The notes under the pieces are model-generated. The model made no database searches. It had not been told where the DNA came from and saw only the letters and a list, made by a program, of their open reading frames with translations. A stretch of 64,000 nt of DNA from Isurus oxyrinchus (taxonomy: Eukaryota), in assembly GCA_026770705.1 (NCBI GenBank), contig JANJGN010000009.1:163804001-163868000 (forward strand), given 5' to 3'. How positions within the stretch are numbered: position 1 is the stretch's first letter; every line of letters begins with the position of its first letter. The position numbers and the translations under genes are program-made. Shown here in pieces: positions 1-64,000 of this stretch.

Positions 1-432
1 CAAGGACACAAACCTACCCCGCACCCCACCCACCTCAGATCAGAGCAGGGAACTGTCGGCTCCTGTGACCCCCTCCACACTGCTCCCCAGCCGACTGCAA
101 ATCAGGCCTGTCAATCAGACTGGTTTCTGGCTGTGGAACCTCCTGATGATGTCAAATGCAGTCTAGGGTGAAACCCCAAAATATGAGGCAGAACCCCAAT
201 TTCCAGGTTCCCTCACTCTACCAGCCCCTGCCAATATGTCAAGAAAATGTCCCAATTATCTCACGAGTATATCATTGTCTGAGACGTGCTTTGGAACAGA
301 GTGAGGCTCTGATAAGTGTCTATATGAATGATTACTCTCATCACAAACTTGATGGAATTTAACTCATTAAAATGCATCTGTTTGAATTAAACAGTTATTT
401 CCTGTTCAATTCCTGAAATGTTGTCTCCTCAG

Positions 433-747
433 TTTTAGGTGCATTGTGGGCAAAAGAGAGAGTAACAGGAGTTGTGGGAAGAGCGATCACAATAGAATGT
501 CACTATGATGCGTGGAGGTACAAGTCACATATAAAATATTGGTGTCGCGGCTGGACTCGCCAGTGTAATGTTGTAGCATCGACAAATTGGCCAAATGGAA
601 GAATATCGATCACAGATAACAAGTCACAAGGATTATTTATTGTTACTATGGAGAATCTTCACTCAGGAGATACAGGATGGTACAGCTGTGGTATTGAAGC
701 AACTGGCCACGATCCAATGTTTAATGTAAAGCTACAAATATCTTACG
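433..747 (+). CDS. Gene A V-set Ig exon (CD300/pIgR-type)
   Basis: Acceptor ctcag|TT and donor G|gtacat. Translation GALWAKERVTGVVGRAITIECHY...KYWCRGWTRQC...DTGWYSC has the B/F Cys pair, the C-strand Trp and the extra C-C' Cys pair typical of CD300/pIgR/TREM V domains. Confidence 0.93.
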
Positions 748-3700
748 GTACATTTCTTACTGTTTTTCTTTATTACTCTCGACTGAAATGTCTGCTCAAT
801 GTTTTATCTGGGAGGAAACATGACAGCTCCGACATCCCGAGGCTCCACAGCAATGCAGAGTCTTAAAGGTAAAGGGCAGAGGTCGGGAAATCCAACTCAT
901 GTTACCCAAACCCAATTCATGGCCTGTCCAACATGTCAGAGTTGAACTTTACAAGTGAACTAAACGGAAATTGAGAAGTTGTTTTGATGGTAAAAGAAGC
1001 CTCTTTATTAATTGTTGAGACATTGGGCTGGATATTCAGCCTCAAAGCGGGTAGGGGGAATTCGGAAAATTCCCCGCTCGGCCTTGGAAGAAAGTGCCCA
1101 CAAAGGTGGGATTCCCATTGCTGGGAGCTGTGCCCGGGCTGCAGTCTGGCCAGCCACACCAGGAAGAAATGCAGAGGCAGCCACAGGGGCTGCCGGCTGC
1201 GGAGACGGGCTGTTTAAAAGGCCCCTCCTTAATGCCCTTGGACTTTGTAACAGCTAAACTCAAAACACAAAGGCCCTTCACCCCTCACCCCTCACAGCCC
1301 ACAAAGGGGGTGGATGTGAGGGGAAAATTTGTCATGAGGGGGCTTGGAGGTGGGTGGAAGTGTACAGCTTGAAGTCAGGAGCATGAGGGGGTATAAGGCG
1401 TGGGTATAGGGATAGAGGGGGAACGAAGGGCCAAGCGGGTTGGATGGGGGTGTGACTTGACATAGCGGGCATGAGATGCACCTTTTGAACTTAGCTGTTA
1501 AAAGATCCCCTCATGCAGACCAGTGTTTACAGCTCCTCTGAGGGGCTTTGGATTACGACTCATTCAAAACCTGGCCCGAGTCCATGAAAATTGCAGAGGA
1601 GTCGGACGTCACTTTGGTCTGAAGGCTGCACAAAGCACAGGGTAGAGGCCCTGGACTGAGACACCAGCCTTTATCTTGTACAGAAAGTGTTCACATGTGA
1701 GTGACATGAACATTGCTCATCAAAACAAGGAGCGATAGGCAGGGAGACATTCTTTGGAGTTTATTGACAATAATGAACAGTATGTACAAGTGATTAACAC
1801 CCGTGCCCAGGACATGAAACTACATCTCCTCAACCAGGCGGTGTCTGGCGGCACCGTCGAGACGTTCCGTGCTCGGTGGGTGACCACGGGTGTTGGGGTC
1901 CTTTATCCAGCCTCTTAATCACATTTTGGTTTGATGTTGTAAGTTTCCTTTAAATCATGTCTTTGGTTTTGCAGTGACCCTAACCTAGGGGCTGCGTTTT
2001 ATATTATCCCTCATTTTGTTAATTTAGTTTATTGGGTTGGCTTTAAAAGAGCTACATCTTCTCAACTTTCCTAATCCTCCCGCTACATCTTGGTGCTCCG
2101 CAGACATCCACAGTGGAGGTAAAGACAGTCTGCTGACTGCTATGCTCTGTCTGTGATAACTTTGGCGGGCGTCCTCTGGAGGCCTGAGGCCTGGAGGGCC
2201 CCGGCTTCCTTTCGAGGTCCTACTGTGTGGCATTAGCACCCTCCATGTCCTGTGGACTGGGAGCTGTCAAGGTCACAGTAAGAGGGGAGTTACCAGGATG
2301 AATGGCCCCGGAGGGTACAAATGTTGATCCTTCTCGCTATGGGTACCCAATGGCCATTGGCTGAATCCTTGAGGAGCAGGGGTAGCTGGAGTGAGATCAA
2401 GCTGCCTGCACCCCTCTCGCATATACACTGTCAGGGGCCAACTATGCATCAGCAATGGAGTTCAGCCCCGCAGCAGTGTAGGAACGATGCCCTGGACCAA
2501 CGTCTCCATGGCAGCTGCCATCCTACCAGTGTTGACCTCGGTGCATTGACATGCCGGCGCTATCACCTCAGAGTGCAGGCGGACGGACTCCTCCATTGTG
2601 CCTTGCAATCTGAGGGGTGCAGCAGATATCCCTTCCTGATGTTCCCGCGTTGGCCTTTCCAGCTCCAGCAACTGTGACATGACCAAATCCAGAAACGCGT
2701 CACCTGACTCAACCTCAGCAAATTTATGGCCTCCAGCTGCCCACTGAGTGCCGGACACCTGGGAAGCCCCTGCCGCTGCCAGCTGTGGATCAGGCAGTGC
2801 GATTTGCTCACCAGCTGTGACCCTGAGTCTACTCTAAAGCTAGATCTCACCGAGGGGTGTGCCTCTGCGCTGGTGGAGGGTGAGGGTGAGGGCAGTGACG
2901 GTACATCAAGGAGGGTCCCTCCAGGTTCCTCTTCAGAGATTTCTTTGGGGATTACTTGGTGTCCCTGGGTCTCCATCGGCTGTTACCCAGATGTGCGTGT
3001 GGAAGCAAGTGGAAATATTTTGTGCATGGCAGTGGCCTGTGAAACAGGACACATCACTCACAGCATGGTTGTCTGATGGATGTTGCACTGCTGGACCCTC
3101 ACTTGGCTGAGGACCGCCGACCTCACCATTAGCACAGGATTGGTCCAGGCCGTTGCCGGCCAGCTGGATGGCCCTGTTTACAAAATACTAGTACTGTTCA
3201 GGAACATGATGTTCATATTTTCATACATGTCGCTGAATTTGTCAGTCACATTTACGCCTCTATTATCAACCAAAGAGCGGGATTGTCCCCGATTTGCACT
3301 AAGTGCGTTAGTGGGCGGGGGAATCGATGTTTTACCCACCGGCCACAATGGGGGGTTTTCAGGCCGCATCGTCCCAAACCCAACGCATTAGTTATGCATT
3401 CCCGGGAAACACACCATTTCCATGGTGGGTGGGATCTCATTCACCCCAAACACCATCACTTCACTGCTTCATCAGGCCCAGCACCATATGTAAAGTCCAG
3501 CCTCGTGCACACATCTCAGTGTTTCCAACCCAGGACCACTGCAGGGCAGATATCCCCAAGAGGCAAAAAGACTGTAGCTCCCAGGTTTAGTGAGCTGTCA
3601 CTGTAACACATTGTGTACACTGTGGGGGCCCTGCTGTGATGTCCTCTACTCCCACTCTGGCTGCAGTATGGACAGCGCTGTGACCAACCAGGCCTGGGAG

Positions 3701-6700
3701 GCGGGGGCAGCGGTGGTATACCCACTGAATTTTATTAAGTTAACCCTCACTGTCAGATAATGTAGACAGTATGAAAGTGTGGATGAGAAACACTTAGAAA
3801 CTGTCCTTGCTGGATGGAAACAAATGCTGGAGAGAATGGAAATTTCAAAATGAAATGAGTGGATGCCTGATTGTTTTAGAGAATGAAATGCAGGTACAAC
3901 GAATTTTTTAGGGATCTGAGGAGAGGGCTATCTTGCAATATGATGAAGTATAGAATATTGAGATTTTTAATTCAATTTGTTTCACACTTTTTGGTCACCA
4001 TATTAACTGAAAATTTTACTTAATTGAGAGATGGTCATCATCTAATCGTTTACTAATTGTGTTTAATTGTATGCAGTGGTGGCATTAATTGGTGATTCAC
4101 TTGTGCACCTATAAACAGATGCAGACTGAAACTGCGGGTGGTGGATTTGATTAGATTCACACAGTAAACAGCACTTTAAAACAGTTCCACAAGTCTTAAC
4201 CTATCTAACCTCAGAGCTAATCTGTCTCTTTTCTGTTCAGCAACGAACACTGTAGATTTAAAAAGCTATAGAAGTCCAATAATTTTACCACACAGTGCTT
4301 TTACATTGGGGTGTCCACTGACAGCAACTGGGTCTTCAGATCTGGGCCTTGTTCACACTGTCTCCTGGGAGTTCTGACCAGCTACCCTGCTGTCTTCAGG
4401 GAGATCTGGCCAACCATCCTGCTGTGTTCTGGGATATCTAAGCAGCTACGCCCTCACATAGGCTTCAGTATTCCCTTAAATGTGTTTCTTCTCTTTCATC
4501 TCTCTTTGTCGTACCCAGTCTGTTCAGAAATGCTTTTTTCCCAGGATTGATTAAATCAATCTTTACTTTAATTCTTAGACTTGTAAAAACAAACTTACCC
4601 TATCTTTATGTCACTTCATGACACCTTTTTACAACCTGCATATATCCCCCTTTGAACTAAAACAACTCAGTTCAAACTATTCCTGTTATTGCTTCATGTA
4701 CAAATCTGTTGAAGTTCTTTTTTGTTTATTAACATATCAAAACCACATCTTATTGTTGACTTTTGACCCTATCCACTGATGAGGCAGTCCACGTCATGGA
4801 ACCATAACCTTAAATCTGGAGATAGGCTCGTCAGGGATGTCAGGAATCACTTCTTCACGCAAAGTATAGTGGAAATCAGGAACACTCTCCTCAAAAAAGC
4901 TCTTTAGCTCAATTGAAAATTTCAAAACTGAATGACAGATTTTATCTGGTAGCAATATTCGGGTTATGGGACCCCGGTAGGTAAATGGACAGAAGATACT
5001 GGTCAGTTGGGATTTAATTGAATTGTGGAACAGGCTGAAGGGGCTGCATGTCCGAATCCCTTTTCCATGTTCTGGAGCCCCAGTTAATTTTTCAGTGGTC
5101 TGGGCCTTGTGAGTAACAATGTGCTGTGAAACAAGCTCACAAACAGTTAGCATTTCAAAGAGACACTTTCCAATCACCAGGCAAACTGTGACCTGTGTTG
5201 TTTCAGAGTACAGTTTGTGACAGTGAAAGCAGTGAAGGCCTGCCAAACCTCACTAAAAATATTGGTGAAAGTGTCACTTTTCTCTGGCTAATCCCTTGAC
5301 CAAAGAGGGAATTTTAATTCCCCTCCCCCATCCTGCATCGTGTTGAGGCATGATGGGATTTGCTGGATCCAGAACCTTCTCCAGCACGGCTTGTGATCCA
5401 GGAGACACACGAAAGCTTCACCCCCACCCCCAGGCAAATGTTTTATACAATTTCTCCCTCCCCATGATTGGCCAATCCTGCCCCAAGCAGCAAAGTCACC
5501 CTGACTCCCTCCTCGCTGCTGTGCTCCGAGGCAACATTCCCACCAATTTCCAAACTTTTACCGTAACTTTCCTACTTGGAAACCAGCCAAACTTTCAATC
5601 AGTGTGCAAGAATTCTGGTGAGATTTTGCTGTTAAATTCGGCACAAACTCAACATTCCTGGTATTTCCAGCTTTCTCACCACCCCACACACAGTCCCCCC
5701 TCTCGTCTCCACGTACCAGGGTTGAAGTGTTCTATCGCAGCATGCAGAGAACCAGAGCCAATCACATTTACATTCTTATCCAAAGCTACAAAACATGTAA
5801 CCGATATCTGACAACATTTTGCCCTCATTTTACCCTTTGCTTTTCTAAGATTCTCTCCAACTAATTCACATTCAACTCACAAACAATGAAACAGCATTGG
5901 AGGCTCACTACCAGCTACGAAGAGATATTGTTCACAATGATTTTCATGTTAACATACTCTCAGTATCATAGCTGCTGTTCTGATCTGGAGACCTGATTTG
6001 TTCTGATATAATGGCTGAAAGGGTAACTCAGGCCTCTAAGAGGATGGAGAGATATGGGGATGGATTTTTAAAAAGTATGGGGTCAGGATTAGAGATGGGT
6101 GGGTATGAAATTTGACACCGCTGGTCTCCATGCCAATTTACCATTACAATCTCAAGCCCGAAACATTTAGAAAGCGGGTGGCTTGCAGTCAAGTGGTGGG
6201 CAGCTAACTTAGGAAATAACATTTACCAAAGGGGCCAATTAAAGACCCATTCCTGCACCCACTGGGATTTCATTCAGCAATGCTAGCAGACCACATTGCC
6301 CCTTCAGGATCATGGCCCGGCAGCTGCCGGGTTTTGAAACATAAAATAAACTTACCTGGACTTTCCCCTTGCTGTCTCCATGCTCAGGTCAGCAACTCCC
6401 ACCTCACCTGGTGAGGCCCTCTAGCATCAGGAATGCGCCCACTGTCCCTGATTGGATGGTGAGCCCAGTTCCAGGCTTTTGATTGGCTGGAACATTGAAA
6501 ATTGCAGTGGGCATGCCTAAAGAATGGTGAATGGTGTCAGGACCTGAAACTATCTCCCATGTCCAGTTCCCAAACCCAAATTTAACATCCACCCCATAGA
6601 GTGGTAGATGTGTTGGTGAGATTCCAACATGGCAGAGCCTGGCTGAGATGAAGTGCAAAGTTTGAAGACTATTTGATTATTAAATGTTCAGTATCTGAAT

Positions 6701-9700
6701 GTTTCTTTCTTTCCAACAGAACCCGTGTCTGTTCCTGTGCTTAGATTTTCATCACCAGCAAATGTCTCATGTTCTGGGGGTTCAGTGTCCGTCTCCTGTG
6801 AGTCTGTCCAGGGATCTCTTCCCATTCCGTACACATGGTATGAAAAGAACCTGTCTGAAGATTCAAAGATCTCTGACACCAATAAACTGGATCTACATTG
6901 TCAATCCTTCAAACAGCAACATCATCAATATTACTGCACAGCCTCAAATAATCAGGGAGTAAAATCCAGTGATACTGTCACTGTTAACTTAACACTCATG
7001 AATGTAACAACGAAAAGCTGCAGTTATGTGATACAAATTGGAAACATTGGTAAGTGTTACTTTCTACAAACAATGTGGCGAATGAATGTTTTAAATTCAT
7101 GTCTATCCAAACTGGTCACTGGTTCAGTTCCTTCAGTTTATCTGAGAAATTGCAACTGGCCAAATTCACTCTCTCTGGTTCCTCAAACATTCTGAACAAG
7201 GTCACTAAGTTGCATTTTTCATGAAAAATGGACAGGATCAGAAAATATCCCCAAAACATGCAAAAATATTGCAGAATCTCCAATAAACCCATCGAATCAA
7301 AATAGCATTTGATTGACAGAGCTTTCATAAAGCAATTTGTCTATTTCCAGCAGATGGAATTGTGAAATGCAACCTCCAACTGTTGTGTCCTAGTTTGGGA
7401 AGGATATCACTGATAGAATAGAGAAGAATTGAATTAAAATGAACCCTTGGATGAGAGGTTTTAGTCATGAGGAAAGTATCATCACAACTGAGGTGAATGA
7501 CCAGCTGGAGGACGTGGAAATTGTTAGAAATTTGGATAAGGTAACTCTAACTATTTCCACTAGTCAGTGAGTCAGCAACAAGAGAGCATTAACTTTAAAA
7601 TTATCACTAAAAGGACAAAGGGAGAAATTTGGAGAATTTTATTGATGCAAACTGTTTTTAGGACATGGAATGCCCAACTGAAATAAGTTTACAAACAAAT
7701 TTAATAATAGATTTTAAAAGGGAAACAAATGTATGAGGGTGTGGGAAAAGGACAATGAAATGGAATTAAATGAGGAGATCATTCAGAGAACCAGCATTCG
7801 AGTGATGGGCTGAATTCCCTCCCCTGTGTTGTAAAAATTCCATCACTCCAGACAAAATCTCAACTTATCCTGTCTAAAAAATTAACTATTCCCTCCCCAT
7901 AAAACAATGACCCTGGTTCTGAAACAAGGAGGACTTTAGCCTATTTGAATGTCGCGGTTCAATTTTCTGCAGAGTGGGTGCAGCATGTTCACCGAGAAAC
8001 ACCAACATGGGCACAAAACAAAGAGAATCACATTTTCACCTGAGCAGCAGGAGACAGGAATTTACATATGCAAATATATTGCCTCTGGTCATGTGGTCTC
8101 TTGCCTCAGTTGTCAGGGAAGAAGGGTGGAATTTTACACCCCCATTGCGGCAGGGACTGGGCTGTAAAATGCAGCCAGCCATTCTAAACTCCATGCACTC
8201 CAGCAGGACCATAAAATCCCACTGTCACAAGGCTCTGAGCAAAGGCTGTCAGCAGCAGGTAGAAATTACACCTGTAAACTGTGTTTGTACTGGAGTTGTC
8301 AGCAGGGACTCAGTTGCACTCTGACATTTGATGCCAGTCTTTTGTAGTTACAAGTTCCCCTTAAGAGTTAAAATTCGGGCTGATACCATGATCCAGCACT
8401 GAGGTAGTGCTATACTGGTGGTGGTGCTGCTGTGTAGATGTGGTGTTAAACTGAGGATCCACATCCCCCTTAGGTAGATGTAAACAATTCCAGGGTATTA
8501 TTCACAGAATAGGGAAGTTCTCCTGGTGTCCTTGAAGCCTTTATTCCTCAACCAATACACACAAATTGGGAGCAGGAGCAGGCTATTTGGTCTTTTGAGC
8601 CTGTTAATGTCACTATAAAACAGATCATCTAGTGAATGTTTTACTGATGTTTGTGGGGCTTTACTGTGTACGAATTAACTTCCACGTTTCTTGATATTAA
8701 AACTGTGGCTTTACTTCAAAAAAGTACTTCATAGGCTCTGAAGCACTTTGGGATATCCCAAGGTTGTGAAAGGTGATGAATCAACACACATTGTTTCTTA
8801 CTTTTTGAAACAAACGATTTATTAAAATACATCTGAACCAATTATCTGAGTGCAAACGGCAGGGGGGAGGGGAGGGAGGAGCCAGTCCCAGCAGCAAGGT
8901 GGGTCATTATAATTAAATGGACAGAAAATCACTGGCAGGTTTGAGACATTCATGGTCTGTTGGTGAAGATTCTCATCTTTACTGCAAGCTCAGAAAACTG
9001 CCCCCAAAGGGCAGGAAGTGACCATTGCCTGTATTAGGATGTGACTGTTTAATGTGTTCACATGAAATTCATGTAATGAAAGTGTATCTCTGGATTGTAG
9101 TCCACCAACCTGAGCCCTTAACTGGCCCACTAGTAACTCTGTCCCACCAACTCTCAGAGATAGGAAAGAAAGTGGAATTACCAGTAAAGATAGATCACCA
9201 CCAAGTATCTGCGACCTCTCCACTTGTGACCAGAGAGGGGTAAATTACACAGAAATCAATTCTACCAGCCAGGCTTTTCCTCAATTAATGAGGTTCCATT
9301 TGACAATGATGCTCTTTCAGTTGACTACAAGTGAAAATGAGGTGAATCTGAATGTTATTCTTTTGCTTCAACAGGACCTGAGTATTTTTGTAACATTTCT
9401 ACAACAGTATCACCAACTACACATTCGACAAGTACAGATATAATTTCCACTACCATTCGAACCACACCTTCAGATCCCGAAAATGCTGAAAGGTACAATG
9501 TTCTCATGGATTGGCACTGCTTCCATATGTGAGAGATACGATTGGCCAAAGGAGTGAAAGTTGTTCATTAATTGTAAAGTAGCTCATCAGAATGGAAATG
9601 GTGGCTGGGTTTATATCATGCTGTTGTGTTAGCTTTTCAATGAGGGTGCATTTTTCTGTTGGAAAATACAAGCAAGGAGTGAGCTTTTCCATTGTGTTGC

Positions 9701-12700
9701 CGCTCAGATGGTGTTTTTTGCCTTATTCACCTTGATTACTTCACCACAAAGGTAATCTCACAGTGTGTGAGGAGTTGTACTTGTCAAACTTACCTTGCTG
9801 CTGTCTACACTGACAGAGTACTTGTATTTGGGCTGATGAAAAGGAAGAATTAGCGTGATATATCTGCACATCCTTTGGTTTCACTAATGAGAGACATCTT
9901 GCAGCTCTGGTCCCATTTCCATATTATAAACCTAAGCTGTTGACAATAAGTAGCAGAAATTGTAGTCTGATGTAAACACTCAGGAATCGGGTCTTTGAAG
10001 TTACAATGGTGATAAAGAGAAAACGCCAACTAAATGTCAAACAGAAAGAGGGACAGTTGGAAATGGACAGCAGGTATGTCCGCAGCTGTGGAGAAAATAA
10101 ACACGTTCATGGTTTGGGTGCAGACACTTCTTCAGAATTCTAGTCCACACACGAAGTGAGTCAGGTCCACTCACCCCACAGATCCCAACTGAGCTGCTGA
10201 AAGTTTCCAGAATCTTCTGTTTTCCATTCATATTTCTAGCACATGCAGTGCACTTACTTTTATCCAGATTATTGTCAATGATTTAAGAAGTATAGAAAGT
10301 ATCTGATTTTTATTTTAAGACAAATCTCTATGTCTGCTCTGTTGTATAAAGTTGACAACAAAGATCATCTGAATATGAAATCCATATATGTATGAAACAG
10401 TTATTACTTCCACTTTTTTCAGGGAACATCAGGTATTCTTGCATTTGGATTTTAATAATTAAAACTGACCCAGTATTAAACAGGGCTCAGTGGTAACACA
10501 CTCACCTTACATGTCAAAGGCTGTGGGTTCACTTCCGCTCCAGAGACCTCAGGACATTATCTTGGCTGACACTCCAGTGCACTACTGAGGGAGTGCTGTG
10601 CTGTTAGAGGTGCCACCTCTCAGATGTGATACACCCAAGGCCCATCTGCTTTCTCAGGTGGGTATAACAGATCCCATAGTGACATTCATAGGAGATCAGG
10701 GCAGCTCTTCCTCGAGACCTGGGCAACATCACTAAACAAAACAAATTATTTGTTCATCCAACTAATTGCTATTTGTGGGAGCATGCTGTGTGCAAATTGA
10801 ATGCTACATTTGCCAAATTACCACAGTTACACTGCATTAAAAATATTCATTGCTTGTAAAGTGCTTTGGGATGTCCTGAGGTCGTGAAAGCCACTTTATA
10901 AATATCTACCTTTAAATATTTCTTTAAACAAATGGCCAATAATCAATTGTGAACCAACACTGTCCCTTGTCTATTCTCTGTTTCACAGTCTGATTTACAT
11001 TGTGCTCGGAGTGCTGGGGGGCATTCTTGTGGTGTTTGCTGTTTCTCTACTTCTGTACCTGAGGCAAATCAACAAGGGTGAGTTTTTATTTCTCTTTAAT
11101 CATTTTATTATATGGCAATAATTTGCTGCAGAAGGATAGAATATACAGTTTGTTGGATCAATCAACAATCACCCATGACCCTAGTATTCTCATTCTGGTC
11201 TACACATATTGAACATGGGGCTGAATGTTTCTCTATTCGAGCGGGCGCACACCAGATCCAAACAAGAAGAAAATAGTGCGCGATGAGGTCAGACGAGCGT
11301 CTGGACATTATCGTACACTCTGGTGATATTTCTCTCTGCAGGCACGTGCGAGAGGCGGCAGCACGCCCGCTGACAATGAAGCAACCTATTAAGGCCCTTA
11401 ATCAATTAATAGAATTGAATTTTTTGCTGCCGGTCCAACTGTTCAGTTGGTTTGTGGTCGAATCGGCCAATCAGCCTTTGCACTTTTGGCGAAACCTCAT
11501 CAATGGGCGGGATGGGGTTTTGACCAGTGATTAAAGCAAAAACTTTGAGAACTCGTATTTAAATGGCCATGGTCATGTGACAAAGTCACATGAGGGGACA
11601 TGTTTTCATTAGTTTTCAATTCTTTATTTCAATTGTTCAAAATCTTCAGCTCCCTGAGGCAGCTCTGAGACTCAGGGAGCTTTCACTGTGAGCACGCGCA
11701 CACATGCACAAACTTGCACACTTGCCCTCCTCCCGCCCTCACGCCAGCAGTGCTGAGCGTTGCAGCACGTATTATGCACTGACTGGCCATTAATTGTCCA
11801 GCCTGTGTGAAATCGATGTTGGGGCCTGATCAGGGGCAGTGGTCGGCTTCACAAGCACTCCTGAGCCCACCTGCCATGCCCGCCCGACAAGGGCAAAATT
11901 CTGCCCATGGAATAATTAAGTTGAGTATTGCTGATAAAAAATACATTTGAACAGATGAACAAGGAGCAGGAGTAGGCCATTCAGCCCCTCGAGCCTGCTC
12001 CATTATTCAATAAGGTCATGACTGATCTGATGGTAACCTGAAATCTGCATCCCAGCTACCCCCCACATAACCTATCAACCCCTTGTTTACCAAGAATCTA
12101 TTCACCTTCCCCTTAAAAATATTCAAAGACTCTGCTTCCCCCACCTTTTCAGGAAGAGACTTCCAAAGACTCATGACCCTTGGCGTGAAAAAATTTTGCC
12201 TCATCTCCATTTTAAATGGGGGCGACCCCTTATTTTTAAATAATTACCCCTAGTTCTAGATTCTTCCACAAGAGGAAACATTCTCTCCACATCCAGCCCA
12301 TCAAGACCCCTCAGGATTTTATTCTGTTGAAGCAATCAGCACTCTCTTCTCATGCAGTATAAATTGTTGCTCCCTTTATTGTTGGTATTGTTGCAAACTG
12401 TCCTGATGAGAACAAGGCAAAAAGCTTTGACAGCGCGTCTCTTTGAATGAGAAAAATTGGGCCTCTGATTTCTCCCTGTGATGAATTGCTTGACCTTCCA
12501 TCAATGACACAACATAACAGGTACTTGTATTCAGGATAGAATTGATCAGTTTTTGAAATGTTCAATCCTAAACACACGGGAGTTAATTTTCTCTTTCACA
12601 TCACGGGTGTTAATCTGTCAGAGTGCTAAATAGAAATTAATGGAATGAAATTTGGGTGCATTCTCTAATAGACAATCTGTTCTGTCAGACAGAAAACGTC

Positions 12701-14160
12701 ATATGCTGGTAGTGTAGTTGCTGGTTTCTGGTGTGTGTGGCCTATATTACCGAGAGAAACTTGTGTTACTCTGTTACTTGCTTTAAACTGCTTTATTAAC
12801 ACTGTATTTAAGAGAGGTTACAGAGTAGGTATGCCTCCCCTGAGTAGAGTGTTCCATCCTCTCTCCCAGGTAAATAGCACATGACTGCCAATTTCATTGA
12901 TACATCATGGTGTACATCACTCATCAGCATAACTATTCTATTAACCCATTACACTACAAACCCTTTTGTCATGCTATGTATAATAACCAGGCTGATTGTT
13001 CAATCCATGTTGGAAATCATTGGTGCAATGCAGATGAACACATTTCCATGAATGTGGATCAATGTCAGGTTTAGTTACTTGCAACTCATATTTAGTTTAG
13101 AGATTTTAAACATATTAACCATTCCTTGTTACAGTTCTTTCAACAGTTACATTGTAATTTTTCAGGTCCAAGCTGCATTCCAAGTCAGCGGAGAGACAAG
13201 ACTCTCCATGATAATCAGGTAAGGATATAAACATTACTTCTCTGAATACTGTTTGGAAATTTGCAAGCTGGTGGATATAGAATTTACTAAGAACTTACAG
13301 CCATTCGGCCCATCTGCAGGAGGCTGGTTTTTATGCTCCACACGAACCTCCTCTCACCCCTCTTCATCCCACCCTATCAGCATATCCTTCTGTCCTTTAC
13401 TCTCTCATGTGCTTATCTAGCTTTCCTTTAAATGCAGCAATCCTATTGGACTCAACTCCTCCCCAGGGAAGGAATAAGGAATTCAGAAGGAACATCTTTA
13501 CCCAGAGAGTGTCAGAACCTGAAATTCGTTACTTTAAGTCAAAGTTCAGGCAAATACCATAAATAAAGCTGGATAAAGCTGGATAAGCAGTTGAGGGAGA
13601 AGGTAATAGAAAGATATTTTGAAGAGGTTGGATGAAGAGGGGTGGGAGGAGGCTTGTGAGGAGAATGATACTGGTATAGACCCATTGGGCTGAATTGTTT
13701 GTTTCTGTGCTGTAAATAATTTTTAATATCTTGTAATCCTTTATAAACTGAGTCATAATAATGGGTAAATAGCTTTCTCCTCATAACAGCACAAGTCACC
13801 ATTCAGGCTAATCAAAAATAAATGCAATCATTTTTTTAATATATTTAGGAATTGGCAGCAGAGGAAGAGGGCACTGTGTATGCAAATGTAAACCACACTC
13901 AAAGGAGCTCGGCAGGAACACACAGAGAGGGAACTGCCGAGTTGAATAATGAGGAAATCACGTATGCAGCAGTGCAGTTGCAAAAGAAATCGTCTACACA
14001 GAGAGGTGAAGGGACAAGTCACTCAGTTAACAACCCGGACAGTGTCATCTACAGTGGAGTCATGATTCACAACCAGCCCACAAAGAAAAACCCTAAAACT
14101 CCATTACATGATACTCCCCAGGAATCTGAAATGGCAATATATGCTACCATTACTCATTAG
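433..14160 (+). CDS. Gene A: inhibitory CD300/pIgR-like (CMRF35-like/MDIR-type) Ig receptor, 5'-partial; exons 433-747, 6720-7049, 9375-9492, 10989-11077, 13166-13218, 13849-14160
   Basis: All introns are GT-AG with compatible phases (1,1,2,1,0). With a 37-nt leader exon like gene B's, the total is 1254 nt = 417 aa + stop. Domain order is V-Ig, C2-Ig, S/T stalk, TM, ITIM tail. Confidence 0.9.
1660..3170 (-). mobile_element. Harbinger-derived element fragment (Myb/SANT gene 3' part); copy at ~37050-38560
   Basis: Homologous to 51130-52450, sharing the peptide MSQLLEL.R..REHQEG...EVNTGRMAAAMETL. Confidence 0.7.
1835..2051 (+). mobile_element. 5'-truncated non-LTR (Tx1/L1-like) insertion
   Basis: 15-bp TSD CTACATCTCCTCAAC/CTACATCTTCTCAAC (1820-1834, 2052-2066). 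Absent from the related Harbinger copy at 51301. Confidence 0.6.
3274..3725 (+). mobile_element. Harbinger 5' end with start of the Myb/SANT ORF (RGKKTVAPRFSELSL); copy at ~38663-39115
   Basis: Matches the reverse complement of ~52860-53282. Confidence 0.65.
6720..7049 (+). CDS. Gene A second Ig exon (C2-type, FCRL/allergin-like)
   Basis: Acceptor ttccaacag| and donor G|gtaagt; 330 nt, phase 1-1. Reads EPVSVPVL...VSCESVQGSLPIPYTWY...YYCTASNNQG. Confidence 0.92.
8390..8800 (+). mobile_element. Degenerate Deu-domain SINE; copy at ~42770-43190
   Basis: Similar to the SINEs at 10483 and 14455. Confidence 0.55.
9375..9492 (+). CDS. Gene A Ser/Thr-rich stalk exon
   Basis: Acceptor caacag|GA and donor AG|gtacaa; phase 1-2. 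Reads GPEYFCNISTTVSPTTHSTSTDIISTTIRTTPSDPENAE. Paralogous exon at 43760. Confidence 0.85.
10483..10905 (+). mobile_element. tRNA-headed Deu-domain SINE (SacSINE/AmnSINE-like)
   Basis: tRNA-like head, then GTACTGAGGGAGTGCTG-type core and GCTTTGGGATGTCCTGAGGTCGTGAAAG tail; repeated several times in the window. Confidence 0.75.
10989..11077 (+). CDS. Gene A transmembrane exon (uncharged)
   Basis: Acceptor tttcacag|T and donor G|gtgagt; phase 2-1. Reads SLIYIVLGVLGGILVVFAVSLLLYLRQINK. Confidence 0.9.
11218..11906. mobile_element. Non-autonomous Harbinger-type element (MITE)
   Basis: TIRs GGGCTGAAT.../AAAATTCTGCCC with 3-bp TSD ATG on both sides. Confidence 0.75.
11950..12320 (-). mobile_element. 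CR1 LINE 3' end
   Basis: MRQNFFTPRVMSLWKSLP...FKGKVNRFL, the CR1 ORF2 C-terminal motif. Confidence 0.8.
12708..12958. mobile_element. Short solo LTR-like element
   Basis: Inverted ends GTAGTGTA...TACACTACA, ~250 bp. Confidence 0.4.
13166..13218 (+). CDS. Gene A cytoplasmic exon 1
   Basis: Acceptor tttttcag|GT and donor CAG|gtaagg. Reads GPSCIPSQRRDKTLHDNQ; phase 1-0 bridges the TM exon to the last exon. Confidence 0.8.
13290..13740. mobile_element. Two CR1 3'-end fragments in opposite orientation
   Basis: 13290-13460 resembles the reverse complement of 13560-13715; contains the TTTACCCAGAGAGTG CR1 motif. Confidence 0.6.
13849..14160 (+). CDS. Gene A terminal cytoplasmic exon with ITSM/ITIM motifs
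   Basis: Acceptor atttag|GAA. Contains TVYANV, ITYAAV, VIYSGV and AIYATI, then a TAG stop. Confidence 0.9.
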   Translation, partial: ELAAEEEGTVYANVNHTQRSSAGTHREGTAELNNEEITYAAVQLQKKSSTQRGEGTSHSVNNPDSVIYSGVMIHNQPTKKNPKTPLHDTPQESEMAIYATITH

Positions 14161-14454
14161 CGAAACCATTCGGGTGGCGCATGTCCTGCCCAGTGCACTT
14201 AACTTTGCACCTCAGTTGCATTGAATTTCTTCCGCCATGAGCTGTCCACATATTTACTTTAGTCCAATTCTTCCTTTAACTTCGGAATTGTTTCCTCCAT
14301 TCCCACCGCTCCTCCCAGTTTGGAAGCATCAGCAAATGTAATCAATTCACCTTGAGTTTCAGAGTCCAGGACATTAATGTAAATTAGAGTGGTCCCAATA
14401 CCAGGCCTTATAGCACCGCACTCACCAGCCAGAACCCCCACCCCCCCAACACCC

Positions 14455-14915
14455 CCAGCATTGGTAGCTCTGTTGCTGCTGATTCACAAGTTCCAGGTTT
14501 GAGTTCCATGCCAGGGCTTGAGTGGAAAATTCAAATGTTGACACTCTGTTGTAGTACTGAGGGAGTGCTGAACTGTTGGAGGTGCTGTTTTTTGGGTGAG
14601 ATGTTAAACCGAGGTCCCATCTGCCTACATGAGTGAATGTAATAGATCCCATGGCATTATTTTGAAGAAGAATAAGGGAGTTATCCCCGGTGTCCGGACC
14701 ATTATTTCTCCCTCAATCGACATCACAGAATCAAATAGCCTGATCATTATCACATTGCTGTTAGTGGGGATTTGCTGTGCACAAATCGGCTGCTGCATTT
14801 TCTACATCACAACAGTGACTACACTTCAAAAGTGCTCCAGGGGCTGTAAAGCTCTTTGAGACATCCAGTGATTATAAAAAACATGATAAAAATCCACAGC
14901 TTTCTTTCTTTTCTT
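14455..14915 (+). mobile_element. Deu-domain SINE
   Basis: Full head, core and tail matching the other copies. Confidence 0.75.
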
Positions 14916-14949
14916 TAACACAACCGGCCTAATGGGCCAAATTTGTCTC

Positions 14950-16320
14950 AGCGTCCAACTCTAGTCTCCAAGTCAGATCGTCATGGGTTACCTCTGGGAC
15001 TTGATCATACAATCCAGGCAGATACTTCAGTGCAGTACTGAGAGAGTGCTGCACTGTTGGGACTGCCTTCTTTTAGGTGTGATATTAAACTGAAGACAAA
15101 ACAGAAAGATGGGGGTGTTGAATGGCAAGCAACAGGAAGTTCTGGGTCATGCTTGCGTAGAGACCCCCTTTTTTTTTCCCCAATAAATTATATAGATTTT
15201 TCTTTTCCCACCTATTTCCATTATTTTTAAATATTTTAAAATCTTTTATGCTCCCTCCACCCCCACTAGAGCTGTACCTTGAGTGCCCTACCATCCATTC
15301 TTAATTAGCACATTCGTTTAGATAATATCACCAACTTTAACTTTAACACCTATGTGTTCTTTTGTACCATTGTCGCTGGCATCTTTTGATGATCTGCTTC
15401 TATCACTGCTTGTTTGTTCACACAACCACCTCTCTCTCTCTCTATCTCTCTGCCCCCCCCCCACACACACCTTAAACCAGCTTATATTTCAATTCTTTCT
15501 TGGACTCGAAATCATGTTCTGTCGAAGGGTCATGAGGACTCGAAACGTCAACTCTTTTCTTCTCCGCCGATGCTGCCAGACCTGCTGAGTTTTTCCAGGT
15601 AATTCTGTTTTTGTTTTAGAGACCAAAGTGGTCCTGCAAAGCGATCACCCCACCCTCACAAGGACCATCTCTCACTTTTTCATGTTGTTCTTTCCAGAGA
15701 GCTTACCCTTGTCCTGTCATTATCACATTCTGCTTTCTGATCTTAATGTCACCATTAGCACCTCCTTTAGCCAGTATCACTATCAAGAAGACCCCTTTGT
15801 CCTTTTGTCTATGACATCTCTGGCAATCTCTCCTTTGCCTCCACCTATCACTGATCTTCTATCCACCTTCACCTGCTCCACCTCCACTTAAACAGCATAA
15901 ATTTCATTACATTTTTACTACTCTCTCGGTTCAAGAAGAGTCATTAGGATTCAAAACGTTAACTCTTTTTTTTCCCTCCACAGATGCTGTTAGGCCAGCT
16001 GAGTTTTTCCAGCATTTTCTGTTTTTGTTTCAGATTTCCAGCATCTGCAGTATTTTGCATTTATCTTAGTATTAAACTGAAGACCCTCCTGTACCTTAGG
16101 TGGATGTAAAAGATCCCATGGCACTATTCAAACAGTTCTCCCAGTGTCCTGGTCAATATTCTGCACCCAGTATCAAGTAAAGAGATTACCTGCTTATTCA
16201 TCCAGTTTTGGGCCCTTGCTGTATGATGATTTGTTGCCACATCTCTCTGTTTCAAAAATACTTCATTGGCTGTGAAAGGCATTGTATAAATTGTAAGTTC
16301 AACTCTTCTTTCTTTTCTAA
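14950..16320 (+). mobile_element. Deu-domain SINE split by Penelope-like insertions (outer 15098-16069, inner 15166-15616)
   Basis: TSD TATTAAACTGAAGAC at 15083-15097/16070-16084 and TSD TAGAGACC at 15158-15165/15617-15624. Confidence 0.7.
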
Positions 16321-16619
16321 TGAGCATTAGTTTCATTTTGTCGTTCAAACAATCTTTTTATCTCAGGGATTACCCTAAATACACAGAGTTTTGGGGATGC
16401 CCGGGTTGAGGCCTCTGACCCTCTACAAGGAACAGGCTGGAGGGAACAGTACCATTCCTGTGTAAAGGGCAAGGTTGGTATCCCCCAACAAGCCAGTGAG
16501 GGTCTAATAAAATAAATGGTATTAAAATTGCAAGTCCACCTCTGTGGAGGGGTACAACTTCAAATGCAATTTGGCAAATACATTTTGAAAATCAGAACAC
16601 TTTCCAGACTAGCACTTGT

Positions 16620-17385
16620 ACTACACAAGTGTCAGGCAATGACCATCTCCAACAAGAGAGAATCTAACCATCGCCCCTTGATGTTCAATGGTATTACCAT
16701 CACTGGATCCCCCACTATCAGTGTGGAGGCTTACCATTGACCAGAAACTGAACTGGACTAGCCATAGAAATACTGTGGCTACAAGGGCAGGTCAAGGTCA
16801 GGGAATCCTGCAGCAAGTAACTCACCTCCTGACTCTCCAAAGCCTGTCCACCGTTTACAAGGCACAAGTCAGCAGTGTGATGGAATACTCTCCACTTACC
16901 TGGATGAGTGCAGCTCCCATTACACTGAAGAAGCTGGACACCGTCCAGGACAAAGCAGTCCGCTTGATTGGCACCACATCCACAAACATTCAATCCCTCC
17001 ACCACCGACGCACAGTAGCAGCAGTGTGTACCATCTACAAGATGTACTGCAGGAATTCCCCAAGGCTCCTTAGAAAGCACCTTCCAAACCCACAGCCACT
17101 ACCGTCTAGAAGGACAAGGGCAGCAGATAGATTGCAACATCACCACCTGGAAGTTCCCCTCTAAGTAACTCACCGTCCTGACTTGGAAATATTTCACCGT
17201 TCCTTAACTGTCACTGGGTCAAAGTCCTGGAAGTCCCTTCCTAACAGCCCTGTGGGTGTAACCACACCACATGGACAGCAGCAGTTCAAGAAGGCAGCTC
17301 AGCACCATCTTCTCAAGGGCAATTATTGATGGGCAATAAATGTTGGCCCAGCCAGTGAAGTCCACATCCCATGAATGAATTTTTA
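16620..17385 (+). mobile_element. CR1-clade LINE 3' fragment (ORF2 C-terminus)
   Basis: KLNWTSH...YKAQVSSVMEYSPLTW...LDTVQDKAVRLIG, ending in an ATGAATGAA tail. Confidence 0.8.
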
Positions 17386-17799
17386 AAAAAACCCAGTGGG
17401 GAGATGTTATTCCTCAAAGAGATCATGAAGGTTTTCGGCAATATCTTCCCATATCAAACCTATGTTAGTATTTATTTCTCAAATTTATTCCTTTCAATAA
17501 TTTCTATTACTTGTCATGAATGGAAGTGAAACTAAAGCTCATGGGGCACCAATGAAGCAGCTTCTGAAAACATCCCAGGCCTTGTCTGCAGGAGTCACAC
17601 AGGGGAACTGCTGTAAACCCAATACCAATAAAGAAATGACAGAAATATTGGATATCTCTGTCTCAGTTTTTACAAAGTTTTTCACTTGAGGGTGAAGTTA
17701 AAAATCATATTAAAGCAGTTGGGATAGAAGGGGAGAAAATAATTGACAAAGTAGCAAAGCAGAAGGCAGGATGACCCCAGTAGCAGACAGGACGCCCAC

Positions 17800-18150
17800 T
17801 AGGTTGCCAACCCTCCAGAATTGGCCTGGAGTCTCTAGGAATTGAAGATTAATCTCCAGAACATTGCTGTGCGCAACCCTAGAGAAAAATCATTGGGGCT
17901 TTAGAAAATATTTTTTTCTTTCATTTTCTTTGAACATTTCTCTTTATCAAATATGAAAGTATTGAAAATGGAGGGAAACCATTGTTTGGCTAACAGTCAA
18001 GCATGATCCAATTGGGTATTGAGTCATTTTGCTTTCCTTTTGCCATAGGAAGGCAGTGCATTGTAAAGATAGATGTGTTGGCCAACTAATGGCCTGACCA
18101 TGAGGGTGCGATGAAACCTCCCAGAATGCATTTAATCACTGGCAACCCTA
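17800..18150. mobile_element. hAT-like non-autonomous DNA transposon
   Basis: TIRs TAGG(G)TTGCCA/TGGCAACCCTA; degenerate 8-bp TSD ACGCCCAC/GCACCCAC. Confidence 0.6.
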
Positions 18151-18864
18151 GCACCCACTGAGAGCCAAGCCCAGCAGGCATCTGGAGATGACCTGGGGCA
18201 TCCGTGTGACCTCTTGTTTTAACTCGCAACTGGAGGTGCAATCATCAGTGGGCAACTCCTGGGGTCACTAGCTTTTATAAAAGTGGATACCTCTCCAGAG
18301 GGCGCCTCAAAATGGGGGCACCATTACATTCCCCTTTCTGCAGCAGCAGTGCCCACCTCTGCCAGTGGAATTGCACCCCTGCCAAGGTTGCAGGCCCTTT
18401 AGCCTGCCCGCCTTCCTCAATCGGATGTTAGGCCCGGGTGTGGATTCTTAATTGGCTGCCTCCAGGAAGGTCTCTCAGGCAGACACGTGGGTCGAGAGCC
18501 AAATATGGTCCCACGTTTTGATTATTTTTAAAGGGCACAAGATTCTGCCCAAGGTGTGCAGCCCTCTGAGGGCAATTACTTCTGATGTAAAATACTGCCA
18601 CTCACATCTTGTAAAGGAAATTCTTCATTTATTCTCTTACCTATGAGCAGGGAACATGAATTTTAGTCAGGGTGTGTTGTCCTGAATTTTGCAGTTACTT
18701 TGGAGTTCTGAGATTGGTACATCTAGAAAAACTTGAAGTGAACTCATTAGCTTCATGATAAGCTCACCGTATGGACTGGTTCTCTGACTGCTCAGAGGCC
18801 TGATTTGATGGTTCTTCAAGGGTTTACCAATGTCTGACTAAAGTATATATTATTGATCCAGCTC

Positions 18865-19055
18865 TACCCCCCACCCCCTTAAACCAGCTTATATTTCACC
18901 TCTTTTCTATTTTTACTTAATTCTGTTGAAGATACATACGGACTCGAAACGTTAACTGTGTTCCTCTCTGCAGATGCTGCCAGACCTGCTGAGATTTTCC
19001 AGGTATTTTTGCTTTTGTTTTGGATTTCCAGCATCCGCAGTTTTTTGATTTTATA
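18865..19055 (+). mobile_element. Penelope-like terminal fragment
   Basis: Matches 15470-15616 and 15930-16065 (GACTCGAAACG...GATGCTGCCAGACCTGCTGAG). Confidence 0.65.
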
Positions 19056-19392
19056 TATTATTCCATGCCAAGTAAAAGAAGCTATTTAAAAAGAATTTGT
19101 GTTCGGTGCTCTTGCATTGATATCAATGTGGTTTACATTTGTAGAAGGAAAACAGAAATTACAAAATAACTTTGTAGAACAGAAAATTTAAATTTTCTGT
19201 CTAATTTCTTGCTTCTTGGAGGTTTTCTTTACATCTGTTGAAATACCTACAGTCATTTCTGTTAAACAGCTGTGAAAATCACCTTAATGTGAACATTAGA
19301 TTTAGATCTTTCATTCTCTATTTTTGTTTCAGTGAGAATAAGTGAAAATCTTTGTTCCTCATTAATACTGGGAATACATATTATTCAACATT

Positions 19393-20060
19393 TTTATTCA
19401 TTCATGGGATGTGGGCATCGCTGGCTGGGCCAGCATTTATTGTCCATCCGTAATTGCCCTTGAGAAGGTGGTGGTGAGCTGTCTTCTTGAACCACTGCAG
19501 TAGCGTGGGTACACCCACAGGAGAGAGGTTCCAGGATTTTGACCCAGCGACAGTGAAGGAATAGCAATATATTCCAAGTCAGGATGGTGAGTGACTTGGA
19601 GGGAAGCTTCCAGGTGTTGGTGTTCCTATGTATCTGCTGCCCTTGTCATTCTATATGGTGATGGTCGAGGGTTTGGAAGGTGCTGTCTAAGGAACCTTGG
19701 GGAGTTCCTGCAGTGCATCTTGTAGATGGTACTCTGCATTGCCGATGGAGGAAATGGATGTTTTTGGATGAGGTGCTAATCAAGCGGAGCTGATTTCTCC
19801 TGGATGGTATTGAGCTTCTTGAGTGTTGTTGGAGCTGCCCTCATCCAGGTAAGTGGAGAGTATTCCATCACACTCCTGACCTGTAACTTGTAGATGGTGG
19901 ACAGGCTTTGGGGGAGTCAGGTGAGTTACTCGCTGCAGGATTCCCTGTCTTTGATCTGCTCTTATAGCCACAGTACTTATATGGTAAGTCCAGATCAGTT
20001 TCTAGTAACCCCCCAGACTGGTAGTGGGGGATTCAGCGATGGTAATGCTATTAAATGTCA
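19393..20060 (-). mobile_element. CR1-clade LINE 3' fragment
   Basis: Reverse complement of the 16620-17385 family. Confidence 0.8.
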
Positions 20061-20222
20061 AGGGCTGTTATTAGGGATGGGCAATAAACGATGGCCTGAA
20101 CAGTGACACCCACATCCCATGAATGAATTAAAGAGAAATAATGTCCAGTATGACTTTGACTGAAGTGGAATATTTCCTGATGTTGCAGCTGAAGCAGCTT
20201 TAGTTATTAAGATAAACTAAAA

Positions 20223-20939
20223 GGGCAGGATTTTCCTGTGGGTTTCAGCATCCCAATGTCGGGATCAAATGGAGCTCCCAAGCTGGCACTCATCCCGAGT
20301 GAGATGGAGGTGCAATCTTCCCAGAGGCAGCCTGCTGATTTGCTGCCTCTGTGTTTGCTGTTCTATTAAGGGTGGTCGGCGTCTCCTGGTGCTCCAGGCT
20401 CAGTCAAAGGGCTGCCAGTTCTAGAGCCTCAGTAACTCGACTGGGAGAGGGAGGTGCTACTGAGGCATTTCGGGCCCGTGAGGGTATCTCAATGTGGAGG
20501 CACCCTCGGAGGTGAAAATTTAAAGGATGATTTCAGAGGGACTAAGCTGGTGGGCTCCTTGGAGAGGAGGGGAGACCCTTCTGGTGGAAGTGTCTGGGCT
20601 GGGGGTGCAGTCTTTCCTTGGGCCTCCAGCTCGGATGAATCCCCATCTTGCCAGCCGGGAGGCTGCCTCATCGAGTTGGGGTCACCTGCGCATGGTGAGG
20701 GTCCGCTCCGTTACCGACAAAATGCTGGTAGTGCCACAAAATCACCCGTAATTGGGGCCTTAACTATGTAATTGCCTCCCTGCCTCGGCTCTGTGGGCAG
20801 CTGTCCCTTGTCTCAGTCTGTCCCTGGGGAAACTTCCTGGCAGCAGGAATGCATCGCGTGTTGCCCTGATGGGCCATTCCCTATTTTCCTGGCTCCTCGG
20901 CCTCCAAGACTATCATAACAAGGCTGGAAAATTCAGTCC
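20223..20939. mobile_element. Harbinger-type MITE
   Basis: TIRs GGGCAGGATTTTCC/GGAAAATTCAGTCC with AAA on both flanks. Confidence 0.65.
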
Positions 20940-21699
20940 AAAGGGTTGGGCCAATTTAGTTCAGGGCGGTTTAGAGTAAGAGGTAATGTGATAGAGCTGT
21001 ATAGAATAATGAAAGGCTGGATTCTGTGCTTATTGATAGAATTATTTCTGTTTGATAGATTGGAGCATCAAACATGTGTTTAAATTATTCTGCAGTAAGG
21101 ACACGCTAGATGTTGGACGATAATTCTTTTCCTAGAGAGTAGTGTGTCTATGGTGTGGTGGATGCTGACTCTCTGAATGCTATTAAGAAGGAGCTGGATT
21201 CTTAGCTGGGGTAGATTTTGCATCACAAAGAAACTAAGTAGGGTTAACAGTTAACACACACAGTCAGTTTGAACACTGAGGTTCTGCAAAGGGGTTTCAA
21301 CGAGCTGAATTCTAGGTTAAGGAGTAAAAAATCCAACACGATCGGAATTCGGAATTTCTCCCATTTTCACAAACTGGACCAGTCAGGAATGGAAAGATTA
21401 GAATTGTCAATGTCTGTCTGGAAAGATGATGTAGCAAGCAGGGTTTCAAATTCTTGGGACAGTAGAACCACTTTCAAAGCTAGGGATGGCTGTGAAATGT
21501 AATGGCTTTCATGTAAACCAGAGAAACGCCCACATCCTTGTGAAAAGTGTGAAAGGGCAATGGGGGAAGATTTAAGCTGGTTAGGGTGATGTGTGAAAAG
21601 GAAAATTCACAATATTAGTCAAAAAATGAGAGAAAAAGAACAGCAGTCTAAATGAGCAGATGTGAAAGATAACTCAGATAAAGTGTCAATTGTGGTTTA

Positions 21700-22110
21700 T
21701 ATATTGTATTCACACTTCTGAGTCTAAAATTCAAACCACATATAATCTAGTGAATCACACATTCTTCAGTGAAGTACTGAGGGAGTGCTAAACGATCAGG
21801 GGTACAGTCATTCAAATGGGAAGTTGAACCGAGGCCCTGTCTGCCCTCTCAGGCGGATGTAGAGGATCCCATGACACTATTTGAAGAAGAGGAGGGGAAT
21901 TCTCTTGGTATCCTGGCCAATATTGCCACCATTATCACTAATAACAAATAATCTGCTCATCACCAAATTGTTGAGAGTGTGTGTGTAAATTGGCTGCTGC
22001 ATTTGTACATTGCAATAGAGACTATGTTGCAAAAGTAAATCATCAATTGTTTTGTGCTTTTGGACATCCTTAGGTCATGAAAGGTGCTATATAAATGCAA
22101 GTTCTTTTTC
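21700..22110 (+). mobile_element. Deu-domain SINE
   Basis: Core and tail match the other copies. Confidence 0.7.
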
Positions 22111-22124
22111 ATTCGTTTTCAATC

Positions 22125-22935
22125 TTGTAGTTGGTACATGCTGCTACCACCGTGCAAGGTAGTGGTGGGTGGTGGGGTGGGGGAGAATATTTAAGGTGGT
22201 GGATGGGGTGCCTAGCAAGGGGATTGCTTTGTCTTGGATGGTGTTGAGCTTCTTGAGTGTGAGCTGCACTCATTCAGGCAAGCGGAGGATATTCCACCAC
22301 ACTCCTGACTTGTGCCTTGCAGATGACGGACACATTTTGAGGAGAAAGGAGGTGAGTTACTCACCGTCGAAATCCCAGCCTTTGATCAGCTCATGTAGCC
22401 ACAGTTTTTATATGGCTGGTCCAGTCAAGCTTCTGGTCAATATTAACCTTCAGATATTGATGGTTGGGGATTCAATGGTGGAATTGATGTTGATTATCAG
22501 GAGGAAATTGCTTGATTCTCTTGTTGGGGATGGACATTGCCTGGTACTTATGTAGTCGGAATGTTATTTTCCACTATCAGCCAAACCTAAATATTGTCCA
22601 GGTCTTGCTGCATGTAGGCAAAGACTGCTTCAGCATCTGTGGAGTCGCGATTGGTACTGAAAATTGTACAATAGTCAGTGAACATCCCCACTTCTGACCT
22701 TATGCTGGAGTGAAAGTCATTGATGAAGCAGCTGAAGATGGTTGGGCCTAGGACTTTACCCTGAGGATCTCCTGCAGTGATATCCTGGAACTGAGATGAT
22801 TGGCCTCCAACAACCACAACCATCTTCCTTTGTGCTGGGTATGAATCCAGCCCGCAGAGAGTTTTCCCCCTGATTCCCAATGAATCCAGTTTTACTCGGG
22901 GTCCTTGATGCCACACCCGGTCGAAAGCTGCCAGC
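22125..22935 (-). mobile_element. CR1-clade LINE RT fragment
   Basis: AFDRVWHQG...PQGKVLGPTIFSCFIND...MFTDYCT reverse-transcriptase motifs. Confidence 0.85.
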
Positions 22936-22939
22936 AACA

Positions 22940-23850
22940 ACTTGATTTTATGTAGCATCTTTAACGTGGTTAAGAGGGTCCATGGCACATCACAGGAGCA
23001 TTGTCAAATAACATTTGACACTGGGACACATAAGGAGATATCAGGACACATGACCAAAGGCTTCGCCAATGAGGTAGGTTTTAAGGAGCATTTTAAAGGA
23101 GGAGAGAGAGGTAGATGGGCAGAGAAGTTCAGGGAGGGAATTCAAGAGCTTAGGGTCTTGCAGTTAAAAGTTCAGCAACCAATTCTGCAGTGATTACAAT
23201 TGGAGATGTGCAAGAGGACAGACTTAAAGGAGCTGGAGGGCTGGAGGAGAATGCAGAGATAGGGGGAGATGGAGTCATGTAGGATTTTAAAGCAAAGATG
23301 AGAATGTTAAAATTGATGTGTTGTTTAAATGGGAGCCAATATAAATCAACGAGCACAGGGGTAAATGGGACTTTGTGCACATTACGATAAGGTCAGCCGC
23401 GATTCGGATGACCTCAAGTTTACGGAGATTGAACATGGGAGGGTGAGCAGGAGGGCATTAGAATAGTCGTGTAGAGATTGAAAAAGGCATAGATGAGGGT
23501 TTTAGCAGCAGATGAGCTGAGACAGGGGCAGAGTAGGGTGATGTTACGGAGGTGGAAAAAGGTGATCTTAGTGATAGCATGGGTATATAGTCAGAAGCTC
23601 ATCTTGGGTTGAAGTATGACACTAAGTTTGTGAACTGCCTGGTTTAGCCTGAGACAGATGCTAGGGAGTGAGATGGAGTCAGTGTCTAGGGAATGGAATA
23701 TGTGGCAGGGACAAACAGCAATAGCTTTGGCTGTCTCGATATTTAGCTGGAGGAAATTTCTGTTCAGGTCGTACTGGGACATGCAGCCTGACAGTTTAGA
23801 GACAGTGGAGGGATTGAGAGAGCTGGTGGTGAGGTAGAGATATGGGTCAG
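22940..23850 (-). mobile_element. L2 LINE 3' fragment
   Basis: FTPVLVDLYWLPFKQHINFNIL (L2 C-terminal motif) and NFLQLNIETAKAI. Confidence 0.7.
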
Positions 23851-24619
23851 GTGGAACAATACCACTGGCATTTCTCATACAAGATTTGGAAAATAACTAA
23901 TAGGAGATAAAATATGCATGTCTGTTTGCACTCCTTGTTAATAGATAGCCATTTAAAAAAATCCTGGGTTATATTCAGCCTCACATCTGTCTCACTCCTA
24001 TTAAGCCCCTGATCATAAGCATGCTGATTATTGCACTGCCACTGCAAGCTTTTAAGCATAAATGAAGTGGTTGAAGGACTTCCTGGCACCGAGGAGCAGA
24101 GAACAGTACATGAGCTTTGACTTCTACAGAGATACACCAGTGAAACGGTATCAAAACTCCAAGGACCTAACTCTCCCTTTCCAGTATAAATTGCATAGCA
24201 CAGAGCACGCCTCTGAGACATGTTTAAATATAAACAGACAGCCATACATTGTGGTGTCGTCATGTGCTCATTAGTCATTCAATACAACCAGAGGAACAGA
24301 AAAAAATCTTACAACTGCGATTTTGAAACAGGTTTTCTCTTGACTCAACCCTTTCAGCTTCTATTTTTAAACCTCTTACCACTTCTGAATGGGAAGTTGG
24401 TGGTTCAACCACGTGGTCCAATTTACTACATCACCGTAATGCTGAACTATTCACGTTCCTTTCCCCAAAGCCACCTGTAATCCTTTTATAGGCATTAAAG
24501 TCAGCGCAGTAATTTAATAACAGATATTTTAAAAGACAGTTGTTCATCAAATATCTCTTTTTTTTTAGCAACATAATGCAAAACTAATCATGGGGCTGGT
24601 ATTACATTTTAAACAAAAC

Positions 24620-25240
24620 AAATAGCTTTCACCACCCCAGGAGGTCCCAAAGTGCTTTACAGCCAGTGAAGTAATGGAGGAAACTTAGCAGCCAATTTGC
24701 ACATAGCAAGCTCCCATCAAAAGCTATGAAATAAATGACCAGATCGTCTTCATTTTTAGATATTGGTTTCGGGAGAACTCCTTTGAAAAGTGTGGTGCGA
24801 TTTCTTTTCCTCTCCACCTTAGAAGGCAGGCAGCAGGGCTTCATCTCATCAAAAGATGGCACCTACGGACAGTGCAGCATGCCCTCAATACTGCCAGCCT
24901 GGACTGCGCACTCAAGTTACTGGATTGTGACTTGAATTCACAAACGTTTTGACTCAGAGGTGAGAGTGTTACATACTGAGCCAAGACTGAGATGCGGAGA
25001 AACTTCTTTAGCCAGAGAGTGGTGAATCTATGGAATTCATTGCCACAGAAGGCTGTGGAGGCCAGGTCATTGAGTGTATTTAAGATGGAGGTAGATAGGT
25101 TCTTGATTGGTAAGGGGTTCAAAGGTTACAGGGAGAAGGGGGGAGAATGGGGCTGAGAAACTTATCAGCCATGATTGAATGGCAAAGTAGGCTCGATGGG
25201 TCGAATGGCCTAATTTCTGCTCCTTTGTCTTATTGTCTTC
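24620..25240. mobile_element. Minus-strand Deu-SINE followed by a plus-strand CR1 3' end (24985-25240)
   Basis: SINE reverse-complement motifs, then MRRNFFSQRVVNLWNSLPQK. Confidence 0.7.
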
Positions 25241-25244
25241 CGGA

Positions 25245-25798
25245 CCGACATATTGACGAAATCATTCTCAATAACTTGTCCTGTACATGTCATTCCTATG
25301 ACCTGTCAACGGCCTATTAAGGTCATTAAAAAACTGATTGAGGTTATTAATGAACCTGCCCGTCCATGAAACCTCGGGCGGGATGATGTTTCATGAGGGA
25401 TTTAAAAATCTAAGAATATTTCAAAATAAAAGTTATGGACATGTCCCAACTCTTGTGTTGGTGTCACATGGGGGGACATTGTAGTGAAATTTATTTCTCA
25501 GCTTTATTTAAAGTTTAACATCTGAGACGATCTCCCTGAGGCAGCACTTTTCCTCAGGGAGATCTGTGCACTCCTTCGCACACTCCTGGCTGAGGGAATC
25601 CCCACCGCACCCCCCCTCACCCCGCCACACAGCGCATAGGGAGCGCATTGCACTTCCTGGCGGACATCACGCTGGGCGGGCCTTAATTGGCCCATCCACG
25701 TAAAATGGCAGTGAGCCCCGACCAGGGGTGCCAATCAGGAACCTGCCCACCTGTGCCCACTGCCACACATCCACCTGGCGGGAGGAAAATGTTGCCCC
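25245..25798. mobile_element. Partial Harbinger-type MITE related to 11218-11906
   Basis: Shared internal blocks (CTATTAAGG, GTCACATG.GGGGACAT) and terminal AAAATGTTGCCCC. Confidence 0.55.
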
Positions 25799-26687
25799 TA
25801 GGAATTTTTAGGTTGCATCAAACAGAAAGCATGTAAATATTCAACCCGACAAAAACTTATTTTATTCATTCTTGGGTTGTGGGGGCCATTGGCAAGACCC
25901 TGTTGTCCATCCCTTACTGTCCTTGAGAAGATGGTGGTGAGCTGCCTTCTTGAGCCGCTGCTGTCCTTGTTAGGGTGTTAGGTGTTGGGGAGAGAGGTCG
26001 GATTACTGACCCAGTGAAAATGAAGGAACAGCATTATGGTTTCTGGTCAGGATACTGAGTAACTTGGAGAGGAACTTGCACATGGTGGTGTTCCCACACA
26101 TCTGTTATCTTTATTCTACTAGATGGTAGAATTCAAGTGTTTGGAAGGTGCTGTCGAAGGAGCCTTGGTGAATTGCTATTACCTCAGACTACTTTTAAAG
26201 CATTTAAATTAGACAAAGGCTAGCTCCATTTACAATGTAATAAACTCACATTCAGCTAATACTCAGGCCTATAACAAAAACCTATTTTCGGTGTTAATGA
26301 TTTGGACACTCTGCAAGTTCTCACTTTATTTGTTTGAAGATACAACTATCAAGTGGCACTCACTTAGCAATAACCAGGTGATTGACGCTTAGTTTGGGTT
26401 CCGCCAGGATCATTCAGCTCTGACCTCAAATATGGACAGGGTCAGGGTGGGAAGGCCAGGCAGGGGGATCAGGTCAGGGACACAGGCCCATGCAAGCACA
26501 TTCCTGGCAGGCCTGAGGGGGAGGGGATGTGTCCAGCCTGGTTTGAGGATTGGGTGGTCCTGAGTCCCTCCAGGGGAAGGGGCTGTAGAAGAGAATTGAA
26601 AGTGAGAGGGGGGTGAGCCGCAGACTGCTCCGTTGGTCTCACGAGCACTTTCACCCCACTCCTCCAGTGAGGGGACTCGCACGTTTT

Positions 26688-28331
26688 ATGGCAGAGTCAG
26701 CAACAGCCTCAGAGAAGGCGGCAACTGAGGAGGACACGGCAATGGCTGAAGTGGTGGCACAGAAATGGAGGTGGAGGCTGCAGGTCTGGCAATACGGCAG
26801 AGGAGGAGTTGGCAAGGGCAGCGGAAGCAGAGGTGGTGGTGGAGTTGGCAATAGCAGTGGAGTTGACTGAGGAAGAGGCAAGAGTGGAGGAGGTTGAGGT
26901 GGAGGTGATGACTGAGGAGGCTGAGGTGGAGTCATTGGCTGAGGAGGCTGAGGTGGAGTCAGTGACTGAGGAGGTTGAGGTGGAGGCAGTGACTGAGAAG
27001 GTTGAGGTGGAGTCATTGGCTGAGGAGGCTGAGGTGGAGGTGGTGACTGAGGAGGTTGAGGTGGAGGCAGTGACTGAGGACGTTGAGGTGGAGGCAGTGA
27101 CTGAGGAGGTTGAGGTGGAGGCAGTGACTGAGTAGGTTGAGGTGGAGGCAGTGACTGAGGAGGTTGAGGTGGAGTCAGTGACTGAGAAGGTTGAGGTGGA
27201 GTCATTGGCTGAGGAGGTTGAGGTGGAGGTGGTGACAGAGGAGGTTGAGGTGGAGGCAGTGACTGAGGACGTTGAGGTGGAGGCAGTGACTGAGGAGGTT
27301 GAGGTGGAGGCAGTGACTGAGTAAGTTGAGGTGGAGGCAGTGACTGAGGAGGCTGAGGTGGAGGCAGTGACTGAGGAGGCTGAGGTGGAGGTGGTGACTG
27401 AGGAGGCTGAGGTGGAGGCAGTGACTGAGGAGGCTGAGGTGGAGGTGGTTGCCGAGGCGATGGAGGTAGTGAATGTCGGGGTGGAGGAGGAGACATCAGC
27501 AGCGGCAGCAGCAGAGACAGTGACTGAGGCTGAGGAGGGGGAGGCAGCGGCTGTGACAGTGACAGAGGGAGAAGCAGCGAAGGCGGCAGCAGCAAAGGCT
27601 GAGGCCACAGTGAGGGAGGCTGTGGAGAGGGAGGTGGAGGTGGGGCAGAGGCAGCGAGGAGACGGTACGAGACCAGGAGCAGCAACAAAACCTGCCTTGT
27701 GGTTTGTGAGGCTCAGGGCAATGGCGTCTGTGAGTTGATATCTTCCATGTGTCATGTGTGTGTCTCCGAGTCAGCGCACCGGACCACACTGCTTCTGCCC
27801 GATTAGGGCGCTTCAGTGGAGTCCGACACCAGTCCAGTGTCACCCAGCTCCCATTCCCGAGGACAGGTGATGGAACCTGCCCAGTGCCAGGATGAGCTGC
27901 TTGGTAAGATCGGGAGGTGGGAAGTAGAGAAGGCAGCCGACCAGGAAAAGCTGGAGGATATCTCCAGGATTACTGACTGTCTCCAAGAAGAAACTCTTGT
28001 AGCCTTCAGGCAGGGTATATGTATGTTTATATAGCTGCAATTTAAAGTTACCTGCCACATCCCTTTTAACACTTTCTAATGCAGCATCGCTCTGATCAGA
28101 ATCAGATTTATTGGGGTTGTACAAATGTCTCCCCAGCCTCTGATATAACAATAAAAAGCTGCTTTTTCCTTTCCAGTTGCAGTAAGAGGACTGTCCCAGC
28201 CTCTCAATGTGACAGGGCAGCCCAGGACTATGTCTCTCAGTGCAACACCCAGGAACACACACAGTGCAGCCCCCACATTGATTGTTGCAGTTGGTGGAGG
28301 GGCGGAAAGTGTGCATGTGGGAAGATATTGA
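26688..28331 (+). pseudogene. Possible decayed gene for an acidic E/A/V/T-repeat protein (paralogue at ~54667-56210)
   Basis: Long EVEAVTEEA frame with in-frame stops, and a plausible downstream intron (G|gtatat at 28015 to ttttcctttccag| at 28176). Strand is ambiguous because the minus-strand S/T and P/Q frames are also open. Confidence 0.3.
26896..27462 (+). repeat. 27-bp G-rich minisatellite, 21 units (GAGGTGGAGGCAGTGACTGAGGAGGCT)
   Basis: Units counted directly; includes a 189-bp higher-order duplication. Confidence 0.95.
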
Positions 28332-29399
28332 TTCTCACAACATTTCCATGGCTTTAACTCAGATTATTCTGAGTGTTTTGCCTGGAGTCAATTACAAGCA
28401 GCGTAGACAATGTCTGTGTTTTAATTGTGTCTGGCTGTCCTCGTTTTTCACAAGAAAATATGTGCAGATTTTATTCAACTTTTATTCTGAGTGTTTTTTC
28501 TGAGTTTATGGAGATGTAACCTCATATCAATTTAATTCAGAGCACCTTCATACACTCGCACACACCCACACACACACACAAATATCCTCAATCACCCACA
28601 CACCCACACACATACACACACACACAAACATGGGAATGCGTGATTTCAGTTCATTATTGACATTCTTGATCCTCATTTGGCCCTGCAATATATAAGTGCA
28701 CCAGCAATAAACACCAACAGATAAACGGGAAAAGTAACCAGTTTGGACGAGTACTACTTACATCACCAGTATTTCTGGCTGTTCCTACTGGGCGACCGGT
28801 AATACCGGTGATATTGACAGTTTTACTGGTCCTACCTAGTTCAGAACTGGACTTCATTTACCAGTTTGGAATTAGGATCTACTGGTGCCGGTATTACAGG
28901 GACTTCCTTCTGGGAATGACAATAAATGAATGTGCTTCTCAACTCACTGCATTGTCAACCTGAGGTCCATTGCTTTAGACATGTAAGAGTGAAGACTTTA
29001 CCCATGTGGAACAGATTGCCTTTTGAGGCCTGAGTTTCTTTCCGGTTTCAATGGTTGAAAACGTTTTGTTGTGTACAGAATGGTGAGGGTGGATGTTCAA
29101 TCCCAAATGAACATTGTTCAGTTTCAGCGCAATTCATTAACTCCACAACTAATTTAACAATTGATGACCAACGTAAATAGAGTTAAACTGAAAAAAATGT
29201 TTTCAAAGCTGTTGCACCTTGTCATGTAGATGGTGGCTTGAAACCACAAGAAAAATGTGCTGCTATTGTTAGGATTGAGGTGTGACAGAAACCTGTGGAT
29301 GTACAACAGGTGTTAGTCACAAAATGAAGGGTTGTGTTTGCAAATGGGAGAAGAAGAAGAATTGCATTGTTACAGGGCAAACACGTTGGCAGTAAGTGT

Positions 29400-32300
29400 T
29401 TGAAGGTTAAGCAGCTTCAGCTCAGAACAGACACTGCGACACATCAGGGAGAAGGAAAGTTACCTGGATTCTTTGTGCCAGGAGGCAATCACAGCTCTTA
29501 GGACAGGATGAGTGTGACTGCGAGTGAGGCAGGTAAAGGGACCCAGAGGGCAGGAGCGCAGGAGCCTCAGCCTTTACAATTGTTCTACAGGTCTGAAGTT
29601 TTCTCAGCTTGTTTGGACAAGAGCAGCGGGTGAGCAGGGGGGATGAGCGAACTGACCATGGCACCATGGCACAGGAAGCCATCCAAGTGGGGGGAGCAAA
29701 CAGGAATGTAGCGGTAGTGAGGGATAGTATAGTCAGAGGGATTGACACCGTTCTCTGCAGCAAACAGCGTGAGTCCACACGACCATGTTGCCTGCCCAGT
29801 GCCAGGGTGTGGATGTCGGCTCAGGGCTAGGGAGGAACTTGCATTGGGAGGGGGAGCACCCAGTCATCGTGGTCCATGTAAGCACCAACGACATAGGCAG
29901 CACAGAGAAGGTGGTTCTGCACAATCAGTGTGAGGAACAAGGCACCAGATTAAGAAGCAGAACCACAAAGGTCATAACCGATGGATTATTACCTGAGCCA
30001 TGTGCAAATTGCCACAGGACAAATCAGACTCAGGAGGTGAATGTGGCTCAAAGGCTGGTGTGGAAGAAGTGGGTTCTGGTTTGTAGGGCACAACAACCAG
30101 TACTGGGGAAAGTGGGATCTGTACCATTGGGATGGTCTACACCTGAACCGTGCAGGGACCAGTTTTCTTGCAAGCCACGTAACTAGGGAAGTAGAGAGGG
30201 TTTTAAACTAAATAGTGGACAACAGATCATATTCGGGATAATGTTGTAATTCAATGAGCAGAGACAAGTCAAAAGATAAAGGTATTATTAGGAAAGATGA
30301 AAAACAGACACTGACAAGGGGGTATAGTGAGAACAAATCTAACAGTAAATCAACAGATGAAACTGAAGGTTATAAAAAGCATAAAAGGATAAAACTAAAA
30401 GCTCTGTATCTGAATGCACGTAGCATTCAAAACAAAACAGATGAACTGAGAGCGCACATAGAAATCAATAATTATAATTTGATAGCCAATACGGAGACTT
30501 GGCTGCAGGAGGACATGGATTGGGATGTGAATATTGAAGGGTACAGAGTACTTAGGAAGGATAGGAAGCGAGGAAAAGGTGTAGCGGTGGCTCTGTTAGT
30601 GAATGATGGTATTAGTACAAGAGAGGAAGAAATAATTGGAGCTTGTCAGAAAGTCATGGTGATAATCATGGGGGACTTTAATTTACATATAGACTGGAAA
30701 AGTCAGATGGGCAAAGATAGCCTAGCTGAGGAGTACATTGAATGTTTTCAAGATAGTTTCTGAGAACGGCATGTTCTGGATTCAAACAGACAGCAGGCTA
30801 TACTAGACCTGCTATTGTGCAATGAGATGGGAGGAATTAACGATCTCACCATGAAGATGCCCCTAGGAAATAGTGACCATAATAGGATGAATTTTACATT
30901 CAGTTTGTAGGAGAGAGGAGTGGGTCTGAGTCTAAGGCGGGGATTTTTGGGCCCTGCTGCTGGTGGGACTCGCTGTGGGGGAGGCAGTTCCCCAGCCAGA
31001 AGCCCCACTGACTTGCGACAGGACAGGAAGGGCCGGCGAGCGGGTGTGGAAAATCCCACTGTAAGTTTTTAAACTTTAATAAGTGCAATTATAAGGACAT
31101 GAAAGCTGGGATGGCTAAAGTGAATTGGCAAAATAGGTTAAGGGACAGGTCAATCGAGATGCAATGGCTCATATTTGAGGGGATATTTCAGAATGCACAT
31201 TCCAACGAGTAAGAAAAAGTCTAAGTGACGGACACACCATCCGTGGTTAACTTGAATGTTTAAACATAGTATCAAACTCAAAGGAAAAGCTTATAATTCT
31301 GCAAAGAGAGGTGGCAGGTCAGAAGATTGGACAGAATAAAAGGAACAGCAAAGAATGACTAAAAGACTAATAAGAAGGGAAGATTTAGTTTATGAGAGAA
31401 AGGTAGCCAGGAATATAACAACAGATAGGAAGAGTTTTTATAAGTACGTAAAAAAGAAAAGAGTGAACAAAGTGTGTGCTGGTCCTATAGAAGGTGAGCC
31501 TGGAGAATTGATAATGGAAAACAAGGAGATGGCAGATGAATTGAACAGGCATTTTGCACTAGTCATATTGAAAATGTTAGAAGCTATTATTAAAGAAATT
31601 ATAGCAGGACACTTGGATAAGGTCATGGTCATCAGGCAGAATCAACATGGTTTTGTGAAAGGGAAATCTGTTCAACCAGTTTTTTGGAGTTCTTTGAGGA
31701 AGTAACATGTGCTGTGGAGAAAGGGGATCTGGTGGATGTACTGTACTGAGGTTTCTAGAAGGCGTTTCATAAGTTATTGTGGAAAATAAAAGCTCATGGT
31801 ATAGGGGGTCACATACTGGTATGGATAGAAAATTGTCTGGCTAACAAGAAACAGAGAGTAGGCATGAATGAGTCTTTTTTAGTTTGGCAAGATATAAGAG
31901 TGTTGTGGCACAGGGATCATTGCTGGGACCTCAACAGTTTGCACTTAATATCAACGACTTGGATGAAGGGTTTGAAGGGATGGTTTCTGAATTTGCTGAT
32001 GACACAAAGATAGGTAGAAAGTAAGTTGTGAGGGGGACATAAGGAGGCTACAAAAAGATATAGATAGGTTTAGACAGTGGGCACTGATCTGGAAAATGGA
32101 GTATAATGTGGGAAAATGTAAAATTGTCCATTTTGGCAGGAAGAGTAAAAGAGAAGCATGTTATCTTAATGGTGAGAGATTGCAGAGCTCTGAGGTGCAG
32201 AGGGATCTGGCTGTCCTTGTGCATGAATCACAAAAGGTTAGTATGGAGATACCGCAAGTAATTAGGAAAGCTGATAGAATGATTTCATTTATTGTAAGGG

Positions 32301-32750
32301 AGATTGAATTCAAAAGTAGGGAAGTTATTCTTCATCTGCATAGGGCACGAGTGAGACTACATTTGGAGGACTCTGTACAGTATTGGTCACAATATTTAAG
32401 GAAGGATGAAATGCATTGGAAGAAGCTCAGAGAAAGTTTACCAGGCTAATACCAGGAATGGGTGGATTGTCTAATGAGGAAAAGTTGGACAGACTAGGCT
32501 TCTATCTGCTGGAGTTTAGAAGAGTAAGAAGCGAATTGATTGAAACATATAAGTTCCTGAGGAGACTTGACAGGGTGAGTGCAGAGAGGATGTTTCCTCT
32601 TGTGGGAAAATGAGGGGTCACCCATTTAGAACACAGATTAGGTGATTTTTTTGAACTCAGAGGCTCGTGAGTCTTTGGAAATCTCTTCCTGAAAAGGTGG
32701 TGAAGGGGAGGCTTCGAATATTTTTAAGGTAGAGGTGGAGTGGTACAAAT
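29400..32750 (+). mobile_element. Degenerate CR1 LINE spanning ORF1 (esterase) and ORF2 (endonuclease/RT) with internal deletions
   Basis: DSIVRGID...CCLP..RV...VVHVSTNDIG (ORF1); LYLNARSIQNK...ETWLQ...MGDFN (endonuclease); NQHGFVKGKS and LEDSVQYWS (RT). Many frameshifts. Confidence 0.88.
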
Positions 32751-32881
32751 CAGCAGTAACTTGTGGCAATTCACGATTCATTGGCTTTTTTCTTCATCGT
32801 CAAAAGTTGCTGATGATTTTCACATTAAAAGAGGTGTTTGTTGTTCATACCCCATTATATTTTCAGTAAGTTCTAGCCCAT

Positions 32882-33470
32882 TGTTATAGAGTTGATTTTC
32901 CAGGCAACTTTTCTGGGTGGAAACATTGAACTTTATTTACAAGACAGCTGCAGCAGCTACATGTGTGTATCTAACTCTATAACTAAAGGACAACTCCCCG
33001 TGGAGGTTCCCCATGCTGCAAATTGGTTGGTTTACACAGATCATGTTCTCTTACAACAAAGGATTATTCTTAATGTTACAGTCCTACCTTGATCAAAACT
33101 ATAATTATTACATTCCTCACCCTTTACCTTTTCTGTACATTTGTATTTACAAGGATGTTGATCTCATGACATTAAAATACTTCCACAGGTCATGAAATTA
33201 TAAGCTTGGTCTTTCAAGTGGTTCCCTGTGGAACGTTTTAGTTTCATGACCTCAGATTCTCTGACAGGAACCACAGTCTCTGCAATAACATGAGGTACCT
33301 CCTTAGACACAGGCAGATCAGTGTCGTCCACTCCGACAGAGACATCGGGCATGACTATCCTTGGCTGTACAATTTTAACAGGAACCACAGGTTCAACAAT
33401 GGCTACAGGTGGAAAATTATTTTGTGCGGTATCTCCATTCTTTTTAAATCAATCAGGAGCTTACCGGTGA
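32882..33470 (-). mobile_element. Gypsy LTR retrotransposon relic: pol C-terminus, PPT and 3' LTR (32882-33112)
   Basis: TGT...ACA LTR ends with an adjacent polypurine tract. The minus-strand peptide ends KLKRST(W)IRKPLERPSL* in the 61707 copy, typical of Gypsy pol tails. Confidence 0.6.
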
Positions 33471-33779
33471 TCTACAAAGATTAGTAAATAAAACCAAAAT
33501 ATTAAGAAATCTCTGTATTCAATTTGACAACTAAATTTCAGAAATGAAAAAAATACCTCTGTTCCTGTGGGGTTTGTGGAAATTGGGACGGGGTTCCTGT
33601 TTAAATCACTTCACAATTCATTATAAATACTAGTTCAGCTCATCATTATCCACATGTTCTAACTTTTTAACATTCTTGTTTTCAGGATTTTATATCCTTT
33701 CAATGAAAATTAGTTTAGTTCTTTTGTTAAATATAACTGACAGAAATTCAAGTTCTCAGGGGTCAGATTTCATCAGCTG

Positions 33780-33830
33780 CCTTAATGTGGTTTCATGACC
33801 TGGCTTCCTGCTATCTTCTTCCTCATTTAA
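33780..33830 (+). promoter_or_regulatory. Putative myeloid-type proximal promoter of gene B (RUNX, ETS and PU.1-like sites)
   Basis: TGTGGTTT at 33786-33793, CTTCCTG at 33804-33810 and CTTCCTCATTT at 33818-33828, 100-145 bp upstream of the ATG. Motif match only. Confidence 0.5.
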
Positions 33831-33928
33831 ATTCCTTGTATCATTTATATTAGACACTTATTTCGATGTGAGAAACAAGAGCTGAGTGTCTGGAAACAAG
33901 TTCTGCCCTGATCTTTGTGAACAAAACA

Positions 33929-33965
33929 ATGTGGATTTTGATTCTCCTCATTAGTTCTCTGCCCG
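33929..33965 (+). CDS. Gene B signal-peptide exon
   Basis: acaATGTGG...CCCG|gtgagt, reading MWILILLISSLP. Phase 1 joins the V exon to give VSGALW. Identical coding copy at 62761. Confidence 0.88.
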
Positions 33966-36900
33966 GTGAGTGACAGCCAGAGCTGGATGTTCCGATATTC
34001 TGAGTTGGTTTAACTCTCGTGCGCTGGTTATACAGGAGATGTTTAAATATTTGGAGACATGCAAAGGCACAAGAGAGGTCTTGGGCACAGTGGGTAGTGT
34101 CTCTGTACCTGAGCCAGAAGCTCTGTGTTTGAGTCCCACTTCTGTTCTTGTTGAGAATGGAAGGCGCGTTCTAACCAGGACCAACAGATTGATTATCAAC
34201 CTGAAAATCTACCAACAGACCGAAGGCTGGTGGTAAGAGGGTTTGAGATCCGAGTCCAACATGATTGATGTGGAGTGGTGCCGCTCATTCTGTTGTCTCC
34301 GGAGGTTAGTGACCTGTTCCAGGGAAAACAAGCTTTGGAAAGCAAAAGTAAACATGTGCTTTGACTGCCGCATCCGTCTCTAGATGTGGGAAGTCTCCTA
34401 AGTCTAAAGGCACAAAATAGTCAGCAAAACCAAATGAGTAATAATTGTGAAGTATTTTATTACCCTGTGAATTAACTATCACAACATGGGAATAGTTAAC
34501 AAATAAACTGAACTGCATTATTAATTATGAATGATAAATAAAGGAGAATTAAATTTTCAGAAAGCTATGCAAGCAACATTTTGAAAATGAAAACCTTTTT
34601 TAATTGGTAATTTTCAATATAATCTGATGTCCAGTATAGACTGAAGACTGCAGCGGTAATAATCCCACAAATAAAACATGTCCCAAGTTTGTAAATATTT
34701 CTGTTTTTTAAAGTACAGTTGATGAAATATTGTGTTATGAGGCTCTCTCAGTGACACTGTTCCTCACTGGTAGATGGTTGGTCTACATCACTCTTCTCAT
34801 AAGTAGCCTTTTCTTGTTCATTCTTTAACTTTAAGAAACTAGATTTTGCTCATCACTCAGTATTGCCACCTCTCCATCATTTCGATGAATCTATTTTATA
34901 ACACACAATGTTAAACTCCCAGCCCCATCTGCTCTTAACCACCTCCCCAAAATATTTTGTGCCTCTAGCTGATCAATTTTATGCAGAATACTTGATGTAC
35001 TTATGGACAGGAAACTGAATCATGTTTCTGTCTGTTTGGCAATCTTCTTCTTTTCAATCCTTCCTCTTTCTGATCTGATCTCTTTCCCATTCCCTTTACA
35101 TCTGTAACTTTCCCTGTATCTTTTTCCTTTCCTTCATTTCTCTCTAGCCATTTAATTATTTTCAATCTCTCTTTTGTTATTTTAGTGCAAACTCTTTCCC
35201 CACAGCATGAGTTTCTCTCCCAGCAAGGCCATTGGTCTCATGAACGTTCAAGTCAAGGCATCCAAATCCCTACCTCAGGAATCCATCCATACTGTAAGGC
35301 CACCTATCACACAACCTCGCAAACTTTCAAGACCTTCAAATCCTACCTTTGGACATCCCTAACTCATTCAAGATCTGAACAACCCCTCCTGCAAGGACAC
35401 AACCCTACCCCGCACCCCACCCACCTCAGATCAGAGCAGGGAACTGTCGGCTCCTGTGACCACCTCCACACTGCTCCCCAGCCGACTGCAAATCAGGCCT
35501 GTCAATCAGACTGGTTTCTGGCTGTGGAACCTCCTGATGATGTCATACGCAGTCTAGGGTGAAACCCCAAAATATGAGGCAGAACCCCAATTTCCAGATT
35601 CCCTCACTCTACTAGCCCCTGCCAATATGTCAAGAAAATGCCCCAATTATCTCACGAGTATATCATTGTCTGAGACATGCTTTGGAACCACAGTGAGGCT
35701 CTGATAAGTGTCTATATGAATGATTACTCTCATCACAAACTTGATGGAATTTAACTCATTAAAATGCATCTGTTTGAATTAAGCAGTTATTTCCTGTTCA
35801 ATTCCTGAAATGTTGTCTCCTCAGTTTCAGGTGCATTGTGGGCAAAAGACAGAGTAACAGGAGTTGTGGGAAGAGCGATCACAATAGAATGTCACTATGA
35901 TGCACGGTACAAGTCACATATAAAATATTGGTGTCGCGGCTGGACTCGCCAGTGTAATGTTGTAGCATCGACAAATTGGCGAAATGGAAGAATATCGGTC
36001 ACAGATAACAAGTCACAAGGATTATTTATTGTTACTATGGAGGATCTTCACTCAGGAGATACAGGATGGTACAGCTGTGCTATTGAAGTAACTGGCCACG
36101 ATCCAATGTTTAATGTAAAGCTACAAATATCTTACGGTACATTTCTTACTGTTTTTCTTTATTACTCTCGACTGAAATGTCTGCTCAATGTTTTATCTGG
36201 GAGGAAACATGACAGCTCTGATATCCCGAGGCTCCACAGCAATGCAGAGTCTTAAAGGTAAAGGGCAGTGGTCGGGAAATCCAACTCATGTTACCCAAAC
36301 CCAATTCAAGGCCTGTCCAACATGTCAGAATTGAACTTTACAAGTGAACTAAACGGAAATTGAGAAGTTGTTTTGATGGTAAAAGAAGCCTCTTTATTAA
36401 TTGTTGAGACATTGGGCTGGATATTCAGCCTCAAAGCGGGTAGGGGGAATTCGGAAAATTCCCCGCTCGGCCTTGGAAGAAAGTGCCCACAAAGGTGGGA
36501 TTCCCATTGCTGGGAGCTGTGCCCGGGCTGCAGTCTGGCCAGCCACACCAGGAAGAAATGCAGAGGCAGCCACAGGGGCTGCCGGCTGCGGAGACGGGCT
36601 GTTTAAAAGGCCCCTCCTTAATGCCCTTGGACTTTGTAACAGCTAAACTCAAAACACAAAGGCCCTTCACCCCTCACCCCTCACAGCCCACAAAGGGGGT
36701 GGATGTGAGGGGAAAATTTGTCATGAGGTGGCTTGGAGGTGGGTGGAAGTGTACAGCTTGAAGTCAGGAGCATGAGGGGGTATAAGGCGTGGGTATAGGG
36801 ATAGAGGGGGAACGAAGGGCCAAGCGGGTTGGATGGGGGTGTGACTTGACATAGCGGGCATGAGATGCACCTTTTGAACTTAGCTGTTAAAAGATCCCCT

Positions 36901-39900
36901 CATGCAGACCAGTGTTTACAGCTCCTCTGAGGGGCTTTGGACTACGACTCAATCAAAACCTGGCCCGAGTCCTTGAAAATTGCAGAGGAGTCGGACGTCA
37001 CTTTGGTCTGAAGGCTGCACAAAGCACAGGGTAGAGGCCCTGGACTAAGACACCTGCCTTTATCTTGTATAGAAAGTGTTCACATGTGAGTGACATGAAC
37101 ATTGCTCATCAAAACAAGGAGCGATAGGCAGGGAGACATTCTTTGGAGTTTATTGACAATAATGAACAGTATGTACAAGTGATTAAAACCCGTGCCCAGG
37201 ATGTGAAACTACTTCTCCTCAACCACGCGGTGTCTGGCGGCACTGTCAAGACCTTCTGTGCTCGGTGGGTGACCACGGGTGTTGCGGTCCTTTATCCAGC
37301 CTCTTAATCACATTTTGGTTTGATGTTGTAAGTGTCCTTTAAATCATGTCTTTGGTTTTGCAGTGACCCTAACGTAGGGGCTGCGTTTTATATTATCCCT
37401 CATTTTGTTAATTTAGTTTATTGGGTTGGCTTTAAAAGAGCTACATCTTCTCAACTTTCCTAATCCTCCCGCTACATCTTGGTGCTCCGCAGACATCCAC
37501 AGTGGAGGTAAAGACAGTCTGCTGACTGCTATGCTCTGTCTGTGATAACTTTGGCGGGCACCCTCTGGAGGCCTGAGGCCTGGAGGGCCCCGGCTTCCTT
37601 TCGAGGTCCTACTGTGTGGCATTAGCACCCTCCTTGTCCTGTGGACTGGGAGCTGTCAAGGTCACAGTAAGAGGGGAGTTACCAGGATGAATGGCCCGGA
37701 GGGTACACATGTTGATCCTTCTCGCTATGGGTACCCAATGGCCATTGGCTGAATCCTTGAGGAGCAGGTGTAGCTGGAGTGAGATCGAGCTGCCTGCACC
37801 CCTCTCGCATACACACTGTCAGGGGCCAACTATACATCAGCAATGGAGTTCAGCCCCACAGCAGTGTAGGAACGATGCCCTGGACCAACGTCTCCATGGC
37901 AGCTGCCATCCTACCAGTGTTGACCTCGGTGCAGTGACATGCCGGCGCTATCACCTCAGAGTGCAGGCGGACGGACTCCTCCATTGTGCCTTGCAATCTG
38001 AGGGGTGCAGCAGATATCCCTTCCTGATGTTCCCGCGTTGGCCTTTCCAGCTCCAGCAACTGTGACATGACCAAATCCAGAAACGCGTCACCTGACTCGA
38101 CCTCAGCAAATTTATGGCCTCCAGCTGCCCACTGAGTGCCGGACACCTGGGAAGCCCCTGCCGCTGCCAGCTGTGGATCAGGCAGTGCAATTTGCTCACC
38201 AGCTGTGACCCTGAGTCTACTCTAAAGCTAGATCTCACCGAGGGGTGTGCCTCTGCGCTGGTGGAGGGTGTGGGTGAGGGCAGTGATGGTACAGCAAGGA
38301 GGGTCCCTCCAGGTTCCTCTTCAGAGATTTCTTTGGGGATTACTTGGTGTCCCTGGGTCTCCATCGGCTGTTACCCAGATGTGCGTGTGGAAGCAAGTGG
38401 AAATATTTTGTGCATGGCAGTGGCCTGTGAAACAGGACACATCACTCACAGCATGGTTGTCTGATGGATGTTGCACTGCTGGACCCTCACTTGGCTGAGC
38501 ACCGCCGACCTCACCGTCAGCACAGGATTGGTCCAGGCCGTTGCCGGCCAGCTGGATGGCTCTGTTTACAAAGTACTAGTACTGTTCAGGAACATGATGT
38601 TCATATTTTCATACATGTCGCTGAATTTGTCAGTCACATTTACGCCTCTATTATCAACCAAAGAGCGGGATTGTCCCCGATTTGCACTAAGTGCGTTAGT
38701 GGGCGGGGGAATTGATGTTTTACCCACCGGCCACAATGGGGGGTTTTCAGGCCGCATCGTCCCAAACCCAACGCATTAGTTATGCATTCCCGGGAAACAT
38801 ACCATTTCCATGGTGAGTGGGATCTCATTCACCCCAAACACCATCATTTCACTGCTTCATCAGGCCCAGCACCATATGTAAAGTCCAGCCTCGTGCACAC
38901 ATCTCAGTGTTTCCAACCCAGGACCACTGCAGGGAAGATATCCCCAAGAGGCAAAAAGACTGTAGCTCCCAGGTTTAGTGAGCTGTCACTGCAACACATT
39001 GTGTACACTGTGGGGGCCCTGCTGTGATGTCCTCTACTCCCACTCTGGCTGCAGTATGGACAGCGCTGTGACCAACCAGGCCTGGGAGGCGGGGGCAGCG
39101 GTGGTATACCCACTGAATTTTATTAAGTTAACCCTCACTGTCAGATAATGTAGACAGTATGAAAAGTGTGGATGAGAAACCCTTAGAAACTGTCCTTGCT
39201 GGATGGAAACAAATACTGGAGAGATTGGAAATTTCTAAATGAAATGAGTGGATGCCTGATTGTTTTATAGAATGAAATGCAGGTACAACAAATTTTTTAG
39301 GGATCTGAGGAGAGGGCTATCTTGCAATATGATGAAGTATAGAATATTGAGATTTTTAATTCAATTTGTTTCACACTTTTTGGTCACCATATTAACTGAA
39401 AATTTTATTTAAATGAGAGAAGGTCATCATCTAATCGTTTATTAATTGTGTTTAATTGTATGCAGTGGTGGCATTAATTGGTGATTCACTTGTGCACCTA
39501 TAAACAGATGCAGACTGAAACTGCGGGTGGTGGATTTGATTAGATTCACACAGTAAACAGCACTTTAAAACAGTTCCACATGTCTTAACCTATCTAACCT
39601 CAGAGCTAATCTTTCTCTTTTCCGTTCAGCAACGAACACTGTAGATTTAAAAAGCTATAGAAGTCCAATAATTTTACCACACAGTGCTTTCACATTGGGG
39701 TGTCCACTGACAGAAACTGTGTCTTCAGATCTGGGCCTTGTTCACACTGTCTCCTGGGAGTTCTGACCAGCTACCCTGCTGTCTTCAGGGAGATCTGGCC
39801 AACCATCCTGCTGTGTTCTGGGAGATCTAAGCAGCTACCCCCTCACATAGGCTTCAGTATTCCCTTAAATGTGTTTCTTCTCTTTCATCTCTCTTTGTCG

Positions 39901-42900
39901 TACCCAGTCTGTTCAGAAATGCTTTTATCCCAGGATTGATTAATTCAATATTTACTTTAATTCTTAGACTTGTAAAAACAAACTTACCCTATCTTTATGT
40001 CACTTCATGACACCTTTTTACAACCTGCATATATCCCCCTTTGAACTAAAACAACTTAATTCAAACTATTCCTGTTATTGCTTCATGTACAAAAATGTTG
40101 AAGTTCTCTTTTGTTCATTAACATATCAAAACCACTTCTTACTGTTGACTTTTGACCATATCCACTGATGAGGCAGTCCACGTTATGGAACCATAACCTT
40201 AAATCTGGAGATAGGCTCGTCAGGGATGTCAGGAAGCACTTCTTCACGCAAAGTATAGCGGAAATCAGGAACACTCTCCTCAAAAAAGCTCTTGAGCTCA
40301 GTTGAAAATTTCAAAACTGATTGACAGATTTTATCTGGTAGCAATATTCGGGTTATGGGACCCCGGTAGGTAAATGGACAGAAGATACTGGTCAGTTGGG
40401 ATTTAATTGAATTGTGGAACAGGCTGAAGGGGCTGCATGTCCAAATCCCTTTTCCATGTTCTGGAGCCCCAGTTAATTTTTCAGTGGTCTGGGCCTTGTG
40501 AGTAACAATGTGCTGTGAAACAAGCTCACAAACAGTTAGCATTTCAAAGAGACACTTTCCAATCACCAGGCAAACTGTGACCTGTGTTGTTTCAGAGTAC
40601 AGTTTGTGACAGTGAAAGCAGTGAAGGCCTGCCAAACCTCACTAAAAATGTTGGTGAAATTGTCACTTTTCTCTGGCTAATCCCTTGACCAAAGAGGGAA
40701 TTTTAATTCCCCTCCCCCATCCTGCATCGTGTTGAAGCATGATGGGATTTGCTGGATCCAGAACCTTCTCCAGCACGGCTTGTGATTCAGGAGACACACG
40801 AAAGCTTCACCCCCACCCCCAGGCAAATGTTTTATACAATTTCTCCCTCCCCATGATTGGCCAATCCTGCCCCAAGCAGCAAAGTCACCCTGACTCCCTC
40901 CTCGCTGCTGTGCTCCGAGGACAAATTCCCACCAATTTCTCCCATGTCCAGTTCCCAAACCCAAATTTAACATCCACCCCATAGAGTGGTAGATGTGTTG
41001 GTGAGATTCCAACATGACAGAGCCAGGCTGAGATGAAGTGCAAAGTTTGAAGAGTATTTGATTATTAAATGTTCAGTATCTGAATGTTTCTTTCTTTCCA
41101 ACAGAACCCGTGTCTGTTCCTGTGCTTAGATTTTCATCACCGCTAAATGTCTCATGTTCTGGGGGTTCAGTGTCCGTCTCCTGTCAGTCTGTCCAGGGAT
41201 CCCTTCCCATTCAGTACACATGGTATGAAAAGACTCTGTCTGAAGATTCAAAGATCTCTGACACCAAGAAACTGGATCTACATTGTCAATCCTTCAAACA
41301 GCAACATCATCAATATTACTGCACAGCCTCAAATAATCAGGGAGAAAAATCCAGTGACACTGTCACTGTTAACTTAACACTCATGAATGTAACAACGAAA
41401 AGCTGCAGTTATGTGATACAAATTGGAAACATTGGTAAGTGTTACTTTGTACAAACAATGTGACGAATGAATTATTTAAATTCATGTCTATCCAAACTGG
41501 TCACTGTTTCAGTTCCTTCAGTCAATCTGAGAAATTGCAACTGGCCAAATTCACTCTCTCTGGTTCCTCAAACATTCTGAACAAGGTCACTAAGTTGCAT
41601 TTTTCATGAAAAATGGACAGGATCAGAAAATATCCCCAAAACATGCAAAAATATTGCAGAATCTCCAACAAACCCATCGAATCAAAATAGCATTTGATTG
41701 ACAGAGCTTTCATAAAGCAATTTGTCTATTTCCAGCAGATGGAATTGTGAAATGCAACCTCCAACTGTTGTGTCCTAGTTTGGGAAGGATATCACTGATA
41801 GAATAGAGAAGAATTGAATTAAAATGAACCCTTGGATGAGAGGTTTTAGTCATGAGGAAAGTATCATCACAACTGAGGTGAATGACCAGCTGGAGGACGT
41901 GGAAATTGTTAGAAATTTGGATAAGGTAACTCTAACTATTTCCACTAGTCAGTGAGTCAGCAACAAGAGAACATTAACTTTAAAATTATCACTAAAAGGA
42001 CAAAGGGAGAAATTTGGAGAATTTTATTGATGCAAACTGTTTTTAGGACATGGAATGCCCAACTGAAATAAGTTTACAAACAAATTTAATAATAGATTTT
42101 AAAAGGGAAACAAATGTATGAGGGTGTGGGAAAAGGACAATGAAATGGAATTAAATGAGGAGATCATTCAGAGAACCAGCATTCGAGTGATGGGCTGAAT
42201 TCCCTCCCCATGTTGTAAAAATTCCATCATTCAAGACAAAATCTCAAATTATCCTGTATAAAAAATTAACTATTCCTTCCCCATGAAACAATGACCCTGG
42301 TTCTGAAACGAGGAGGACTTTAGCCTATTTGAATGTAGCGGTTCAATTTTCTGCAGAGTGGGTGCAGCATGTTCACCGAGAAACACCAACATGGGCACAA
42401 AACAAAGAGAATCACATTTTCACCTGAGCAGCAGGAGACAGGAATTTACATATGCAAATATATTGACTCTGGTCATGTGGTCTCTTGCCTCAGTTGTCAG
42501 GGAAGAAGGGTGGAATTTTACACCCCCATTGCGCCAGGGACTGGGCTGTAAAATGCAGCCAGCCATTCTAAACTCCATGCACTCCAGCAGGACCATAAAA
42601 TCCCACTGTCACAAGGCTCAGACCAAAGGCTGTCAGCAGCAGGTAGAAATTACACCTGTAAACTGTGTTTGTACTGGAGTTGTCAGCAGGGACTCAGTTG
42701 CACTCTGACATTTGATGCCAGTCTTTTGTAGTTACAAGTTCCCCTTAAGAGTTAAAATTCAGGCTGATACCACTGTCCAGCACTGAGGTAGTGCTATACT
42801 GGTGGTGGTGCTGCTGTGTAGATGAGGTATTAAACTGAGGATCCACATCCCCCTTAGGTAGATGTAAACAATTCCAGGGTATTATTCACAGAATAGGGAA

Positions 42901-45312
42901 GTTCTCCTGGTGTCCTTGAAGCCTTTATTCCTCAACCAATACACACAAATTGGGAGCAGGAGCAGGCCACTTGGTCTTTTGAGCCTGTTAATGTCACTAC
43001 AAAACAGATCATCTAGTGAATGTTTTACTGATGTTTGTGGGGCTTTATTGTGTAGGAATGAACTTCCACGTTTCCCAACATTAAAACTTTGGCTTTACTT
43101 CAAAAAAGTACTTCATAGGCTCTGAAGCACTTTGGAATATCCCAAGTTGTGAAAGGTGATGAATCAGCACAACTTGTTTCTTACTTTTTGAAACAAACCA
43201 TTTATTAAAATACATCTGAACCAATTATCTGAGTGCAAACTGCAGGGGGGGGAGGGGGAGGGAGGAGCCAGTCCCAGCAGCAAGGTGGTCATTATAATTA
43301 AATGGTCAGAAAATCACTGGCAGGTTTGAGACATTCATGGTCAGTGGGTGAAGATTCTCATCTTTACTGCAAGCTCAGAAAACTGCCCCCAAAGTGCAGA
43401 AAGTGACCATTGCCAGTATTAGGATGTGACTGTTTAATGTGTTCACATGAAATTCATGTCAAGAATGTGTATCTCTGGATTGCAGTCCACCAACTTGAGC
43501 CCTTACCATGCCCACTAGTAACTCTGTCCCACCAACTCTCAGATATAGGAAAGAAAGTGGAATTACCAGTAAAGATAGATCACCACCAAGTATCTGCGAC
43601 CTCTCCACTTGTGACCAGAGAGGGGTAAATTACACAGAAATCAATTCTACCAGCCAGGCTTTTCCTCAATTAATGAGGTTCCATTTGACAATGATGCTCT
43701 CTCAGTTGACTACAAGTGAAAATGAGGTGAATCTGAATGTTATTCCCTTGTGTCAACAGGACCTGAGTATTGTTGTGAAGCTTGTACAAGAGTATCACCA
43801 ACTACATATTTGACAAGTACAGATATAATTTCCACTACCAATCGAGCCACAACTTCAGATCCCGAAAATGCTGAAAGGTACAATGTTCTCATGGATTGGC
43901 ATTGCTTCCATATGTGAGAGATACAATTGGCCAAAGGAGTGAAAGTTGTTCATTAATTGTAAAGTAGCTCATCAGAATGGAAATGGTGGCTGGGTTTATA
44001 TCATGCTGTTGTGTTAGCTTCTTAATGAGGGTGCATTTTTCTGTTGGAAAATACAAGCAAGGAGTGAGCTTTTCCATTGTGTTGCCGCTCAGATGGTGTT
44101 TTTTGCCTTATTCACCTTGATTACTTCACCGCTAAGGTAACCTCACAGTGTGTGAGGAGTTGTACTTGTCAAACTTACCTTGCTGCTGTCTACACTGACA
44201 GAGTGGTTGTATTTGGGCGGATGAAAAGGAAGAATTAGCGTGATATATCTGCACATCCCTTGGTTTCACTAATGAGAGACATCTTGCAACTCTGGTCCCG
44301 TTTCCATATGATTAGCCTGAGCTGTCGACAATAAGTAGCAGAAATTGTAGTCCGATGTAAACACTCAGGAACCGGGTCTTTGAAGTTACAATGGTGATAA
44401 AGAGAAAACGCCAACTAAATGTCAAACAGAAAGAGGGACAGTTGGAAATGGACAGCAGGTATGTCCGCAGCTGTGGAGAAAATAAACACGTTCATGGTTT
44501 GGGTGCAGACACTTCTTCAGAATTCTAGTCCACACACGAAGCGAAGCAGGTCCACTCACCCCACAGATCCCAACTGAGCTGCTGAATGTTTCCAGAATCT
44601 TCTGTTTTCCATTCATATTTCTAGCACATGCAGTGCTCTTACTTTTATCCAGATTATTGTCAATGATTTAAAAAGTATTGAAAGTCTAGGGTCTGAATTT
44701 TCCGCTCGGCGGGGGTGGGGGTGGGGTAGAGCGGGAGCGAGCACGGGCAGCTGTGGACCCCATCGCCATCCACCATCGGGTTTTTGACGCCATTTTGCGC
44801 GGGCGGCCAATTTAGGCCATCCCAGCGTATTTCCCGGCTCCCGAGGATAGCGGCAGTGGGCGAGAAGCGGGGGGTGTGCACAGACAACCGGGTCCAATGG
44901 TGACCCAGCGGCCTGTTTAAATGAAGGCCTGGCAGCCTGTTCCAGCTGCTCACAATGGCCAGTGCAAAGAATTTTCACTTACAATTCCGCTTCGCCTTAC
45001 AGTTAGACATTATGGACATGCTAAAGAAATTTGCTTCGTTTGATTTTTATCTAATGATCATGAAGTTGATAAGTAGAACTTTAGTTGATTCTTTCAGCTA
45101 AAGTCCCTTGTCTACTTTATGTTGCTGCAAAAAATTACAGTGTAAAGCGGAGAGTCATGTTTCAAAAATGAAACAGTCTCATTTCATTTAAATGGTTTGA
45201 TATTTCTTCTCTTTTGCTCAGTTACATTATCTGGGATGTGATACGCTGGGTGCTCTTTACTCTCCTGGTGATTTGTGCTGTTTCGGGCACATGGTGTACG
45301 AGAAAATCTAAG
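33929..45312 (+). CDS. Gene B: activating-type CD300/pIgR-like Ig receptor; exons 33929-33965, 35825-36136, 41105-41434, 43760-43877, 45222-45312 (terminal exon uncertain)
   Basis: Five GT-AG exons total 888 nt = 296 aa in one frame: MWILILLISSLPVSGALW, V-Ig, C2-Ig, stalk, then a TM with Asp/Arg. Confidence 0.88.
35825..36136 (+). CDS. Gene B V-set Ig exon
   Basis: Paralogue of 433-747, 3 nt shorter, with the same splice sites and Cys/Trp pattern. Confidence 0.93.
41105..41434 (+). CDS. Gene B second Ig exon (C2-type)
   Basis: Paralogue of 6720-7049; 330 nt with intact splice sites. Confidence 0.92.
43760..43877 (+). CDS. Gene B stalk exon
   Basis: Reads GPEYCCEACTRVSPTTYLTSTDIISTTNRATTSDPENAE; 118 nt, phase 1-2. 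Confidence 0.85.
44689..44970. mobile_element. Truncated GC-rich Harbinger-type MITE at the cassette 3' breakpoint
   Basis: Starts GGGTCTGAATTTTCCG (same TIR class), is CpG-rich and is absent from copy 1. Confidence 0.6.
45222..45312 (+). CDS. Gene B transmembrane exon with Asp and Arg (activating type)
   Basis: Acceptor ttttgctcag|T and donor AAG|gtgaga. Reads SYIIWDVIRWVLFTLLVICAVSGTWCTRKSK; phase 2 matches the stalk exon. Confidence 0.85.
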
Positions 45313-45357
45313 GTGAGAGTTATGGACTGTATAAGAATCATTATGGGCAGTTTGCAA

Positions 45358-46282
45358 TGTTATGATGTGGCAGATGATGTGTGTCAGGCAGACCAAATCC
45401 GCAAGTGAAACTTGGTCGAGCTGTCACAACGGTTTTGCAATTTATATTTATTATGAGATGCATGCACTGAATTCAGACACCATAAGTCTACCAAACTTTT
45501 AGAGATTTAAAAAATATATCGTTAAATATATTTATTAGCAAAAGATAGATTTCAATTACATACATAAGTCTACTAATTTCTTCTATAATAACTCGTAAAA
45601 TTCCTAATTAGCCTCACTCCCAGTTACACCTCCTTTAAGGCAACTGTACAAAGAATAGATATTAGGTTTCAAGCAGATCCAGCAAATTGACACAATGATC
45701 TAGACAGTGGAATTCCAAATGGCTTTCACCAGCTTCAGTTTCGTTAGACAGCAGGCTTATGCACAAATGCTGGAGGCTTCATTAAGGCTACTTCAAACAC
45801 ATCTGTTAGGTCTCATATGGACTTCTCCTGACACATAGCCTCATTCTCCTTTATATATGTTTCCCTCTATTTAACATGTAAACCCTATTGTTTCAGATAC
45901 CTTTGAAACTGTGTCTTCCTCACAATGTAAAAACTTTCATGTCGATACTATATATTGTCAGTAACCTTTGAGATAAAGAAACACATTCCTTCATCTTGCT
46001 TAGCTGCCTAATTGTGAAGAGACTAAAATACTTTTGAAATCCAAATCTCCCTTCATTTATCTAAAAAGGCAAATTCCCTTTACACTTTACTTGCTAAACC
46101 AGTATCCATGTTTACTCATTAGCATGTCAAATACCTAGCTTCTTTTGTTGAGTTATATCATGACATCTACCTGATTCCAAATGTAATTAAATCTCACACA
46201 GACAGACCCAAACACTTACCCCCATAAACCTACTCCACAATAAAGCAGAAAATATTATGAAAATTATTATACTTTCATGACA
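45358..46282. mobile_element. Solo LTR
   Basis: Ends TGTTATGA...TCATGACA with flanks GCAA/GTAA; related to 49468-53358. Confidence 0.65.
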
Positions 46283-46392
46283 GTAAATTCTCCATCAATT
46301 ATTTCAAAAACATTGATCACAGATATTGTCAAGAAAAACTTGCATTGATGTTAAGGTCCACAGATTGAAACAAGGTGTTTTACAGATTCTAT

Positions 46393-47290
46393 GGGCAGAA
46401 TCATCTGAGATTTGCACAAAGTGCCGTAGTGAGTGGGAAAAAGGACATCCCGGGTGTGAAAAAACAGCACAGACCAAGACCCTGATTTCCCAGTTTTTAC
46501 TGGTGTTCCATGTTAAAGTATATGAGCCCCACTCAGGCCCGTATTCTTATTTCCCATTTTTTACTGTTTTTCCCTTCTGGGATATTATCCGCCGGCTGCA
46601 ATGGCAGATTTTCACACCTTATTATCCTAATCCTGGCACGTCCCACCTCATTAATTATGCGTTCACTGGAAACACACCGGGTCGCTGGTAGGAAGGCCAC
46701 TGATGCGCCACCCCACCATCACCTCAGGCCTTCATTTATCCAGACGCCCTATTTAAAGGCCGTTCCTGCAGAGAGATAGCTCTCTCTAAGGCATCAAAAA
46801 CTGCTAGGAATTCATAGCTGCCAAAGGGAGGAAACATGTTGCATCCAAAATTTAGCACTGCCTCCCTCAGCCTACTGGGCACTGTGAGAGCTGCCGTGAA
46901 GTCCTCTACCCCAATTCTAGGCAAAGACCAACAAGCATGGCAACAAATCTAGCATGGGAGATGGTGGCAGCAGTGGTCAGTGCCAATGCACTGCTAAAGA
47001 GGACGGCCACCCAGCGCTGAAAGAGGATGAATGGTCACCTTTTTTCTGCTAGGTTAAATCACTTTTCTCATCACTTACAACTCAAAAACCCATCACACAT
47101 TCACTGGGATCTCACTCAATACCAGTTCAAGGGACATCACCATTCTCCCTCTCACACACACCTTCCTCTGCCCTGCCGTTCCTGTCCTCATCCATGGCAC
47201 CACTTACCACCCACACGTGCCGGGTGCCCTTCTCATGTGACCTGGCAGGCACCCTGCTTACGCTCTCTCCATCTGTATTCCTGCAGAACA
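46393..47290 (+). mobile_element. Harbinger 5' fragment with decayed Myb/SANT ORF
   Basis: GGGCAGAAT TIR and AWEMVAAVVSANALLKRTATQR*KRMN. Confidence 0.7.
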
Positions 47291-47344
47291 AGCTGGATGA
47301 TGTCAGGGATCTGACACTTACTGAGAATATAGGAGTCACAGACA

Positions 47345-48590
47345 CTCCCTTGGAATCGCGCGCAGACCTGTGGAAGCTCTTGCTGTTTGTTTAAATATTT
47401 CTTGCCATTCCATCTCATAATCATCTTTCTCCCTCTTTATTCGTTTTTTTGGTCATCCGCTGCTGGTTCCTAAAAAGTTCCTAATCCTCAAGCATACCAT
47501 TAGTTTTCCCCCCTTTTTATACTTTAGTTGTTGATTGGATACTCTCTCTGACTGCCGTCGTTAACCATGGGTGGTTCATCCTTCTCATCGAGTCCTTCCT
47601 TTTGAGCGGGATAAATTTTTTCTGAGCGTTATGAAATATTTACTTAAATGTCTGCCACTGCTCACCCACTGACCTTCCTGTTAGTCTATTCTCCCAGCCA
47701 ACTCTTCCTTCATAACTCTGTAATTGGCCTTATTTAGGTTGAGGACACTGGTTTTAGAGACGAGCTGCTCACCCTCAAACAGAATTTCAAATTCTACAAT
47801 GTTGTGTGATCGCTATCCCCTAGAGGATCCCTAACTACACGATCTCTTATGAATCCTACCTCATTACGCATTGCTAGATGCAAAATAGCCTGTTCCCAAG
47901 TAGGTTATGCAACATATTGCTGAAAGAAACTATCCTTGGTACACTCTACAAATTTGTCTTCCAAGTTAGCCCTGCCTATCTGATTTCTCCAGTCAATATG
48001 CAGATTAAAATAATCCATGACAATTGTAGAACCCTTCTTACATGCCTACATTATTTCCCAATTTATGCTTTGTCCTACAGTGAGCAAACTCTTTGGAGGC
48101 CCATAGATGAGTCCAACGCATGGCTCGTTCCCCTTACTAATTGTTATTTCTACCCAAACTGATTCCACATCACGATCTCTGCCAGCTATATCACCACCGC
48201 ACTGATACCTTCATTTATTAACAAAGCTACCCCACCTCCTTTTCCTTTTTGCCATTTTTTTCGGATTGTCGAATACCCTTGAATATTGAATTCCCAGTCT
48301 TGGTCACCCTGCAACCATGTCTCTGTCATGGCTATCAAGTCATATCCATATATTTCTATTTGTGCCGTCAACTCATCTGCGTGCATTCAGATAACAAGCC
48401 TTAAGCTTGGATTGTTTACCATTATTGCCCATTCTGGTTCTCATTTCTGCTGCACTCTTCTGCTCCTTGTCCTGCCCCTTCTCATCATACTTTGATTACC
48501 ATTCGGCTCTTCACTACCCAGCACCTCTGCTCTCTCATTTCCTTTAGATGTTTTAAACTTCCCTTCAATTGTCCCTGTTACTATGATCCC
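47345..48590 (-). mobile_element. CR1 ORF2 endonuclease-region fragment
   Basis: ADELTAQIEIYGYDLIAMTETWLQ...GKGGGVALLI. Confidence 0.8.
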
Positions 48591-49091
48591 ATGTAACCCA
48601 TCCATAATAGAAACATTCCATAGTTTAATCTAATCTTACAAAATAATCGATACAAGAAAAGGAAGCGAGGAAATGAAGGCAGAATCTAACAGAGCACCAG
48701 AGATGATTGTTTGTCAACAAGAACACAAGGAGACGTAAAATTATACAGACTGCAACAGGAGACTGAGATACAGACCCAAGAGAATTGTTACTGGAAGCAG
48801 CAATTGCACTGTATAAAATATATTTAATAAAGTAGCCACAGCAATCAATTTCTACCCATAACGCCAGTTGCAGGGGAACATTAGTTACCCATGAGAAAAT
48901 GATGTTACATCTCTTCAAGAGGGGCACAACTGATAACTTTTCCCAGCACACATGCAATGGGTGAGGAGTGTGATGTTGCCACAGCTCCAGTTCATCACAT
49001 GCTTTGCCTCGATTTGCTGGCATAGCCAGAATTCTGTTCACATGTAAAATAATGCATCGTTCTCAGTCTCAATTAATCTGGTGATTTTCAG

Positions 49092-49133
49092 TTCCAGACA
49101 CTCAACGGATCAGATCCTCAGAGCTTGACCTAA
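49092..49133 (+). CDS. Candidate short terminal exon of gene B (FQTLNGSDPQSLT*)
   Basis: Acceptor gattttcag| in phase 0, in sequence with no recognised repeat, and AATAAA at 49241-49246. No independent support. Confidence 0.3.
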   Translation, partial: FQTLNGSDPQSLT

Positions 49134-49467
49134 GAGGGAAAATGAAGATTCCGGGGTTACATCTACATTGATGGAAATTTTCATCCTGACAAAATATTCA
49201 TTATTCGTCGAGCTTTGAATTTCTTTTAATAATTCTACAGAATAAAAATCGATTTTCTCATCAAATAATTTTGACCATTAAATTAGTGGAGCAATCAAAA
49301 AGCAAAATGATGGCTGCGAACTTCAATTTGTATATCTACATCCTGACAATAATTTCTCTGTTTGCTGCCTTAGTGTCTACACAACTTTATTTCTTGTTTT
49401 AAGACTATCAAATTCTTTAAGAAATAAGCAACTTGAAAGGTTCATTTATTGGAAACCAATCGCTTCA

Positions 49468-52400
49468 TATTATGATGCAGCTGAGCTAAATGCTGAGCGG
49501 TTCAAATCCAGGAGGGAAACTTGAACCAACTGTCATAACTAACTGTTGCAATTTGTATGATTGAAGATGCAGGCTTTAAATTCAGTAGTAATAAGACGAC
49601 TGAGTCTCAACAGGTTTTTATAAAACTAAATTAAACATTTATTAATACAAGAAAGATTGTGAGCACATGCATATGTTGACAAAATTACTACTATAATGTC
49701 TACAAAAATCCCCTAATTAATCTGGCTCCAAGTTATACCTCCATTAAGGCATCAGTAAAACACATGGATTTAAACAGACCCTGGGCAAAGCTCACTCTGG
49801 ACGGTCACATTCAAATTGAGTTTCTTTCAGCTCTGGCTCTTTGCAGACAGCGGCTTGAGGCTTACGGACTGGAGGCTTTAGTTCTTAGAATCGCTCTCCT
49901 TTTTACCAACAGCCTTCTAATCCTTTTTACATATTTTTCTCTTTGAATGCAATTTTCATTCTACCACTATTTCTTTTGAAATTTTAACTCTTCAAATAAT
50001 AAGACACTTTCATACGACCCACTTTATTAGTAATCCTTGGGAAAAATAAACAAACACACAGTTTCTGAGCTTCACCTGGTTAGGTGTAATATTTCACACC
50101 ATCTCTGAACCCAAGGTAGGGGAGTTAGTTTAAAGAAAAATGCAAATTGCCCCCATATTTACCTAATTAACATTTCAAACCTATCCTTTTCTATACATCA
50201 AAGCCTCTAGACAAGCTGGCTTTAATCCAATTAGGACACACACACACACAGAGGGCAGGATTTTCCGAGCCCGCTGGCAGCAGGTGTAATAAGTGGCATG
50301 TGTGGATAATATGGTGTGAGCTGCTTCACAATGGCAGCATGAAGGCAGGTTGTGATCGTCCGCTCAGCCCACCTACAGCGGGTCGTGCTTCCCGCTATCG
50401 GTCAGCGGGGAGCTAATTGTTATACATCAGCATGTAAATAAAAGGCCATCCTGCCAGGCTCTTGGAACCCGGCCGTATCCTCTGTCCACGTTAGCGGGAA
50501 AGCACGCCGACGTGATTCACAACAGCACACAGGCAATTTGTACCTGGTGGCCTTGACTCTGGGGGAAATGGGGTGAGTGAGCAGCAGCGTTCTCCACAGC
50601 TTGCCTGTTGTTTACAGACTTCAGGGATGCCTGACCCCGGATGTGACTGCTGAGAGGGGGGTCTCCGGGGGGGGTAAGAGCTGGCCAGCCTTGAAATGCT
50701 GAGGGCAAGGTGTCTAGTGGCAAGTGCTGGCTGCCTTGGAGGTGGATACTGAGGGGGAGATGTCCAGGGTCATGTGATGACCAACCTCAGAGGCGAATGG
50801 TGTCGGTGGCTCCATGCTCAGCACCATCTCAGATGCAGCCATTAAACTTAAGACGCATCTGGTGCTGTGTCCTCCTTCAGTACCTCAGCCCATTCAGGAG
50901 CTGGTGCGCAGTATCACTGGTCACAGATGCTGGTGTGATGGGGGTCAGTCCCACCTTAAAGATGCTGAGAGCTCACAGAGAGAATGACAGAACTCTGTGG
51001 GGCCTGCCCACTCCATTCTGGCAGCAATGCCCAGCCCCGCCGAGGTGCGGGCATCAGTAATGTGTCCAGGGAGTGTGAGGCTGGACCATCACTGTTATCT
51101 GAAGGTTGCACAGAGCACAGGGAAAAGGCCCTGGACTCATACACCTGCCCTTTATCTTGCACAGGAAGGTTTCACATCTGAGTGACAAGAACACTGCTCA
51201 TCAGAACAAGGAGCCACAGGCAGGGTGACATTCTTAGGAGTTTACTGACAATAGTGAACAATACGTACATGTGACCAACACCCGTACCCAGGCTGTGCAA
51301 CTACATTTCCCTAACTTTCCTAACCCTGCCACTAGACTTTGCTGCTCCCCGGACATCCACAGCAGAGGTGGAGCTAACCTGCTGCATGTGACGCCCTGTC
51401 TGTGATGACACTGGTGGGCGTCCTCTGGAGGGCTGAGACTTGGTGGGCCCCGGCCTGCTTTCGGGGTCCTGCTGTGTGGTAGTGGCCCCCTCCTCGGCCT
51501 GGGGGGCTGGAGCTGCTGAGATCCTAGGAAGAGGGGAGTCGGGTTGGCCAGTCACTCCCAGAACCTCCTGAGTCGATGGCCCCGGAGTGTGTACCTGCTG
51601 CTCCTCCTCCCTATCGGTGTCTGATGGCCCCTGGCTGACTCTAAGAGCGGAGGATGTAGCTGGAGTGAGATTGAGCTAATTGTAACCCCTCTCTCATACA
51701 CACTGTTGGAGGCTAAATATAGCATAAGCGATGGAGTTCACCATGCACAGCAGCACAGGAGTGACGTCCTGGGCCAAGGTCTCCATGGCAGCTGCCATCC
51801 TGCCAGTGTTGACCTCGGTGTATTGCAGCGCCGGAGTTATCACCTCAACCTGAAGATAGACGGACCCCTCCATCATGCCTTGCAATCTGAGGAGTGCAGC
51901 GGGCATCCCTTCCTGATGTTCCCGAGCTTGCCTTTGCAATTCCAGTAACTGTGACATGACTGAGCCCAGAGGCTGTCATCTGACTCGGACTCAGCAACAT
52001 TGTGGCCTCCAGCATCCTCTGAGGGGCAGGGGACCTGGGAAGTCCCTGCCTCCACCTGCTGTAGATCAAACAGTGCGATGTGCTCCCAGATTGTGATCCT
52101 CAGGCTACTCTAAAGCTAGGTCCCACTGAGGTGTGAGTCTCTGCGCTGGCAGAGGCTGTGGGTGAGCTCTGTGACAGAACTTCAGGGAGAGTGCCTTCAG
52201 ATTCCTCTTTAGAGGTTTCTTCAGGAGACCCTGGGTCATGGACTCTGTCGGCTGCTTCCCAGATGTGTCTGTGAAAGCAAGGGGAGATAATGAGTGCATG
52301 GCAGTGGCCTGTGATAAAGGACACATCCCTCACAGCATGGTTATCTGATGGGTGTTGCACTGCTGGACCCTCACTTGATAGGGCAGTGCCAACTTTACCA

Positions 52401-53358
52401 TCAGCACAGGACCGGCCCCGATCATTGCCGGTCAGCTGGATGGCTCTGCTTTCGAATTCTGTCAGAACTTTGATCTCCGGCATCCCTCCACCTGTCTCTG
52501 ACCTTTCCCCCCTGTTGTGTGCCAGTTTGTCCTGTGTGGATATGGATGGGGACAGTGTGTCAGGATGCCTGCAGGGGACAGATGATAAGTATGCCTGGCC
52601 TGTGTGGGTGGGGAGTGGTCCCGTGGACAGGGTGAGAACAATGAAGGTGTATGTGAACAGGTGAATGGTGACGTCCCTTGCACTTGCAGTGAGTGAGGGC
52701 CCTGTAGATGTGTGACGGGTTTGTGAGTGTGTGAGTTGGGTCTGTGAAAAGAGTGACTTACCCTGGAGGAACGGAGGAGATCATTCATCCTTTTGCGGTA
52801 CTGGGTGACTGTCCTCCTCTGCAGGACGTTCACACTGACCACCGCTGCCTCCACCTCCCAAGCCGGGTTGGGTACTTTGCTGCCCACCCTGCGGTCAGAG
52901 CGTGGGGTAGAGCACATGCCGGTGCCCCTCCACGGCATCCAGCAGTCGCTTGAGGGACCCATCAATGAAGCAGGGGTCTGCAGTCTTTTTTCCCTCTGCT
53001 GGCCATGTCTCCCAGGCAGGGGTGGTGAGCTGGTGGCGATGAGTGCTTTGATGGTAGCTGCCTTTTAAAGATGGTGGTCAGCGTGATGTAACAGCGGGGT
53101 GATGGTGCGTGGGCGAATGAGAGCCCGCTTGCCATGGAAACGGTGTGTTTCACGGGGGTGAATAAATAATGAGCCGGGTTCGGGATGATATGGTGTGAAA
53201 ACCCGTCATCTTCGTCGGCAGGTAGGACTCCATTTTACCCACCCGCTACCGCACTTAGTGCAATTCTGGGAAAATTCTGCCCACAGATACAGACACCACT
53301 AAACTCTCATTTAAAATAATTTCCAATAACATTATAAACATTAATATAATGCTTCACA
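49468..53358. mobile_element. Solo LTR interrupted by a Harbinger element
   Basis: 5-bp TSD CTTCA (49463-49467/53359-53363); homologous to 45358-46282. Confidence 0.6.
50253..53282 (-). mobile_element. ~3.0 kb PIF/Harbinger element with a decayed Myb/SANT-like DNA-binding gene; no transposase recognised
   Basis: TIRs GGGCAGGATTTTCC/GGAAAATTCTGCCC. Minus-strand MASRGKK...AWEVEAAVVSVNVLQRRTVTQYRKRMNDLLR followed by a GTAAGT donor. Confidence 0.8.
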
Positions 53359-53559
53359 CTTCAATAATATGTGTAACATGGGATGGAACCTTTATAACAG
53401 TAGAATGGGAGACCCACAGGTATAATAAAGAAGGTGTTTTCCTTTTAGAAACCTGATATGATCTTAATGTTATTATGTTATGATTTTTATCCATATTTTA
53501 GCAAATACAATCTACACTTGTGAGGAATTCCCTGTTTCCTAATGACCACAAGCGCAGTT

Positions 53560-54430
53560 TCAAGCACGAAGCCTGATTCCCTGTTTGACCACCTCCTCTC
53601 TTGCCCCCTCCATTGCCTCTGTGCTGTCAGACTGCCTGTCCAGCTGTTTGGCCAACAGCCAGTCCCAAATTACAACTGAACATTGTGAAGACTGAAGCCA
53701 CTGTCTTTGTCCCCACTACAAACACTTTTCCTTATAGCCACTGATTCTATCCACCTCCCTGTCCAATTGAGTTTTCATCCAATGTTGTTCTTACCTACAA
53801 ATTCGACTGCTCCAATACCATCCTAGTTGACCTTACATCTTCCACCCTGAACCAACTTAAGCTCATCAAAACCTTTGCTGCCAGTTTTACGATGAGTAAG
53901 GCTCTATATCAATGCAAGTTATTGTTCTTGTGCTCCACAATTCCCGGTAGGAAGTAACATGTTGGACCAGAAAGTGCAGGAGAGGTTTAGAGGAATGGTT
54001 CCAAGAATAAGCAACTTCAGTTACGAAGATAAATTGGAGAGATTGGGACTGTTCTCCTTGGGAAGGAGAAGGCTAAGAGGAGATTTAATCGAGGTGTTCA
54101 GAATCATGAGGGGGCTGGATAGAGTAGAGAGGGAGAAACTGTTCCCACTCGTAAAAGGGTTGAGAACAAGAGGGCACAGATTTAATGAGATTTGCAAGAG
54201 AAGCAACTGTGATGTGAGAAATGAACATTTCCACATGAGTAGCTCGAGTTTGGAAAGCGCTGCCTAGAGTGTGGTGGATGCAAGTTTAATTGAGTCTTTC
54301 AACGCAGCATTAGATTATTATTTGAAAAGAAACAATGTGCAAGGATACAGGGAAAAATCAGGAGAATGGCACGAAGTCATATTGCTCATTTGGAGAGCCG
54401 GTGCAGACACGATCGGCCAGGTGATCTCTA
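53560..54430 (+). mobile_element. L2 fragment followed by a CR1 3' end
   Basis: LQLNIVKTEA (L2); KLERLGLFSLGRRRLRGDLIEVFRIMRG (CR1). Confidence 0.75.
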
Positions 54431-54816
54431 CTGGATTCTACTGGACTCATCAGAAATCCAGTAGGGATTCCAGTTGCTTCAGCTAAATTGAGCTGGAACC
54501 ACAGCACCTGTTCCCAATTGGACTAGGAGTCAGAGAGGGACAATGCAAGAACTGGGGCATAAACTCTCATTCAGTGGGTGGTGCAGTCTGAGGAGGACCT
54601 GAGAAGGCTTCGAGAGAAAGGTGGGAAAGTGGGAGAAAGGGAGGCAGAGACAGAAGCATCCTTACATTGTCCCCAGAGTTGGTCACTCTGGCAGAATCAG
54701 CATCAGCCTCAGGGAAGGAGGCAACAGTGGAGGAGACGACAGTGGCGGAGGTGGAGGTGGCGATAGCAGCGGAACTGAAGGTTGCAGTGAAGTCAGCAAC
54801 AACAGTGGAGAAGGAT

Positions 54817-55329
54817 GAGGTGGAGCTGGTGACTGAGGAGGCTGAGGTGGAGGCAGTGACTGAGGAGGCTGAGGTGGACGTGGTGACTGAGGAGGCTGAG
54901 GTGGAGGCAGTGACTGAGGAGGCTGAGGTGGACGTGGTGACTGAGGAGGCTGAGGTGGAGGCAGTGACTGAGTAGGTTGAGGTGGAGGCAGTGACTGAGG
55001 AGGCTGAGGTGGAGGCAGTGACTGAGGAGGCTGAGGTGGAGGCAGTGACTGAGGAGGCTGAGGTGGAGGCAGTGACTGAGGAGGTTGAGGTAGAGGTGGT
55101 GACTGAGGAGGCTGAGGTGGAGGCAGTGACTGAGGAGGCTGAAGTGGAGGCAGTGACTGAGGAGGCTGAGGTGGAGGCAGTGGCTGAGGAGGCTGAGGTG
55201 GAGGCAGTGACTGAGGAGGCTGAGATGGAGGCAGTGACTGAGGAGGCTGAGGTGGAGGTGGTGCCTGAGGAGGCTGAGGTGGAGGCCGTGACTGAGGAGG
55301 CTGAGGTGGAGGTGGTTGCCGAGGCGATG
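54817..55329 (+). repeat. 27-bp G-rich minisatellite, 19 units
   Basis: Same unit as the 26896 array. Confidence 0.95.
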
Positions 55330-56244
55330 GAGGTAGTGAATGTGGGGGTGGAGGAGGAGACATCAGCAGCGGCAGCAGCAGAGACAGTGACTGAGGCTGA
55401 GGAGGGGGAGGCAGCGGCTGTGACAGTGACAGAGGGAGAAGCAGCGAAGGCGGCAGCAGCAAAGGCTGAGGCCACAGTGAGGGAGGCTGTGGAGAGGGAG
55501 CTGGAGGTGGGGCAGAGGCAGCGAGGAGACGGTACGAGACCAGGAGCAGCAACAAAACCTGCCTTGTGGTTTGTGAGGCTCAGGGCAATGGCGACTGTGA
55601 GTTGATATCTTCCATGTGCCATGTGTGTGTCTCCGAGTCAGCGCACCGGACCACACTGCTTCTGCCCGATTAGGGCGCTTCAGTGGAGTCCGACACCAGT
55701 CCAGTGCCACCCAGCTCCCATTCCCGAGGACAGGTGATGGAACCTGCCCAGTGCCAGGATGAGCTGCTTGGTAAGATCGGGAGGTGGGAAGTAGAGAAGG
55801 CAGCCGACCAGGAAAAGCTGGAGGATATCTCCAGGATTAATGACTGTCTCCAAGAAGAAACTCTTGTAGCCTTCAGGCAGGGTATATATATGTTTATATA
55901 GCTGCAATTTACAGTTACCTGCCACATCCCTTTTAACACTTTCTAATGCAGCATCGCTCTGATCAGAATCAGATTTATTGGGGTTGTGCAAATGTCTCCC
56001 CAGCCTCTGATATAACAATAAAAAGCTGCTTTTTCCTTTCCAGTTGCAGTAAGAGGAATGTCCCAGCCTCTCAATGTGACAGGGCAGCCCAGGACTATGT
56101 CTCTCAGTGCAACACCCAGGAACACACACAGTGCAGCCCCCACATTGATTGTTCCAGTTGTGCGGGGAAAGCGTGCATGTGGAGTAAGTGTACAATTGGG
56201 AAGATATTGATTCTCACAACATTTCCACGGCTTTAAATCAAATT

Positions 56245-56347
56245 GAGTTCTGTTGAAGGGTCATGAGGACTCGAAACTTCAACTTTGCTCTTCTCCGCCG
56301 ATGCTGACAGACCTGCTGAGTTTTTCCACTTATTTCTGTTTTTGTTT
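56245..56347 (+). mobile_element. ~100-bp Penelope-like insertion specific to cassette copy 3
   Basis: Absent at the paralogous site ~28365; matches 15515-15616. Confidence 0.75.
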
Positions 56348-56529
56348 TATTCTGAATGTTTTGTCTGGAGTCAATTACAAGCAGCGTAGACAATGTCTGT
56401 GTTTTAATTGTGTCTGGCTGTCCTCGTTTTTCACAATAAAATTTGCCAGGCTTTTACTCAACTTTTATTCTGAGTGTTTTTTCTGAGTTTATGGAGATAT
56501 AACCTCATATTCTGCTGAAATGCACTTTA

Positions 56530-56874
56530 NNNNNNNNNNNNNNNNNNNNNNNNNNNNNNNNNNNNNNNNNNNNNNNNNNNNNNNNNNNNNNNNNNNNNNN
56601 NNNNNNNNNNNNNNNNNNNNNNNNNNNNNNNNNNNNNNNNNNNNNNNNNNNNNNNNNNNNNNNNNNNNNNNNNNNNNNNNNNNNNNNNNNNNNNNNNNNN
56701 NNNNNNNNNNNNNNNNNNNNNNNNNNNNNNNNNNNNNNNNNNNNNNNNNNNNNNNNNNNNNNNNNNNNNNNNNNNNNNNNNNNNNNNNNNNNNNNNNNNN
56801 NNNNNNNNNNNNNNNNNNNNNNNNNNNNNNNNNNNNNNNNNNNNNNNNNNNNNNNNNNNNNNNNNNNNNNNNNN
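56530..56874. other. Assembly gap (345 N)
   Basis: Run of N. Confidence 1.
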
Positions 56875-57350
56875 CCCACACACACACACACAAACACAGT
56901 CAAACATATGCACACACACAAATATCCTCAATAACCCCACAAACACCGATACGCACAGACAGCAATATCGTCCATCACCCCACACACACACACAGAAACC
57001 TAAGCACACACAGTAATATCCTCAATCACCCCCCCACACACACACACATACACACACACACACAAACCTAAGCACACACAATAATATCCTCAATCACCCA
57101 CACACACACACACACACATACACACACACATACACACACACACACACACAAACATAAGCACACATAGTAATATCCTCAATCACCCCCACACACACACACT
57201 CATTCACACACACACACACATACACACACACACACACAAACCTAAGCACACACAGTAATATCCTCAATCACTCCCACACACACACACATACACACACACA
57301 CACACACACAAACATAAGCACACACAGTAATATCCTCAATTACCACCCAC

Positions 57351-57387
<37 letters not shown>

Positions 57388-57465
57388 GCACACACAAACA
57401 TAAGCACACACACTAATATCCTCAATCACCCACACACCCACACACATACACACACACACAAACAT
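56875..57465 (+). repeat. Compound (CA)n / AATATCCTCAATCACC minisatellite, ~8 units
   Basis: Units visible directly; only one unit at the paralogous 28550-28630. Confidence 0.9.
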
Positions 57466-58239
57466 GGGAATGCGTGATTCAGTTCATTGTTGACATTCTT
57501 GATCCTCATTTGGCCCTGCAATATATCAGTGCACCAGCAATAAACACCAACAGATAAACGGGAAAAGTAACCAGTTTGGACCAGTACTACTTACATCACC
57601 AGTATTTCTGGCTGTTCCTACTGGGCGACCGGTAATACCGCTGATATTGACAGTTTTACTGGTCCTACCTAGTTCAGAACTGGTCTTGATTTACCAGTTT
57701 GGAATTGGGATCTACTGGTGTCAGTATTACAGGGACTTCCTTCTGGGAATGACAATAAATGAATGTGCTTCTCAACTCACTGCATTGTCAACCTGAGGTC
57801 CATTGCTTTAGACATGTAAGAGTGAAGACTTTACCCATGTGGAACAGATTGCCTTTAGAGGCCTGAGTTTCCTTCCAGTTTCAATGGTTGAAAACTTTTT
57901 GTTGTGTACAGAATGGTGAGGGTGGATGTTCAATCCTAAATGAACGTAGTTCAGTTTCAGCGCAGTTCATTAACTCCACAAATAATTTAACGGTTGATGA
58001 CCAACGTAAATAAAGAGTTGAACTCTGAAAAAAATGTTTTCAAAGCTGTTGCACCTTGTCATGTAGATGGTGGCTTGAAACCACAAGAAAAATGTGCTGC
58101 TATTGTTAGGATTGAGGTGTGACAGAAAGCTGTGGATGTACAACAGGTGTTAGTCACAAAATGAAGGGTTGTGTTTGCAAATGGGAGAAGAAGAAGAATT
58201 GCATTGTTACAGGGCAAACACGTTGGCAGTAAGTGTTTG

Positions 58240-61200
58240 AAGGTTAAGCAGCTTCAGCTCAGAACAGACACTGCGACGCATCAGGGAGAAGGAAAGTTAC
58301 CTGGATTCTTTGTGCCAGGAGGCAATCACAGCTCTTAGGACAGGGTGAGTGTGACTGCGAGTGCGGCAGGTAAAGGGACCCAGAGGGCAGGAGCGCAGGA
58401 GCCTCAGCCTTTACAATTGTTCTACAGGTCTGAACTTTTCTCAGCTTGTTTGGACAAGAGCAGCGGGTGAGCAGGGGGGATGAGCGAACTGACCATGGCA
58501 CCATGGCACAGGAAGCCATCCAAGTGGGGGGAGCAAACAGGAATGTAGCGGGAGTGAGGGATAGTATAGTCAGAGGGATTGACACCGTTCTCTGCAGCAA
58601 ACAGCGTGAGTCCACACGACCATGTTGCCTGCCCGGTGCCAGGGTGTGGGATGTCGGCTCGGGGCTGGGGAGGAACTTGCATTGGGAGGGGGAGCACCCA
58701 GTCATCGTGGTCCATGTAAGCACCAACGACATAGGCAGCACAGAGAAGGAGATTCTGCACAATCAGTGTGAGGAATGAGGCATCAGATTAAGAAGCAGAA
58801 CCTCAAAGGTCATAACCTATGGATTATTACCTGAGCCATGTGCAAATTGCCACAGGACCAATCAGACTCAGGAGGTGAATGTGGCTCAAAGGCTGGTGTG
58901 GAAGAAGTGGGTTCTGGTTTGTAGGGCACAAGAGCCAGTACTGGGGAAAGTGGGATCTGTACCATTGGGATGGTCTACACCTGAACCGTGCTGGGACCAG
59001 TGTTCTTGCAAGCCACATAACTAGGGAGGTAGAGAGGGTTTTAAACTAAATAGTGGACAACAGATCATATTTGGGATAATGTTGTAATTCAAGGAGCAGA
59101 AACAAGTCAAAAGATAAAGGTATTATTAGGAAAAATGAAAAACAGACACTGACAAGGGGGGATAGAGAGAACAAATCTAACAGTAAATCAACAGATGAAA
59201 CTGAAGGGTATAAAAAGCATAAAAGGATAAAACTAAAAGCTCTGTATCTGAATGCACGTAGCATTCAAAACAAAACAGATGAACTGAGAGCGCACATAGA
59301 AATCAATAATTACAATTTGATAGCCATTACGGAGACTTGGCTGCAGGAGGACATGGATCGGGATTTGAATATTGAAGGGTACAGGGTACTTAGGAAAGAC
59401 AGGAAGCGAGGAAAAGGTGTAGCGGTGGCTCTGTTAGTGAATGATGGTATTAGTACAAGAGAGGAAGAAATAATTGGAGCTTGTCAGAAAGTCATGGTGA
59501 TAATCATGGGAGACTTTAATTTACATATAGACTGGAAAAGTCAGATGGGCAAAGATAGCCTAACGGAGGAGTACATTGAATGTTTTCAAGATAGTTTCTG
59601 AGCGCGGGATGTTCTGGATTCAGCCAGACAGCAGGCTATACTAGACCTGCTATTGTGCAATGAGATGGGAGGAATTAACGATCTCATCATGAAGATGACC
59701 CTAGGAAACAATGACCATAATAGGATGAATTTTACATTCAGTTTGAAGGAGAGAGGAGTGGGTCTGAGTCTAAGGCCCTGCTGCTGGTGGGACTCGCTGT
59801 GGGGGAGGCAGTTCCCCAGCCAGAAGCCCCACTGACTTGCGACAGGACAGGAAGGGCCGGCGAGCGGGTGTGGAAAATCCCACTGTAAGTTTTTAAACTT
59901 TAATAAGTGCAATTATAAGGACATGAAAGCTGGGATGGCTAAAGTGAATTGGCAAAATAGGTTAAGGGACAGGTCAATCGAGATGCAATGGCTCATATTT
60001 AAGGGGATATTTCAGAATGCACATTCCAACGAGTAAGAAAAAGTCTAAGTGACGGACACACCATCCGTGGTTAACTTAAATGTTTAAACATAATATCAAA
60101 CTCAAAGGAAAAGTATATAATTCTGCAAAGACAGGTGGCAGGTCAGAAGATTGGACAGAATAAAAGGAACAGCAAAGAATGACTAAAAGACTAATAAGAA
60201 GGGAAAATTTAGTTTATGAGAGAAAGGTAGCCAGGAATATAACAACAGATAGGAAGAGTTTTTATAAGTACGTAAAAAAGAAAAGAGTGAACAAAGTGTG
60301 TGCTGGTCCTATAGAAGGTGAGCCTGGAGAATTGATAATGGAAAACAAGGAGATGGCAGATGAATTGAACAGGCATTTTGCACCAGTCATATTGAAAATG
60401 TTAGAAGCTATTATTAAAGAAATTATAGCAGGACACTTGGATAAGGTCATGGTCATCAGGCAGAATCAACATGGTTTTGTGAAAGGGAAATCTGTTCAAC
60501 CAGTTTTTTGGAGTTCTTTGAGGAAGTAACATGTGCTGTGGATAAAGGGAACTGGTGGATGTACTGTACTGAGGCTTCTAGAAGGCATTTCATAAGTTAT
60601 TGTGGAAAATAAAAGCTCATGGTATAGGGGGTCACATACTGGTATGGATAGAAAATTGTCTGGCTAACAAGAAACAGAGAGTAGGCATGAATGAGTCTTT
60701 TTTAGTTTGGCAAGATATAAGAGTGTTGTGGCACAGGGATCATTGCTGGGACCTCAACAGTTTGCACTTAATATCAACGACTTGGATGAAGGGTTTGAAG
60801 GGATGGTTTCTGAATTTGCTGATGACACAAAAATAGGTAGAAAGTAAGTTGTGAGGGGGACATAAGGAGGCTACAAAAAGATATAGATAGGTTTAGACAG
60901 TGGGCACTGATCTGGAAAATGGAGTATAATGTGGGAAAATGTAAAATTGTCCATTTTGGCAGGAAGAATAAAAGAGAAGCATGTTATCTTAATGGTGAGA
61001 GATTGCAGAGCTCTGAGGTGCAGAGGGATCTGGCTGTCCTAGTGCATGAATCACAAAAGGTTAGTATGGAGATACCGCAAGTAATTAGGAAAGCTGATAG
61101 AATGATTTCATTTATTGTGAGGGAGATTGAATTCAAAAGTAGGGAAGTTATTCTTCATCTGCATAGGGCACTAGTGAGACTACATTTGGAGGACTCTGTA

Positions 61201-61570
61201 CAGTATTGGTCACATTATTTAAGGAAGGATGTAAATGCATTGGAAGCAGTTCAGAGAAGGTTTACCAGGCTAATACCAGGAATGGGTGGATTGTCTAATG
61301 AGGAAAGGTTGGACAGACTAGGCTTCTATCTGCTGGAGTTTAGAAGAGTAAGAGGCGAATTGATTGAAACATATAAGTTCCTGAGGGGACTTGACAGGGT
61401 GAGTGCAGAGAGGATGTTTCCTCTTGTGGGAAAATGTGGGGTCACCAATTTAGAACAGAGATTAGGTGATTTTTTTTAACTCAGAGGCTCGTGAGTCTTT
61501 GGAAATCTCTTCCTGAAAAGGTGGTGAAGGGGAGTCTTCGAATATTTTTAAGGCAGAGGTGGAGTGGCAC
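58240..61570 (+). mobile_element. Cassette copy of the degenerate CR1 LINE
   Basis: Paralogous to 29400-32750. Confidence 0.88.
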
Positions 61571-61706
61571 AAATCAGCAGTAACTTGTGGCAATTCACGA
61601 TTCATTGGCTTTTTTCTTCATCGCCAAAAGTTGCTGACTGATTTTCACATTAAAAGAGGTGTTCGTAGTTCATACCCCATTATATTTTCAGTAAGTTCTA
61701 GCCCAT

Positions 61707-62300
61707 TGTTATAGAATTGATTTTCCAGGCAACTTTTCTGGGTGGAAACATTGAACTTTATTTACAAGACAGCAGCAGCAGCTACATGTGTGTATCTAAC
61801 TCTATAACTAAAGGACAACTCCCCCATGGAGGTTCCCCATGCTGCAAACTGGTTGGATCACACAGATCATGTTCTCTTACCAGAAAGGATTATTTTTAAT
61901 GTTACAGTCCTACATTGATCAAAACTATAATTATTACATTCCTCACCCTTTACCTTTTCTGTACATTTGTATTTACAAGGATGTTGATCTCATGACATTA
62001 AAATACTTCCACAGGTCATGAAATTATAAGCTTGGTCTTTCAAGTGGTTTCCTGATCCATGTGGAACGTTTTAGTTTCACGACCTCAGATTCTCTGACAG
62101 GAACCACAGTCTCTGCAATAACATCAGGTACCTCATTAGGCACAGGCAGATCAGTGTCGTCCACTCCGACAGAGACATCGGGCATGACTATCCTTGGCTG
62201 TACAATTTTAACAGGAACAACAGGTTCAACAATGGCTACAATTGGAACATCATTTTGTGGGGTATCTCCATTCTTTTTAAATCAATCAGATGCTAATGGG
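61707..62300 (-). mobile_element. Cassette copy of the Gypsy relic
   Basis: Paralogous to 32882-33470. Confidence 0.6.
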
Positions 62301-62611
62301 TGATCTACAAAGATTAGCAAATAAAACCAAAATGTTAAGAAATCTCTGTATTCAATTTGACAACTAAATTTCAGAAATGAAAAAAGTACTTCTGTTCCTG
62401 TGGGGTTTGTGGAAATTGGGAGGGGGTTCCTGTTCTAACTCACCTCACAATTCAGTATCAATACTAGCTCAGCTCATCATTATCCATATGTTCTAACATT
62501 TTAACATTCTGGTTTTCAGGATTTTATATCCTCAATGAAAATTAGATTTGTTCTTTTGTTAAATATAACTGACAGAAGTTCACGTTCTTAGGGGTCAGAT
62601 TTCATCAGATG

Positions 62612-62665
62612 CCTTAATATGGCTTCATGACCTGGCTTCCTGCTATCTTCTTCCTCATTTAAATT
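62612..62665 (+). promoter_or_regulatory. Putative proximal promoter of gene C (ETS/PU.1-like sites kept, RUNX site mutated)
   Basis: Paralogous to 33780-33830, with TATGGCTT in place of TGTGGTTT. Confidence 0.4.
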
Positions 62666-62760
62666 CCTTGTATCATTTATATTAGACACTTACTTCGATG
62701 TGAGAAACAAGAGCTGAGTGTCTGGAAACAAGTTCTGTCCTGATCTTTGTGAACAAAACG

Positions 62761-62797
62761 ATGTGGATTTTGATTCTCCTCATTAGTTCTCTGCCCG
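62761..62797 (+). CDS. Gene C signal-peptide exon (third receptor paralogue, continues past the window)
   Basis: ATG...CCCG|gtgagt reading MWILILLISSLP, inside the third cassette copy. Confidence 0.8.
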
Positions 62798-64000
62798 GTG
62801 AGTGACAGCCAGAGCTGGATGTTCCGATATTCTGAGTTGGTTTAACTCTCGTGCGCTGGTTATACAGGAGATGTTTAAATATTTGGAGACATGCAAAGGC
62901 ACAAGAGAGGTCTTGGGCTCAGTGGGTAGTGTCTCTGTATCTGAGCCAGAAGCTCTGTGTTTGAGTCCCACTTCAGTTCTTGTTGAGAATGGAAGGCGCG
63001 TTCTAACCAGGCCCAACAGGTTGATTATCAACCTGAAAATCTTCCAACAGACCTAAGGCTGGTGGGAAGAGGGTTTGAGATCCCAGTGCAACATGTTTGA
63101 TGTGGAGTGGTGCCGCTCATTCTGTTGCCTCCGGAGGTTGTGACCTGTTCCAGGGAAAACAAGCTTTGGAAAGCAAAAGTAAACATGTGCTTTGTCTGCC
63201 GCATCCGTCTCTAGATGTGGGAAGTCTCCTAAGTCTAAAGGCACAAAATAGTCAGCAAAACCAAATGAATAATAATTGTGAAATATATTATTACCCTGTG
63301 AATTTACTATCACACCATGGGAATAGTTAACAAATAAACTGAACTGCATTATTAATTATGAATGATAAGTAAAGGAGAATTCAATTTTCAGAAATCTATG
63401 CAAGCAACATTTTGAAAATGAAAACCTGTTTTAATTGGTAATTTTCAATATAATCTGATGTCCAGTATACACTGAAAACTGCAGCGGTAATAATCCCACA
63501 AATAAAACATGTCCCAAGTTGGCGAATATTTCTGTTTTTTAAAGTACAGTTGATGAAATATTGTGTTATGAGGCTCTCTCAGTGACACTGTTCCTCACTG
63601 GTAGATGGTTGGTCTACATCACTCTTCTCATAAGTAGCCTTTTCTTGTTCATTCTTTAACTTTAAGAAACTTGATTTTCCTCATCACTCAGTATTGCCAC
63701 CTCTCCATCATTTTCAATGAATGTATTTTATAACACACAATGTTAAACTCCCAGCCCCATCTGCTCTAAGCCACTACTTTAACTTCCGCAAAATATTTTG
63801 TGCCTCTAGCTTATCAATTTTATGCAGAATACTTGATGTACTTATGGACAGGAAACTGAATCATGTTTCTGTCGGTTTGGCAATCTTCTTCTTTTCAATC
63901 CTTCCTCTTTCTGATCTGATCTCTTTCCCATTTGCTTTTCAACTGTAACTTTTCCTGTATCTTTTTCCTTTTCTTTACTTCTCTCTAGCCATTTAATTAT

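What the first reader, a model, noticed from the sequence alone, without database searches (positions are those of the whole stretch)
433..45312. Paired inhibitory/activating Ig receptors with near-identical ectodomains
Seen: genes A and B share V, C2 and stalk exons and their introns at high identity. A ends in a neutral TM and a tail with four Tyr motifs, while B has an unrelated TM exon containing Arg and no ITIM exon is visible after it. Established: this is the design of paired receptors (KIR, LILR/PIR, SIRP, Siglec-5/14, CD300), and CD300-related MDIR receptors with both signalling types are known from skate. Inference: this is a young or recently homogenised pair in a cartilaginous fish, possibly shaped by a pathogen ligand, with B as the activating counterpart of A.
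Basis: partly seen in the sequence, partly recalled or inferred. Interest (0 to 1): 0.88.

Follow-up and report, generated by a model that had tools for sequence, protein, structure and literature searches.

The report
Shark inhibitory/activating MDIR receptor gene pair
Two neighbouring shark immune-receptor genes share an almost identical outer (ligand-binding) half but carry opposite signalling ends, one inhibitory and one activating; it is a real, transcribed example of the known skate/shark MDIR family, not a new kind of system.

Summary
Window 1-10300 and 35392-44685 are 97.5% identical direct copies. Each carries a pIgR/CD300-type V exon, an FcRL-type C2 exon and a stalk exon.

- **Copy B** continues into an unrelated, phase-compatible TM exon with Arg. 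Spliced contigs from three runs (two samples, two studies) join 43877>45222. Two of those contigs also join 45312>49092.
It adds 13 residues without Tyr, a stop and AATAAA. So B is expressed and has no ITIM.

This is not a new kind. Both genes belong to the elasmobranch MDIR family: V is 62% and C2 60% identical to skate MDIR2, and B's TM is 57% identical to MDIR5. Both signalling modules are conserved in sharks and rays.

Ectodomain trees group activating and inhibitory forms by lineage, and A/B divergence falls into two strata (2.1% and 4.3%). I read this as recurrent homogenisation of a promoter-plus-ectodomain cassette. A third cassette starts at 54744.

Adaptor coupling, shared ligand and pathogen-driven selection are inferences only. 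The scan's own first-reader notes list similar genes nearby in this genome.

The parts
1..10300 (+). Cassette copy Q1: intron-1 end, V, C2 and stalk exons of gene A and their introns. The promoter and leader part lies before the window.
   Evidence: Self-BLAST and MAFFT: 97.5% identical to 35392-44685.
433..747 (+). Gene A V exon: pIgR/CD300-type V-set domain with the extra Cys pair, phase 1/1.
   Evidence: Splice sites. Pfam V-set 1.9e-10. PDB pIgR 4e-40 and CLM-1/CD300f 1.7e-16. 62% identical to skate MDIR2.
5549..6552 (+). 1004-bp stretch present in A's intron and absent from B.
   Evidence: Alignment gap. Flanks shown; no clear target-site duplication.
6720..7049 (+). Gene A C2 exon: FcRL-type Ig domain, phase 1/1.
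   Evidence: Splice sites. Pfam Ig_2/Ig_3. PDB FcRL5 1e-48. 60% identical to MDIR2.
9375..9492 (+). Gene A stalk exon, phase 1/2: PEYFCNISTTVSPTTHSTSTDIISTTIRTTPSDPENAE.
   Evidence: Splice sites. Aligned with B.
10989..11077 (+). Gene A TM exon, uncharged, phase 2/1.
   Evidence: Splice sites. Same TM in Cetorhinus P0004/P0026 and Heptranchias P0027.
13166..13218 (+). Gene A small cytoplasmic exon (G)PSCIPSQRRDKTLHDNQ, phase 1/0.
   Evidence: Only candidate with the right phase that matches homologues. P0026 reads ...QINKGTNSILSYRRDKTLHDNQELAAEEE. Splice sites cag|GT..CAG|gtaagg.
13849..14160 (+). Gene A last coding exon. Motifs: TVYANV (13873-13890), ITYAAV (13957-13974), VIYSGV (14044-14061), AIYATI (14134-14151), then the stop.
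   Evidence: Sequence. 90% identical to the tail of Cetorhinus P0026. Collinear with the MDIR2 tail.
26796..35159 (+). Cassette part P1: upstream region, leader exon and intron 1 of gene B. Starts with a 27-bp minisatellite.
   Evidence: 96% identical to 54744-64000. Tandem repeat.
33929..33965 (+). Gene B leader exon, coding part MWILILLISSLP(V), donor GTGAGT, phase 1.
   Evidence: tblastn with shark homologues. Sequence.
35392..44685 (+). Cassette copy Q2: V, C2 and stalk exons of gene B with their introns.
35825..36136 (+). Gene B V exon, one codon shorter than A's.
   Evidence: Pfam V-set 7.7e-10.
41105..41434 (+). Gene B C2 exon.
43760..43877 (+). Gene B stalk exon. It has 12 differences from A, all nonsynonymous, and two extra Cys.
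   Evidence: Covered without mismatch by spliced contigs of X1, X2 and X15.
45222..45312 (+). Gene B TM exon with Arg (WDVIRW...), phase 2/0.
   Evidence: Joint 43877>45222 (GT..AG) in three runs. The motif is present in 41 elasmobranch proteins, including skate MDIR5.
49092..49258 (+). Gene B last exon: FQTLNGSDPQSLT, stop at 49131-49133, AATAAA at 49241-49246. Contigs end near 49258.
   Evidence: Joint 45312>49092 (GT..AG) in X2 and X15. Sequence and translation.
54744..64000 (+). Cassette part P2: upstream region and leader exon (62761-62797) of a third gene, whose V exon lies beyond the window.

Best explanation
[quoted passage not shown] Gene A is about 417 codons by exon arithmetic. It is an MDIR2-type inhibitory receptor with an uncharged TM and a tail carrying two canonical ITIMs plus TxYxxV and AxYxxI motifs. 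Gene B is 309 codons. It places a near-identical ectodomain on the ancient MDIR5-type module: a TM helix with an invariant Arg near its outer end and a short tail without Tyr.

Inferred mechanism: both bind the same or closely similar ligands through the V domain. A would recruit SH2 phosphatases through its phosphorylated ITIMs. B would signal by pairing its TM Arg with the Asp of an ITAM adaptor; an outer-leaflet Arg suggests an FcRgamma/CD3zeta-type adaptor.

The near-identity arises because a cassette of about 18 kb is copied or converted between cluster members. This cassette holds the upstream region, leader, V, C2 and stalk. The 3' signalling modules stay distinct.

Shown here: gene structures, B's transcription and splicing, family membership, the age of both modules, and mosaic divergence. 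Inferred: adaptor pairing, phosphatase recruitment and ligand sharing.
For: - **Duplication and exon models:**
- **Reading frames:** exon lengths sum in frame for both genes. B is 37+312+330+118+91+42 = 930 nt. A is 1254 nt if its leader is also 37 nt. These lengths match homologues of 416-418 aa.
- **B's transcription:** contigs of X1, X2 and X15 join 43877>45222 with 0 mismatches in the B-specific stalk. X2 and X15 go on from 45312 to 49092. All joints are GT..AG.
- **B's tail:** 13 residues with no Tyr, then stop and AATAAA.
- **Family membership:** skate MDIR2, MDIR3 and MDIR5 are among the hits. Direct BLASTP to MDIR2 gives 62% for V, 60% for C2 and a collinear tail; B's TM is 57% identical to MDIR5.
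- **Arg-TM module:** found in 41 shark and ray proteins, with Arg at the same position in all (R or K was allowed by the search pattern) and short Tyr-less tails.
- **ITIM module:** conserved in Cetorhinus, Carcharodon, Heptranchias and others.
- **Decoupling of ectodomain and signalling type:** C2 and V trees put A with B (SH-aLRT 96 and 97). They likewise pair activating with inhibitory forms within Heptranchias, catshark, carpet sharks and skate. Signalling type changes 12 times on each tree, against 14.1 and 12.5 for shuffled labels.
- **Two divergence strata:** 2.07% (1-8500) against 4.28% (8501-10300), Fisher P = 5e-7.
Against: - No functional data exist for any MDIR signalling step.
- The adaptor is unknown. 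One survey found no FcRgamma homologue in the shark data available in 2014 (PMC4016189). An FcRgamma-like gene noted elsewhere in this genome is an unchecked first-reader note.
- A's transcript was not examined, because the reads tool allowed one call. Its leader exon is outside the window.
- The runs are labelled RNA only by guess. The GT..AG intron-skipping joints are what argue for RNA.
- V and C2 differ at 7 residues each, four of them in the CDR-like loops of V. Ligand identity between A and B is therefore not assured.
- The trees rest on about 107 columns and many forks are unresolved.
Confidence: 0.75

Rival explanations
1. The similarity of A and B is neutral concerted evolution in a large tandem cluster (unequal crossing-over or gene conversion). 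There is no selection for a shared or pathogen-derived ligand. The 'pair' is then an accident of which neighbours were last homogenised, not a functional unit.
For: - dN/dS is 0.97 in V and 0.51 in C2. Nonsynonymous divergence in V and C2 (2.8-2.9%) is about the same as intron divergence (2.35%).
- A third cassette copy is present in the window.
- First-reader notes describe many more MDIR-like genes within several hundred kb (unchecked).
- The ectodomain trees carry almost no signal of signalling type.
Against: - Four of the eight V-exon differences lie in the loops that align with CDR1-3 of pIgR D1.
- The stalk exon shows 12 nonsynonymous and 0 synonymous changes: P = 0.03 under neutrality and P = 0.003 against the flanking intron.
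- Activating/inhibitory pairs with similar ectodomains recur in several lineages. Selection for pairing would also produce that pattern.
Confidence: 0.35
2. B is not an activating receptor. The Arg-TM module serves another purpose, such as assembly with a non-ITAM partner, retention or regulated surface expression, or ligand capture as a decoy.
For: - No ITAM adaptor has been shown for any MDIR.
- A 2014 survey reported no FcRgamma homologue in sharks (PMC4016189).
- The residue before the Arg is not conserved: Asp in 8 of 41, Lys in 21 of 41.
Against: - Arg sits at the same TM position in all 41 sequences, followed by Trp and a conserved hydrophobic face. This is the pattern of adaptor-coupled receptors.
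- Macaque activating KIR with a TM Arg couple to FCER1G (PMC8102735).
- The short tails carry no motif of their own.
Confidence: 0.15
3. A and B are two haplotypes, or a collapsed or expanded repeat, wrongly laid side by side by the assembler.
For: The 97.5% identity over 9.3 kb and an assembly gap at 56530-56874 show that this is a difficult region.
Against: - The copies continue into different, non-homologous 3' exons. Each 3' module has orthologues in other sharks and rays.
- B's own stalk variants are joined to the Arg-TM exon in transcripts without mismatch.
- Divergence is mosaic, with a 1-kb indel.
- Chromosome-level assemblies of other sharks carry both types on one chromosome: the same contig ids hold Cetorhinus P0004/P0005/P0026 and Carcharodon P0002/P0029.
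Confidence: 0.03

Closest known systems
Skate MDIR family (modular domain immune-type receptors; Cannon et al. 2006, Immunogenetics 58:362, PMID 16738934; cited in PMC3031540)
   Same: - Same V domain (62% to MDIR2) and same C2 domain (60%).
- Same ITIM-tail layout as MDIR2.
- Same Arg-TM module as MDIR5 (57%).
- Multigene family with activating and inhibitory members.
   Different: - Here the two signalling types sit on ectodomains that are 93-94% identical in protein, with introns 98% identical, 35 kb apart.
- B is a two-Ig activating form, whereas MDIR5 is a 501-aa protein with more Ig domains (two V-type and two C2-type stretches matched).
- I could not read the 2006 paper. What it says about genomic pairing is unknown to me.
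Mammalian CD300 (CMRF35-like) family and pIgR
   Same: - V domain with the extra disulfide: PDB CLM-1/CD300f 1.7e-16, pIgR D1/D5 4e-40 summed.
- CD300 also has ITIM members and charged-TM members.
   Different: - CD300 proteins have a single V domain and no FcRL-type C2 domain.
- Their activating members mostly use Lys or Glu in the TM.
- pIgR has five V-type domains and a transport function.
- The NCBI names 'CMRF35-like molecule 8' and 'pIgR-like' for shark homologues are automatic labels.
Primate KIR: activating forms made by recombining an ectodomain with another gene's TM/tail (macaque KIR3DS; PMC8102735)
   Same: - Near-identical ectodomains on an ITIM tail or on a TM with Arg and a short tail.
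- Origin by recombination within a tandem cluster.
- The Arg position suggests an FcRgamma-type adaptor.
   Different: The Ig domains are unrelated (C2/D-type only). The resemblance is convergent design, not homology. Ligands are known for KIR (MHC class I) but unknown here.
FcRL5 / FcRL family
   Same: The C2 exon matches the repeated FcRL5 Ig domains (1e-48 over six stretches).
   Different: FcRL proteins have no pIgR/CD300-type V domain, and their tails and TM are unrelated.

Membership tests
MDIR (elasmobranch modular domain immune-type receptors) | Sequence homology of the Ig domains to the named skate MDIR proteins | tested here: met
   V exon against MDIR2 (P0100): 62%, E 3e-45. C2 exon: 60%, E 8e-40. 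MDIR2, MDIR3 and MDIR5 are recovered in the same search as the shark homologues.
MDIR (elasmobranch modular domain immune-type receptors) | N-terminal V-type domain of the CD300/TREM/pIgR kind, with the extra intradomain Cys pair | tested here: met
   The CHYD...YWCRGWTRQC...YSC pattern. Best solved relatives are pIgR, CLM-1/CD300f, CMRF35-H and TREM2. The family description is in PMC3031540.
MDIR (elasmobranch modular domain immune-type receptors) | Family members of both signalling types: ITIM tails, and a charged TM with a short tail | tested here: met
   A tail: ITYAAV, VIYSGV, TVYANV, AIYATI. B: Arg in the TM and a 13-residue tail without Tyr. B's TM is 57% identical to MDIR5.
Paired receptors (functional sense: same ligand, opposite signals) | Highly similar ectodomains on opposite signalling modules, encoded by linked genes | tested here: met
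   In protein, V is 93% and C2 94% identical. The genes lie 35 kb apart on one strand.
Paired receptors (functional sense: same ligand, opposite signals) | Both genes expressed | tested here: inconclusive
B is shown by spliced contigs in three runs (two samples, two studies). A is intact, and close homologues are annotated as expressed gene models.
Paired receptors (functional sense: same ligand, opposite signals) | Shared ligand; ITIM recruits SHP-1/2; charged TM binds an ITAM adaptor | not testable with these tools
   This needs binding and signalling experiments.
CD300 family proper | Single V domain followed directly by stalk and TM | tested here: not met
   An FcRL-type C2 domain follows the V domain in both genes.
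pIgR proper | Several tandem V-type domains and a long transcytosis tail | tested here: not met
   There is one V domain only, and the tails are ITIM-type or 13 residues long.

The most novel reading that the evidence does not exclude
Throughout elasmobranchs, MDIR clusters keep two ancient signalling modules: an ITIM tail and an Arg-TM, both older than the shark-ray split. Onto these, clusters repeatedly re-deal a promoter-plus-ectodomain cassette, so each lineage regenerates matched inhibitory/activating pairs. The stalk exon lies in the older stratum and differs at 12 nonsynonymous and 0 synonymous sites with two extra Cys in B, so it may tune dimerisation or adaptor assembly. If true, paired-receptor dynamics of the KIR/LILR kind would be as old as jawed vertebrates, and could be studied in a family with a V domain of the lipid- and Ig-binding CD300/pIgR type.
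Probability: 0.45. Interest if true: 0.6.

Novelty: new member of a known kind. Interest (0 to 1): 0.45.

Why it matters
- Paired inhibitory/activating receptors are a hallmark of fast-evolving innate recognition in mammals. Little is documented for them in cartilaginous fish beyond the 2006 skate cDNAs.
- This locus gives a clean genomic example with exact exon models. It includes transcript proof for the activating member and a mapped recombination boundary in the intron before the TM exon (10300 / 44685).
- With the cross-species trees, it suggests that exchange of ectodomain cassettes between fixed signalling modules is a general habit of the family.
- It names concrete constructs for ligand and adaptor tests.
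- It does not reveal a new mechanism.

Tried and rejected
- **Hidden ITIM or second TM exons:** I looked for a hidden ITIM exon after B, and for a relic Arg-TM exon after A, by tblastn at E<=10. None was found.
- **A's tail splicing:** joining A's TM exon directly to the tail exon fails. The phase gives a stop after about 30 codons. An intermediate exon was needed, and was found by phase plus homology.
- **The 76% copy at 51301-52452:** I considered it a third gene. No V or C2 exon lies beside it and its ORFs hit no Pfam family. It is a repeat or an old relic.
- **Literature:** searches for MDIR, shark paired receptors and shark FcRgamma/DAP12 gave only secondary mentions. The primary MDIR paper and a review were not held.
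- **Species:** not established. The run ids are coded. The best protein matches are lamniform sharks at 78-90%, and I did not pursue this further.
- **Complex prediction and structure prediction:** not used. No adaptor sequence was at hand, and the domains already have clear solved relatives.
- **X7 alternative joint:** an alternative joint 45312>46386 in run X7 (27 letters on one side, into a very high-depth repeat) was judged too weak to count as an isoform.
Full report

A self-comparison of the window shows two long direct duplications.
- 1-10300 matches 35392-44685 at 97.9% and 96.8% in two blocks. The blocks are split by 1004 bp present only in the first copy, at 5549-6552.
- 26796-35159 matches 54744-64000 at 96%.

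The order along the window is Q1, unique DNA, P1-Q2, unique DNA, P2. This is a tandem array of a P-Q cassette of about 18 kb, followed each time by different DNA. An earlier first-reader note on this same stretch (s1-869616) said the same.

Inside Q, three exons are shared, with canonical splice sites and Ig-superfamily phases:
- V: 433-747 / 35825-36136
- C2: 6720-7049 / 41105-41434
- Stalk: 9375-9492 / 43760-43877

Pfam calls V-set and Ig_2/Ig_3 for them. tblastn of every exon against the window finds exactly two V, two C2 and two stalk exons. It finds one copy each of A's TM, A's tail and B's TM.

**2. Gene models**

Gene A:
- After the stalk (which ends in phase 2) comes the TM exon 10989-11077. 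Its helix, LIYIVLGVLGGILVVFAVSLLLY, is uncharged, and the exon ends in phase 1.
- A phase-and-splice-site screen gave a few candidates. One of them, 13166-13218, encodes (G)PSCIPSQRRDKTLHDNQ. It matches the basking-shark protein P0026, which reads ...QINK GTNSILSYRRDKTLHDNQ ELAAEEE... and is 90% identical to A's tail.
- The tail carries TVYANV, ITYAAV, VIYSGV and AIYATI. Two are canonical ITIMs, one is ITSM-like, and one is a C-terminal YxxI.
- A's leader exon lies before the window.

Gene B:
- The leader exon is at 33929-33965 (MWILILLISSLP, donor GTGAGT).
- The TM exon 45222-45312 enters in phase 2, exactly as A's does. Both form the same split Ser codon AG|T.
- It encodes YIIWDVIRWVLFTLLVICAVSGTWCTRKSK.

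Exon lengths add up in frame for both genes. B is 930 nt, or 309 codons plus stop. A is 1254 nt if its leader is also 37 nt. That gives 417 codons, like the 416-418-aa homologues.

**3. Transcript evidence**

- Contigs from three runs of one organism label (X1 and X2 from one sample, X15 from another study) join 43877 to 45222 across a GT..AG intron. They have no mismatch in B's stalk exon, which differs from A's at 12 positions.
- Two of these contigs (X2, X15) continue from 45312 to 49092, again GT..AG. They end near 49258, 12 nt after an AATAAA at 49241-49246.
- The new exon reads FQTLNGSDPQSLT-stop.
- The X2 contig is 1117 nt long, with 740 nt ahead of the stalk. That length equals leader + V + C2 plus about 60 nt of 5' UTR, so it probably represents a full-length B mRNA. 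This last point is inference, since the upstream part lay outside the stretch.

The joint exists, and the exon B splices to downstream has no Tyr motif.

A fourth run (X7, a second organism label) shows the same TM exon joined to a stalk with nine differences. I take this to be an orthologue or paralogue.

The runs are RNA only by the tool's guess. The intron-skipping joints are the evidence that they are RNA. A's transcripts were not examined.

**4. What family is it?**

- The V exon's closest solved relatives are pIgR domains, CLM-1/CD300f, CMRF35-H and TREM2.
- The C2 exon's closest solved relative is FcRL5.
- Protein searches were made exon by exon, and with the full-length Heptranchias homologue P0027. 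They return some 130 elasmobranch proteins.
- NCBI labels these 'CMRF35-like molecule 8', 'polymeric immunoglobulin receptor-like' or 'Fc receptor-like protein 5'. Among them are the clearnose-skate proteins named Modular domain immune-type receptor 2, 3 and 5.
- Direct BLASTP gives V 62% and C2 60% to MDIR2, a collinear ITIM tail, and B's TM 57% to MDIR5.
- MDIRs are described as a multigene family of activating and inhibitory receptors related to CD300, TREM and pIgR (PMC3031540, citing Cannon et al. 2006; I could not read the primary paper).

A and B are therefore new members of a known family. They are not CD300 or pIgR proper: those membership tests fail on domain architecture.

**5. Age of the signalling modules**

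- The pattern W-x-V-x-R-W-[VLG]-[LF]-F, followed by a conserved hydrophobic stretch and a basic stop-transfer, occurs in 41 of the retrieved proteins. They come from carpet sharks, catsharks, houndshark, cow shark, skates, stingrays, sawfish and mantas.
- Arg is at the same position in all 41. The search pattern allowed R or K.
It is Asp in 8, Lys in 21, and Ser, Thr or Asn in the rest.
- The tails after this TM are short and Tyr-free. Examples are LLNESDHH, SLNESDSH and KRRDESDPH. B's LNGSDPQS is recognisably the same exon.
- A's TM and ITIM tail are likewise found in Cetorhinus, Carcharodon, Heptranchias, Heterodontus, catsharks and others.

Both modules therefore predate the shark-ray split. 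B is not a recent degenerate derivative of A.

**6. Origin of the near-identity**

Trees of the C2 and V domains (about 107 columns, so only partly resolved) place A and B as sisters, with SH-aLRT 96 and 97. Their nearest relative is a white-shark protein. The same trees pair activating with inhibitory forms within Heptranchias (99/98), small-spotted catshark (95, C2), carpet sharks (98/99) and skate MDIR3/MDIR5 (99).

I then counted one membrane-proximal domain per protein. Signalling type changes 12 times on each tree, against 14.1 and 12.5 for shuffled labels. The ectodomain tree thus carries almost no memory of the signalling end.

Within the window, A/B divergence is heterogeneous (chi-square P = 1.4e-4). 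It falls into two strata: 2.07% over 1-8500 and 4.28% over 8501-10300 (Fisher P = 5e-7). The boundary of similarity lies at 10300/44685, in the intron before the TM exons.

My reading is an older duplication or exchange reaching to that intron, followed by a more recent conversion of the 5' 8.5 kb that includes V and C2. 'Recently homogenised' therefore fits better than 'young'.

**7. Selection**

- Exons differ more than non-exon DNA: 4.2% against 2.35%, P = 0.003.
- This excess comes mostly from the stalk. V has dN/dS 0.97 and C2 has 0.51. Their nonsynonymous divergence (2.8-2.9%) is about the intron rate.
- The stalk has 12 nonsynonymous and 0 synonymous changes: P = 0.03 for that split, and P = 0.003 against the flanking intron. 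It turns PEYFCNIS into PEYCCEAC, which adds two Cys and removes one N-glycosylation site. This agrees with note s1-869676.
- Several of B's stalk states recur in a basking-shark inhibitory protein (NRATTSDPEN in P0026). Several of A's recur in a white-shark protein (RTTPSDPEN in P0002). So part of this difference is probably inherited from older paralogues rather than newly selected.
- Four of the eight V-exon differences fall in the loops that align with CDR1-3 of pIgR D1 (alignment): the Trp deletion in DAWRYK, Pro to Arg in NWPNG, and Gly to Ala and Ala to Val in CGIEATG. These loops are the ligand-contact surface in pIgR and CD300 (established knowledge, not tested here).

The data allow ligand-driven divergence but do not demonstrate it. 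The pathogen hypothesis remains speculation.

**8. Mechanism (inferred)**

By analogy with ITIM receptors, A should recruit SHP-1, SHP-2 or SHIP after Src-kinase phosphorylation. B should need a partner chain with a TM Asp. An Arg near the outer end of the helix is the arrangement seen in receptors that use FcRgamma or CD3zeta, such as macaque activating KIR (PMC8102735).

A 2014 survey found no FcRgamma in the shark data then available (PMC4016189). An unchecked first-reader note reports an FcRgamma-like gene elsewhere in this genome (s1-863553). The adaptor is therefore open.

**9. Rivals**

- **Haplotype misassembly.** This is very unlikely. The 3' ends are different and each is conserved in other species. 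Transcripts join B's stalk to B's TM. Divergence is mosaic. Other chromosome-level shark assemblies carry both types on one chromosome.
- **Neutral concerted evolution without functional pairing.** This remains a serious alternative for why the copies are alike.
- **A non-activating role for the Arg-TM module.** This cannot be excluded without experiments.

**10. Context and verdict**

First-reader notes place further MDIR-like activating and inhibitory genes from 260 kb before to 500 kb beyond this window (unchecked). The pair therefore sits in a large cluster, and the scan has met the same kind of gene repeatedly in this genome.

The finding is real, the models are now complete for B and nearly so for A, and the paired architecture is confirmed with transcript support. 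It is a new member of a known family showing a known design. It is moderately interesting for comparative immunology, chiefly for the evidence that cassette exchange between fixed signalling modules recurs across elasmobranchs.

Noticed in passing
window 26887-27445 and 54744-55360: A 27-bp minisatellite (20.7 copies, 90% matches) marks the 5' edge of each P cassette. It is open in several frames, including a Ser/Thr-rich frame on the minus strand. It may be the recombination-prone edge of the duplicated unit, or simply a minisatellite.
   Followed up: partly
window 51301-52452: A 76% copy of an intron-1 stretch (2052-3179 in A, 37441-38567 in B), with no V or C2 exon nearby and no Pfam hit in its ORFs. 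It is either a dispersed repeat or the relic of an older cassette.
   Followed up: partly
window 62761-62797: The leader exon of a third gene (MWILILLISSLP, identical to B's) lies in cassette copy P2. Its V exon must lie just beyond the window end, so the array has at least three cassette copies.
   Followed up: partly
window 43759-45312, run X7: In a second organism label, a contig joins the same Arg-TM exon (1 mismatch) to a stalk exon with 9 differences. The TM exon is thus better conserved than the stalk between close relatives or paralogues.
   Followed up: no
window 46384-46600: Contig depth is very high here (up to about 12,000 in X7). There is also a weak alternative joint 45312>46386. 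It looks like an abundant transcribed repeat downstream of B's TM exon, possibly exonised now and then.
   Followed up: no
window 9493-9538 and 43878-43923: If the stalk donor is not used, the frame runs on for 15 codons (YNVLMDWHCFHM-stop). A whale-shark gene model (P0011) ends in a similar read-through (ERYDILCFDSLCEMNNIV). This could be a conserved soluble isoform or a shared annotation artefact.
   Followed up: no
window 59080-61476 (+), 22590-23003 (-), 16682-17161 (+): LINE debris: an endonuclease-like ORF, weak and below Pfam's own cut-off (Exo_endo_phos 1.2e-3, 19.1 bits against a cut-off of 24.5), and a reverse-transcriptase fragment (RVT_1 3.6e-8). One element lies inside the duplicated P cassette, so it was inserted before the duplication.
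   Followed up: partly
window 56530-57480: An assembly gap (345 N) is followed by a long CA-rich microsatellite, inside cassette copy P2.
   Followed up: no

Follow-up and report, generated by a model that had tools for sequence, protein, structure and literature searches.

Neighbouring shark genes of MDIR type with near-identical ectodomain regions and tails of two old lineages, probably maintained by recurrent exchange

Genes and repeats at the locus

The window (the whole 64,000-nt stretch of Isurus oxyrinchus DNA that was analysed) holds a gene predicted to be of inhibitory type, in copy 1 of a shared block, and a gene predicted to be of activating type, in copy 2, followed by a third copy. 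The features, with their evidence in brackets, are:

1..10300, + strand: copy 1 of the block, intron 1 to post-stalk intron of the inhibitory-type gene (self-BLAST and alignment)
433..747, + strand: copy 1 V exon, phase 1-1 (Pfam V-set E=5e-10; splice sites)
5549..6552, + strand: 1004-bp segment in copy 1, missing from copy 2 (covered by organism B contigs)
6720..7049, + strand: copy 1 C2-type Ig exon (Pfam Ig_2/Ig_3 E ~6e-6, just short of curated cut-offs)
9375..9492, + strand: copy 1 stalk exon, phase 1-2
10989..11077, + strand: uncharged TM exon, phase 2-1 (RNA-type contig X19 record 13)
13166..13218, + strand: first cytoplasmic exon (X19 record 13 has 52 unplaced letters between the TM exon and the last one)
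13849..14160, + strand: last cytoplasmic exon, four Tyr motifs (X19 records 13 and 14)
26689..26886, unstranded: diverged patches left of the minisatellite, 73-83% identity
26887..27445, unstranded: 27-bp minisatellite of copy 2, 20.7 units, containing the left edge of high identity
29420..32750, + strand: decayed CR1-type LINE, present in copies 2 and 3 (limits approximate)
32760..33480, - strand: segment previously read as a Gypsy relic, identity unconfirmed
33481..33928, + strand: copy 2 proximal upstream region, presumed promoter and 5' UTR
33929..33965, + strand: copy 2 leader exon (splice sites, RNA-type contig)
35825..36136, + strand: copy 2 V exon (Pfam V-set E=2e-9; RNA-type contig)
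41105..41434, + strand: copy 2 C2-type Ig exon (Pfam, splice sites, RNA-type contig)
43760..43877, + strand: copy 2 stalk exon (splice sites)
44686..44960, + strand: GC-rich repeat, its terminus (44689) at the right homology edge (right limit approximate)
45222..45312, + strand: Arg TM exon of activating type, phase 2-0, Arg near the N-terminal end (X19 record 11, X20 record 15)
49092..49258, + strand: last exon of the activating-type gene, 13 codons and stop (to 49133), then 3' UTR with AATAAA at 49241
54808..64000, + strand: copy 3, with minisatellite, N gap, CR1-type relic, leader exon and start of intron 1
56530..56874: copy 3 N gap
62761..62797, + strand: copy 3 leader exon

The leader (33929), V, C2 and stalk exons proposed in an earlier, sequence-only reading were all found with canonical splice sites, and both TM exons do accept phase 2, as the stalk donor leaves phase 2 and each TM exon is then in frame. 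By motif match only, the tail of the copy 1 gene carries two canonical ITIMs, one ITSM-like and one near-ITIM motif. Its TM exon is spliced to this tail in X19 record 13, and the splice from stalk to TM involves 23 unplaced letters that were not displayed letter by letter; the TM and tail are identical to Carcharodon at 122 of 130 residues. All six exons of the copy 2 gene are joined exactly as modelled in RNA-type contig X20 record 15, which begins at 33870. The tail of this gene is short and lacks Tyr, and its TM shares 30 of 31 residues with Cetorhinus. Both tail types occur among the contigs of run X19, a bulk sample, the RNA status of X19 and X20 being the tool's guess with no recorded RNA run. 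Further degenerate V, C2 or TM exons were not found in the spacers by tblastn, and copy 1 has no significant match to an activating TM exon beyond its acceptor-like site at 10422, where a relic was looked for.

The minisatellite belongs to the block as proposed, with 27-bp units in copy 2 and in copy 3 (18.7 units). Long minus-strand frames over it are a consequence of the repeat unit. The LINE, which differs by 2.4% between copies 2 and 3, has Pfam endonuclease matches (E=0.008 and 0.001) that are weak and below the curated cut-off; the proposed CR1 label otherwise draws on the resemblance of its motifs. The proposed Gypsy relic gained nothing from Pfam or Atlas, neither of which returned a match for 32760-33480, and that label stays a matter of resemblance. 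The minus-strand frame at 27843-28334 was rejected as an Ig domain or gene, having no Pfam match and a best Atlas score of 0.77. Copies 2 and 3 were compared over seven segments; the one with the highest divergence (5.4%) is the 446 bp ahead of the ATG.

Extent and edges of the shared block

In self-BLAST of the 64,000-nt window, 1-5550 and 6553-10300 match 35392-44685 at 97.9% and 96.7% identity, and 26941-35159 matches 54808-64000 at 94-96%. Over the aligned sites, copy 1 differs from copy 2 at 232 of 9289 (2.5%), the common part being the downstream 9.3 kb only, and copy 3 differs from copy 2 at 294 of 8200 (3.6%), the common part being the upstream 8.2 kb only. The sequence-only reading had seen three copies of one 17.8-kb block; the repeat is real, but copies 1 and 3 each represent one part of it. 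They do not overlap, intron 1 being the start of copy 1 and also the end of copy 3, and no position in the window is covered by three copies. The promoter is common to copies 2 and 3 only, the tail of copy 3 lying outside the window, as do the promoter and 5' end of copy 1. Hence the two tails demonstrably share 9.3 kb only, and the sharing of a promoter between opposite tails is something we infer rather than see, with gene models P0009 and P0002 speaking for it indirectly. The 1004-bp segment at 5549-6552 has no second copy in the window, and the difference is likely a deletion in copy 2; both forms of this indel are present in DNA contig run X1.

On the right, homology breaks off sharply at 10300/44685, leaving 0.5-0.7 kb to the TM exon in each copy, in agreement with the abrupt end first noted there. 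The remaining intron pieces align no better than shuffles (p=0.14; p=0.74 without the repeat), and homology does not resume beyond the 44689 repeat, which would have counted against the sequence-only reading. DNA contig X1 record 7 reads across 10300 (10257-10593, 2 other letters). An organism B contig follows 44656-44868, with 30 letters left of the edge, one below the bridging rule, and so was uncounted. The terminal motif of the repeat also occurs at 20223 and 50253, and contigs pile up in bin 44704-45227. The left edge is not the sharp break at 26896 that had been described: high identity starts within the minisatellite, and patches of lower identity extend back to 26689/54689, those of copy 2 being matched by a white-shark gene model at 31 of 33 residues.

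Divergence between the copies

Copies 1 and 2 are identical at 98/105 residues of the V domain (seven substitutions and one codon differ), 104/110 of the C2 domain, against 96/108 between C2 and Carcharodon, and 28/38 of the stalk. In the stalk 10 of 38-39 residues differ, and the 12 of 118 nt that differ in its exon are all non-synonymous. Positive selection was not significant over the whole ectodomain (26 N vs 6 S, p=0.53), the excess being in the stalk only. The two TM exons of the window had been called unrelated, and the profile-profile probability is indeed only 17.5% (reversed control 5.8%); however, 9 of 29 residues are identical and the similarity of the exon DNA exceeds that of codon shuffles (p=0.008), such that the exons may have a remote common origin.

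Mismatches between copies 1 and 2 are overdispersed in the introns (p=0.0003; 0.002 without CpG), with a single mismatch in the 600 bp at 942-1541 (p=0.001; 0.04 without CpG), and divergence is 1.8-2.0% at 748-8500 vs 3.3-4.4% around the stalk. In upstream pieces, 56 of 1933 sites separate organism B from the window and 30 separate copies 1 and 2, whereas in post-stalk pieces the corresponding counts are 6 of 550 and 20 (interaction p=0.0002); these pieces are the longest listed (5 upstream, 2 post-stalk), and any paralogue could be their source. The block is thus a mosaic of tracts of different age, whose middle likely postdates the split from a relative and whose post-stalk end likely predates it. 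Local variation in mutation rate could add to the patchiness.

Ectodomain and tail phylogenies

The original description of the MDIRs is reportedly that of Cannon et al. in 2006. The genes in the window are MDIR-family (pIgR/CD300-like) receptors, in which V, C2 and stalk precede either an ITIM-type tail or an Arg TM with a short tail. They have V-type and C2-type Ig ectodomains like those of the skate MDIRs, the copy 2 V domain being 59% identical to skate MDIR3 and 55% to MDIR5. The accessible text of PMC3031540 describes skate MDIR2, MDIR3 and MDIR5. MDIR3 has an uncharged TM and ITIM tail, MDIR5 an Arg TM and short tail, and they fall in the same two TM clades and have similar V and C2 domain types, but the genes in the window differ in having only V-C2-stalk. 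The architectures of 143 relatives indicate a multigene family of variable domain number with activating and inhibitory forms.

The comparison set consists mostly of automated gene models, several of them fused, clustered at 90% identity. The TM tree has two clades (100/100), with sharks and batoids in each and skate MDIRs in both; its TM labels were assigned by similarity, and hence its single type change arises by construction. Arg-type units have tails of at most 60 aa in 46 of 49 cases, and all 49 of their terminal TMs contain Arg-Trp; a long tail with an ITIM-like motif is present in 58 of 62 units of uncharged type. The ectodomain tree shows the opposite pattern, rather than the congruence that would have counted against exchange. 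Built from 90 units, with 34 of 124 TM-bearing units left out and P0002 u2 labelled inhibitory by inference, it has 27 changes of tail type vs a shuffled mean of 28.7 (58/200 shuffles at or below), and 42 changes of species vs 72.7 (0/200). The predicted outcome, ectodomains grouping by species and TM types forming clades that span sharks and rays, was therefore obtained. W1 and W2 are sisters (100/98), and a single clade of activating ectodomains was rejected (p-AU 2e-5, 64-row tree), although the log-likelihood gap of that test (1605) may be overstated by the single constrained search.

Both types occur in 18 species. In 12 of these, the two genes of the best opposite-tail pair lie nearer to each other than either does to a gene of its own type from a different species; this strict test fails in Cetorhinus, Chiloscyllium plagiosum, Hemitrygon, Mobula hypostoma, Rostroraja and Scyliorhinus canicula (6/18). 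The lamniform paralogues P0053/P0126 and P0027/P0130 look orthologous across species by eye, so homogenisation is not family-wide.

Discussion

The best reading of this locus is an old paired-receptor array, not a one-off cassette insertion. At a probability of roughly 0.8, we hold that these are two neighbouring genes of an MDIR array, with ectodomain regions 97.5% identical and TM-tail exons of two old lineages, whose likeness has likely been kept by recurrent gene conversion or unequal crossover. They show these features of paired receptors: similar neighbouring ectodomains, an ITIM tail on one, and a charged TM with a short tail on the other. Firstly, exchange tracts would extend over any homologous sequence, introns and dead repeats among it. 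Secondly, they would end where homology ends, in the minisatellite on the left and at the repeat terminus on the right. Thirdly, exchanges overwriting a tail would be blocked by non-homology or purged by selection. As known families predict, the ITIM tail would recruit SHP-type phosphatases, the Arg TM would pair with an ITAM adaptor of FcR-gamma/CD3-zeta type, and the activating copy would serve as counter-receptor or decoy towards the ligands of its inhibitory partner. The adaptor is uncertain, as the available part of PMC4016189 reports that no FcR-gamma homologue was found in the shark genomes screened in 2014; no report of shark FCER1G or CD247 was found in the literature searched, which included few subscription journals.

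An unlikely alternative route to such pairs is the repeated formation of chimaeras de novo, in which unequal crossover puts a fresh promoter and ectodomain duplicate before the resident tail of each lineage, as in FCGR2C, with older combinations lost and little true conversion. It predicts the same tree pattern, and would suit the very long common block with its dead repeats, the activating-then-inhibitory neighbours in fused models of Cetorhinus, Pristiophorus, Stegostoma and Mobula hypostoma, and the left flank of copy 2 type, which precedes an activating tail here and an inhibitory tail in white-shark model P0009. However, the evidence for the P0009 flank is drawn from pseudo-exons in an automated model, which could skip genes. 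Furthermore, the patchiness at 0.6-1.5 kb within one pair, with a post-stalk end that looks older than the middle, means that several exchange points per block would be needed.

The sequence-only reading had allowed for duplication or conversion of a cassette. Its further step, that expression control and ligand specificity are handed on together, goes beyond what the window shows: the promoter of the inhibitory-type gene is outside it, the stretch ahead of the ATG is the most diverged segment between copies 2 and 3, and the V domains and stalks of copies 1 and 2 differ. Conversion agrees with ectodomains that group by species and tails that group by type; one-off placement on a new module is disfavoured, since the tails predate the shark-ray split, the same stalk type precedes an Arg TM in a basking-shark model and an uncharged TM in a white-shark model, and the ages along the block are patchy. 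A single recent duplication or transposition, bringing a 17.8-kb cassette to an unrelated TM and tail that had been newly recruited, possibly at the 44689 repeat, is hence very improbable and already largely refuted. The right edge is sharp and coincides with a repeat terminus, and the phase-2 introns are compatible, but both tails lie behind family ectodomains throughout sharks and rays, the block is not of one age, and in the basking-shark model a stalk of this type is followed by the same Arg TM, along with a piece orthologous to the downstream intron (28/29 aa); the organism B contig across the edge also argues against it, though with only those 30 letters on the left. Least credible of all is that the copies are assembly artefacts, either haplotypes that were left uncollapsed or a faulty join at the N gap, which may apply to copy 3 alone, where the 345-N scaffold gap adjoins a CA-rich repeat and the tail is not visible, but is opposed by spacers and tails that are unrelated between copies, by both tail types being spliced in RNA-type contigs from one sample, and by the two indel forms and the contig across 10300 in run X1, itself possibly the window's own source and so not independent evidence.

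Recurrent exchange may have gone further, in an alternating array where ~18-kb promoter-plus-ectodomain blocks have passed continuously between two unchanging tail modules from before sharks and rays diverged, with whole tails changing places behind one and the same upstream flank from species to species, and perhaps among living haplotypes, and with positive selection driving the stalk exon apart; we advance this tentatively, as possible but somewhat doubtful. Were it true, the exchange would be the oldest and longest-tract homogenisation of paired receptors known to us. The same pattern as in mammals, present in 12 of the 18 sharks and rays compared and with two tail lineages that predate their split, would push the strategy to the base of jawed vertebrates, and would give the pathogen-decoy explanation many independent replicates on which to be tested. 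Ectodomain homogenisation also explains why shark gene sets contain fused or mis-annotated versions of these loci, and why ectodomain trees cannot assign orthology; concerted evolution likewise blurs one-to-one orthology with any named MDIR gene.

The principle is not new, as conversion-matched paired receptors are already documented in mammals (Siglec, CD300, CEACAM, FCGR), although the literature searched, with few subscription journals, contained no statement on concerted evolution or conversion of shark MDIRs. The SIGLEC pairs are of the lysine/DAP12 type. In the accessible text of PMC5701461, the inhibitory and activating neighbours SIGLEC11 and SIGLEC16 are homogenised in each primate lineage; for SIGLEC11/16 and SIGLEC5/14 the converted region includes upstream sequence, able to change expression, with a 5' boundary at a simple repeat (PMC5701461, PMC4042635), and SIGLEC14/5 fusion swaps a promoter (PMC4042635). 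These pairs, as described in those portions, belong to another Ig family and have tracts of ~2-3 kb over the first domains only, tens of millions of years old, whereas the shark tracts span at least 9.3 kb (up to ~17.8 kb inferred), with the whole ectodomain and long introns, at shark-ray depth.

The promoter and ectodomain on another tail, as in the sequence-only reading, have a counterpart in the FCGR2B/FCGR2C/FCGR2A group: unequal crossover joined the promoter and first six exons of an inhibitory receptor to an activating tail, with shared promoter haplotypes and a 24.5-kb near-identical block (PMC6786274, in the part available). That was, on this account, one event in a duplication of 82 kb, and the tail itself carries the ITAM, whereas adaptor-type activation is predicted in the shark genes and exchange recurs in many lineages. 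The ligand-binding exons of CEACAM1 and ITAM-bearing CEACAMs cluster by species, and in dog the similar region spans the first intron, leader and ~1 kb upstream (PMC2832619, in the part available); this is another family, with similarity there mostly in the N-domain exon only. The CD300A and CD300C ectodomains are homogenised within primate lineages while the tails diverge, according to the accessible portion of PMC12447643; they belong to a related V-domain family, but have a single V domain and Glu as the charged residue. Relatives of the shark genes carry the source names 'CMRF35-like' and 'pIgR-like'.

A transcribed paired-receptor locus with two large repeats

The locus is a real, transcribed pair of activating-type and inhibitory-type genes of the MDIR family (elasmobranch pIgR/CD300-like receptors), in which three stretches need to be distinguished:

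1-10300: copy 1, part of an inhibitory-type gene
26896-44685: copy 2, the block of a complete activating-type gene
54808-64000: copy 3, a leader and the start of intron 1

The sequence-only reading had proposed three copies of one 17.8-kb promoter-plus-ectodomain cassette, only copy 2 being complete in the window. Two large repeats do exist by self-comparison: 1-10300 matches 35392-44685 apart from a 1004-bp indel and 232 mismatches (2.5% of 9289 aligned sites), and 26941-35159 matches 54808-64000 with 294 mismatches over 8200 (3.6%, a figure inflated by tandem repeats). However, copy 1 corresponds to the downstream half of copy 2 alone and copy 3 to its upstream half alone, leaving no base of the window in triplicate, and the 17.8-kb cassette is therefore a composite. 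The stretch directly seen with both tail types measures 9.3 kb and runs from intron 1 into the intron after the stalk; copies 2 and 3 have in common 8.2 kb further upstream, presumed promoter included, copy 3 having its tail past the window end. The earlier observation is partly confirmed, and its interpretation partly supported.

Copy 2 comprises leader, V, C2, stalk, transmembrane (TM) and last exons encoding 309 aa; its TM carries an Arg close to the N-terminal end, and its tail is short and free of Tyr. In copy 1, V, C2, stalk and TM exons are followed by two cytoplasmic exons; the TM is uncharged, and the tail has two matches to the canonical ITIM, an ITSM-like motif and a near-ITIM. Both TM exons accept phase 2, as had been claimed, and their end phases are 1 (copy 1) and 0 (copy 2). 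In a presumed-RNA run (X20), a 1117-nt contig tracks all six copy 2 exons and matches the predicted junctions. Another run of the same sample (X19) has a contig in which the inhibitory TM is linked to the last exon across 52 letters; a further 23 letters, preceding the TM, are unplaced. For copy 1, the predicted junction of stalk and TM agrees with reading frame, splice sites and relatives.

Among named proteins, the nearest are those of Carcharodon carcharias (90%) and Cetorhinus maximus (86%), in keeping with a lamniform shark, and skate MDIR2, MDIR3 and MDIR5 are among the matches; MDIRs are described as multigene activating and inhibitory receptors akin to CD300, TREM and pIgR (PMC3031540). 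The sole chimaera match, Callorhinchus P0125, has an uncharged TM and an ITIM tail, with no chimaera Arg-type form among the matches; the activating tail may be restricted to elasmobranchs, or else have been missed in chimaera. Public models of four species (P0002, P0005, P0007 and P0011) fuse an activating unit to a following inhibitory unit, suggesting that this order is conserved and mis-annotation frequent.

Ectodomains follow species and tails follow type

There is good evidence for a long-running, lineage-by-lineage homogenisation across elasmobranchs. The 143 relatives, each standing for a 90% cluster, were for the most part automated models, some of them fused, and were cut into units at each TM. 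The TM tree (73 rows) has two clades (100/100), each with sharks and batoids; TM labels were set by similarity, making the two-way split circular, but not the taxon range or the link to tails. Arg-type TMs preceded a tail of at most 60 aa in 46 of 49 cases, and uncharged TMs a long tail with an ITIM-like motif in 58 of 62. The membrane-proximal V+C2 tree took in 90 of 124 units; 34 were left out because no V-C2 immediately preceded the TM. On this tree, tail type changed 27 times, against 28.7 with shuffled labels, whereas species changed 42 times against 72.7, and 0 of 200 shuffles gave so few changes. The same pattern emerged from a 64-row tree (tail type 21 against 21.3; species 25 against 49), with the AU test rejecting one clade for all activating ectodomains (p-AU 2e-5). 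Hence the pattern proposed earlier, of ectodomains grouping by species and TM types forming old cross-species clades, was found.

The two window ectodomains are sisters (100/98). In 12 of the 18 species with both types, the members of the best opposite-tail pair were closer to each other than any same-type gene elsewhere was to either; under this strict definition the other six had no such pair. Judged from sequence, the tails track orthologues, with the inhibitory tail matching white shark at 122/130 aa and the activating TM matching basking shark at 30/31, while the window TMs match each other at 9/29. Two lamniform paralogue pairs look orthologous across species by eye, and so some paralogues stay outside homogenisation.

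The phenomenon is of a known kind, in a known family. SIGLEC11/16 are reported to have undergone conversion in every primate examined, upstream sequence included, the 5' limit lying at a simple repeat (PMC5701461), the same pattern being described for CD300A/C (PMC12447643) and CEACAM pairs (PMC2832619); FCGR2C is likewise described as the FCGR2B promoter and first six exons on the FCGR2A tail (PMC6786274). In the literature searched, which covered subscription journals thinly, no report of concerted evolution of shark or ray MDIRs was found.

Edges and ages within the block

The right edge of homology is sharp at 10300/44685. The abrupt end noted from sequence alone held, as alignment of the remaining intron pieces (688 and 536 bp) does not exceed that of shuffled sequence (p=0.14; p=0.74 without a GC-rich repeat). 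An X1 DNA contig bridges the junction at 10300, although X1 may be the window's own source. The first unshared bases of copy 2, at 44689, are a repeat terminus that recurs at 20223 and 50253. The left edge is blurred: high identity begins within a 27-bp minisatellite (20.7 and 18.7 units), and patches of 73-83% extend left to 26689/54689.

Copies 1 and 2 show over-dispersed intron mismatches (p=0.0003; p=0.002 with CpG sites removed), amounting to 1.8-2.0% across 748-8500, 3.3-4.4% around the stalk and 1 in 600 bp directly after the V exon. A second organism, B, is represented by contigs about 3.4% away from tail-specific window DNA. In five upstream B pieces, 56 of 1933 sites differ from the window, against 30 between copies 1 and 2; in two post-stalk pieces the counts are 6 of 550 against 20 (interaction p=0.0002). 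These are only the longest of the pieces listed, and any paralogue may be their source. At face value, the block middle would have been homogenised after the B split, and the right end before it.

Pseudo-exons of a white-shark gene model match 26685-26783 (31/33 aa), 27807-27950 and intron sequence around 34155-34221, and lie 5' of an inhibitory gene; the upstream block is therefore old, and precedes an inhibitory gene in the model of a relative. A basking-shark model runs from the activating TM through an intron piece (47284-47370; 28/29 aa) to a second gene, which closes with an out-of-frame reading of the inhibitory first cytoplasmic exon. From this order, copy 3 is likely inhibitory.

Proposed mechanism and incomplete hand-over

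The two tail modules are old, and the neighbouring ectodomain blocks would undergo recurrent, homology-driven exchange, by conversion or unequal crossover, with tracts that bring introns and dead repeats along and stop where homology stops, 0.5-0.7 kb short of the TM exons. If known families are a guide, the ITIM form would recruit phosphatases and the Arg form would pair with an ITAM adaptor, a charged-TM logic stated for a CD300 member (PMC5974347). The identity of this adaptor is uncertain, since a 2014 account describes FcR-gamma as not found in shark genomes (PMC4016189).

The earlier suggestion was that the cassette hands over ligand specificity and expression control together. The V (7 substitutions and one codon), C2 (6 residues) and stalk differ between copies 1 and 2. 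All 12 differences among the 118 nt of the stalk (43760-43877 against 9375-9492) are non-synonymous (p=0.034 against synonymous sites; 0.0002 against flanking intron), and the activating copy is without two of six N-glycosylation sequons. On these predicted proteins, hand-over of specificity is incomplete. As to expression control, copies 2 and 3 are 5.4% apart over the 446 bp 5' of the ATG; SIGLEC5 and SIGLEC14 are reported to respond oppositely to LPS despite 5' conversion (PMC4042635).

Additional observations

The copy 1 stalk matches the white-shark inhibitory gene at 32/38 aa and copy 2 at 28/38; the copy 2 stalk has one extra Cys, and the two basking-shark stalks are 36/37 identical to one another. 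The activating-type transcript contig (X20 record 15) shares copy 1's additional codon in an otherwise copy 2-like V (35824-36135; 2 other letters) and has a C2 (41104-41433) unlike either copy (8 and 13 letters); it may be a chimeric contig, a mosaic allele or a further paralogue. X19 has another V form, without the extra codon. An organism B joint in run X5 (43318-45221) skips the stalk exon and ends at the activating TM acceptor, and may represent a stalk-less paralogue or a repeat artefact.

Among the dead elements described earlier, the identity of the Gypsy relic was not confirmed by searches, and the LINE relic gave weak endonuclease matches only, its CR1 label being putative. A minisatellite-bearing element (26689-28330 and 54689-56200) has long, Ser/Thr/Ala-rich minus-strand open frames of 353 and 356 aa, adjoined by a 164-aa frame; none matched Pfam or Atlas, and the element may be a transposon or a dead exon. 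An acceptor-like polypyrimidine-AG lies at 10413-10432 in the post-boundary intron of copy 1, with a GT 10 nt further on; no support was found for an exon or TM relic there.

The low-copy 1004-bp segment missing from copy 2 (5549-6552) has 2-bp microhomology at its ends and no exon found within it; organism B contigs cover it too, and both indel states are present in X1, possibly the window's own source. Across 33700-49400, the depth of long X1 contigs is mostly 360-410 in the shared block, about twice the 190-230 of contigs in the activating-tail region, though contig depth is no measure of copy number. The V-C2 intron contains a very high-copy GC-rich element (36998-39105 and 1609-3717), an older copy of which (69-84%) lies at 51089-53275, in the spacer after the activating gene.
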